DNA of 63,835 nt, filler included, from Reclinomonas americana ATCC 50394 (taxonomy: Eukaryota), in assembly GCA_048213135.1 (NCBI GenBank). It is 11 parts of 5 records of this genome, joined end to end, with 100 filler letters (N's around TTAATTAATTAA, not from the genome) between each part and the next. Parts side by side here need not be neighbours in the genome. Positions count along the whole stretch, not along the records: positions 1 to 25,002 come from PS015638.1; positions 25,103 to 37,129 come from PS015639.1; positions 37,230 to 42,404 come from PS015639.1; 8 more parts are not named here. One strand, 5' to 3'. Below are positions 1-63,835 of the stretch, in pieces. Below the pieces are notes generated by a model. It ran no database searches, was not told the DNA's origin, and saw only the letters and a program-made list of their open reading frames with translations. Made by a program: the position numbers and the translations under genes. The stretch's first letter is position 1; every line of letters starts with the position of its first letter.

Positions 1-10
1 AGAGAGAGAC

Positions 11-41
<31 letters not shown>

Positions 42-454
42 CAGAGGGAGAAGTGAGAACAGAAGGAAGATAGAATGACAGGTAAGTGACTCGGAAACAT
101 GCAGATGCAGACTCGCGCGAGAGAGAGAGAGAGGGAGAGAGAGGGACAGGGAGAAATGAAGGAAGAGTGTGAATGACAGGCAGACTGCTTCGCAACGTGC
201 AGACACTCGCCAAGTGGGAGAGAGAGAGAGAGCGCGTGAATGAGAAGGAGAGAATACACGAGATAATTTCGAGGCCTGGGAAGCAGGCGAACTCCTAAAC
301 TCGTGCATGCAGACAAGATACAGAGAGCAAAGGAGTGAAGCAGAAGAAGATGCGAGCGATACCGTGCGAGAAGGCCGGAGATTGAATCGGAAACATCGAT
401 GCAAGAGAGAGAGAAAGAGGCATACACACATAGAGACCCGTCTGGTGACGCAAC

Positions 455-614
455 ACAATGTCAGTTTTCCCCCAGTAGATACACGGATACTTCTGGAGTC
501 CCGGAATGTATGGGTCGGGGCTGGCCGAGCAGTACGGGTACTCTGTCGGTGGCAGCGGCGGATCCGACGGACTGGAGATGGTCAACTCAATGACACCGTC
601 GGGGGTCTCCACGG
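455..614 (-). CDS. Single exon of a probable P2X-receptor-like ATP-gated channel (partial)
   Basis: AG/GT-bounded exon reads AVETPDGVIELTISSP...EYPYCSASPDPY...KYPCIYWGKTDIV. This resembles my memory of the post-TM1 ectodomain of amoebozoan/algal P2X (ExPxGxVxxSL...YC...CxYWD). Flanking exons were not identified. Confidence 0.45.
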
Positions 615-1549
615 CTGCGGAGGGTGCGCGTGGAATGAGGAGAGAGGGAGATGGGGGGGAGGGAGGAGGAGGGGGAGAAGGAGAGGAGGAGGAGAACGAG
701 GAGAAGGAGGAGGGGGAGCAGGAGGAGAGGGAAGAGGAGGAGGCGGAGGAGGAGGATGACAAGAGGGAGAAGTGGATCAAGACGGAGAAGAGGATCAAGA
801 AGGAGAAGGAGGAGAAAAAAGAAAAGGAAGATAACAAAGAGGTGGTGGAGGACGAGGAGGAGGAGGAGGAGGAGGAGGAGGAGGAGGAGGAGGAGAAGAA
901 GAAGAAGAAGANNNNNNNNNNNNNNNNNNNNNNNNNNNNNNNNNNNNNNNNNNNNNNNNNNNNNNNNNNNNNNNNNNNNNNNNNNNNNNNNNNNNNNNNN
1001 NNNNNNNNNNNNNNNNNNNNNNNNNNNNNNNNNNNNNNNNNNNNNNNNNNNNNNNNNNNNNNNNNNNNNNNNNNNNNNNNNNNNNNNNNNNNNNNNNNNN
1101 NNNNNNNNNNNNNNNNNNNNNNNNNNNNNNNNNNNNNNNNNNNNNNNNNNNNNNNNNNNNNNNNNNNNNNNNNNNNNNNNNNNNNNNNNNNNNNNNNNNN
1201 NNNNNNNNNNNNNNNNNNNNNNNNNNNNNNNNNNNNNNNNNNNNNNNNNNNNNNNNNNNNNNNNNNNNNNNNNNNNNNNNNNNNNNNNNNNNNNNNNNNN
1301 NNNNNNNNNNNNNNNNNNNNNNNNNNNNNNNNNNNNNNNNNNNNNNNNNNNNNNNNNNNNNNNNNNNNNNNNNNNNNNNNNNNNNNNNNNNNNNNNNNNN
1401 NNNNNNNNNNNNNNNNNNNNNNNNNNNNNNNNNNNNNNNNNNNNAGGAGGAGGAGAGAGAGAGTGGAGAGAGAGAGAGAGAGAGAGAGAGAGTATGAGAG
1501 AAGTTTCGTGAGTGATCACGAGTGAGTGAGTGTGATCCATGCGAGACAG

Positions 1550-4338
1550 GGTCAGAGGAACAGCGTGCATAAGTATGACTGCATCGGCGTATCTCTCTCT
1601 CTTTCCTCTCCTTCTCTTCTCTCTCCTCTGCCTCTCTTTTATTCGCTCTCTCTTCCCCTGGCTGGGGACGGAGACGGCCTCTCATTCACATTCGCGCTGA
1701 TTCCGACTGCAGGAAGACTGCCCTGGAGGAGGAGGTCAAGACGCTGCGTGGCAAGCTGAGCGATTTCAACTCGGCAGTGGAGTTGGTGCGTCATGCACGT
1801 TATCAAGTTGGTGAGGGCGCACCTTTTCATTGTGTTTGTTGCGCAGAGTGCTGGCGACGATGATGTGGATGTGACGGCGATTGAGCAGGAGACCTCGTTG
1901 ATGAGGTCGAGCAACGAAAAGTCGCGTCGTAACATGGACAAGATCTTCACGGAGCGCTCCGAGTTGCGTTGCATCACAAAATGCAGACACGGGTCGGTCC
2001 TGTCTCTCATGCGTGCATGTGCAGACTCGATCGACGAATTCGTGAGTGTGAGGATGCCGTCGCGCGCATGTACCTGGAGTTGGAGGCGGAGCTCGACCAG
2101 GTGTGTTCTATCGTCTAATGTGGCGCTCAGTTGCTACTTCATCCCACTTCTCACGTGTGTGTGTGTTTTGCAGGATCCGGGATCGCGCCAGCTCATTTAC
2201 AGCCTGCGCGAGGAGGATCAGGTGTTGACAGAGGAGATTGCCAGACGCGAGGCGCAGCTGGCCGACTTTGCCAACAAGAAGCGAGAGCTGGAGCGGGTTT
2301 GTTGCCTCTAGAGGGAAGAGAGTGAAAGATCTGCACGCGCTCATTCTCTTGTCACACAGGAACTGGAAGAGGATCCCAGTCGTCTGCGTGCTGCCTCCCT
2401 GTCACAGGAGATTGCGGTGCTTGCCAAGCGCAAGGCTGAGTTGACGGGCGAGGTGGATCCAAATGTTGCGTCGGTAGAAGGAAGGGGGCACGAGTGTCCA
2501 GATCATTATCCACCTCGCCTCACACACACGCATTCTTGTCGAACTCAGCTGTGCCTTGTGACCAACCTGACTCATTCGTTTTCGTACTCCTGCATCTTTC
2601 GCATGTTACTCCTCTCGCTCGTTGCTATTGGATTCGCAGGTTCCTTTCTTGGGTTCCAGTCTCCTTCCTGTTTCTCTTCTCTCTCGCGACCTTCTGTTTC
2701 TCCTCTCCTCCTCCTTTATCTTTCACCGAGTATTCTTCGTCGGAGTGAGCATTGTCACGAGTGCTTTTGCGTGTTTCCTCTCCGTCTGTGGTCACCGCCA
2801 TCATAGTATTCCCCCTACCAATACACACACACACACTTTCCTCCTTTCCCCTCCCTTCCCCTCTCCTTTCCTCCCCCTTGCCCTCTCCTTCCCTCTCTTC
2901 CCATCCTCCTCCTCCTCCGCCCTTTCCCCCCTTTCTCACCACTTGCGCCACAGAGTGTCGGCGGCAGCCTGGAGGACGAGCGCGTGCGCCTGATGGAACA
3001 GACGCGAATCGACAAGAAGGAAATCGAGCGGCTGCAGAAGCAGCTGACCGACATTCAGGACGATGTGGCCTCGTACCGACTGGAGGTTGGCGGCGTGTCG
3101 GAGGACGGCGGTCGTGACAGCTCGACCATTGTCGACTTGCTCGGCAAGGACAAGCAGGTGTCCAAATTTATCGAGGAGGTTTGTCTGCTTACAAGTTTAT
3201 CGATTTGGCAGCCACCCACGCGGGAAGCTCACGACGCTCCCTTTCAGTTCCCCGAGCAGAAGCAACGACACATTGAGAACATCAACCAGCTGCAGGAGCG
3301 CATTGTACGGCATTTGGCCACGGTGTCCCGAGTGCGTTGACGCTGTTGTGCCTTCCTTTCTATTTTCCTTTCCGCCTCATTGCTTCTCCGCCGCGCAGGA
3401 TCTGTCGATCGCCAAGAGCTTGCCGTCGTCGGAGCAGTTCAGCTCGATGCAAAAGGACTTGGAGTACAAGGAGTTGCAGGCGTTGCAGGCGCAGTTCACG
3501 GGCGAGCGCATTCAGAAGAAGGGTGCGTGTTATGCATCGCCATGTGACCACACAATTGATATCATGGTCACTGATTTGCTTCTTCCCCCCACTCGACAGA
3601 GTTGCAGCGCATGATCAAGGATCTGGAGGATTTGGAGAACCTGGAGAACAAGATCGACACGCAAGTGCGCTTCTTCACCGACAAGTACGAGAAGATGAAT
3701 CGGGAAATGTCAACATACGAGGATCTCGATTCGCTGCGCGTGGAGGCTGACAGGCGGAAGAGGGTGCGTGAGCATGGATGAGGGTCGTTGATGATATTTG
3801 GGAGTCAGCTCACGGAGAGCGCGTGCGCAGGATTTGGTCGCACAAAAGGACGAGTTCTTGTCTCGCCGCGACCGTCTCCGCAACCGCGTGTCGCTGCTGT
3901 CGCAGGAGCTGGAGGAGGAAAAGGTGAGCGGCACGGCGTGTTGGTGGACGATTATCGTGCACATCTCTCTTATCCACTTTTCTTGCACGCGCAGCGCAAG
4001 CTGAACTCGAACGACATTCACCGCTCGATGGAGCAGGCTGTGAAGAAGGTACGCTGTGGTGCGTGTTGTTTCGTGTTGCTCGCTTCCCTCCTCACCTCCC
4101 GCTGCGCTCCAGATCCGCTTCCTCGAGACAAATCTCTTCACCTTGGAAGAATGTTGCGTACAGGTCACCGTGAATGCCTTGTGTACTCTCGCGCTCACTT
4201 GCCCTAACGCCGATCGCAGTTATCAAGTCGGAGGGTGCCGAGTCCAACTACCACCCACTCCGCATTCAGGCACTGGAGAAGCTCACCGAGCTCAATGCGG
4301 CCGTGCAGCGACCACTGATGACGCAGGTCTTCCGATGA
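1550..4338 (+). CDS. IFT74: Intraflagellar transport protein 74 (multi-exon; 5' end missing or in gap)
   Basis: Spliced exons give KTALEEEVKTLRGKLSDFN, MDKIFTERSE, RVRLMEQTRIDKKEIERLQKQL, KDKQVSKFIEEFPEQK, SLPSSEQFSSMQKDLEYK and LETNLFTLEEFIKSEGAESNYHPL. All match the IFT74 coiled-coil pattern. Stop TGA at 4336-4338. The 1550 exon is tentative; the first firm exon starts at 1713. Confidence 0.9.
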
Positions 4339-4476
4339 GCGTCGTCGTGTGTGTTTGTGATTTGGCATTCTCTTGTCGTGTGGTGGTGGTGGTGGTGGTC
4401 TGGGTCTCGTGTGAATACCCTCTATTGAAAAGAACAAGTGGCGCCTGTGTGTACGTTGCCACGAGAGCAGGCTTTC

Positions 4477-4760
4477 GGGAGTCTGCCGGTTGGGGATGTT
4501 GTTGCGTCCAGATAGCGATCTTGGAGGCCGACTTGCGACGAGGAAGGGAGTCTGCCGGTTAATGTCATTGTGTTCTGGCACCAGTCGTTGAGGACGCTTG
4601 CGACGAGGAGTCCAGGCGCCTGGGAGTCTGCCGGTCAATGCCTTTGCGTTCTGGGACCAGTCGTTGAGGACGCCTCGAGACAATCCATCCAGGCGCGGGA
4701 GTCTGCCGGTCAATGTCATTGAGCTCAGCTTCCTGTCGATGAGGACGCCTTGCGGGGGAA
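4477..4760. repeat. Degenerate tandem repeat, 4 units of 69-76 bp
   Basis: GGGAGTCTGCCGGT occurs at 4477, 4546, 4622 and 4697. A second motif GTCG(T/A)TGAGGACGC recurs in units 2-4. Confidence 0.85.
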
Positions 4761-5003
4761 TTCGTCTGTTGACGATTCTTGTGCGTGCACCTTGTCGCGG
4801 CGACTGCGACGCGTCCAATCTTTCGCGCATGCATGCTGTGGGTGCCGGCTGACAAGAAATCGTTGTGCTGGAGTGCTCAGTGAGATTGCCTGTTGGATGG
4901 TGTGGAGGCTGCATTGCTCAAAAGACGCAGCGAGATGGATAAAGCTGTCTATGCATACACAGTTTACGCTCATCTCCCTCCCTCTCCCTCGCCCCCCTCA
5001 CCC

Positions 5004-5962
5004 TCACCTCCACCCCGGCACAAAGGCCGGCACTCTCCGCCGATACTCCTCGTACTGCGAGCCAAACAGCTTCACGAGTTTGCGCTCCTCGTACGGAATG
5101 CCCCACTGCGAGAGGTACACGACGGCGGCGACAAGGTGCAGGAAGCGACCGAGTGGCATGGCCGGGGTGAACGCCATGGCCGCGGTGGTGAACGTGTACA
5201 GCGGATGGCGCACCCAGCGGTAGAGGCCAGTGGTGATGAGATGCGGCGTGCCCTCTGGCCGCTGCAGCGACTGCGTGTTGGCGGCCAACTGCGTCAACCC
5301 CACAAACGACGTCATGCCATGCACAATGACACCATACAGCGAGCCGCCCCACAACGCCACACTGCCAATCCGCCCGGCCAGCAACAGCGTGTCGCCTTCA
5401 ATCGCCCAGCTCAACCACGGCCGCGCATCCCACACCATGAAAGGCAGCGGTTGCCACAGGAGCATAAAGCCGACCAGCTGCACCGAGGTCTGCAGCAGGA
5501 AGACAAAGCGACGCAGTTGCAGCGGCTGCGCGTCTTGCATTGAGCTAAAAAATTGTGCGCTGCGATCTCCTGGCACATCGGAGAAACGCAACAATCCACT
5601 GCTGCACGAACGCCAGCTGCTGAAACCACGTCTGCGCCATGATCGTATGCGAGGCCGCAAACACGGCAAACAGCGCCACATTCCACAGCATCGCACCCAC
5701 CACCGATCGGATCTCAATCAGCACAGGCGCGAACGGAAAATGACAGTCCCACACGCTCGTCCACATCGCATAGAGACCGGTGAGTGGCAGCAGCAGGCCT
5801 GCGATGATCACAGCTGCAAGGAGGCGTGCAGAGGGCGCGAGATGCTGTCCGCCTGGAGAGAGATACAGCAAGCAATCAGATCAGCAGCGAGATGTCGAAC
5901 ACCTCAGCAGCATCAAACAACAGTCGCTTGCCTCTTGCATCAATACTCTTGGCGCCCTTCAT
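5004..5962 (-). CDS. Nurim/MddA-like (ICMT/PEMT-family) membrane methyltransferase
   Basis: Motifs NVALFAVFAASHTIMA, LLWQPLP, LITTGLYRWVRHPLY and EERKLVKLFGSQYEEYRRRVPAFVP; multiple TM helices; 2 inferred introns; start MKGAKSID at 5962. Confidence 0.8.
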
Positions 5963-6049
5963 CTCCCGCCCGTTGTTTGTCTGTTTGTTGATCGGAGACA
6001 AACGGAGAATGCGCACGAGCAACCCGCCAGAACACACTTTCTCTTTGAA

Positions 6050-8071
6050 ATGAGCGGTCGCGTGTTGCGTTCTCGTGCAAAGCCCGTTGTGAAGGAGGAG
6101 CCTGCGGAGGAGGAAGTGGAGGCAGAGGTGAAGCCCGCACGTGGTCGCAAGCGGCAAGTCAAGCAAGAGGAGGACGATGAATGTGCGTGTCACTGTGTGT
6201 GTGTGTGTGCTCATTCTCTCACGCGCGCGCGCAGCCTCTTCACGCTCTCCGCCTCCTCGCAAGCGCGCCAAGGCCGCTCCCAAAGACGAGGCCAAGGCAT
6301 GTGGACGCAAGCACATGGAAGGCGTCTTTGATCTGCATGTTGAGTCTCTCACTCGCTCGGAGTCACAGTCTCACAATCAAAAGCTCACCTCTCTTTTGTG
6401 CAGGAGCGTGACGTGTCGACTCGCAGCGGTTGGTCACTGCGGGAGGCGGTTACGCATCTGCGGCAGGCGGATGAGCGCTTGGCGGCGTTGATTGACTCGC
6501 ATGGAGCGCCGCCGTTCTATGCGGATTCCGAGGCGGTGTCGCGCAGTCCGTTTCAGCACTTGGTGCGAGCGATTATGGTGAGGAGGGATGTGGGGAGATG
6601 GGAGGAGGGGAAGGTGATGATGGGGAGAAGGGGATGATGGGGAAGAGTGTCTCCAAAAACTTGGCCCTCTCATGGTTTTGGCTTTCCGCCCTCGTCATGC
6701 CTTTTCCTCTTTTTCTCTCTTCGTTCTTCTTGCTCCTGTTCCTCTTGCTCTTCTTCTTCTTCTTCTTCTTCTTCTTCTTCTTCTTCTTCTTCTTCTTCNN
6801 NNNNNNNNNNNNNNNNNNTCCTTCTCCTCCTTATTCTTCTTCTTCTTCTTCTTCTGTTCTTGTTTTTCTTCCTCTTGTTCCTCTTGTTCTTGCTCTTCTT
6901 CTTCTTCTTCTTCTTCTTGTTCTTCTTCCTCTGCTTCCTTTCTTCGCCTTCTTCTTTTCTTCTTCTTCTTCTTCTCCTCCTCCTCCTCCTCCTCCTCGTC
7001 CTCCTCCTCCTTCTTGTTCTTCTTGTTCTTGCTCTTCTTCTTCTTCTTCTTCTTTCTTCATTTACTTCTTCTTCTTCTTCTCCTCCTCCTTCTCCTCCTC
7101 CTCCTTTCTATTTCTTTCATTCTCTCTCGCTCATCCCCTTTCTTCTTTCCCCTCCTCCTTCTCCTTCTTCTTGTCCTTCTCCTTCTCTCTCGCTCATCCC
7201 TTTCCCTTTCCTGCCCCCTTCAGTTCCAGCAGCTGGCCGGCGCCGCCGCTCAAGCCATCCTCCGACGCTTCCTGGCCCTGTTCGGCGACGACACCTCCAG
7301 CATGCCGACACCGGCGCAGGTGTTGACGGTGCGTTTCCACAGTCGTCGCGCTGCCTCCCTTTTCGACCATTTCATTTCGTCGTCGTGTTCCGCCACCAGC
7401 AATCCGTCGACACGCTGCGCTCGGTGGGTCTCTCGCGTCAAAAGGCCAGCTACATCCTCGACCTGGCGCAAAAGTTTGACGACGGCACGATTGTGGAGGA
7501 GCGCCTGTTGAAGATGGACCGTGACGAGATTTCCGACACGCTGATTCAGGTCAAGGGCATTGGCAAGGTTTTGTTTTTCTCTGTGCAGTGAGCGTATGTG
7601 TGGGTTGTTGAAGGTCGCTCATTTTGCCATCATTCTCGTTGTTCTTGGTAAATCCAGTGGAGGTAAGGGTCGTTGTTTCTACTTCCTCGCAGACATTAGT
7701 GTGCTCACTTTCACCACCGCGCCCAGCATCGACATGTATCTGATGTTTTACGCCCACCACGCCGACGTGTTGCCGGTCGGCGATCTGTTTCGTTGCCTCC
7801 ATCTTCCCCCCACTCTCGTTCTCCATCCACCCACTTGCATCACTGTGCCTTGCAGTGGCATGCGCAAGGGCATGCAGCGCTACTTTTCGCTGAAGGACCT
7901 CCCCGAGGTCGACAAGGTGCGCAAGTTCATCGCACGTCACCTTCGCCCCTCTCCTTGCTCACCTCCCCGTCGCAGATGGAAAAGCTCTCCGCCCCCTGGC
8001 GTCCCTACCGCAGCGTCGCCTCGTGGTACATGTGGCGCTGCGCCGAGACCAAGCTGCCGACCGACGATTGA
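6050..8071 (+). CDS. DNA-3-methyladenine glycosylase, AlkA/MAG1 HhH-GPD family
   Basis: PFQHLVRAIM|FQQLAGAAAQAILRRF, LRSVGLSRQKASYILDLA, HhH motif VKGIGK|WS|IDMYLMF, DVLPVGDLGMRKG and WRPYRSVASWYMW. Confidence 0.92.
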
Positions 8072-8103
8072 CCAGCACTACCCAGCAAACATTTTCAATA
8101 CAT

Positions 8104-14884
<6,781 letters not shown>

Positions 14885-15034
14885 CGAATTCCTTCTCTTG
14901 TGCTTCATTATAACGCACACATAAAGCACAGCATACTGGAGCACACCACAGCTCTCTCCTCACTGAGAACGTCGTGCCACTGATCATCTGTTGTCCGTCG
15001 CCTTTATTTGACTACTTCTCTTTACGCGCACCCC

Positions 15035-16374
15035 ATGGGCTCTCTCTTCAGTTTCGGTCGCCGCAAGTCGCGCCCACCAACGCCCACCACAGCAGCAACG
15101 GCCGCCACAACGGCCGCCATCGACGATGACGTGTTGGCGCTGAGCGAGTCCGACGTGGCCGGGTGGACAGTGGTGTCGATTGGTGGCGATCGTCGTCGCT
15201 CACAGCGACTGGAGTTGGCCGCCAGTGCCAGTGCTGGTGGTGACTCACCAGTGCCGGTGGCGGCGACTGGTGGATCTGCGTCATCGTCGTCGGCGCTATT
15301 TGCGGCGGTTGTGCGCAGTCGACGATTGCGGTGTGCGAGCTGCACGGATAGTGGTGATGCGCAGGGGTGTTATCAGTTGACGTGTGGGCATGGCGTGTGT
15401 CGCGAGTGGTGAGCTTTCTCTTGTTGTGCCGTCGTCTTGTTGTTCGGTCTTTGCCCATTGCGCAACAGCATCGTGAATCTGTTGGAGCAACACGTGCGTC
15501 CGGGTGTCGCCGAGCCCATTCGGTGCTTGTCTAGTGGATGCCGTGCAGGCGAGCTTCTCGTCCTTTCTTTCTTCTTCTCTTGCAGAGTGCTCATTCGCTC
15601 GCTGATTGGCAGAGATGGACGACTTGGCCATCATGCACGCGTGCTCGGATCGACCGCAGTTGAAGCCGCTGCTGGATGCGTATGGTGACATTCTCGATCG
15701 TTGGTATCTGGCGCAACATGCGCGGCGGTGTCCCAATGTGAGTCGGCGGCGTCGTCGTCGTCTCTCTGTTTCAGTCTGCGACTTACAGTGTGCTCGCAGT
15801 GCAATCGGGAATCGGTGCTGGAGAATCCGTCCACGCGTCAGGCCGTGTGCAGCTGCGGGACCAAGTTTTGCGTGCGCTGTGGGGCGCGATGGCGCAAGTG
15901 GAGCGGCAGTGGTGCTTGTGGAAATCCCGACTGCATTTCGCCGAATGAGTTGCTGAAGACGTGCGAGGAAGTGGTTGCGTTTTTTTTTTCCTTTGTGGAC
16001 TTGTGCTCGTCTCGCGATGTTGGCACTCACACACACACACGCAGCATGTGTGGCCGCACGAGGCGTCACGCGACAAGAAGGTTCCACGACTGCGTGCCTG
16101 CCCCAAGTGCCACAGAATACAAGGTGAGTCGAGTGCGTGTGTGCCGGCTTCTCTTGTCTGTCGCGGCTCACGCCTGCGGCATCGATCAGAGTACAAGGAG
16201 GGCTGCAAGCACATCATGTGCCAAGACAACCTGTGTGCCACCGAGTACTGCCTGCGCTGCTTGGCCATCAAAGGCGACGATGGATGGCCCGTCAGCTGCC
16301 GCGGCAGCGACCCGTCCGTGCAGGACTATCGATTTGCGTGCAACGTGGCCGCACGACAGAGATTGCCCGAATAG
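15035..16374 (+). CDS. RBR E3 ubiquitin ligase unit 1 (MGSLFS leader-RING1-IBR-RING2)
   Basis: RING1 CASC..CGHGVCREC..CLSSGC; IBR CPNC..CSCGTKFCVRC; RING2 RACPKCHRIQEYKEGCKHIMCQDNLCATEYCLRC; 5 introns. Confidence 0.9.
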
Positions 16375-16554
16375 TCAGACCGGTGGTGTTGTGTAGTTGT
16401 AATCTGTCGAATCGCACCTGCATTGCGTGCTCCACTTCACTTTGCACGTTGGATTCACGGCACCGACTGTTGTTGTCAGCTTTGTTGTTTTTCCACTCTC
16501 TAGAACGCAAAAAGCACACCCACCCCCCTGCGCTTGCACAGACTCATAAGACCG

Positions 16555-17998
16555 ATGGGAAACTTCTTCAACCGTGGCCGTCAAGCGCAAGCGCTTGCCG
16601 CTGCCGCTGACAGCAGTCGCGTGGCTTGCCAGCCTCGTGAAGACACGATTCCCTTGTCGCGGGAGACGCTGATTATCAACGACGCGCAGCATAGGTCACC
16701 GCGTCCAAGTTACGGCGGAAGTACGACGCCTCGATCGGGGCGTGTGTCGCTGAGAGGCCGAGGACCAGTGTTTGCGCTGCTTGAGTGTTCGTCGCGGCTG
16801 CCGTGCGCCAACTGCACCGCCAGTGGAACGACGCTTGGAAAGTCCTCCTATCGGCTGCCCTGCGGTCACGGAGTGTGCCCCGAGTGGTGAGTGGGGGATG
16901 GGCGAATGCGTGTGAACGGATGTGTGTCGTCAGTCGCGATTCGTCGTTGTCAGTTACTCGCTGTCTTCTTTTCTTTTCCTTTGATCAAGACAACCCACCT
17001 ACTGTCTTGCCTTTGTATCTCATTCCATTCTCGCCCCCTCCTGTCGATGCTGTAATTCCGAACATGTTGGTTAAAGCGATACTTCTCGTATTTGGCAGCG
17101 CTGTGGACCTCCTGAAACATCATGTGGACTCCGGCGTCGTGGAACCCATGCGATGCCTCCACAACGGCTGTCGAGCAGGTCAGTGAATTCTCATCAGAGC
17201 GCTGAATCAGGCACTCTTGATTATCACGTACAACACCGCAGAACTGGACGACCTCGTGGTCATGCACGCCTGCTCCTATCTACCTGAGTTGAAAACGACA
17301 CTCGACAGTTACGGAGACATTCTCAACAAGTCGTATTACGACACGCACGCGCGGCAGTGTCCCAATGTGAGTGATGCGCGTCGCGTGCGATCGTCAAAGT
17401 TACTCACTGCTTGGTATGTAGTGCGATCTGCCATGCGTCATGGACAAGAAGCGGTCCACCCGCCGCCAGGCCGTTTGCAGCTGCGGCACCAAGTTCTGTA
17501 TGCGCTGCGGCAACCAATGGCGCAGATGGAGAAGCGGGGGTGCTTGTGGAAACGCTGACTGTAGCCCCCCAAACCCATTGCTGACAACTTGCGAGGAAGT
17601 GGTGAACAAGCAGCGTTGCTACTGACAGGGTCCAAGAGTCGCGCTCAGTATCTCGTGTATCACAGCATGTGTGGCCAAATGAGGCGCCGTGCGACAAGAA
17701 AATTCCTCGACTGCGTGCCTGCCCCAAGTGCCACAGAATACAAGGTGAGTCCAGTGCGTGTGTGCCGGCTTCTCTTGTCTGTCGCCGCTCACGCCTGCGG
17801 CATCGATCAGAGTACAAGGAGGGCTGCAAGCACATCATGTGCCAAGACAACCTGTGTGCCACCGAATACTGCCTGCGCTGCCTGGCCATCAAAGGCGACG
17901 ATGGATGGCCCGTCAGCTGCCGCGGCAGCGACCCGTCCGTGCAGGACTATCGATTTGCGTGCAACGTGGCCGCACGACAGAGATTGCCCGAATTGTGA
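16555..17998 (+). CDS. RBR E3 ubiquitin ligase unit 2 (MGNFFN leader)
   Basis: Same exon structure as unit 1; RING1 CANC..CGHGVCPEC; RING2 exon nearly identical to unit 1. Confidence 0.9.
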
Positions 17999-18109
17999 GG
18001 CGGTGTATACGGTGTTTGAGTTGTAGACCTGCAGTAATGTACAGAAAGGAAGTTGTCGAATCGCGCCGGCATTGCGCGGTACACGTTGCATTCGTTGTTG
18101 GCAGCCCTT

Positions 18110-21100
18110 TCACTCGGCAGGCACCTCCATGCAACACGACTCCAGTCCGTGGCCGGCGATCCACACCTGAGCGACCGACTCGACCACGTGTGCCGTCATC
18201 GTGCGCACACTGCTAATGTGCACCACCGACTCGCACACGGCTTCCACGGACGATTCTGCCGAGCGCCACGTGCACAGCCGCTGCGCAGAGTGTGAGGTCC
18301 ACGGTAGACCGACACGAGTAGAACACGACGCAACTCGATCACCGCCGACGCTGATTACGCGATCGGCACTCAGCAGAGCGACGCCTCGCACAGCCGCCCA
18401 GTGCGCCTCCTCCTGGCGACACTGCTCGACGATGCGCGCCGAGAGTGGCTCTGCGGCGAGAATCAATGAGCACGCTGCCTTCGCCAACACTTCTCCGTCA
18501 TCAATGTGGAACGTGCCTTCGTCGCGGTCGATTACCGCCACATCGGTCACACACACCGCCTGGTCGTCACCGCCGGTGACCACACGAATCCATGTCGATG
18601 CACCGACTGCCGCGGCACTCACACAGTTCACGCCGGATTGGTGTATCCGTTCGTGCTGACCGACACGACAACAATGAGCTGGCTGCCAACATTTTCTCTC
18701 GTATATATGAATGACGAACCAACAATGGCTCCAATCGACGAGCCTCTCCGTCAGCGCGCACACGAGTCACGTCGTAGATTGCCAGAGTACCGTCCGTGCA
18801 GCCAGACAGCAGCAGCTTTCGCGCGCGTTCGCCATATCCAACACTCAGCTGGCACAAGCACAGCACCACACCGGCACACTGACTCTCACTGTAGGCCACC
18901 ATTGGCAGCGGTTGTGGCCGTGGGCATTGATGAGGCTCGTGCGGCAACGCAAACAGCTTGACACGTCCGTCGGATGCTCCCGTGGCGAGAATCGACTGGT
19001 CGGCATCGTTCTCGAGCACGCACATGGCGTACATGCGATATTGCGCGGCACGATCGTCACCGTCATCATCGTCGTCACCTTCCGCCATCTCACAGTCGGG
19101 CCATACCGCTGCCAGCAGTCGCCCATGCGCAGTCAGCTCGCCAGTGTGTCGACTGACCTTCCAAAGCTGTACCAGCTCGCAATGGCCGCCAGTGGCGAGC
19201 AACACCGAGACATCGTCCTCCGCGACTGTTGCATGGTTCAGTGACATGCAGACGCACTTCAGCAGGGAGTGGATGTTGAGACTCTTGAACGGAACCTTTG
19301 GCACAGCACCGCCACGCTCCATCATGCGTCCACACGGCCGACATGTGCTGCACCGGTTGATCTTCACCGCCCCGATGAGCATACGACATGACGGCGCTGT
19401 CCTCGCCACATGTCACCACCAAGGTGCCAACGTCCGCGCTCATCACCAGCACACCATGCACGTGCAAGTGGTGCGCTCGGTCACCCAATTCGTGTACGAA
19501 TGACACGGGAGCTGGCGGCTGCGTTGCCAATACACGCAGGACTGTTCCGTATGCATCGGCAGCAGCATATGATCGACCTCCGTCCACGACGCGAATCGAG
19601 TGACACCGCCGATCAAGTGGCACGGAGAACAACTGGAGGTGAGGGTGAGCGACTGTGCATCTGCGTTGGAGCACCGACAGCACGCACTGCTTGCCCGTCA
19701 CCTCCGTCAAACACTCGCACTTGATCCCCTAAGTACGAGAGAAGGCACTGGGTGAGGGCAAGTGTAGTGCTGAGAGACGTCGAATGCGGTACTGCACCCT
19801 TGATTCCAATGCCCACAACGTGCCCGCTGCTTGTCGTCACAAGGCGCGTGATGGAGCTGACATGTGCCGAAAAGTGAGTGCGCTCCTCTACGTTGCCGGT
19901 GGCGCCATCTTCCGCAATCGACACGCGACACAGAAAGGCATCGCCGCCGCCAGTCACCAACTCGCTGCGCTCGGTGTGCCACAACAGAGAGTGAATCGGG
20001 TGCTGGGATCACAATGAGTTCACGAAAGTGGAGAAGAGTGGCGATAAATGGTCCACGAAACTCCATCGTGCACCCGCGGGATGGAGCAGAGATGCCGCCC
20101 GAGTGCCCAATCGTAGACATGCACATTTCCGCGCACGTCACCCACAAATAGCCAGGTTTCGCGCGCGTGCTCGCAGGCAGAGAACACTCGTTGCCTCCGT
20201 GGCGTGCAAAAGGAGGCAGCAACACACACCTATTGGGGATAGGTGAGAAGCAAAAGAAGCAAGCATTTTGGAGGAGAGATACGCAAACTGCACCTGAGCT
20301 GCCGTGACGGTCAACAGGGCGACATGACCTTCTGTACTGGCAACTGCAAGACGTGCTGGCGAAGTCCACCACATGCTAAACACAGAAGTGTGCTCCGAAA
20401 ACGCATCGATTGTAATGGTGTCATCCTGCGTGTGGCAATGAGAGGAAATGGTAACTCCTTCTGAGTGTTTTCGACGTACCCCATCAACGTCCCCGAGAGC
20501 CACTGCCCCGCTGGAGTAGCCGACGGCCATAAGCATTCCTTGCGTCTCCTGCACAGCCAGTGCAACCACGCCATCGCGGCCAGTGGCAGTGAACAGTGGC
20601 AGCAATTGGACCGCACCACTGCGGCCCACACGCACCACTCGACTGCAGCACGTGTGTGTGTGTCAGTGGAGAGCTGGCATGGAGATCAAAAGTGGTTGCA
20701 CACGTACCCCGACGTGAGCGAGACGACAACAGTCTCCGCGTCTGCACACAGCACTACGTGACGCACGCGGCCTCCAATGTCCGCAAGATCGACACGCAGA
20801 ATTTCCACTGCGAAGTGCTCATTCATTGGCAAACGCGCGCCAGGCCAGAGACGACGACGCAGGAGACAAACCTGGTTCCCTCCACACGTCGCGCACATTC
20901 CACACACGAATCACACCATCATCACCTCCCGAAGCCTGCATGACATGGTGAGCAGAATGGCCAACTATGCACTCACCAATTTTTGCTATGAGGAGACGCA
21001 CCACACACCCTCCATTTTCCACTGGAGTCACACATCGCAACGAACCCTTGTGGCCTAGGCGGATGCATGCAGTCAGCCACACACACACAGTTACTCACAG

Positions 21101-22285
21101 GCATGCACATTGCAGAACAGACGCACATACACACACACAGAGAGAGAGAAAGGCACTCCTATGTGCTCACGTTGCAGAACAGACGCACCACGAAACACGT
21201 GCCTCGCAGCACCCCCGTCAGCGACGCTCCACAACCGAACAGTGGCATCCTGCTCGACTGGTCAATTTGTCGCGTCGATGCAACGAGTGCCAACAATTCA
21301 CACATACCTCCGACACGGAGACCAGCACTTCGCTCGGCAACAAAAACGACTGCCACACTCGACTTTCGTGCCCTCGCACAGCCATGCACTCGACAAGATC
21401 ACGGTCGACTGCTCTGTGCGTCACTCAACGATTAGAGAGACAGCCGGCTGCCTTGCTCAATATACTCTGCGGATCCACGCACTCTCTCCGCCACACTCGC
21501 ATGGTGCGCCCCTCAGAGCACGTGCACAACACACATCCATTGTCGCTCCAGCTGACGTGAAACACGGCACCCTGACAGTTGGTGAGGCCACACATTTGCA
21601 AGAGAAGCGAGAGTGAATAAAGGCACACACCTCGTGACCTGCTAACCTCTGGTGTGGTTCCAACGACCGCCCCGGTCGGTATACCAACACATTCGAGCAG
21701 GTGGTGCCTGCTGCCACCCACACATCCGCCCACGAATCACCACAAACAGCCATCGAATACCTGATCAAAGAACGATGAGCCGAGCTGTACGTACCATCAC
21801 CACGATGGATGCATAGCACGCAACAACAAACACGACGGTCGCAATCGCACCACGCGAAGCTCGCCTTTATCCGTCACATCCCAGCAGCCAACCGCATTAC
21901 GAGCAAATCCAATCACCGCCACCTGCTCCTCACAACAGTAATGGACAGTGTGCACCCAGTGTGGCAACTCCTCGCGCAGCGCCACCACACGCAGTCCATC
22001 CTCCACGCGCACAGCAGCCACCGAATACTCTCCTCCCACGATCACTGTTCCCAGTCCAGCACCAGCAATGCAGTGAGCGCGGAACGGAAGACACAGCTCA
22101 GCGTGCAACAGGCCACTGGTGACACTCCACACTCGAAGCAAGGGTCCACAGGCTGCAATGCAAACTCATCGATGAAACAAGCAAGTATAGGTGGGGATGG
22201 CCGGGCAAACACACACACCGCTCAACAGCAGAGTATCGTCCTCCTTGCCAACCCATGCCACACAAGTCACTGCACCGAGGTGCAT
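18110..22285 (-). CDS. WDR6: WD repeat protein 6 / Trm734 (tRNA 2'-O-methyltransferase cofactor)
   Basis: VWVAAGTTCSNVLVY..RLAGHE|GAVFHVSWS..LCTCSEGRTMRVW and C-terminal HQSGVNCV..VVTGGDDQAV..AHWAAVRGV..QRLCTW match the WDR6/Trm734 pattern. Confidence 0.75.
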
Positions 22286-22385
22286 GCCTCACCGCACTCG
22301 ATTGATCGATTGCTGTCCTGTGCCTAGCTCACTCACACTCCGCTGCTGTCCACTGCGCGCACACACTCGCACGCACACACACGCA

Positions 22386-24872
22386 ATGGGCACCTCCAGC
22401 TCCTCCGACAAGTGTGCGTCCACCTCTCCGCCTTCCCTCTGCGATTGTGACTGTATCTCTGTGCTCAACACGGACACTCACCACGCAGCATCAAAGAAGC
22501 ACTCCGGTGGATCGCGGCCGGTCTCTGCGCGACAGTCGGCCTCTGTGGAGGCCTCTGCACAGCAGCTCGCGGGTCCGTTTGCACATCACTCGTCCGCCTC
22601 TGCGTTTCGAACACTCATTTTTGTGGGTACAGCCTCGCTGATGAGACCTGCCAGCGCACACCCGGCATCGTCGCCACCACCTGTGCCACCACGAGATCGA
22701 CAAGGTGAGGTTTGCGATTGTTTCTCACTCACTCACACGAGCGCTCATTGCTTGCTGGATTTGCAGCCGCACGAGTCGCTGCGGACGTGGATGCGCTGGC
22801 CGAGTTCAGCGGCCTCTTTGACAGTGTGCGGCATCCTGCGCCTTCGGCGACCCGCCGATCACCGCCACCACCTCCGCCGCCTGCTCGACCACCGCAGTTG
22901 CAGTCGGCGCCTCCGGTGCCACCGCGACCGTCAGTGGGCTCCTCGAACGACCTCGGCCTGCGGAGTCTGTTTGAGGAGAACTCGCCTGCTGCTGCTGCTG
23001 CTGCTGCTCCGGCGAGGGCGCCCGCTGTGCCACCGCGTCCGGGTAAGTCGCTGCACGGTTGTCGGTCACCGCGCGCGCTTGTGTGCAACTTACCGTCGTT
23101 GCAGTAAGCTCGGCCTCGGCCGAGGCCAGACGTGTCGACATGGAAGCGCTGGCAGAGTTTNNNNNNNNNNNNNNNNNNNNNNNNNNNNNNNNNNNNNNNN
23201 NNNNNNNNNNNNNNNNNNNNNNNNNNNNNNNNNNNNNNNNNNNNNNNNNNNNNNNNNNNNNNNNNNNNNNNNNNNNNNNNNNNNNNNNNNNNNNNNNNNN
23301 NNNNNNNNNNNNNNNNNNNNNNNNNNNNNNNNNNNNNNNNNNNNNNNNNNNNNNNNNNNNNNNNNNNNNNNNNNNNNNNNNNNNNNNNNNNNNNNNNNNN
23401 NNNNNNNNNNNNNNNNNNNNNNNNNNNNNNNNNNNNCGGGAGCTCGCCGATTGGCTGAAGGTGCCGGATGTTGCACACTGTCAAAGAGGCCTCCGAACTC
23501 CGCCAGCGCGCCCATGTCAACTCGTCCTGCGGGTGTGCTCACTGCGCGCAGCGAATGAGGGGAGGGAGGTGCAGGAGAATACGACAATAGAGAATCCGCT
23601 CCCACCTTCACGCTGTCGCGGTGGAACCACCGGAGCAGAAGGCTGCTGAGGCCGGGCCGGAACTGGTGCTGCTGGCGAAGGACGGCGGTTCACAGAGGGC
23701 GCCGGGTGCCGAACGCTCTCCACGAGACCACCNNNNNNNNNNNNNNNNNNNNNNNNNNNNNNNNNNNNNNNNNNNNNNNNNNNNNNNNNNNNNNNNNNNN
23801 NNNNNNNNNNNNNNNNNNNNNNNNNNNNNNNNNNNCACCAGCGCGCGCGCCGGTGGCCCCGGTGCGAGCAGCGCCTGCCGCAGCCGCTCGCCAGCCAAGT
23901 ACGTTAGGGTTGGAGGAACTCTTCGCGCAACATTCGCCGCCACAACAACAGCAGCGGCCTGCGGTACCGACAGCTGCTCAAACGCCAGCTGCCACACCTG
24001 CTCAAACTCCAGCAAGCACGCAGAAAGCGGCATCGCTCCCGTCAGGTGTTGTTGTCAATCGCACTCTGCAGTGCGCCAACTGTACCGGTCGCAATCTGGA
24101 AGTGTGCTACCAGTTGCCGTGCAGGCATGGATTGTGTCAGGAGTGGTGCGTTGCTTTCCTGCATCACTGCCGTGCCTCAGCTACTCACCATTTGTATGCG
24201 TAATAGTGTGGCCGACATGCTGCATTCGCACATTGCCACGGGAGCTGGCGATGCGATGCGCTGCTGCGGCACAGCTTGTCGAATCGGTATGTACCTGCAC
24301 AGCCGAGTTTCACCCATTGTTCCATGTTAGCTGAAGTTTGATCGCGCAGAAATCCCCGACTCGGTCATTCGTCATGCTTGTGCGGGGAAGCCGCATCTGC
24401 GGCATGATCTCGACGCCTACGAAGACATTCTCAACATGGCGTTCTTGAGCAGCAACACCAAGCCGTGCCCGACGGTGTGTGTGACTGCACGCGCACTTTA
24501 TCTTCTCTGTTAAAAGCTGACTTCTTCGATGACACAGTGTGGCTCCATGTGTATGCCCGAGGATGCTGCGTTTCAAGATGCCGAGTGTCCGTGTGGAACT
24601 CGATTTTGCTTGCGGTGCGGAGGAAGGTGGATAAGTGGTGCCGGATCGCGTGGTCCGTGTGGCAATCGCGACTGCATGTCTTCCAATGATGTGCTCGGCT
24701 CGTGCGAGTGGGTGGTGCGTGCGAAGACTGTGGAAGCGCAGAGACCGCGGACAGCTCTGCTCAACCAGTCGACTGTGTGATTGTGTTGTGCAGAGAATGT
24801 GGCCGTTCGACAAGCCCACCGACGATCCGGTTCCACGATTGCGTGCGTGTCCGCGATGTCATCGCATTCAAG
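22386..24872 (+). CDS. RBR E3 ligase unit 3 (MGTSSS leader plus three Pro-rich ALAEF modules; last exon lost in gap)
   Basis: RING1 CANCTGRNLEVCYQLPCRHGLCQEC; IBR CPTCGSMC..CPCGTRFCLRC; RACPRCHRIQ, then (AG)n and a gap. An internal contig (23437-23732) appears inverted. Confidence 0.82.
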
Positions 24873-24918
24873 GTATTACATGCAGAGAGAGAGAGAGAGA
24901 AAAGAGAGAGAGAGTGAG

Positions 24919-24985
<67 letters not shown>

Positions 24986-25046
24986 TAGTAGTCGTGTAGT
25001 CGNNNNNNNNNNNNNNNNNNNNNNNNNNNNNNNNNNNNNNNNNNNN

Positions 25047-25058
25047 TTAATTAATTAA
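25047..25058. other. Artificial six-frame-stop gap linker TTAATTAATTAA (also at 37174, 42449, 43639, 46855, 52267, 55438, 58139, 60781, 62576)
   Basis: The identical 12-mer is always centred in a ~100-nt N block. Confidence 0.97.
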
Positions 25059-25106
25059 NNNNNNNNNNNNNNNNNNNNNNNNNNNNNNNNNNNNNNNNNN
25101 NNGCAG

Positions 25107-25994
25107 TTTGACCGACATGCTGCAATCGCACGTTGCCACGGGAGCTGGCGATGCGATGCGTTGCTGCTTCACGGCTTGTCGAATTGGTACGTTCTTATGT
25201 CCAACGTGTTACTCACTCTTCTTCTACGATTGACTGTTGTGCTTCATTATTGCAGTCATCCCCGACACGGTCATTCGACATGCTTGCGCGGGGAAACCAC
25301 ATCTGCGGCGCGATCTGGACGCCTACGAAGACATGCTCAACATGGCATTCCTGAACAGCAACACCAAACCTTGTCCAACGGTGTGTCACGTCTGCTTGTG
25401 CAAAGTCTCCGCCGACTGTCGCTGACAGCAGTGATTGCACAGTGCGGGACCATGTGCATGCCCGAGGACAGCTCGTTCCAGGATGCCGACTGTCCATGTG
25501 GAACTCAGTTCTGTTTGCGGTGTGGTGGACGATGGGCGAGTGGTTCGGGATCGCGTGGTCCCTGCGGCAATCCAGGCTGCATGTCAGCTGCAGACCTGCT
25601 CATCGCGTGCGAGTGGGTGGTGAGTGTGTGTGATATCGATACGGCAGCACGTAAGCATTCGCGCTTTCTCACCACGTCGTGCAGCTCATGTGGCCCTTCG
25701 ACAAGGCCACCGACGATCCGGTTCCACGCCTGCGTGCGTGTCCGCGATGTCATCGCATTCAAGGTACTGGTGAAGGTTGTTCGTGCCGCATATGCGCCTC
25801 TCTCTCTCACTCATCGTTATCTGGTGGCAGATCACAATGACGGCTGCAAGCACATGAAGTGCCAGGAGCCGACGTGCCTTGTCGAGTACTGCATGCGATG
25901 CTTGGCGGTGAAGGGGCCGCAGGGTTGGCCCGACACGTGCAGGAATTATGACTTTGCATGCCCCGTGGCTCCTTGTCAGCAGTTGCCGAAATGA
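25107..25994 (+). CDS. RBR E3 ligase unit 4 (5' part lost in gap)
   Basis: LTDMLQSHVATG..IPDTVIRHAC..KPCPT|CGTMC..FCLRC..RACPRCHRIQDHNDGCKHMKCQEPTCLVEYCMRC..VAPCQQLPK*. Confidence 0.85.
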   Translation, partial: FDRHAAIARCHGSWRCDALLLHGLSNWYVLMSNVLLTLLLRLTVVLHYCSHPRHGHSTCLRGETTSAARSGRLRRHAQHGIPEQQHQTLSNGVSRLLVQSLRRLSLTAVIAQCGTMCMPEDSSFQDADCPCGTQFCLRCGGRWASGSGSRGPCGNPGCMSAADLLIACEWVVSVCDIDTAARKHSRFLTTSCSSCGPSTRPPTIRFHACVRVRDVIAFKVLVKVVRAAYAPLSLTHRYLVADHNDGCKHMKCQEPTCLVEYCMRCLAVKGPQGWPDTCRNYDFACPVAPCQQLPK

Positions 25995-26440
25995 AGCGGG
26001 GAGTGTGGTGCTGGTGATGGCGACTGGCTTTGAAAGGCACGTGCGCACTGGCGACGACGAGGGCTAACGAGGTTGAAGACAGTGCACTAGTGTGTTTCCG
26101 TCGTACGTCGCGAACTCGAGATCGATTACAAGTTTCATAATAGCCTGCACATCTTGTGCACTCTCTTTCCAGCAAGGCCTAGGAACCTGGGGCTGCATTT
26201 GGCTGTCGTCGCCGCGAAAAGCTGCGAGACAAATTTCCGATCGCGACCGAAGTTGCCTTTGCACTTCATTTCCGACACTTCCCACGGCTCACTTGAACAT
26301 TTTTGCCCCACATTCGGTTGTGCATTGAAAAAACGAAAACAAAGCTGCAGCTGTTGAATCATGCATATGACAACAAACCATTCGAACAAGAGTTCCTCAT
26401 GATCATGCATGCACCCTGGGNNNNNNNNNNNNNNNNNNNN

Positions 26441-26485
<45 letters not shown>

Positions 26486-26701
26486 AGTACATGCGCGTCT
26501 CGAGCTCCGACCATGTTAATTTGCATTGCGATCATTCACATGCATCGACGCATTCTCTCTCTCTCTTGCACACACCTACGCATGCACCTCACAGCGGCGC
26601 CTCTCATTCGCGTCGTATCGCTTGCCCTCTCTCTCTTTCTCCCTCCCACGTACACGGTCTCTCTCTCCCTGTCTTGTCATCCTCCTTCCTCTCCCTCCCA
26701 G

Positions 26702-27736
26702 AAACACGCTCCTCCTCCACCTCCTCCCAAATCTTCGTCTCCTGCTTCCGGTGCCAACCATGCTGCTCCTCCCGTAACCCCCGCGCGCGCGGCCGCCGCC
26801 CCTCCCGCTCCTCCAGCACGACCGCCTTCTGTTCCAGCCCCAGCTGCCCCCGTCTCTGCCCCCGCCCGCGCTCCTCCCGTCAGCTCACCACCTCCCCCCG
26901 GCATGCGTCATGACCCGAGTCGATTCATGCCAGCGGCACCTTCGCGACCATCGCCACCCGTGCCCACGCACTCGCCTACACAGAGCAGCGGTGGCGAGGC
27001 GGCCGCTAGGTCGTCGTGGAAGAGCAGGGCGACCCAGGTGATGGATGGGCGCGGTCGGACGGCGGCCTCGGCGGGTGCAGGTCTCGGTGTTGCGGCGCTC
27101 TCGATTGGTTTGCCGTCGTATGCGGGTTTGTTTCGAGTGAGCGACGCAGAGGTCGAGCACGTTCTCACGCGAGTGCATCTGCAGAGCCGGATCCACAGTA
27201 CTCAGCTCCGCCAATTCCAGGTGCGTCTCTCTGTTGCTCTCTCGAATGACTTCTCTTCTTTAACTTTCTCTATCCCTGTGTGTGTATGTGTGTCTCTGTC
27301 TCCGTCTCTGACAACTCTCCATCGCTCTTTTCTCTCTCTCTCACTCTCTCTCTCTTTCTCCCTCTCTCTCTCTGTCTGCCTGTCTACCTGTCTGTCTCTC
27401 TCACTCACGCTGCCTACTGTGTCACTCCCGCCCTCCCACTCATCTCATCTCCCTCCCCCCTCCCCTTTCCATACCACCTCTCACCCTGCGCACCACGCCG
27501 TCTCCCGACATCTCAACAGCACACCCTCCGCGCCCGGCCGCCGCCGCCTTTCCCCCCCCTCCAGCCCGGCCCATGTCCTCGGCGTCGAGACCTGCGCCTT
27601 TTGCGGTGCCACCTCCTCGTGGTGGAGGGGTGAGTACAAATGCATTGCTGTCTCTCTGTGTTCTTGTGCGTTTGTGTGGTACCTGGACTCCTGTTCCTGT
27701 CAGATGCGCGTGTATTTATGCATGACGAAATGAGTG

Positions 27737-27774
<38 letters not shown>

Positions 27775-29953
27775 AGAACATGTACATCTCCAATCGCGTG
27801 TGAGTTTGCATTGCGATGAGTGACACGCTCTCCCTCTCCTACACACGGTAGCGCTTCTCTCCTGCGCGTCGTTTCGCTCGCTCTTTCTCTCTCTCTCTCT
27901 CCCATGTATACGGTCTCTAGCCGCCCTCTCTCTCTCTCTCTCTNNNNNNNNNNNNNNNNNNNNNNNNNNNNNNNNNNNNNNNNNNNNNNNNNNNNNNNNN
28001 NNNNNNNNNNNNNNNNCCCTCCCGCTCGCCCGGCCGCCGCCCCTCCCGCTCCTCCGTCACGACCGGCTTCCGCTCCAGTCCCCGCCGCCGCTCCTCCGTA
28101 CCGCCCACCCCCTCCCGTCCTCCGCACCCCGCCTCCCCCCGTCCTCTCCTCGCCTCCGCCGCCAGGCATGCGCCACGCCCCGAGCCAATACATGCCAGCG
28201 GTACCCATGCATCCATCTCCACCCGCGCCCACACACTCGCCGTCGCAGAGTGGCAGTGGTGAGGCGGCCGCTAAGCCGTCATGGAAGAGCAGCGTGACCA
28301 AGGTGGTGGATGGGCGCGGTCGAACGGCGGCCTCGACTGGAGCCGGTGTTGCGAATCAGCCGTCTGAGGTGATGGCTGTTAACATTGCGGATGGTGATCC
28401 TGCAGCGTCCGCTGTTCCTGTTCCTGCGGAGTCACAGTCACGGTCACCACGATGGGCTGCACGACGGTCGATAGCAACTGCATCTGCGGTACGTGCTTAT
28501 GACCCTCCAGAGTACTTCGGCAGCGATGGCGATGCTGTTGGCTATGGTCATTATCGGCATTCGTATGGATATGATGCACGATTAGCACACTGGGCGCCTG
28601 CAGAGCAGCCGTTTGCGGCAATGGCTGTTACCGTTGGCGACGCCGCCGACGGTGATGATTATGCTGCTGCATTGGCCGCTGCTCTTGTTCCTCCTGCAAG
28701 TCAGCAGTCACAGTCACAGTCTCCGCGGCAGTTGCCACATGGGCCTCTGGTTGCCGCAACTGGACCAGTTGATGAATTGTATGCACGCGGCGCAGACCGA
28801 CCCGTGCCATCAGCGGGATCTCATGCGCCACCACAACGCCAGCCATCTGCGCAGTCCGCCGCGTCCGCTGCCGGCTCTCAGCCATCACCGTCGCCTGTAC
28901 CAGGTGTCACCATCAACCGCAGTCTGCAGTGTGCCAGCTGCACCGGTCAGAACCTGGACGTGTGCTACCTGTTGTCGTGCGGGCATGGATTGTGCCAGGA
29001 GTGGTCCGTCGCTTTCTCTTCATTCCGTCGCATTTCGTGAATGACGCAACTTAAACTCACTGTGTGTGCAGTTTGACCGACATGCTGCAATCGCACGTTG
29101 CCGCGGGAGCCGGTGATGCGATGCGTTGCTGCGTCACGGCTTGTCGAATTGGTACGTTCCAGTGCACAAGTGTTCCTCACTCTTCTTCTACGATTGACTG
29201 TTGTTTTTCACAATTGCAGTCATCCCCGACTCGGTCATTCGACATGCTTGTGCCGAGAAACCACATCTGCGGCGCGATCTGGACGCCTACGAAGACATGC
29301 TGAACATGGCATTCCTGAACAGCAACACCAAACCTTGCCCAACGGTGTGTCACGTCTGCTTGTGCTCAATCTCCGCCGACTGTTGCTGACAGCAGTGATT
29401 GCACAGTGCGGGACGATGTGTATGCCCGAGGACACGTCGTTCCAGGATGCCGACTGTCCATGTGGAACTCGGTTCTGCTTGCGATGTGGTGGACGATGGG
29501 CGAGTGGTTCGGGATCGCGTGGTCACTGCGGCAATCCAGGCTGCATGTCAGCTGCAGACCTCCTCGCCGCATGCGAGTGGGTGGTGCGTATGTGTGATAC
29601 GGCAGCACGTAAGCATTCGCGCTTTCTCACCACGTCGTGCAGCTCATGTGGCCCCTCGTCAAGGCCACCGACGATCCCGTGCCACGCCTGCGTGCTTGCC
29701 CGCGATGTCATCGCATTCAAGGTCTTACAGCGGGTGGCATTATGTTTCTTGCGCGTCTCTCTCACTTCTTCCTTTTTTGGTGGTGACAGATCACAATGAC
29801 GGCTGCAAGCACATGAAGTGCCAGGAGCCGACGTGCCTTGTCGAGTACTGCATGCGATGCTTGGCGGTGAAGGGGCCGCAGGGTTGGCCCGACACGTGCA
29901 GGAATTATGACTTTGCGTGCCCCGTGGCTCCTTGTCAGCAGCTGCCCAGATAA
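26702..29953 (+). CDS. RBR E3 ligase unit 5 (long, internally duplicated Pro/Ala-rich N-terminus; start not seen)
   Basis: Pro-rich exons 26702-27080, 27185-27220, 27520-27629 and 28017 onward splice plausibly in frame to RING1 CASCTGQNLDVCYLLSCGHGLCQEC. IBR and RING2 are complete; stop TAA at 29951-29953. Confidence 0.82.
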
Positions 29954-30026
29954 AGCAGAGGGCACTACAATGACGACAGTGGTGAAGAAAGTGGTCGGAC
30001 CTTGTCCCATTCCATCACTTCATATC

Positions 30027-31115
30027 ATGTCACGCTCTCCTGCTCCCTTCCTCCCCTCCAAGTGCCTTCTTGGACACGCTGCATGGGTGCGGTCCCTTGC
30101 CATCACTCCCGACGATGAGTACGTTGTCAGCGGAAGCGTAGACAACACAGTGCGAGTGTGGTCGCTGGCGAGCGGAGAGCAAGTACGACTGCTGAAGGCT
30201 CACACTGGAGGCGTATGGTCTGTTGCCATCACCCCCGATGGTCGACGCATAGTGAGTGGTGGCGGTGACAAGAAGGTGCGAGTGTGGTCGTTGGCAAGTG
30301 GTGATGAACTGCGACATTTGGTGGGGCACACTGGTGTGGTGCGTTGTGTCGCCAGCGCTCCTGACGGGCAGCGCGTTGCGAGTGGCAGCGATGATGCGAC
30401 AGTGCGTGTGTGGTCGCTGGCGAGCGGAGAAGAGGTGCGACGACTGGAGGGACACACTGGCTGGGTGTACTCGGTTGCCATCACACCCGACGGTCAGCAA
30501 GCTGTGAGCGGGGGTTTGGACAACACGGTGCGAGTGTGGTCTCTCACGAGTGGAGAGGAGGTGTGCAGATTCCAGGGGCACACTGGTTTCGTGTGGTCCG
30601 TGGCCATTACTCCCGACAGTCAGCACATTGTGAGTGGGGGTGGCGACAAGAGAGTACGACTGTCGTCGCTGGCGGCGAATGGAGAACAGGTGCGACAGTT
30701 TCAAGGACACACCAGTGACGTGTTCTGCGTTGCCGTCACTCACAACGGCCAGTGCATTGTGAGTGGAAGTGACGACGAGACCGTGCGTGTGTGGTCGGCA
30801 ACAACAGGAGAAGAAGTGCAGCGGCTGGAGGGACACACAGAGCGGGTGTATTCTGTTGCTGTCACTGCCGATAATCAGCACATTGTGAGTGGTGGTCTTG
30901 ACAAGGCAGTGCGAGTGTGGTCCACTCCTCGCGGTCTCGCAAGGCAGGAGCTGCAAGCTGCGCGTTTGGCGATGCTGGCGGTGCGGGAGCTGCAGCCGGT
31001 GGATGACGAACCCGATTCACGGTGTCTTCCGGAGATGGCGCTGCGTTGCTTCATTGTCGAGGATGCTGCTGTTGTGCTCTATCGGTGCAGCGTGGACTTT
31101 GAGTTGCACATGTGA
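30027..31115 (+). CDS. Intronless 7-repeat WD40 beta-propeller with highly similar repeats
   Basis: Seven ~42-aa repeats with consensus GHTxxVxSVAITPDGQxxVSGxxDxTVRVWSLASGEEVRRLE, plus a ~60-aa C-terminal tail. Alternative in-frame ATG at 29970. Confidence 0.93.
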   Translation: MSRSPAPFLPSKCLLGHAAWVRSLAITPDDEYVVSGSVDNTVRVWSLASGEQVRLLKAHTGGVWSVAITPDGRRIVSGGGDKKVRVWSLASGDELRHLVGHTGVVRCVASAPDGQRVASGSDDATVRVWSLASGEEVRRLEGHTGWVYSVAITPDGQQAVSGGLDNTVRVWSLTSGEEVCRFQGHTGFVWSVAITPDSQHIVSGGGDKRVRLSSLAANGEQVRQFQGHTSDVFCVAVTHNGQCIVSGSDDETVRVWSATTGEEVQRLEGHTERVYSVAVTADNQHIVSGGLDKAVRVWSTPRGLARQELQAARLAMLAVRELQPVDDEPDSRCLPEMALRCFIVEDAAVVLYRCSVDFELHM

Positions 31116-31283
31116 AGGTGCATGCGCAAGTGAAGTCTCAGAATGCGACGCAGTGAGTGTTGGTGTTGAATAAAAGGTGCAAACAACGAACGAGTCGTGG
31201 ACGGACCCCTCACCAAGAAGCGGAAGTGTCCCGTCCCACTACACATCACGCTGCGATCTCATATTGTGTCCGCCAATGTCGGC

Positions 31284-34144
31284 ATGACCGCTGCTCGGCC
31301 CGACATGAGGCACGGTGCGTGTGCGAGGGCCCTCACATACACTGTGCAATCGTTGCTGACTGCATGTGCTGCAGCTGTTGCAACTTCCGACGATGTGTTT
31401 GGTGGCGACATATTTGCTCCTCCTCCTCTTTGGCCTCCGAGTCAGCCGTCACGGGCCCCAGTGGACGCGCCACAGCGACCAGCTGAGCCAGCGGCGGCTG
31501 CGCTGTTTGCTCCTTTTCCTCCTCCGCCTCCGAGTCAGCCGTCACGGTTACCAGTCGCTGCACCATCACGGCGACCTGCTGTGCCTGCAGCAGATGACCC
31601 GTTTGGCGGTGACGTGTTTGCTCCTCCTCCTCCTCTTCCGCCTTCAAGTCAGCCGTCGCGGATACCAGTGGCTGCACCATCACGGCGGCCTGTTGAGCCA
31701 CCAGCAGATGACCCATTCGGTGGCTTTGTCGCTCCTCCTCTTTGGCCTCCGAGTCAGCCATCGCGGATACCAGTGGCTGCACCATCACGGCGACCTGCTG
31801 TGCCGCCAGCAGATGACCCACTTAGTGGTGACATGTTTGCGCCTCTTCCTCTTCCNNNNNNNNNNNNNNNNNNNNCCTGTTGAGCCACCTGCAGATGACC
31901 CATTCGGTGGTGACATGTTTGCGTCTCCTCCTCTTCCGGCTTCAAGTCAGCCGCCACGGGCCCCAGTGGCTGCACCATCACGGCGGCCTGCTGTGCCACC
32001 AGCAGATGACCCACTTAGTGGTGACATGTTTGCTCCCCCTCCTCCTCTTCCGCCTTCAAGTCAGCCGCCACGGGCCCCAGTGGCTGCACCATCACGGCGG
32101 CCTGCTGTGCCACCAGCAGATGACCCACTTAGTGGTGACATGATTGCTCCTCCTCCTCCTCTTCCGCCTTCAAGTCAGCCGCCACGAGGACCAGTGGCTG
32201 CACCATCACGGCGACCTGTTGAGCCACCTGCAGATGACCCATTCGGTGGTAACATGTTTGCGTCTCCTCCTCTTCCGCCTTCAAATCAGCCGCCACGAGG
32301 ACCAGTGGCTGCACCGCCACGGCGACCTGCTGTGCCGACAGCGGATGAGCTGTTTGGTGGTGACATGTTTGCTCCTCCTCCTTCTCTTCCGCCTTCACGT
32401 CAGCCGTCGCGGACTGCACCATCACGGCGACCTGCTGTGCCGACAGCGGATGACCCACTTAGTGGTGACATGTTTGCGCCTCTTCCTCTTCCGGTTTCAA
32501 GTCAGCCGCCACGAGGACCAGTGGCTGCACCGCCACGGCGACCTGCTGTGCCGACAGCGGATGAGCTGTTTGGTGGTGACATGTTTGCTCCTCCTCCTTC
32601 TCTTCCGCCTTCACGTCAGCCGTCGCGGACGCCAGTGGCTGCACCATCACGGCGACCTGCTGTGCCGACAGCGGATGACCCACTTAGTGGTGACATGTTT
32701 GCGCCTCTTCCTCTTCCGGTTTCAAGTCAGCCGCCACGAGGACCAGTGGCTGCACCGCCACGGCGACCTGCTGTGCCGACAGCGGATGAGCTGTTCGGTG
32801 GTGACATGTTTGCGTCTCCTCCTCTTCCGGCTTCAAGTCAGCCGCCACGAGGACCAGTGGCTGCACCATCACGGCGGTCTGCTTTGCCAGTAGCATATGA
32901 GCTGCTTGACGGTGACATGTTTGCTGCTGTACCACCTCCGAGTCAGCCGTCACGGACCCCAGTGGCCGCACTAGCACATGTACAGCGGCCTGCTGAGCCA
33001 GCGGCGGCTACGCTGTTCGCTCCTTTTCCTCCTCCGCCTCCGAGTCAGCCGTCACGGACCCCAGCTGCAAGAACGCCAGCAAGCTCGCAGAAAGCGGCAT
33101 CGCTCCCGTCAGGTGTTGTTGCCAATCGCACTCTGCAGTGCGCCAACTGCACCGGTCGCAATCTGGAAGTGTGCTACCAGTTGCCGTGCAGGCATGGATT
33201 GTGCCAAGAGTGGTGCGTTGCTTTCTGTATCACTGCCGTGCCTCAGCTACTCACCTTCGCATGCGTAATAGTGTGGCCGACATGCTGCATTCGCACATTG
33301 CCACGGGAGCCGGCGATGCGATGCGCTGCAGCAATACGGGTTGTCGAACTGGTTTGCACATGCACAGTCGAGTTTCACCCACCGTTCCGCGTTAGCTGAA
33401 GTTTTATGGCGCATGCGCAGAAATCCCCGACTCGGTCATTCGACATGCTTGTGCGGGGAAGCCGCATCTGCGGCGTGATCTGAACGCCTACGAAGACATT
33501 CTCAACATGGCGTTCTTGAGCAGCAACACCAAACCGTGCCCAACGGTGTGTGTGATTGCACGCGCACTCTGTCTTCTCTGTGAAAGCTGACTTCTTCTAT
33601 GACACAGTGTGGCTCCATGTGCATGCCCGAGGATGCTGCGATCCAAGATGCCGAGTGTCCGTGCGGAACCCGATTTTGCTTGCGGTGCGGAGGAAGATGG
33701 ATCAGTGGTGCTGGATCGCGTGGTCCGTGTGGCAATCGCGACTGCATGTCGCCGGCAGATCTGCTGGCCACGTGCGAGTGGGTTGTGAGTGCGATGATCT
33801 GCGAAGAAGCAAAGGCCCTTTCCTTACTCACCACACATTGTGCAGCGCATGTGGCCCTTCGACAAGGCCACTGACGATCCCGCTCCACGATTGCGTGCTT
33901 GCCCACGATGCCACCGCATTCAAGGTTAGTGGTATTATGTTCCCAAACGTTTGTGTCTTCTGCTCATTGTCGTGCGACAGACCACAACGACGGCTGCAAG
34001 CATATGTCATGTCAGGAGCCGACATGCCTTGTCGAGTACTGCATGCGATGCTTGGCAGTGAAGGGGCCACAGGGCTGGCCAGCCTCGTGCATGAGCTATA
34101 ATTTTGCTTGCCCTGTGGCTCCTTGTCAGCAGCTGCCCACATAG
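31284..34144 (+). CDS. RBR E3 ligase unit 6 (N-terminal Pro-rich DDPFGGDMF tandem repeats)
   Basis: The repeat exon leads into a RING1 almost identical to unit 3. RING2 GCKHMSCQEPTCLVEYCMRC; stop TAG at 34142-34144. Start codon inferred. Confidence 0.87.
31390..33060 (+). repeat. Coding minisatellite, ~14-16 units of ~105-114 bp (35-38 aa)
   Basis: Unit ~ADDP(F/L)(G/S)GDMFAPPPPLPPSSQPPRGPVAAPSRRPAVP; DELFGG and DDPLSG variants alternate at ~32340-32800. Confidence 0.92.
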
Positions 34145-34425
34145 TGCAACAGATCCATAATGAATGAATAACGAATTATAATGAGTTGTGAGGACTTCGG
34201 AGATATCGACGTCGCAGAGTATGTCTCTCGTCCTTCGCGTGTTCCCTCATACGTAACAACGAAGTGCTGTGCTTCCATCGCCTCCTTGAGTACACACACG
34301 CACAAAGAGCATTACACTGAGAGCGTAGAGAGGAAGCAATGAGGTGCGTCTCTCTCTCTCTCTCTCTCGTCAAGATCAAGTGGCGTTCATCACCCTCACT
34401 CCTCTCACTCTGTGCCTGCCTGCAG

Positions 34426-36884
34426 TGCGCGCTCAGCACGACGAAANNNNNNNNNNNNNNNNNNNNNNNNNNNNNNNNNNNNNNNNNNNNNNNNNNNNNN
34501 NNNNNNNNNNNNNNNNNNNNNNNNNNNNNNNNNNNNNNNNNNNNNNNNNNNNNNNNNNNNNNNNNNNNNNNNNNNNNNNNNNNNNNNNNNNNNNNNNNNN
34601 NNNNNNNNNNNNNNNNNNNNNNNNNNNNNNNNNNNNNNNNNNNNNNNNNNNNNNNNNNNNNNNNNNNNNNNNNNNNNNNNNNNNNNNNNNNNNNNNNNNN
34701 NNNNNNNNNNNNNNNNNNNNNNNNNNNNNNNNNNNNNNNNNNNNNNNNNNNNNNNNNNNNNNNNNNNNNNNNNNNNNNNNNNNNNNNNNNNNNNNNNNNN
34801 NNNNNNNNNNNNNNNNNNNNNNNNNNNNNNNNNNNNNNNNNNNNNNNNNNNNNNNNNNNNNNNNNNNNNNNNNNNNNNNNNNNNNNNNNNNNNNNNNNNN
34901 NNNNNNNNNNNNNNNNNNNNNNNNNNNNNNNNNNNNNNNNNNNNNNNNNNNNNNNNNNNNNNNNNNNNNNNNNNNNNNNNNNNNNNNNNNNNNNNNNNNN
35001 NNNNNNNNNNNNNNNNNNNNNNNNNNNNNNNNNNNNNNNNNNNNNNNNNNNNNNNNNNNNNNNNNNNNNNNNNNNNNNNNNNNNNNNNNNNNNNNGAGGG
35101 CCTGGAAAATGGCCGACGAAGGCGACGTGGATGCACTGCGCGAGTTGGTGGCACGAGAGGGCGGACAGGCACTGCTGCGGAGAGAGGAGATGCAAGAGTT
35201 CGATGGCGGATCGGCCTTTTACTTTGCCGCCTACCGAGGCCACCTGGCGGTGCTGGAGTACCTCACGGAGGAGAGTGGAGTCGGGCCACAGCTGGCACAG
35301 GCGGTGAATGATAACGGATGGACGCCACTGATGGAAGCCGCTGACAATGGGAGACTGCCAGTGGTGGAGTGGTTGCTTGCCGACGAGCGACGCTGTCCAG
35401 CCGAGGCCGTGCGCGCAGTCAGCAATGATCGGTGTGCGTTCCCGCAATCCACTGCGCTGCACTTTGCGGCGGCCAACGGCCACGAGGCGATTGTGCAGCT
35501 GCTGGCCACGCGGTATCCGGATCTCGTTCCGATGGTCACCTTGGCCGGCAAGACGGCAGCTCAGTGTGCACGCGAGGCGGGCAAGCGACAAGTGGCTGAG
35601 CTGCTCGATCGCCTTGCTGCGCAGTCATCGCCACGCCAGCAGCGCTCCCCTCGTCGTCCGCAGCCGTCGAGGTCGGTGATTGTCTTCAGTGAACTCTCTC
35701 TGTCTCTCGTGGAACTCATTTTTTNNNNNNNNNNNNNNNNNNNNGTGTGCTGCGGGATGCTTCACAGTGCTCGCGGGCAGCGGCGAAGAAAGGCCTGGGA
35801 GCTGGCGCGAAGGGGCGACGTGGATGCGCTGCGTGACTTGGTGGCGAGTGAAGGCGGGCAGACGCTCCTCGACCGGAACGAGATGCAGGAGTACGGCGGC
35901 GGCTCCGCCTTTTACTTTGCCGCCTGGCAAGGCCATCTCGACGTGTTGGAGTTCCTGATGGAGGAGAGTGGCGTCGGTCCGCAACTTGCCCAGACTGTCA
36001 CCGATCATGGCTGGACGCCACTGATGAAGGCAGCCGACAATGGACACTTGCAAGTTGTGGAGTGGTTGCTGGCGGATGAGCGGCGCTGTCCGCCGCAGAC
36101 GGTGCGGGCGGTCGCGCATCATACGTATACCTACCCACAATCCACGGCATTGCATTTTGCCGCATCCCAAGGCCACGAGGCGATTGTGCGGCTGCTGGCC
36201 ACTCGCCATCCCGATCTCATTCCCATGGTCGACTGCAACGGGAAGACGGCGGCGCAGTGGGCACGCGACGCGGGCAAGCGTGAAGTGGCTGACTTGCTCG
36301 ATGGTCTCACGGTATGGCCATCACGTGCGCCACAGCCACCATCACCACGACCGCCATCACGACAGGCACCGCCGCCACCGCCACCGCCACAACCAGTGGT
36401 GCAACCGGTGGCGGAAAGTGCAAGTCGCGGTAGTACGAGGGTACCAGGTGTTTTGCAGAGTCGCACCGCCAAGTGCTTCAATTGCACCGGCACCGACCTC
36501 GACAACTGTTACGAGCTGCCGTGTCGACACGGAGTCTGCGGTGATTGGTGAGCTGTGACGGCAGTCTTGTGTCTTTGATTATTCCCTCACCCTCTTTTTC
36601 ATGTCGCGCAGCTTGCTTGAGATTCTGCGCACCCACATCTCGAGTGGGGCCTCTGATCCACTGCGCTGCGGAGGCACTGGGTGCAAGCGAGGTGAGAATA
36701 CGTACATGCTCTGTATTCGAAGAGTGTTGTTTGCTGAGTCTCATGATCACACAAATCAGACGTCCCCGACACCGTGGTCCGGCATGCATGCGCCGGCAAG
36801 GCGAACATGCGCCAGACGCTGATTGCGTACGACGACCTCCTCAACATGTACTTTGTGACGCAGATTTGCAAGCCGTGCCCGTCG
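34426..36884 (+). CDS. RBR E3 ligase unit 7 (two ankyrin-repeat blocks-RING1; IBR/RING2 lost in gap)
   Basis: Duplicated blocks with SAFYFAA..GWTPLMxAADNG..STALHFAAxxGH..GKTAAQ; RING1 CFNCTGTDLDNCYELPCRHGVCGDC; ends at KPCPS before a gap. A possible first exon starts at ATG 34181. Confidence 0.85.
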
Positions 36885-37010
36885 GTGAGTCGCATGAGTT
36901 TTACTACGCGTGGCTGAGGGTGGGCGACTGACTCTCGCATTGTTGTTGTTGTTGTTCATGCTGTTGTTATTGTTGCGGTGATTTGTTCTTGCTGCTGCTG
37001 CTGCTGCTGC

Positions 37011-37058
<48 letters not shown>

Positions 37059-37229
37059 CGTCGTTGTCGTTGTTGTTGATATTGTTCTTGTTCGTCTTCT
37101 TCTTCTTCTTCTTCTTCTTTCTTTTCTCTNNNNNNNNNNNNNNNNNNNNNNNNNNNNNNNNNNNNNNNNNNNNTTAATTAATTAANNNNNNNNNNNNNNN
37201 NNNNNNNNNNNNNNNNNNNNNNNNNNNNN

Positions 37230-37284
<55 letters not shown>

Positions 37285-37341
37285 TCTTCTTCTTCTTCTT
37301 CTTCCCCCTCTCACCCCCTTCCCTCCCTCCCTCCCACACAG

Positions 37342-39609
37342 CCCCCACCCGATCAATCTCCCGCGATGACGCCGAGGTGAGAGCTCCACGTCGAGCGGCT
37401 GTCGCCGAGCAGGTGCTGGGCACCACCACTCGAGCGCGCCCGGCTGCCGTGGCTGTCGGCGGCGGCACTCGTCCGAGCACGGCTGGCACACAGCGTGCTC
37501 CACCGGCCGGAGACGAGAGAGCGCAACGCGACTTTGACGCGTTCCTGCGGCGTGCACGCGATCGCATGGAGAGAAGCGAGCCTCGGGAGCGATCGGACTT
37601 GTTGGCTGTGGCGGAGCCGGAGCCGGCAGCGCGACGGGATGCTGCTCCTCCTCAAAATGCTCGGGTGCGGCCATCGCGATCGCCTACTGAGACGCGTCTG
37701 CGTGCTGCGCTCGACCTTGACGATGCGGAGCTACGTCCGAGGGTGCCCGCCGGTCGTTCTGGCTCCGGGACCGTGGGCACGGGTGCAGGGCGGCGTGCGG
37801 GTGACGTTTTTGGCTCTCGTCCAGTGCGGCGTTCACAGTCGCCGCCTGCACGCAATGCAGATGAATTCTTGCGCCTTGGCGTTGCTGGCGGGGAACGCAA
37901 TCGCCCTGCTGGTGCTGGTGAGGGTGGCCGTCATCGCCTTGAGCTGTCTCTTGCGGGGAGCGATGACCGGCTTCCTTCGCGTGCTGAACGGCGCCGTAAC
38001 GAACTGCACGAATTCCTGCGTCCGTACGCCGCCACGGGCACGGGTGGGAGTGGACGCCGCGGCGCCCCTGCCGTCTTGTCCGCGCGCGACGCCACTTCTG
38101 ACCCTACCTTGCGGCGTTCAGTATCACCCCCACGATTGGATGACCGTCCTCGCCTTGGTGGTGGCGGTGGTGGTAGTGGTGGTAGTGGTGGCAGTCGCCC
38201 TGCCCGCGCTGGCATGGCCGCGCGCGAAGTCGCCTTTGAGCGCGGTATTCGTGACGCTGCCGTGCGGCGATCGGCGTCGCCTCCACGATTGGATGATCGC
38301 CTTCGTGCTGGTAGTGATGGAGGTGGCAGCCGCCCGGCCCTTGGCGGCTTGCCCTCACGCGACGCCGCTTCCGGGCTTCGTGTTCCGTCGCGCGAAGCCG
38401 TGCAGCAGCCGGAGATTCTTCCTCGCCGCGCTTTCCGATCCGTGCTTGGCCGCGATGCTGGTGGCGGGGCCAGCGGCGCAAGCGCTGCCGCCGGCGCCGC
38501 GGGTCGTCGCATGAGTATCAACTCTAGTAGTTCGAGTGCGGCCAAGGTCGTGCAGAGTCGCACCGCCAAGTGCTTCAATTGCACCGGCACTGATCTCGAC
38601 AACTGCTACGAGCTGCCGTGCCGACACGGTGTCTGCGGCGATTGGTGAGCTGTGACGACAGTCTTGTGCCTTACTTTTTTTCGCTTATCCTTTGTTTTTG
38701 ATGTCGCGTAGCTTGCTTGAGATTCTGCGCACCCACATCTCGAGTGGGGCCTCGGATCCACTGCGTTGCGGAGGCACTGGGTGCAAGCGAGGTGAGAATG
38801 TGCGCATGCTCTGCAATCGAAGAGTGATGTTTGCTGATTTTGTCGCATTAACAGATGTTCCGGAAACCGTGGTCCGTCATGCGTGCGCCGGCAAGCCGGA
38901 CATGCGCGAGACACTGCTTGCGTACGACGACCTCCTCAACATGTATTTCGTGACGCAAATCTCGAAACCGTGCCCGTCGGTGAGTGCCCTGGAATGCGAT
39001 GCGTTTGGCTGAGGGTGGGCGACTGAATCTCGGCGTTGTTGCTGTTGTTGTTGTTGTCGTCGTCGTCATCGGTGTCATCGTTGTCGTCATCTTCGGTATT
39101 ATTTGTTGTTGTTGTTGTTGTTGTTGTTGTTCTTATTGGTCTTTTTTTGTTGTTGTTGCTCTTCGTCTTCTCCTCCTCCTCCTCCCTCTTGTTCTCCTTG
39201 TTCTTCTTCTCCTTCTCTTCCTCCTTCTTCCTCCTTCTTCCTCCTCTTCCTCCTTCTTCTTCTTCTTCTTCTCCTTCTTGTTCTTCTTCTTGTTCTTCTT
39301 GTCTTCTTCTTGTTCTTGTTCTTCTCCTTCTTTTTCTTCTTCTTCTTCTTCTTGTTCATTTTTCTTCTTCTCCTCCTCCTCCTCCTTCCTCGTTCTTCTT
39401 CTCCTTCTTCTTCTCCTTCTTCTTCAATGTCTTCTTCTTCTTGTTCTTCTTCTTGTTCTTGTTCCTCTTGTTCCTCTTGTTGTTGTTGTTGTTCTTCTTC
39501 TCCTTCTTCTCCTTGTCCTTCTTCTTCTTTTTCTTCTTCTTCTTCTTCGTTGTCTTCCTCTTCTTGTTGTTGTTGTTCTTCTTCTTCTTCTTCTTCTTCT
39601 TCTTCTTCT

Positions 39610-39684
<75 letters not shown>

Positions 39685-40385
39685 TTCTTCTTCTTCTTCT
39701 TCTTTTTCTTCCTCTTTTTCTTGTGGTTTTGTTGTTGTTGTTGTTGTTGCCGTCGTCAATTCTCGTCGTCGTCGTCGTCGTCTTCGTTATTGTTCACTGT
39801 CTCTCTTTCTCTGCTTCTTCCCCTCTTTCTCCAGTGCGGCGCCATGTGCATGCCCGAAGACACCTCGTTTCAGGATGCCGATTGTCCGTGTGGCACCCGA
39901 TTCTGTTTGCGCTGCGGTGGACGGTGGGTGAGCGGCGCTGGATCGCGTGGTCCCTGCGGCAATCCAGGCTGCATGTCAGCTTCGGACCTTCTCACCACGT
40001 GCGAGTGGGTGGTGAGTGTGTATGGCCTTCGAAGAAGCAAAGGCCCTTCTCCTTGCTCATCGCACGTTGTGCAGCGCATGTGGCCCTTCGACAAGGCCAC
40101 TGACGATCCCGCTCCACGCCTGCGTGCGTGTCCACGATGCCACCGCATTCAAGGTACTGCTGGGAAAGGCATCATATTCTCTTGCGTTGTTTATCTTGTG
40201 CTCATTGTTATCTGGTGGCAGATCACAATGACGGCTGCAAGCACATGAAGTGCCAGGAGCCGACATGCCTCGTTGAGTACTGCATGCGATGCTTGGCGGT
40301 GAAGGGGCCGCAGGGCTGGCCGGCCTCGTGCAGGAACTATGACTTTGCTTGTACAGTCGCCCCTTGTCAGCAGTTGCCACGTTGA
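37342..40385 (+). CDS. RBR E3 ligase unit 8 (Arg/Gly/Ser-rich low-complexity N-terminus; start not seen)
   Basis: RRSxSPP-rich exon, then a RING1 near-identical to unit 7; IBR and RING2 GCKHMKCQEPTCLVEYCMRC; stop TGA at 40383-40385. Confidence 0.87.
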
Positions 40386-40544
40386 AAGCGATCGATACCC
40401 AGAAAAAAATAAAACAACCCGCCCATGCCGTCGTGAAGTATTGAATTTTGTACACTGCCCAGGGGAAAATGTGGACTTGCACACACACACACACGCACAC
40501 GCGCACACACACACATACTCGGCCAGACTCGCTTCCTTCCACGT

Positions 40545-42504
40545 TTAGTATCGTGGTCCCTCGAGGCCACGGCCATAGTACTCGACCTTGGCGAGGAAGT
40601 CCTGGTAGTTAATTTGACCACTGCAGCCGCGCCACACACACCAATGAGCGCCGGAGGAGAGATGCAAAACACAAATCCAGATCCGACAAACCTTGGCACA
40701 TCCAAGTACACATGCTCAATCAGCTTCTCCATCAACTGATCGTCAATGGGTACGCCAAACTTGCGCACGCCGCGGATAAAGTTGTCCTGCGTGATGAAGC
40801 CGGTGTGCTTCGGGTCCAGGTCGTGCAACGCCTCGGTGAAGAGCGAGCGCTTGAGGAAGAGGATGTCGCGCAGGTTCTTGATCAGCTGGCGCAATTGCGC
40901 TGCTTGTGCGCGGCGGTCAGGTGCCGTCTTGGCCAACTGTGCGTACTCGGCGTCCGACATGCCGACCACGTCGGGCGACGGCGTGATACGCGATGGGCCG
41001 CCCGGGTTCTGGAAGTCGGGGTCCAAGATCTCATCCACAAACTCCTCGTACGAAATCGTCTGGCCATTGTTCTTGGCGAAGCGGCGGAACAGCATAAGCA
41101 TCTCGTGCTCGGTGAGGTCGAGGAAATCGTTGCGGATGAGCGCGGTCTTGAACTCCTCGAAGTCGATCTCGCCGGTCTTGCTGAGGTCGACATCGCGGAA
41201 GCAGTCACGAATCTTCGTGCGCTTCTCGTACAGCTTTTGGCGGAAGCGGCGGAGAATGGCGTCCAGGTCTGCAATGAGGAGACGGATGAGGACAGGGGGA
41301 TGGGAGGAAAAGAGAGAAGAGAAGGGGAAGTGGAGGGGAAGAGACGAGATAAAGAGAAGAGCTGAAGAGATGGAAAGAAGAGGGGAGAGGAGAAAGACGG
41401 GAAAGGGAAGTAAGAAGACATGAGAAGGGAAGGGATGGAAAGAAGAGGCGCAACGAAAGCAAGAAGACAGGAGGTAAGGAAAGCAAAAAGAAGAAGAGAG
41501 AAGAAAGAAGAGCCGCAAGGAAAGCAAGAAGACAGGAGGTGAGGAGAGCAAAAAGAAAGGAAGAGAAGAAGAGAAGAGCAGAGAAGAGCTGGAAAAAGGG
41601 AAGCAAGAAGACAAGAGCAGAGAAGAAGTTCCAGAGAGTTGAGTAGGCACTCACCAGAGTGGCGGAAGCGGGCAGTTTCGCCGACCAAAATGTTGGTGGT
41701 GAACTCGTCCACGTCGGTGAGGACAAAGCGGAAGCCGTTGATCGTCACCTCCATGCCCACCTGGAAGTCCTCGGCTGCCCAGTACACCGGGTGCAACTCA
41801 CTCGGTGGGTTCTTGCGAACCTGTGATCGGGAAAGAGTGAGCGTCGAGTGCACACACACAAGTGTGGACAGGCAGTCATACCTTGCTGCGGCGCAAAAAG
41901 ACACCCTCTGCACGACCCGAGTTGCGCTGGCGACGCTCCACAATGCCCAGCGTGTCGTCGGCCATGTAGAATTGCAGAATGAACTCGCGCTCGGCGTCGC
42001 CCGCTCCAGGGTTGGCGAGGCGCATCGAGAAGCGCAGCACCTTCTTGTCGTGCGCGATAAACTTGGAGAGATCCTTCTTGGGCGGCTGTGACACGGCGAG
42101 TGAGGGAAAAAGTGTGAACAAATGAAATGAATCAGTTGCACAAGCCAACACACCTGTGGCACCAGGCGCTTCGTGTTCTGCAGCGAGTCCTCCTCCGTGC
42201 CGTAGCCGTCATGCGGTGGTGGTGGCATGCGCGATGGCTTGGGGGTTTCACCGCGGAGCAGGTACACGGGCTCGAAGGCAGACTCGGATTGGCCGCGGTT
42301 CAAGTAGAATCTGCGAAAGGTGGAAAGGGTGAGCGAAGGGGAAGGGAGGGAAAGGGGAAGGGAGAGAAAGGGGAAGAGAGGGAAAGGGGAAGGGAGGGAA
42401 AGGGNNNNNNNNNNNNNNNNNNNNNNNNNNNNNNNNNNNNNNNNNNNNTTAATTAATTAANNNNNNNNNNNNNNNNNNNNNNNNNNNNNNNNNNNNNNNN
42501 NNNN

Positions 42505-42551
<47 letters not shown>

Positions 42552-42818
42552 GCGCCTCTCTCTGTGAGTGAGAGTGTGAGAGTGTGAGACGCAACGTCGC
42601 GCACGCCATGGCCGCCTGTGTGGCGATCCTTGATCAGTGTCTGCGGCTTGCTGTGGTTGGCCACACGCGGGTCATAGAACCTGTGAGAGAGAGACAGAGA
42701 AAGAAGAGAGAAAGAGTGAGATAGACTTTTCGTGATGGCCGTTTACACAAGCGTTTTTACGTAACAAATTGCCGGGCAGCAGAGGCAGCTCGACGGGAAT
42801 GCGCGCGCGCTCTGCCAT
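40545..42818 (-). CDS. EFHC1/RIB72-like DM10-domain, EF-hand axonemal protein (middle lost in gap)
   Basis: N-terminus ELPLLPGN|FYDP; PPHDGYGTEEDSLQN; DM10 domain KVLRF..REFILQFYMADDTLGIVE..RNSG..GVFLRRSK; C-terminal EF-hands DLSKTGEIDFEEF and DPKHTGFITQDNF. Confidence 0.87.
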
Positions 42819-44533
42819 TTCGTGTGTGTGTGTGTGTGTGTTGCTGTTGTTGCTGTTACGCGAGACTGAGAGAACGGGAGGAGAGAGAGAGCAAGTGGGA
42901 GAGTGAGTAAACGGCAACGCGTGCCGCGACATGTCACACACGCAGAAACACTGCACCTGCAATGCGCTCTCTCTGAGTGTGAGAGTTTTGTGTGTGTGCG
43001 AGTTGAGCAGCGGTAGTTGTTTTGTAATTGCACGAGCGCTTGTGTGTAGGGTGTGCGAGGGGACGAGCTCTCCACAAGAAACACGCAAAAACAAGGTTGA
43101 TGTGACGGGTGTCGATGCGTGGACAACGGCTGTGTGGCGGTGTCGCGCACATCCATCAGTGTCGGATCGTCCGAAGACAACTGCGAGGGATGCATGGAGG
43201 GAGAGGAGTGTGCATTCGAGCAGCGCGGTAGCTGTGTCAGCACCAAGGATTCGGACCCACAGCTGCACTCGAATTCGCCTCCAGATCCGGCCTCAGCAGG
43301 ACGACACGCATGCATGCGCTTTCTCTCTCTCACGTGTTTCACCTTATATGTATCTCCATCGGCAGCTGCCTTGATTGCTTCGCTGCAGTTGCTTCATATT
43401 CACGGACCTGCTTTATTCGAATTCCTCGCAACGCGAAATTGGCCGGCGCCTTCGATTTGTACAGGCTCGACACACATGCGCACTCTTTTGTGTTCCACCC
43501 CGTCACCAATGGCGCTCGCTTCGCTTGCAGCTGCCTCCTGCATCCGGACCCGGCTTCGAATTCGCTTTTGCTTCCTGCCAACGACAACAATTCANNNNNN
43601 NNNNNNNNNNNNNNNNNNNNNNNNNNNNNNNNNNNNNNTTAATTAATTAANNNNNNNNNNNNNNNNNNNNNNNNNNNNNNNNNNNNNNNNNNNNGTTCAA
43701 CCGTATCCAAAACATCAACACAGACACCAATCTTGAGGCAGCAGCAGGTTCCTTGTGTGTGTGTGTTCGCTCTCGGGGCTCCGAACAAGTCGAGAACTGC
43801 GATCTTCACCGCATAAGCGTGGTTGACCAGTGGATTGAATTGTTGTTGTTGAGAAGAGGAAGCGTCGCAGTTGGTGGTGCGGTTGAACAAAGAGAGCCTC
43901 GTGAATTCATACACCTGCACAGCCCCTCCGTGCTCTCGTCCATGACGTAGTAGTCACATTCAGAAAACAGAGCAGCACTCGCCGAATCCGGCCGCGGAAT
44001 CGATATCTGGCCTGCTCTCCAACTGCGTCACTTCGCCATTCCCTCTCCCAGCTTGTGCGCACCTTGACGATGATTGTGCTTTTTTAATTATTCAAAAAAA
44101 GAATGTTGTTGTTGTTATTGGCACACCGCAGAACACAGGCATACCAAAACCGGATTAGTGGAGAATTTTTGTCAAAGTCAACAACCGACGAAAGCCAGAG
44201 AGAAAAGAGAGAGAGACACGTTGAATGAGAAGACCACCGCGTGTTGTCGCCCTCGACAATGACAACACCAACAACACCACTAATGAGACAGAAGAGGAGG
44301 AGGAGGAGGATAAAGATGGGGAGATGCGACTGCCCTTTGCGTTGAGTCTCACACACACTGACAAGTCTATCTCTCACACACATTCACACACTGCACTCTG
44401 GCATGGTGTTTCTTGTGCTCTTCTCTCTCTCTCATGCAGAAAAGACACGCGCACAACAGAACACGAGTGTGTGAGTGAGAGTGAGAAGAGTGTGAGTGAG
44501 TGTCTCATGTGCGAATGTGTGTGTATGTGTGTA

Positions 44534-44573
<40 letters not shown>

Positions 44574-45697
44574 CTCTGTGCTCTGTTCATAAGTGTGTGT
44601 AAACTCACACTGGCCACACTGACGAAAAGAGCGAGTTGAGGGATGCGTCCGCTCTTACTCATCACTCACTCTCACTCACACAAACTCTCTCCCTCCCTCA
44701 CTCACAACCACACACTCTCTCTCCGTCTCTCTCTCTCACTCTCACAACTCGTTGTTTGTCTGTCTCTGTCACTCACTCTCTCTCACTCTCTCTTTGTTTG
44801 TGTCTCTTCTCACAGTGCGGATAGTCGAATCGCGGTGAACTTTATGCGCGCTGTTCTCGTGTGTGTCTTTGTGCAACGATGCAGACACGGCTGGCAAGGT
44901 TTGTGCGAAAAGACTGTGAGAACTGCGAACACACATTTACACACACACTCTCTCTCTCTCCCTCTCTCTTTCTCTCTTTTCCTCTCTCTGTCTCTCTCAC
45001 GCCCTTCTGTCTTGTGCAGCTGTCTCTTCCCTTTCCTCCCTGCGAGTATCGTTCTCGGCAGATTGGTCATGTTCAGTACCTATCGCTTTCTCTCTCTTTG
45101 TGTGTGTACTTCACTGACAGGCACATAGACACGCTCGGTGTGGTGCGCTGTAACGCATTCACTTTCTCTTTGCCTTGCATGCGTGCCGCAATGTGCGATT
45201 TGCACCTCTTTGTTGTTCCCATCCGGGGGTAGCAAGATTCTTTCCATTTTTGTCTGTCCGCGTTGTCTATGTGTGGAGTTCTTCTCTCGTAGTATTGCAA
45301 TAGCTGCACCTCAATTCCGTCGACTTTGCGTTGCCTTGCTCGGCGTAGTTCTTCTGCTCCCTCGGTGTCATGGATACACATGGCCGCTTGCACGATTAGT
45401 TGTGTCCGTTACCCGTATCTCTCGTTGTCCCCTGTCTCTTTTCCCTTTCTCTGAGTCTCTCCTCCACCACTTCCTCTCTCTCTCTTCCTACTTCTCCTCC
45501 TCTTTCTTCTCTTTGCCGAGTTTGCCCTTGTCTTTCCTCACTTGTTGCACTTGTCTTCTCATTTCTCTCTCTCTCCCCCTCTCCTCTGTCCGTGTCTCCT
45601 CTGCCTATCTCTCTGCACACGATGTGCGTGCTGTACCTGACGATCGGCTTCGCATCGTGACCACTCACTTCGTTTCGCATGATAATGGCGGACGCAG

Positions 45698-48600
45698 GGG
45701 CACTCGCTGTGGTGGTCTACTTGGCATGGATGACCAAGCTGCTGATGGTGGCCACCGCTTACAAGCTGAAGTTCAAGCAGCAGCAGCTGTCAGTGGGCGA
45801 TGAGACGAAGGTGAGTTTGCGACGAGACACAAGGGATAGTGAGTAAAGACAGCGAGTGGAGTGCGACAATATACAGAGTAAGAGCGATTGTGAGGGAGAC
45901 AACGAGTGGAGTGAGAAGGAGAGGATGATTGCAGCGCGGGGGAGACGAGGGCAGGTGGTGGACGAGACTGAATGGGAGGCAAGAGAGTAAGAGGGAGAAT
46001 TCAGAAGGAGAGAGCCATTGCGCATGAGGAAGAGAGCGAGTGGAGTGACGAGGATATTCAGAGCGCAAACGAGCGTGCGAGAGACAACCACTAAATTCAG
46101 AAGGAGAGAACGATTGCAGCGCAAGAGAGTGAGTTAAATGCGAGAATGAATGAAATGCAAGCGAGTGTGAGGGAGACAACGAGTGGAGTGAGAAGGAGAG
46201 ATCGATTGCAGTGAGAAGGAGAGGACGATTACAGCGCGAGGGATACAGCAAGTGGAAGGCAAGTGAGGGACATCGGTGGCTTGTGAGAGATCGATTGCAG
46301 CGCAAGGGAGACGGCGACAAGAGTGAGATAAGTAGTGCGAGAATGAGCAGAGTGCAAGACCGCGCGTGGGAGAGAAGAACGATTGCAGCGGGCGTGAGAC
46401 GACATAAGTGAAGCTAGATGAGGGGAGCGCTGGAGAGCGCGAGTGAGAGCTGTGTGTGTGCGCGAGCAAAAAGTCCAGCCCCCAGTAGATAATGCGAGAG
46501 AGAGAGAGGGCACGGATAAGTCACTCACTCTTCTCTGTACAGTCAAGGCACGTTCGTCAATCGCAGACGTTGGTTGCCGGCGAATCCCCACTGGATCATT
46601 CACCGCCGTGGCTGAAGGCAGCTGTGCTGGTGAGCACCACAGCCATGCGAGTGTTCTTGTGTCCCGAACTGAGGTACATGCTCCCGATGCATCCTCCCCC
46701 CGTTGTCTGTGTGCTTGTCTGACTGCGAATCCCAGCCTGCACCTGCTGGCGGCCATGTCACACATCTTGGTCATGTCGTACTTTAGTACGACAGCGCCGC
46801 TCATGTACTCNNNNNNNNNNNNNNNNNNNNNNNNNNNNNNNNNNNNNNNNNNNNTTAATTAATTAANNNNNNNNNNNNNNNNNNNNNNNNNNNNNNNNNN
46901 NNNNNNNNNNGATTTATGCCGTGGTGGCAGCTCTCATCGCCGCCTACGCAGCGATTGCCGATGGATATTCGTGGGTGAGTGTGATGAGGCACAGACGATA
47001 TCACGAACCTCGCTCACGCATCTGTGCTACTCAGGACCTCGCTCTGGCGATCATGATTATCATCATTATTACCGGATTGCGCATCAAGGTGTGCACCGAT
47101 ATCTTTCCTCATGTGCTGACACTGCGCCCTCACCCTGCTCGTTTCGATTCAGGACATTCTGCAATCCACATGCGCAGTGACGTGCCGACTGCTCACAAGT
47201 CGTTCGCAACTGAGAGACGCAGTGGAAGACAAGGTGAAGCTCGCGTGATTTGTTGAATCGCCGTCTTTCGTTCTGCTCTCTCACTGCATGCTTCACAGGA
47301 GCGATTCCTGTCCAAGGCACGACTCTGTACACCTTACCGCTCCTCCTCCTCTCTCTCTCGTCTCCTCACCCGCATGCTATTTCCGCAGTGCTCTCACGAG
47401 ATTCGCCAGCCGTGCATGGGGGTGACCGCAGCGCTCGAGTCGTACAAGCCCGGCAACCCAGATAACGATGCGGCCATCAAGGGTTTGGAAGGAACCGTCT
47501 TCTTCAAAACTGGTTGAAACCGCCCCCTGAAAATAATACTCACGCAGACGCCCTGTACTGCACCACCACCCTGGTGTGCCTGCTGGACGACCTTCTCTTT
47601 TACTTGGTCTGTGTTTGTCCCCACTCTGTTTTTCCCGACCTTTGCTGACCCGATCCCCGCGCAGAACACGAAAACAACACGCCTGCAGAACACGCTGAAT
47701 GTGCGTCCGTGCAAGCTGTCGGCGATTGTCGAGAGCACCGCCATGCATTTTTCGCACATTGCACGGCTGTTGCGTGCAGCTCACAAGCGCGCTCTGTCTT
47801 AGCCGTCTGCTGACCATCTGGCAACAGCAAGGGCGTCGAGTTCAACACTGTAATGAGCGCCGTTCTTTCCGAGGCGATACGTGGCGCGCGCGAACCGATT
47901 GTCATGCTCGATCGTCAGCGCGTGCTGCAGTGCATCACCAACCTGTGCTCCAACGCCATCAAGTTCACACGCCAAGGCTGTTGCGTGCCTTCCCTCGCCC
48001 CTCCTTTTGCTTCTGCGTGGCAGCCCGCGAGTGACCCCAGAATCCATCTCACAGCCATTGTTTTGCGATTGGACCTGGCACGACGCAGCGCACGCAATGT
48101 GCATCCACCACACGCTTTTGGAGGTGAGAAAATTATGGCCAAGCAAAGCCACTCACTGTTCTGTCCGCCTCACCACGCGTGGCTCCAGATGTCGACGTGG
48201 AGTACACTCCTCTCGAGAATGCCGACGTTCTCGGCAGCGATGTGTGGCTGGTGGTGACGGTGGAGGATACAGGGTGTGGCATTCGACCGGAGGATGCGGA
48301 GCACCTGGCTGAGCCGTTTTTCCAGGCGCAAGAGAAATCGTCGCCGTACGCCGGCACTGGCTTGGGTCTCACGCTCATTCGCGAAATCGTGCACGTGCTG
48401 TGGAGGGGAAACTTTTGGTTCGAGAGCGAGGTCGGCGAGGGATCGGCGTTTCACATTTCGTTGCCGTTCGTCATTCGGAATGCGTCGCAGCTGTCGCTCA
48501 GCGAGATGGATGGTGGGTGGGGGTGATTGGGAAAGGGTTGAGGGGGGAGAAGGGGGAGAAGGGGGAAAAGGGGGAGAGGGAAAGGGGAGTGGATCTTCCA

Positions 48601-50940
48601 TATCGCTGAGCGTTCTTTTCTACTTTGCTGACTGTCCTGCTTCTTCGCTGGAGTCAATCATTGGAGGAGTGGGTATGCATGATTTCGTTCATGCCGTCTA
48701 CTTTGTTACTTTTCCTCTATTCTTTCGCTGACTGTCGTATTCCGTCGCTTATCATCCTTATTCCGTCGCTGTCCACCCTGGCAGAGAGTCAATATTTGGA
48801 GTGGGAGAAGGAGTGGGCATGGCATTCTTTCGTTCATGACGTCTACTTTGTTACTTTCCTCTCTTCTCTTCCGCACTCCTTGCAGCGTAGTGACCACGAG
48901 AGGAGAAATGCGTGTCGCTTCGCCTCGATGTTCGTTGCACATCATTTCATGTGTCCTTCCCAATCTGTCGCACCTAGATTGCTTTCGACGTCTTCTCATT
49001 TCGTCGCTCCCCTTGTCCTTGGAGATAGGCAGATCTGACCCTATTCCCTCTGCATCTCTTTCACCTCATCCCTTACGCTCACCCCGGTCACGCAGACTTG
49101 GAGTTGTCCAGTCGCGAGCTGCAGGTGATCCGCACAGGCGCCATGTCGTTGGCCGCCGGCTCTGGTGTCGACGCGGAGTTGAGCGTGGCTGATCTGTCGC
49201 CGGTGCGCACGCGACGGAGATTATCCTCTTCGAGTGCCGATCTCGGACGGCATCGCACGTCGGTGGCGTCGGCGCACTCTGGCACGTCGAGCGCGTCATC
49301 TGCAGCGGCAACGGCAGGGACCGGTGGTGGAAGCTCGCTCTCCGTAGCGGACGAATCCGTGCCCGTGCCGGCAATCACCCTGTCGTCGCAGGCGACACCG
49401 GTGACGGCGCCCATGTCGCCACAAGTGGCCACTGGGTCGTCGCCAACTGGGTCACCCGCGGCGCCGTCGTTGTCGAGTCCATGTGAGTGTGGGTGGGATG
49501 ATGGAATGGAGGGGAAGGGTCGCGAGAGTCGAGATGAGCAGTGAGACACGAAGAGGGCAAGACAAGAAATTTTAACGGGATGCAATCCTTCACTGACATT
49601 TTTTCGGGTGCAGCGTTGCCAAGCATGTCCTCACCGACGACACCAAGCGGCAGCAAGGTCAAGTGTGTCATTGTGGACGACTCGCGAATCGTGGTGTTGA
49701 CGCTGAGGAAGCTTCTCTCACTCATGCCGGTACGTCGGTGGGGGTGCATGCTGTCGCTGATGAGCGGTGCTGATGGTGTTTGCGTGCGTCGCAGAGCGTC
49801 GACGGGGAGAGCATTGTGACACTGGCGGATGGTGCGTCGCTGGTGGACTTTGTGTCGGGGCAGTTGCGGCAGGGGTTGCCGTTGCCGGACCTCTTTTTTG
49901 TGGATGTGAATATGCCGGTGATGCAGGGGGATGAGGTGAGGGAGAAGGGAAGGGGGAGGGGGAGGGGAGGGGGAGGGAGGGGGAGGAGAAGGGGGATGGG
50001 AGGGAAAGGAGAGGAGAGGAGAGGAGAGGAGAGGAGAGGAGAGGAGAGGAGAGGAGAGGAGAGGAGAGGAGAGGAGAGGAGAGGGGAAGAGGTGAGGGAG
50101 AAGGGAAGGGAAGGGAAGGGAAGGGAAGGGAAGGGAAGGGAAGGGTAGGGAAGGGAAGGGGAAGGGGGAGAGAGAGGGGGAGGAGAGAGAGGGAGAGGAG
50201 ACGTAGAGGGAGAGGGAAAGAGACCCAGGGTGTACAGAAGGCACAGTGAGTGTGCTGTGAATGTGACGGAAGGTGACAGTGGAGCACGAGGTGCAGACAG
50301 AGACAGCGGAGATGGAAGCCAACAGAGCACGAACGGGAGCAGGCAGGGGATTTGAGGAAGTAGAAGAGGAAGAGGAGACGAGACAGATGAACAACGATGA
50401 AAAAATGAGACAAGAAAAAGTGAGAGGAATAATGGAAGAGGAGGAATATTAAATGCAAAATGAGCAAAGGGGGAGACGTAGAAACGGGGAATGAGCAAGG
50501 CGGTCGCTTGAGTTGATGTGTTGTCATTGGAATGTGCTGCGTTAATGCGGGATGTGTTCATTATGGGCGCGGGCGCTCGATCTTTCGCAACCTGTGTGCG
50601 TCTTTCTCACCCGTCGCTGCAGGCCATTCGGCGAGTGCGCACCATGATGCAGGAGCAAGGCATTTCGTCGAGGATATGCCTAATGACAGGTACTTGCGAG
50701 GCCGGCTTGTCTCCCACTAGCGAGCGAGTGCACTCACATTACTCTTGCACAGGTGATGCTTTGTTCGACGCAAGTCAGGTCCCCGCCGATCACACGTTTG
50801 TCAAGGTGAGCGACAAAATGATGAAGACAGAAGCTGCTGGCGGCCGTTTTTTACTCATCTATATATCTGTGCACACACAGCCAATGCGGCGAGCCGATAT
50901 CGAGGAGATCATCTCGATTACGCTCGAGCATCGTGCATGA
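45698..50940 (+). CDS. Membrane-bound hybrid histidine kinase (TM-HisKA-HATPase-receiver); more 5' TM exons probably upstream
   Basis: H-box ERFLSK|CSHEIRQP; N-box QCITNLCSNAIKFT; G1 VEDTGCGI; F box PFFQ; G2 GTGLGL; receiver VIVDDS..FVDVNMPVMQG..MTG..KP; hydrophobic upstream exons. Confidence 0.9.
45850..46450. repeat. Degenerate purine-rich minisatellite in a histidine kinase intron
   Basis: Recurring GAGTGGAGTGA and GAAGGAGAG..GATTGCAGCGC motifs. Confidence 0.6.
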
Positions 50941-51036
50941 TTGTCAATGTGTGCTGTACTAGAAAACATAAACTAACGTGAAAAAACGACAAAAAGACTT
51001 ACATTCGCACTAAAAGAAACGGGCTACTAATAACTA

Positions 51037-52986
51037 CTACGTCTGATCGGGGCCGCGTTGCGTGTCGCCAGTGATCCTCGCGGTCTCGTACTTGCTCTCC
51101 GGGCAGCACGTGCAGTTGATGAGTGGGATGAGCAGCGGCGTCGAGCGCTTGTACCGGCGATACTCCTCCAGGTGCCCGTAGCGAGCGGCGCTGGAGCGCT
51201 CGAGGATGGGAATGCCGGAGAGGAAGAGCAGGATGCTCATGATGAAGATGGGCGACACCACCGAGATCCACTCCACACCAGAGTACAGATGCACACCCAT
51301 GAGCCAGACACCGATCCACACGCTGTGCGGCGGGAATGAGGAAGGGTAGGGAAGGGGGGAGAAGTGAGAAGCACAGTTTGCGCAACAGCATCTCGCCGCC
51401 GTAGTTTGGGTAGCGGACGATGGAGTAGAGGCCGGAGCGCATAAAGTCCTTTGGGTTGGCGTTTTTGAAGACGAACTTTTGGTACTGGGAAGGGGGGGAA
51501 GGGAAGAGGGAAAGGGTGTGATGAGCAACGGAAGAGTGGCGGGATCTGAAGAAAGACAGACGGAAACAGAGAGAGAGAGAGAGAGAGTGAGAAAGCAAAG
51601 AGAAGAGGAGGAAAAGGAAGCAAGGACGAGGAGAGAGACTTGAGTGAGAGGATCCACTCGGCCCACAGGAGGCACGGACATGTTGCGCGCGGGCGTGTTA
51701 GGCAAGAAGAGGGAGAAAAAAATCTGTTGCCGAAGAAGAAAGAGTTGACTCTCTTGCTGGAGACGAGAAGCAGGCGATCCGCAGTTCCAAGAAGAAAATG
51801 GAAACAACCTTCCCCTCGCGAAAGGCTCACAAACTCGTGCCCGTGTGCTCTCTCTCCACTCTCTGCCTCTCAGCTCCAAGGCGCAAAGACTCAATCTGCT
51901 TCTCTTCTGCCTCGCTCCCTCCCTCCCACATATCAAGCTTCCCTCGCTCGCCCCCTTGCAAGCTCCTAACACTGACTCTTTTCTCTCTCTCTCTCTCTCT
52001 CTCTCAAACAGCTTCATCTCGTTTCCCCTCGCGAAAAGGCTCACAAACTCGCGCCCGTGTGCTCTCTCTCCACTCTCTGCCTCTCAGCTCCAAGGCACAA
52101 AGGCTCAATCTGCTTCTCTTTCTGCCTCGCTCCCTCACTCCCACATATCAAGCTTCTCTCGCTCGCTCCCTTGCAACAAGACAGCGCTCATCAATCCTGA
52201 CTCTTCCCTCCCTCCACGCGCGNNNNNNNNNNNNNNNNNNNNNNNNNNNNNNNNNNNNNNNNNNNNTTAATTAATTAANNNNNNNNNNNNNNNNNNNNNN
52301 NNNNNNNNNNNNNNNNNNNNNNACTCCCTCCCTCCACGCTCTCTCTCTCTCTCTCTCTCTCTCCCTCCACGCTCTCTCTCTCTCTCTCTCTATCTCTCCC
52401 TCCCCTTCCCCATCCCCCTTCCCATCCCCCTTTCCCCCCCATTCTTCCCCCCTCCATTCCGACTCACATCCGCCACCGTCTCCACCGTCAACCCCACCGC
52501 AAACACCACCCAACCAATCACATCGGCGGCCTTGACCGACCCTTCCCCTCCAATCGGCTGCCCGCGACCCGGCGCATTCAACGCATTCGCATTGACCATC
52601 AACACAGGAAACGACACAACCCACACAGTCAAGGCCTGCGCGACCCAAAACGCCAGAAACTGCCAGAAACGCTGTCGCATCTCCTCAAAGCGCTTATCGT
52701 AGCCAATCTTGTGAATGCGCACCAGCAGGTACACGAGCAGACGCAGCGCCCACAGAACCACACAAAATGTGATGATAATGCCACGAAAATGCGTCCAGGC
52801 GTGACCAAAGCCAAAGGTGAAGAGGGCGACGGTGATAAAGGAGAGCGTGTAGGTAAAGTCGGTGAACTTGTCGGTGCGGAAGCCGTAGGCGAGGATGAAG
52901 AAGAGGCCGTTGAGGGCGGCGGAGACGATGCCGCCGAGACCAAAGTAGTAGGTGTCGAGGAAGTACACGGGAGGAGAGGAGGACAT
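51037..52986 (-). CDS. DUF1295 (steroid 5-alpha-reductase-like) membrane protein
   Basis: FRTDKFTDFTY, WALRL..RIHKIGYDKRFEEMR, ETVAD|YQKFVFK, SGLYSIVRYPNYGGE and LSGIPILE..EYRRYKRSTPLLIP. Confidence 0.92.
51810..52176. repeat. Direct duplication of ~150 bp in the DUF1295 intron
   Basis: TTCCCCTCGCGAAAGGCTCACAAACTCG...CCTTGCAA occurs at ~51810-51961 and again at ~52023-52176. Confidence 0.85.
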
Positions 52987-53808
52987 GGTTTGTTCTCTCT
53001 CTCTCTCTCTGAGTGTGTGAGCGTGTTTTGTCTAGAAGGACCGGGCTTTTGCGTTGTCGGTCAGGAGATACGCGATCGGAGTGCGAGCATTGGGTTGGCG
53101 GCCGTGTTCGTATTTTGCACGCGTGCGCGCGAGTCGGGCCCGGGGTGTGTGAGAGAGTGTCCGTGTTGTGCAGTTCTCGACGTTTTTCGAAGCTCTGCGA
53201 ACAATTGCGCATTGTACAAGAGAACCTGCCGCTGTGTTGGTGTGTGTTGCATTTGATCTTGATGTTTTGAATATGGTCGGACTTGGTCATCGTTGCTTGC
53301 CATTGTTGCGCATGCAAAACTGCGAAAAAGATTCTCTCGTGGCCGGCCATATGCATGGTCGATATCCGCCTTGTATCAGCTGCAGTGCCAGAATGGCAGT
53401 TCTGTGTTGGATGCAGGGGATTATGAAGAGAGCGGAGTGCAGCGATAAAGAGTCCGGAGAGATCTTGAGCTCGAGTGCACGAGGCTTTTTAAACGCTCAA
53501 TATCGAAATCTATCGCGAAGTTGTCTCATGCACAGCTGGAGCGAAGACACCCCGTATCCCCCTGCTTCTCCTCTTCATCACCACATACACAGCATGACGT
53601 TCCGAGCAGGCTTCTTGCTCTCCGGAGAGGGGCAGCGAACCGACAGTGAGGACACGATGTCCTCGACGTTTGTGTTTGCTCACTCTTCCACCATGTTTCC
53701 TGGTTGCTTGCCCGCCGCTGCACGTCGCGGCGAGAGACCAAATGTGCTACACACACGGATCACACGTCGGCGTCCTGCTCTTGTGTAAACACTGTTGCCG
53801 AGAGACGA

Positions 53809-56800
53809 ATGGCGTCGTCGTCGTCTGCACTTCCGCGTGAACGGCCGCTGGCGACTGTGCGAGACTACTATGGTGTGTGTGTGTGAGTGTGTGTGTGTGA
53901 GTGAGGGAGAGGCACATGCTGCGTCGTCGCAAACAGGGATGATCTGTCTCACCACTCTCTCTCTCTCTCTCTCTCACTCTCTCTCTCTCCCTTTTCCTCG
54001 CTCCCTTCACACAGATCACTTTGGCATTCCCCGTGATGCCAGTGACGATGACCGGCTGCACACCGAGGAAGACATGCAAGCGCGATTGAGCCGGTTGACG
54101 GCTGCACTGGCGGAGGCCCAGCGCTTGTCGAATCGCCGAGTCGCGAACCAGATTCTGTCACGCTATTCCTCATTGTCGGAGCACTGCGAACGCCGCTATC
54201 CCTTTGTCGACGAGGACGAGGACACGACATCGATGGCAGGTGAGCGCGGCTGATATTCATTTGAGGAGAACATGGTGCTTACGCTGAGATCGCGAAGCTC
54301 GACGCCTGTCGTGGATTGCTCATCGAAATCCAGCGTCTGCAAAGTACAGTGTGGCCCGCATGATCAGTTACATGCACATTGGCCGCGAACGCTCAGCACA
54401 CGATCTGCTGCTCGATTCCAACGCTCGCAAGCTTCTTCTGGAGGGTGAGGTGCACAGTTGTTGTCTCCTCAGTCACCGCACTGCTGCGCACTTACGACTA
54501 CATATGTAGCCTTTTGTGTGTCGCAGCCGTTCGACGTGTTCAATCTGGAGCCAGTGAATCACGGCCTTCTGCAACCTGCGCTGCTTGGAGACGAGCACGT
54601 CATCATTCAACGCATCAGATCGCTGCTGCAGCCAGCAGGCGATGATGAGAGTGTCACTCGGTGCGTCTTGTCGACTCCACTCACTCGCTGGCATCTTATC
54701 TCGTCCTCTGAGAATGTCGTACGCAGTGCACGCAAGGAGTGGATGCACGCAATGGGCAAGATTGCCGGAAGGAACTACGCGAGTTGCGTTGTTGGAGTTG
54801 GAGCGCAGAGAAGCGAGCGCTGCGGGGCCACTACCGTATTCGTCACTGGACTGTGGCTCGTGCAATTTAACGTGCTCACTGTCTGACCTCTCGTGTGCAG
54901 TATTTGCTTACTCCGAGTTCGCCGTGGTAGTGCGTCACTGGTCCACGACGCTCGGTGATTTGCTGCTGAACATGTTCGACGGGAGCAGCACGGTCAGCGT
55001 GGACTACGGTGCCGAGTTCAACCACTGCGTGTCCGACTTGCAACTGAATGTGCGACTCTCGGATGCCGACGGCAGCACTGTGGCGCCTCTGTTCTTTGTC
55101 GAGTGCAGGGGCGGGAAAACGTATCGCGCAAGGTACATCGACTTGACCGATCATCACAAGCGTAAACTCACCACAAGTTTGCCTCCTCCCCATGCAGCTT
55201 CTGTGGTCATCGATGGCCAGAGGACACGGTTACCGCCGATGCGCCACTGACGCGCGCCGTGCTGTCGTGCGATGCCGTGTACTTTGACAGTGATGGGTAC
55301 AGCCCACCTCGAATGGCAACGGACGAGGACGATGCACGTGCAACAGCGTCGCCACACACCATGCTGCGCTCACAGTTGCTTTGCGTTCTGGGCNNNNNNN
55401 NNNNNNNNNNNNNNNNNNNNNNNNNNNNNNNNNNNNNTTAATTAATTAANNNNNNNNNNNNNNNNNNNNNNNNNNNNNNNNNNNNNNNNNNNNTGCCACC
55501 CCGACAACATGAAAGCCATCCACGAGGCTTGCTGGTCGTGGTGGCACTTGGCGGCGCATCTCGAGAATGCAGAGGATCGACAGCAGTTGGTGACGAGCTT
55601 TGCTCTCACCACCGAGTGGTCGATTGCACTGTTTGCGATCACTTGGGGTGGACTGCCGCCCGGATCGTCGACAGGCGACACTGAGTGCACGTCGGCTTCT
55701 GGTGAAGAGATCCAGCCCGACGAGGTTGAGAAGATGCGTGCGGCCCGCAACGTGTTGCCACTGTTGCACATCTCGCCGATTGGAGTGTGGCACGTGCGTG
55801 GCTCTGCTGAGAGTCCAGTAGACTATGCTCTGCTCACTGGCGGTCATGATTTTTGCGGCCATCAAGGTGAGTCGGTAGCTCTGGCGTGGTAATCGTCGCT
55901 AATCTTCTTTTTGGCGCTTCTCGCTGTACGTTTACTTACAAACTGGTTGCTGGCTTGTCAGTTGGTGACGCTGAGACGCTGTTTGCTGCACTGGTGGCTC
56001 TGTTGCAAGTGTGTCACGAATCGGTGCGCTCTCTTTGCGTTGAGCCAGACGGTACCATACTTGAGGCGCTGCAGCACGTGTTTGTGGCACCAGCGTCTCC
56101 GAATCCAGGTTCGTACGCGTCACATGAGATATCCTCACTGCCTCATTTCGTCGTTCCACTTATTTTTGCGCGCCTACTTGTGAAGCTCGTACGTTGTCAA
56201 GAACGGGCACGCAAGACGCGGATTCGGCAGTGCGAGACCAAGCACCGATTCCTGCGATATCCGAGCCGTTCGCGAAACGGTGCGGCTCACGAGCAGCTGC
56301 CGAGCACGAGTTCAGCGTGTTGCAGCGCTTGCGACAGGCTGCCTCGTCGCAGCCGTCTGTGCTGCAGCGACTTCCGACGCCTATGGGTGTGCGTGGCGAT
56401 ATTCTTCTGCTGTTGCCACTGGCCAACGACACCATGCACGATATCGACGATGTGCGCGTGCTGGTCCGTGATGTGGCGATGGTGCTGCAGCATGCACATC
56501 AACTGGGGTGGACGCACATGGACGTCAAGCCAGACAATATCATGTACAATCGGCGCGAAGGCGCCGTTCTTATCGACTGGGGCCTGTCGTGCGATGTGCA
56601 AGTGTACAGGACTCGCCAGCACCAGTACATGGGCACGCGGCTATACGCGGTATGCACACGCATCACCCTGATGCGCATACCTGTCACTGAATCACTACAT
56701 TACTGTGCATATCTGTGTGTCGCAGTCGCCAGAGGTGCGCGGCGTGGACCCGTTTGAGGAATGCAGAGGGACGGTGGCGCCGCCGGCCGACATGTGGAGT

Positions 56801-57064
56801 TTTGGTGTGACGGTGGCTTCGCTGGTGCTTGGCGGACTGCAGGGAGTGTCGGATTGGCTGATGGTGCCTGAGGAGCAGAGTTTGCAGATCTGCCAGGCGC
56901 TGAAGAGGGCCGCGTCACATGCTCCGCGTGGTGGAGAACTTCAAGCGTCGCTGCATTCGGTGGCGTCATTGGTGGAGCAGTTGCTGCAGTTCTGGCCGTC
57001 GGAGCGGTTGACGGCGGCGCAGGTGCTGCAGCATCCATTTTGCGCCGAGAAGAATGTCGTTTGA
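53809..57064 (+). CDS. Protein with a C-terminal non-RD Ser/Thr kinase domain and an uncharacterised N-terminus
   Basis: FAKR (Lys), AEHEF (alphaC Glu), HMDVKPDN, DWG, GTRLYA|SPE, ADMWSFG and RLTAAQVLQHPF. Continuity of the upstream exons across the 55394-55493 gap is assumed. Confidence 0.78.
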
Positions 57065-57278
57065 ATGGACCGCGGCCACTTGCGCGTCGGAGGGCGAGCA
57101 TTGAGTTGCGACTATGCAGCGGATCTGTGTGTCACAAGCGGCGTCCGCATCATGCGTGAGGGGGAAAATACAGTGAACAGCAAGCAACTTCACGCCCACC
57201 CACGTGCTTATCTCTCAGACAACAAAACACTCTCCTCCACTTCATCTTCTCCCTTCCCTTCTTCCCCGTCCCCCTCCA

Positions 57279-58094
57279 TCACGGATGCGCCTTCAACTGA
57301 ATGCACGCCGACTGGCCGTGCACACTCGGCGAGCTGGGCGTGGCCAGCACGATGTTGTTGGCCACTTGCACGTCCAGGTGCACGTTGGAAGTGCTCGACA
57401 CGGCCTTGGCTCCGTTCGGGTAGTGCAGCGCAAACTGCGCAAACACCTCCGTCGGCGCCTGGATGCTGGTGTCGATGGTGAAGCAGAACTCAAAGTCGTT
57501 GGTGGTCGAGTCGTAATGCATGCGCTCCGGCACGCCGGCGACGGCGCGAGCGTAGGTGCGACTGACCACGTTGACGAAGCCCGGGTCGGGCGGACTGCCG
57601 CCGTCCCACGCCATGCCCCACTCGATCCACGACTGGAAGTGCTTGTCGGCCAGGTCCATGACAAAGGCGCACTCGGCAAACTCCTTGCGACTGCACTCGC
57701 CAAACTGAGTGCAAAAATGCGAGGAAGAGTGAGACGTCGGTAAGCAGAGGAGATGAGAGGAGAGCGACGCGCCTCGGTCATCATGCCGGCACCGCCCGTG
57801 CCCACCACATCCTTGGTGACGGCCTCAAAGACGAGCGGGCCAGTGACCGGGTCACAAAAGGCGCGACGGTCACCAAAGCTCGCGCAGTAGTAGTGACTGG
57901 TGCGCAAGAGTCAGCACGAAGAATGTGAGCGAGAGAGAGACAGGTATGAGCGCAACTAGGAGAGCACCGAGCGATTGCGGTACTCATCTCCACCCGGAAC
58001 ACTGCGTGGCGGGATAGTGAGTAAGCGGTGGCGAGGGATAAGAGGGGAGCGTCTGCGCCGACGAAACTGAGTGAATCCAGTGCCGGCAATCTTA
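57279..58094 (-). CDS. Endoglycoceramidase-like GH5 glycoside hydrolase, C-terminal part
   Basis: GFTHVPGGDEYRNRSVLSYHYYC; nucleophile motif MMTE|FG; ADKHFQSWIEW; SRTYARAVAG; APTEVF..HYPNG. Confidence 0.88.
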
Positions 58095-58644
58095 NNNNNN
58101 NNNNNNNNNNNNNNNNNNNNNNNNNNNNNNNNNNNNNNTTAATTAATTAANNNNNNNNNNNNNNNNNNNNNNNNNNNNNNNNNNNNNNNNNNNNAGAGGG
58201 AATGTGACAGACGAGAAGACGGAGTAAGCTGAGGGGAGAGTGAAAGCAAATGGGGCAGAAAAGAAGAGATAGGTGGCGAGAGAGCGAGAAAGCGGAAAGC
58301 GTGAACAGGGCAAGAGAGGAGAAGGAATACTGAGAGAAAGTGGGAAGGGGCCGGAGAGAAGAGATGGGAGAAATGTGGCAAGAAGGGGACTCGTTACTGA
58401 ACCGAATGGTTGGAGAGATGCAGTAATAAGATAAAGAGAAGAAAAAACGCTGCGAGAGAGACAAGATCAAGAGAGTAAGTTGCACGACGAGAGAATCATG
58501 AGGAAGGAAATGTCGGTGCTGGACAATAGAAAGCAAGATCGAAATGAATGAATGGATGACGGTTACAAAGCGCTCCGTGGAGAGAAGCAACTGAATATAG
58601 CACCTAAGCACAGCACTCTCTCGTCCCCCAATCCCCTCACACAC

Positions 58645-59758
58645 CTGCTTCCCGACATGACATATCCAAGCGTCTCAAACGACTCGATTTCCTCCGCCGA
58701 CATGCCGACCTCACCACGTCGTGGAATACGCTTGTTCTGTGTGACGTAGGCCGCCATGGCCTCGCCTTCGCCGGGCAGAAGGTGACCGCCAAAGCTGCGC
58801 ACACGTTTAAATGAGACGGAGAGAGAGGGAGAGAGGTCAAGGGTCGAGGTCGGGCGATTCTTCTCCACGCATCTCTCTCCCTTCTTCCCGTCCCCCCTCC
58901 CCCACAACTCAACTTCTTGTTCTCCCCCACAATATCCTCAGCCGTCGGCAACGGCACAGGTCCAGCCACCGCATCGTCGTCGGCGTCTGCACTCCACACA
59001 CCACATGTGAGACACGCTGCTCGCCATCTCCATTCCCTCGAATCCCACGCAACGTCTCTCCTCCCACACAGCCTCTTCGCCGCTCGCATTTGCCGACGCC
59101 GACGATGCAGAAGACGACGACGAGTCGGAGGATGATGCACGATGCCGACTGCTGCGGTGCTTCTTGTGCCGACTCGATCGACTCTTGGAGTGGCGGCTGC
59201 TGCTCTTTGATTTTTTCTTATCGCGGCTGCGTGATGACGAGCGGTGCTTGCGGCGCTTGCGACGGTGACGGCTCGACTCTTTAGGGAGAGGAGATGAGCA
59301 TAAAGAATATCGACAAGGATGGATAGCGTGAGTGGCGACGCTCACCGCTGCTGGAGCTGCTCTTTGAGCTCGCAGAGTCCGACTCGCCGGATGCGGAGCC
59401 TGAACTCGGAGAGTGGCGTCGCTTGCTGCTGCGATCTGCGACGGAGTCGGTGAGAGTGATGAAACTGGGAGAGTGAACTGTGCCGACCACACACCTGCAT
59501 CGGGGACAGCAAGTGCACTGGATCCATCGGCGGCGGCGGCGGCGGACGGAGGCGGTGGTGGAGGCGCATCGTCACCTCTGCATTCGACGATAATGAGATG
59601 GACAATCGGGCAAACCAATCGACCATTTTCGGGAAAATATCGATCACGGTCATCCCCCCTCTCTCTCCCCACACGCACGCAACTTTTTCCTTCCCGGCGG
59701 TGTCGGCGAGCGTTCCCAGATGTTCACCGGCAGAGCACCCATGCGCTGTGCACGCCGA
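58645..59758 (-). CDS. NKAP: NKAP (NF-kB-activating protein / DUF926), central part
   Basis: FGGHLLPGEGEAMAAYVTQNKRIPRRGEVGMSAEEIESFETLGYVMSGSR; Lys/Ser/Arg-rich linker; RRAQRMGALPVNIWERSP. Confidence 0.92.
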
Positions 59759-60200
59759 CTGTGCCAACATAATTGATGGGTCAATCGACACGATTCANNN
59801 NNNNNNNNNNNNNNNNNNNNNNNNNNNNNNNNNNNNNNNNNNNNNNNNNNNNNNNNNNNNNNNNNNNNNNNNNNNNNNNNNNNNNNNNNNNNNNNNNNNN
59901 NNNNNNNNNNNNNNNNNNNNNNNNNNNNNNNNNNNNNNNNNNNNNNNNNNNNNNNNNNNNNNNNNNNNNNNNNNNNNNNNNNNNNNNNNNNNNNNNNNNN
60001 NNNNNNNNNNNNNNNNNNNNNNNNNNNNNNNNNNNNNNNNNNNNNNNNNNNNNNNNNNNNNNNNNNNNNNNNNNNNNNNNNNNNNNNNNNNNNNNNNNNN
60101 NNNNNNNNNNNNNNNNNNNNNNNNNNNNNNNNNNNNNNNNNNNNNNNNNNNNNNNNNNNNNNNNNCCTTCCCCCTTCCTCCTCATTGAGTCTATTTTCAG

Positions 60201-60701
60201 CCGCCGTAACGGCTCCCGCCGGAGCCGCTCGCCACACTCCCGCTCGCGCTCCCCTCCGCGCCGCCGCTACTCGCCCCCGCCTCCCGAGCGACGTCGTGCC
60301 AGTCCGTCCTATGCCCGCGACGGCGGTGGCCGCAGGTGAGCAATCCTTGGTTTCGAGGGTGGGAAATGTCAGAGGCGATGGCGTAACGGTAGCGCGTGAG
60401 ATTCCAGTCCTCAAGGTTGGGGGTTCAAATCCCTCTCGTCTCCCTTCTTTTTTTGCTTCCATCGGTGCTCCTGCTGCTTCCTCCCACCCTGCTCACACTC
60501 TCTTTCCTTTTTGCAGATCGCCGCCTCCGCCGCCGCCTCCACCACCCCCCCATTATCGCGGGTCTGGGTCTGATCGAAATTTGCCGTTTCGTCTCATCCA
60601 CCCTTTTTTGTCTGTGTGTTTGAGGCATCGCTTCTCACACGCCATACGTCATGCAGGTGGCTGCCGCACCAGCCGAAAGACGACGAAGGCTATCGTGAGC
60701 A
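60201..60701 (+). CDS. RS-rich exons, probably the 5' part of NKAP on a mis-oriented contig
   Basis: RRSRSPHSRSRSPPRRRYSPP|SPPPP..|WLPHQPKDDEGYRE ends in phase 2 (CA), which joins the NKAP exon at 59758 (T CGG) to give YREHRRAQR. Confidence 0.6.
60372..60443 (+). tRNA. tRNA-Trp(CCA), intronic
   Basis: Cloverleaf: acceptor GAGGCGA/TCGTCTC; D-arm GCGT-AACGGTA-GCGC; anticodon TT-CCA-GT; T-loop TTCAAAT; followed by a T-run Pol III terminator. Confidence 0.9.
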
Positions 60702-60850
60702 GTTGCGTCATCGCTTTGCAAAAATTTACAGTTCTCNNNNNNNNNNNNNNNNNNNNNNNNNNNNNNNNNNNNNNNNNNNNTTAATTAATTAANNNNNNNN
60801 NNNNNNNNNNNNNNNNNNNNNNNNNNNNNNNNNNNNGACAAAAAAATGCA

Positions 60851-62531
60851 CCTCGATAATGGCGGCGACAATGCTGAGACCGCGGCCCTTTTTGATTTGC
60901 TCTGCGAAGGCGAGGATCTCCGGGTGTGTGGGTGTGCCATCCGGCAGCAATTTGACCAGGCAGAGAACTTGCGGACGCCAGTTCTTGCTGTTGCTGTGCG
61001 AATTTTTGAGCAGAAGCAGCGATTCCAACGCTCGCTGCATCTTCAGGCCACGGACGCCATCACCCCAGTCGTCGGCATCGCTACAGTCATTGTGGTGTGT
61101 TCAGGTTCCTGGCGGGCACCGCGGGAAAAACGCACGTGCTGCCTTCCTTACCTCTTGTACTCCACGTACTTGTAGACGAGCAGAGCGAGGACCAAGAGCG
61201 AGAGGGCCCACCACCAGTTGATGAGAAACATGACCACCAGACATGCGGCGGCACCACACAGCGCCGTGCTCCACTAATCGGCAATGAAACATAAACACAG
61301 AAAACGTGTCAGTCAAAAAAAAAAGAAATGGCAAATTCAAGGACGTGTTGCACGAAACGTGAAAGTACTTCCACGAAGGCCTGAACGAGGGCGACTCATT
61401 CAGCGTCATGATGAAACACGCGGCATTGATTCCTCCGTAGGTAAGCAACAACGGCCTGACAGTTTGTAAAGTTCACAGTCAGACAGGGGGGATTCCACAT
61501 TCGCGAGAATGACGCGGCGCAACATGGCAATGTAGGGAGCAATCTGCTCGAGGTTACCGAGAAACATGACAGGGGCGGCGAGGATGGCGGAGATGACAAG
61601 AGCGTTTCGCGGCTCGCCTGCACGAAAAAATTGAGTGAGGATGAGGGAGAGAGGGAGGGAGGGAGAGAGAGGGAGAGGGAGAGGGAGAGGGAGAGGGAGA
61701 GGGAGAGGGAGAGGGAGAGGGAGGAGAGGGAGAAGGAGGGAGGGAGAGGGAGAGGGAGGGAGAAAGATGGCACAGGGAAAGAGCAAAGGGGAGAGGCATG
61801 ATGAGCAGGCGAGGTGCGAACGGTCAAGCACGGGGAAGAGTCTGGGAGGAGACAAAGAGAAACTTTGTCGCAGACGGAGGGAGGGAGAGTGGAGTGAGTG
61901 AGAGAGCGGAAGAGAGAGGTCGAGGGTGGCGAGGTAGACAGGAGCGTGGGAAAGCAAGAACAAACGAAGGACACCAAAGAACAGCGGTGCGAGACGACGA
62001 TACTCATTGTGCGTGAAAGATTAACGAAGAAGCAAAGAAACAAAACCAAATACAAACCATGCGACACACGCGAGAAGAACTTGCTGAACGGGAAGATGCG
62101 ATCAGCCGACATGGCCTGCAGCATTCGAGGCGCCCTGCACCCAAAACCACAAATAAGAAAGTCTCTACACGCGGATCTCCAACCGGCAGTTGGCTGCTGC
62201 CACACGCAACACGAGGAGTGCCTGCACAGCCTCAGCGAATGACGCCATAAAGATGGTGACTTGCACCATCCACGAGAGGGGCCACGTGGTGACAGACATC
62301 AACAGGCCTGCAGGGAAACGAGAGAGGGGAACGTCAGCGATGAATTTATTCGACACCAAGACACGAACAGCGCAACTCTGCTCGAGAAACTCGCGCCGCA
62401 CGCTTGCGCCAAACACCACAATGATAATAACATCTGTACGGCACAAAAAATCTAAGCACGAGCAGCGGCCAGGAAACGCACAAAGGGAGTATCCGTACGA
62501 GTACGCACACAGGATTACAGTGGTGGCGAAT
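60851..62531 (-). CDS. SLC12 cation-chloride cotransporter (KCC/CCC1-like), internal fragment
   Basis: APRMLQAMSADRIFP, GEPRNAL, LLTYGGINAACF..PSFRPSWKYFH, WGDGVRGL, KNWRPQVL and QIKKGRGLSIV. Confidence 0.9.
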
Positions 62532-62631
62532 NNNNNNNNNNNNNNNNNNNNNNNNNNNNNNNNNNNNNNNNNNNNTTAATTAATTAANNNNNNNNNNNNN
62601 NNNNNNNNNNNNNNNNNNNNNNNNNNNNNNN

Positions 62632-62736
<105 letters not shown>

Positions 62737-63835
62737 AAAGAACGGGAATGCAGCAAGTACAGTCATCTGTCGCTTCTTTCTCACACGGGCAGGCAGGGTG
62801 AGATTGAGAAGCTCTGTACAACCCTCAGTGAGTGTGACACCAGAAGACAACTCCATCTGAGATGGACAACCTCTCCGTCTCTGTCTTTTACATCTTCCCT
62901 CATGTCGCTTCCTCTGATCTCACTCTTGGTTTGCCTCTTCTCTTCATCGTTTCAGCTCATTCCTGTCTTCTTCTTTCCTTTCTCTCCTCCTTGTGCTGTG
63001 CGCAATCAAACTCACTTTGCCTTCCCTCCCACCCTCCCTCTCGCAGCTCAATGGAGGTACGTGGCTGCACTCATTTCATTTCACGCTTCACATCGCTCAC
63101 CTCTCGTCTCCCACCGCAGCCCGCACTCAAACGCCAGAAAGGTACTTTATCCCACACACCATCCTCATCCTTCCCCCCCTTTGATCACATCCATTTTTCT
63201 CCCTTTGATCCCCCACATCCTTGATCCCACTTGCTTCCACATTCTTACCCCTTTTATCCCACTCACCGGCCACATGCGTGCTCCCTGCGGTTTAACGTAC
63301 CGTCTGCATCCTTTCCCCCTTTGATCGCAGCATCCACATCCTTCTCTTAATTCTACATCCTGTTTTCTCCCTTTGACCACCCTACCTCCTCCCCGTTTGA
63401 TTCCACTTCCACATCCTTATCCCTATTGATCTCACATCCTTGCCCCATCTTATCCCACTACCATCCACACCCATTCTCTCCATGGATCCCTCCCACCTGC
63501 CCCCCTCTCACCTTTGACCGCACCTACGTTCTCCCTTCGCTCCCACTCTCCGTCTACATCCTTGTCCCCATTGATCCCACTATCCACTTGCTCACGCTTT
63601 GAATTCGCCATCTTCCCCTTCTCTCTCATTGACCCCACCCACCGTTTCCTTCGCTCCCACTCGCCATCCACATCCTTTTCCTCTTTGACCACCCACCTTT
63701 CCCCCTTTCCCCTTTCCTCATTCCCCCTTTCCCCATTCCCCCTTTCCCCATTCCCCCTTTCCCCATTCCCCTTTCACCATTCCCCTTTCCCCTTTCCCCT
63801 TGACCCCCCTTCCCCTTGACCCCCCTTCCCCTTGA

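Follow-up and report, generated by a model that had tools for sequence, protein, structure and literature searches.

Organization of the locus

The window, that is, the whole stretch of 63,835 nucleotides from Reclinomonas americana ATCC 50394 that has been analysed, contains eight units with pieces of RBR (RING1-IBR-RING2) ubiquitin ligase genes (Table 1). A motif scan in the six frames and tblastn searches with the cores located these pieces on the + strand only and between positions 15332 and 40382 only. Eight co-oriented RING1-IBR-RING2 units had been proposed in the preliminary description of this DNA; their number and common orientation were found as described, but all three domains are present in only five of the eight, which are complete (units 1, 2, 5, 6 and 8). 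Unit 3 lacks the last exon, unit 4 lacks exon 1 and unit 7 lacks exons 4-6, because these units are cut by contig ends at positions 25002, 25103 and 37129, respectively.

Ten contig linkers are present in the window and two of them are located inside the array, so that the adjacency of its three blocks and its length depend on the scaffolding. The units were found between 15035 and 40385, as expected for the array of about 25 kb described initially, but this span crosses both linkers. Order, spacing and copy number of the units depend on the joins across these two linkers and many N gaps, some of them in the N-terminal regions of units 3, 5, 6 and 7. The linker sequence itself is of the six-frame-stop type.

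Table 1. Location of the RBR units and interspersed features, in positions of the window
Feature	Position	Strand	Details
Unit 1, complete RBR gene	15035..16374	+	exons 15035-15408, 15469-15548, 15613-15737, 15800-15973, 16045-16123, 16190-16374
Unit 2, complete RBR gene	16555..17998	+	exons 16555-16886, 17099-17178, 17242-17366, 17422-17601, 17666-17744, 17811-17998
Unit 3, truncated	22386..24872	+	RING1 end 24145; exons 24207-24286, 24350-24474, 24538-24714, 24794-24872
Contig linker N44-TTAATTAATTAA-N44	25003..25102	.	separates unit 3 from unit 4
Unit 4, 5'-truncated	25107..25994	+	exons 25107-25186, 25256-25380, 25443-25619, 25685-25763, 25831-25994
Pro/Ala-rich open segment	26702..27100	+	DNA 80% identical to part of the unit 5 N-terminus
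Unit 5, complete core	28018..29953	+	exon 1 end 29003; exons 29072-29151, 29220-29344, 29407-29583, 29643-29721, 29790-29953
WD40 gene, non-RBR, interspersed	29970..31115	+	381-aa open frame, seven repeats; Pfam WD40 E 4.9e-80
Unit 6, complete core	31284..34144	+	exon 1 end 33212; exons 33272-33351, 33421-33545, 33608-33784, 33846-33924, 33981-34144
Unit 7, 3'-truncated	35109..36884	+	exon 1 end 36547; exons 36612-36691, 36760-36884
Contig linker N44-TTAATTAATTAA-N44	37130..37229	.	separates unit 7 from unit 8
Unit 8, complete core	37230..40385	+	exon 1 end 38644; exons 38712-38791, 38855-38979, 39835-40011, 40075-40153, 40222-40385

The N-terminus of unit 1 (99 residues) begins MGSLFSFGRRKSR and that of unit 2 (83 residues) begins MGNFFNRGR, MG being in both the first in-frame methionine. 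Unit 3 has a candidate MG start at 22386, followed by a Pro-rich region with N gaps at 23161-23436 and 23733-23835; the 296-bp piece at 23437-23732 matches N-terminal coding sequence of this unit in reverse orientation. The last exon of unit 3 is absent because the contig stops within a (GA)n run, and the contig of unit 4 begins 4 nt upstream of exon 2. A Pro/Ala-rich N-terminal frame of 304 residues is open in unit 5 from the gap at 28017, with no start codon found in it, and the similar segment upstream is either an extra exon of unit 5 or what is left of another unit. Unit 6 has an N-terminus of more than 600 residues that begins with MT instead of MG and includes a 20-N gap (31856-31875). 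Unit 7 shows two ankyrin blocks, 74% identical in amino acids and separated by another 20-N gap (35725-35744), which may belong to one gene or two, and its contig ends within intron 3. In unit 8 an Arg/Ala/Gly/Ser-rich frame is open from the contig start, with the first in-frame methionine at 37566 and no start codon found in it; intron 3 of this unit is a low-complexity sequence of 855 nt.

The ATG of the WD40 gene lies 17 nt downstream of the unit 5 stop codon. The only match found to RNA families or tRNAs was a tRNA-Trp located outside the array, and a DUF1295 exon had one protein match (42% identity) in the word-index protein search.

Gene structure and catalytic core

Exon models were built from three-frame displays and then checked, and they are predictions from the sequence. 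A total of 35 introns were modelled at five positions and phases that are common to all units, as the preliminary description had suggested. All of them end in AG, whereas 34 start with GT and one (intron 2 of unit 1) with GC, although in this case a GT-AG pair could be used instead, at the cost of three extra residues. Intron length was 55-79 nt in 33 of the 35, the internal exons have the same size in every unit (80, 125, 177 and 79 nt, the third being 174 nt in unit 1 and 180 nt in unit 2), and no stop codon was found within any modelled exon. A trailing W previously assigned to RING1 was an artefact of reading across a splice site, the spliced split codon encoding a RING1 cysteine.

The eight C3HC4 zinc ligands of RING1 are kept in all seven units with exon 1, with the pattern C-x2-C-x(9-12)-C-x-H-x2-C-x2-C-x(15-17)-C-x4-C, in which the codon of the fifth cysteine is split by intron 1. 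The IBR cysteine pattern is present in seven of seven units, with C-x4-C in place of H-x4-C, and GCKH, the catalytic Cys-x-His of RING2/Rcat, is invariant in the six units that have the last exon. The signature CGNxxC, PRLRACP and VAxxQxLP noted earlier was invariant in the window alignments. In the six units with a 3' end, the stop codon is located at most about 30 residues past the last Rcat cysteine, and a C-terminal autoinhibitory Ariadne domain is absent after Rcat.

A profile of the last exon aligned GCKHxxC to GGCNHMVC of ARIH1 (1wd2_A, E 6.1e-4), whose cysteine is the catalytic one of ARIH1, and seven of its ten PDB matches at E<=1 were ARIH1. The Pfam scores, which correspond to single exons and not to spliced proteins, were below the cut-offs, with E 4e-4 and 20.8 bits for IBR PF01485 (cut-off 24.3 bits) and 17.2 bits against an IBR cut-off of 27 bits, and the match of the IBR exon profile to the IBR of ARIH1 was not significant (E 0.06). 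By sequence comparison the window units are assigned to the RBR superfamily, an assignment that leans partly on relatives since these exon scores are below the cut-offs and the ARIH1 IBR match is not significant. For the relative P0008, which is not a window protein, the predicted fold (mean pLDDT 82.2) had only RBR ligases among the structural matches listed (34 at E<=1e-3), including ARIH1, ARIH2, HOIP, parkin, RNF216 and HOIL-1; the TM-scores of its PDB matches were 0.17-0.33 because the domain arrangement differs.

N-terminal regions

Upstream of RING1, unit 6 contains 13 DPFGGDMF-type motifs within tandem repeats of 37-38 residues (111-114 nt), the ankyrin repeats of unit 7 match Pfam Ank_2 (E 1.5e-42), and three RS.SPP (RSxSPP) motifs are found in the Arg/Ser-rich region of unit 8. 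These features, together with the MG leaders of units 1 and 2, the Pro-rich region of unit 3 and the duplicate upstream of unit 5, agree with the earlier descriptions of the N-termini. A BLASTP comparison among 12 N-terminal pieces bore out the proposal of a constant core with unrelated N-termini, as the only matches were 13 residues shared by units 3 and 6 directly upstream of RING1, the unit 5 duplicate and the ankyrin blocks of unit 7. Judged by sequence, the N-termini have been replaced rather than diversified by point changes. The putative functions given below to the MG, DPFGGDMF-type and RSxSPP motifs follow general consensus rules.

Paralogy and evolution of the array

Amino acid identity between the cores of the units ranges from 35 to 95%. 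Units 4 and 5 are 95% identical, with a likeness that ends 3 nt past the stop codon, and units 7 and 8 are 94% identical from RING1 to exon 3. In paired units, DNA likeness begins just 20-80 nt upstream of RING1 and ends at the stop codons. Units 1 and 2 are 62-72% identical in exons 2-4 and, at the 3' end, 89-97% identical from exon 5 through intron 5 to exon 6, reaching 97% in the last two of these, and this mosaic of identity along the gene suggests gene conversion among units.

The core is under purifying selection, with dN/dS of 0.08-0.20 in the eight of ten pairs with computable dS. In these pairs dS was 0.16-1.28, the lowest value corresponding to units 4 and 5, and it was saturated in the other two. 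A phylogeny of the cores, which the preliminary description had called for, placed seven window units in a single clade, apart from the 14 relatives included (support 100/99; unit 7 was left off the tree); the monophyly of the units therefore indicates a local expansion.

Relatives of the core

A sensitive search of 1.84 billion proteins with a 53-position profile yielded 20 proteins at E<=1e-3, of which 19 matched an IBR-family model of Pfam (E<=0.01) and 17 were over the curated cut-off. Three of the 19 are named rhizarian proteins, from Paulinella chromatophora and Bolivina argentea. Profile positions 1-50 were matched, near the protein C-terminus in most hits, and the spliced window cores scored 70-85 bits against the relatives (best 85.5). 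In metagenome contigs, four loci carry one intronless relative each, with 41-44% identity; no tandem array of relatives was seen on contigs that are only 1.9-5.7 kb long, and no relative was confirmed in viral contigs with patterns from either alignment. The word-index protein search gave no candidate among longer proteins for the last exon of unit 5, and for the family alignment A3 only two of its own members. In the ESM Atlas, the relative P0008 led only to generic RBR/IBR clusters and the relative P0003 had chordate IBR clusters as its nearest neighbours, and both results are considered leads.

Window units and relatives have in common the IBR motif FC..C...W...CGN..C and the Rcat/tail pattern RACP.C...H...CKH[MI].C...C..EFCF.CL...WP..C...C.VAP.Q, which is C-terminal or nearly so in most of them; the columns of the CGNxxC IBR end and of the WP..C...C.VAP.Q tail are invariant in the window and conserved across 16 aligned relatives. 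Most relatives have a degenerate RING1, of which just 'CGHA' remains, and an N-terminal ubiquitin-like domain with or without SAM, whereas in P0008 and the window units the C3HC4 RING1 is complete and the N-termini are of other kinds. A CaaX-like box ends four of the 16 relatives, which points to membrane anchoring as a recurring theme. The core apparently represents a sparsely sampled RBR subfamily without a name, and no description of it was found in the literature searched.

Comparison with known RBR ligases

Ariadne ligases (ARIH1/HHARI and ARIH2) were the best sequence match of solved structure for the window Rcat exon and also the best structural matches of P0008, with 21-25% identity in the structural alignments. 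The Ariadne proteins and the window units share the RING1-IBR-Rcat order and the catalytic cysteine within G-C-x-H. In contrast to Ariadne, the window proteins have neither the C-terminal autoinhibitory domain nor a UBA-like or acidic N-terminus, the last pair of IBR ligands is C-x4-C instead of H-x4-C, and the second zinc site of Rcat is apparently all-Cys. Membership of the Ariadne subfamily was discarded, the Ariadne domain being missing after Rcat.

Like ANKIB1, unit 7 has both ankyrin repeats and an RBR RING1. However, its part from RING1 to exon 3 is 94% identical in amino acids to that of unit 8, which has no ankyrin repeats and groups with the local units on the tree. The ankyrin repeats thus seem to have been acquired locally and not to reflect ANKIB1 orthology.

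ARIT has been described as a compact and previously undefined clade of RBR-only proteins, present in teleosts, reptiles and monkeys, with strong induction by interferon gamma in salmon (PMC12234341). Likened by description alone, ARIT as presented there resembles the window units in having an RBR module and little else, although it reportedly has no flanking domains (PMC12234341) whereas the N-termini in the window range from 83 to more than 600 residues. The preliminary description had compared the core signature to a little-studied RBR group expanded in teleosts and amoebae, for which ARIT is a possible candidate; the named relatives of the core are rhizarian. Another lineage-specific RBR expansion is that of Caenorhabditis ARI1, with three tandem copies in about 7 kb, a predicted operon and a role in the germline (PMC6288150). 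This predicted operon may be compared with the short distance of 17 nt between unit 5 and the WD40 gene, but the ARI1 copies are described as full Ariadne-family proteins of one architecture, without swaps of N-terminal modules (PMC6288150).

Alternative explanations

Two or three genes, assembled as uncollapsed haplotypes or from mis-joined contigs, could give the appearance of eight units, and the ten linkers in the window, two of them within the array, the many N gaps, the reversed piece, the three units cut by contig ends and the existence of pairs that are 92-95% identical in amino acids would all fit such an artefact. However, even the closest pair, units 4 and 5, differs with a dS of 0.16, and paired units have unrelated flanks and different N-terminal regions. 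Units 3 and 4, which overlap in exons 2-5, are only 78-91% identical there and therefore are not one gene. Moreover, units 1 and 2 are on one stretch without gaps, and units 5 and 6 are within one block without linkers. An assembly artefact is thus extremely unlikely, and the haplotype reading was rejected on the basis of dS values of at least 0.16, unrelated flanks and different N-termini. It is also very unlikely that the array is real but consists mostly of decaying or non-catalytic copies whose N-terminal differences are neutral junk. The three units that are incomplete in the assembly could be dead genes, the N-termini are of low complexity and microsatellite-like, and start codons of units 5 and 8 were not found; nevertheless, dN/dS was 0.08-0.20 in all the computable pairs, the zinc ligands and the catalytic Cys-x-His are all retained, the 35 introns have usable splice sites, the exons are free of stop codons, and the truncations fall at contig ends rather than at mutations. 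The pseudogene reading was rejected on these purifying dN/dS values and on the intact ligands, splice sites and frames. On sequence grounds, the units are regarded as true paralogues and not as haplotypes or pseudogenes.

Animal RBR ligases tag intracellular bacteria, and the preliminary description had interpreted the array as a ubiquitin-based defence or xenophagy system of a protist, a diversifying family in which variable modules aim a constant ligase. On this reading the targets would be invaders or damaged membranes, and pathogens would drive the diversification. The pairing of a constant ligase with variable modules in a locally expanded clade was supported, and membrane-anchor-type signals are present in window units and relatives. 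Directly upstream of the array there is a P-loop/WD40 gene whose NACHT match is sub-threshold, another gene with WD40 repeats sits within it, and interferon gamma strongly induces the RBR-only ARIT clade in salmon (PMC12234341). The immune part of the proposal found no direct support. The only selection signal measured is purifying, in the core, and the N-termini were replaced. The NACHT match, the one hint from the gene context, scored 19.8 bits against a cut-off of 26.7, PDB searches with two exons of the upstream gene returned generic P-loop hits in one case and no hit in the other, and viral contigs yielded no confirmed relative. A tandem RBR expansion without an immune role exists in the germline-associated ARI1 family of Caenorhabditis (PMC6288150). 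A defence system driven by pathogens is consequently considered unlikely. A NACHT identity of the upstream gene was discarded on its score below the cut-off and the generic or null PDB results. An innate-immunity-like protist island, in which membrane-anchored and adaptor-tethered RBR ligases with exchanged targeting regions would act together with the WD40 gene next to unit 5 and the STAND-like P-loop/WD40 neighbour, and in which the ligases would belong to the same ancient compact-RBR lineage as the vertebrate ARIT genes, is a decidedly improbable extension of this idea.

Proposed mechanism and significance

The locus probably represents a tandem array, specific to its lineage, in which eight or more paralogous genes encode compact RBR-type E3 ubiquitin ligases of an intron-bearing eukaryote. 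Each gene would combine one shared core of about 235 residues with its own N-terminal region. In the core, the C3HC4 RING1 is predicted to dock an E2 charged with ubiquitin, the IBR would be a variant with C-x4-C (CGNxxC) as its last two zinc ligands, and RING2/Rcat, whose catalytic cysteine would lie in GCKH, would precede a short tail (WP..C...C.VA..Q.LP) specific to the family. In the mechanism that we infer, ubiquitin would pass from the E2 to a thioester on the Rcat cysteine and then to the substrate.

What precedes RING1 in exon 1 differs between units and presumably sets the location and the contacts of each ligase. Myristoylation-type MG leaders could direct units 1 (with a basic patch) and 2, and perhaps unit 3, to membranes, the ankyrin repeats of unit 7 may bind proteins, and units 3, 5, 6 and 8 have predicted long disordered regions, Pro-rich, repeat-rich or Arg/Ser-rich, with putative short motifs. 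The array would have grown by tandem duplication and gene conversion limited to the gene bodies, with N-terminal replacement through break points within exon 1.

RBR ligases have been well studied in animals and plants, but knowledge of them in microbial eukaryotes is scarce. The locus documents a compact RBR subfamily that has no known autoinhibitory domain, whose zinc ligands are variant and in which lipid-anchor-type signals recur, as putative MG leaders in the window and as CaaX-like ends in relatives. It also offers a natural experiment in which a single catalytic core appears to have been re-aimed by swapping the region upstream of RING1 inside one exon. If kinship with ARIT or induction by infection were shown, the array would be relevant to how ubiquitin-based cell-autonomous immunity originated, which is at present a mere possibility, and if the reading as an immunity island were true, defence by RBR-made ubiquitin coats would date back to early eukaryotes.

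Structure and contiguity of the RBR array

A six-frame scan for RING1, IBR and RING2 motifs, completed with a tblastn search of the entire window with the finished cores, has located RBR (RING1-IBR-RING2) sequences exclusively on the plus strand between positions 15332 and 40382, and both searches agreed on eight gene units (u1-u8). The co-oriented array of eight units proposed in the preliminary description stands in number and orientation, with the complete set of three domains found only in five of them (u1, u2, u5, u6 and u8). Unit u3 ends in intron 5 at a contig end, within a (GA)n run, u4 starts 4 nt upstream of exon 2 at the beginning of the next contig, and u7 ends in intron 3, also at a contig end. 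RING1 and IBR are each present in seven units and the last (catalytic) exon in six.

Positions of RBR units, neighbouring genes and assembly features in the window
Feature	Position	Strand	Remarks
u1	15035-16374	+
u2	16555-17998	+
u3	22386-24872	+
u4	25107-25994	+
u5	28018-29953	+
u6	31284-34144	+
u7	35109-36884	+
u8	37230-40385	+
Intron 2 of u1	15549-15612	+	GC donor
Piece between two N gaps	23437-23732		296 bp
Spacers within the array	25003-25102, 37130-37229
Spacer sites (ten)	25003, 37130, 42405, 43595, 46811, 52223, 55394, 58095, 60737, 62532
PEMT/ICMT-like methyltransferase	5007-5717	-	outside the array
Walker A/WD40 multi-exon gene	about 8100-14000	-	upstream of the array; Walker A exon (GPAGSGKT), then hhhhDGFDE exon; WD40 repeats
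Long multi-exon gene	18100-22100	-	between u2 and u3; weak WD40 matches only
WD40 open frame	29970-31115	+	seven repeats, 381 aa; ATG 17 nt past the u5 stop codon
EF-hand protein	40370-41650	-	outside the array
DUF1295-type membrane proteins	51000-53031	-	outside the array; one clear Pfam match, similar open frame adjoining
Protein-kinase fragment	56128-56754	+	outside the array
tRNA-Trp	60372-60444	+	outside the array

The exon models, predicted from the DNA sequence by eye on three-frame displays and checked by script, contain 35 introns, which occupy five positions and keep the same phases across the units, in line with the common intron positions noticed previously. All 35 introns end in AG and 34 start with GT; intron 2 of u1 needs a GC donor where u2 has GT, and an alternative GT-AG pair in u1 would yield three extra residues. 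Intron length is 55-79 nt in 33 cases, and the two others are intron 1 of u2 (212 nt) and intron 3 of u8 (855 nt, low-complexity). Internal exons measure 80, 125, 177 (174 in u1 and 180 in u2) and 79 nt in all units.

The window is eukaryotic DNA with a G+C content of about 50-60%, in which (CT)n/(GA)n runs are numerous and N runs number 31. Ten of its gaps have the form N44-TTAATTAATTAA-N44, a type of spacer with stops in the six frames that is used for stringing contigs, and therefore the 'scaffold' consists of joined contigs that may lack an established order and orientation. Two of these spacers lie within the array, which has at least eight units in three blocks whose order across the linkers is unproven. 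Additional N gaps are located within the N-terminal regions of u3, u5, u6 and u7. The piece of 296 bp, flanked by an N gap on each side, is similar to the N-terminal coding sequence of u3 (83% over 65 nt) but in the opposite orientation; the repeated motif of this unit is encoded by its reverse complement, and the piece is probably a mis-oriented contig.

Catalytic core

The spliced cores comprise 233-245 residues. RING1 is a full C3HC4 domain in which the codon of the fifth Cys is split by intron 1, the Trp initially assigned to RING1 being the result of reading the unspliced sequence. In the IBR, a C-P-x-C motif split by intron 3 is followed by C-x-C-x4-FC-x2-C and by CGNxxC, which occupies at the end of the domain the position of H-x4-C in canonical IBRs. 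The RING2/Rcat sequence is PRLRACPxCHRIQ / x-x-x-GCKH[IM]xCQ...C..EYCxRCLAxKG..GWP..C...F-AC-x-VA..Q.LP, and we take the two Cys after 'WP' to be at the position where ARIH1 completes its second Rcat zinc site.

The Pfam IBR matches of single exons were below the cut-off (20.8 versus 24.3 bits and 17.2 versus 27 bits). A profile constructed with six last exons matched the Rcat of ARIH1 (1wd2_A, E 6.1e-4), aligning GCKH to GGCNH, and ARIH1 accounted for seven of the ten PDB matches at E<=1; the profile of the IBR exon matched ARIH1 only with a non-significant E value of 0.06.

N-terminal regions

In u1 and u2, whose N-terminal sequences start with MGSLFSFGRRKSR and MGNFFNRGR, the first in-frame Met is directly followed by Gly. 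The usual rule for N-myristoylation is Gly2, a small residue at position 6 and basic residues nearby, to which u1 would fit well and u2 less well. Unit u3 has a candidate MGTSSSS start at 22386, from which RING1 is separated by gaps and by one or more frame changes. A Pro/Ala-rich open frame of 304 residues, with an 80%-identical duplicate upstream, precedes the core of u5, and no start codon was found in this frame. Unit u6 has an MT start and 13 [DE][PLV][FL][GSD]G[DN][MIV][FI] motifs in tandem repeats of 111-114 nt, and the two ankyrin blocks of u7 (Pfam Ank_2, E 1.5e-42), which lie on either side of a gap of 20 N and share 74% identity, could correspond to one gene or two. The region of u8 is rich in Arg, Ala, Gly and Ser and includes three RS.SPP motifs, presumably resembling the 14-3-3 mode-1 consensus.

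A BLASTP comparison among 12 N-terminal pieces, in which SEG masking left compositional Pro-rich likeness unscored and the u6 upstream piece was in the wrong frame, produced three matches only: the duplicate of u5, the two ankyrin blocks of u7, and the 13 residues of u3 and u6 immediately preceding RING1. The N-termini had been described as unrelated, and this comparison bears that out. Variable sequence gives way to constant sequence within exon 1, not at an intron.

Paralogy and evolution of the units

The amino acid identity between cores was 74% for u1/u2, 92% for u3/u6, 95% for u4/u5 and 94% for u7/u8, and u1 or u2 shared 35-50% with the other units. A dS value could be computed for eight out of ten core pairs (0.16-1.28, the remaining two being saturated), with Nei-Gojobori dN/dS of 0.08-0.20. 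In paired units, DNA similarity stops at most 3-4 nt from the stop codon and starts 20-80 nt before RING1, and therefore the flanks are unrelated. A tree of 21 rows, which left out u7, the fragments P0003, P0010, P0011, P0012 and P0018 and a false positive (P0020), grouped the seven window units included in a single clade (support 100/99).

These data bear on two other explanations of the array. The units could be haplotypes of fewer genes, a reading rejected on the basis of the core identities, the dS values from 0.16 to saturation and the unrelated flanks; they could also be pseudogenes, which was discarded because of the low dN/dS. The units are paralogues, and the array of RBR genes is real and well preserved. 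Identity is mosaic along the gene: between u1 and u2 it is 62-72% in exons 2-4, 43-44% in introns 2 and 4 and 97% in intron 5 plus exon 6, and the likeness of u8 to u4 and u5 starts only at exon 4, a pattern that would be expected under gene conversion.

Neighbouring genes

The Walker A/WD40 gene upstream of the array looks STAND/NACHT-like by its motifs, with a NACHT match (E 7.5e-4) of 19.8 bits versus a cut-off of 26.7 bits, and searches of the PDB with its exons yielded nothing beyond generic P-loop proteins. The short distance between u5 and the WD40 open frame could mean that the two are transcribed together or that the intergenic region is very compact. The genes downstream of the array encode EF-hand, DUF1295 and kinase-like proteins and tRNA-Trp.

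Relatives of the RBR core

The last-exon profile was searched against 1.84 billion representative proteins, and 20 proteins were found at E<=1e-3, none of them at E<=1e-10. Of these proteins, 19 matched the IBR family in Pfam at E<=0.01 and 17 were above a curated cut-off; P0020 was rejected as a false positive after the Pfam check. The matches span profile positions 1 to about 50 and are near the C-terminus in most relatives, and window cores scored up to 85.5 bits against these proteins. Only three relatives have a named source, which is Paulinella chromatophora for one and Bolivina argentea for the other two. The metagenomes contributed four loci with one intronless relative each (41-44% identity), and no relative was found in the viral contigs searched.

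The alignment of 16 relatives revealed a coherent subfamily with the motifs RVxC..C...FC[WF]xC...W...CGNxxC and RACPxC...H...CKH[MI]xC..C..EFCFxCL...WP..C...C.VAPRQ. In most of them RING1 is degenerate and a ubiquitin-like domain is present, accompanied or not by a SAM domain. A CaaX-like C-terminal box is present in four (P0003, P0005, P0011 and P0017, with CILL, CTIM, CIVL and CTLS), and SAM and ubiquitin-like domains are found at the N-terminus of other relatives, so that both lipid anchoring and the swapping of modules seem recurrent across the subfamily. The relative P0008 has the compact build of u1 and u2, and its predicted fold (mean pLDDT 82.2, pTM 0.50) matched RBR ligases in all the PDB matches listed (ARIH1, ARIH2, HOIP, parkin, RNF216 and HOIL-1), at least 34 of them at E<=1e-3, with low TM-scores (0.17-0.33), as expected for flexibly linked domains.

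Interpretation

No description of this RBR subfamily in protists was found among the papers listed by the literature searches. The teleost group mentioned in the preliminary description may be ARIT, an RBR-only clade that occurs in teleosts, reptiles and monkeys and whose expression in salmon rises strongly in response to interferon gamma (PMC12234341). The defence role attributed to the array is a hypothesis without direct support, with no signal of positive selection found in the core dN/dS and no firm immune-gene neighbour, the NACHT match being sub-threshold. A tandem expansion of RBR genes specific to one lineage, with three copies in about 7 kb, is described for the Caenorhabditis ARI1 family, whose role is non-immune (PMC6288150). 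The core of the Reclinomonas americana units belongs to an uncharacterised RBR subfamily, and the evidence best supports an array of compact RBR ligases that expanded locally and are predicted from sequence to be functional, in which a shared catalytic core would be aimed by differing N-terminal regions.
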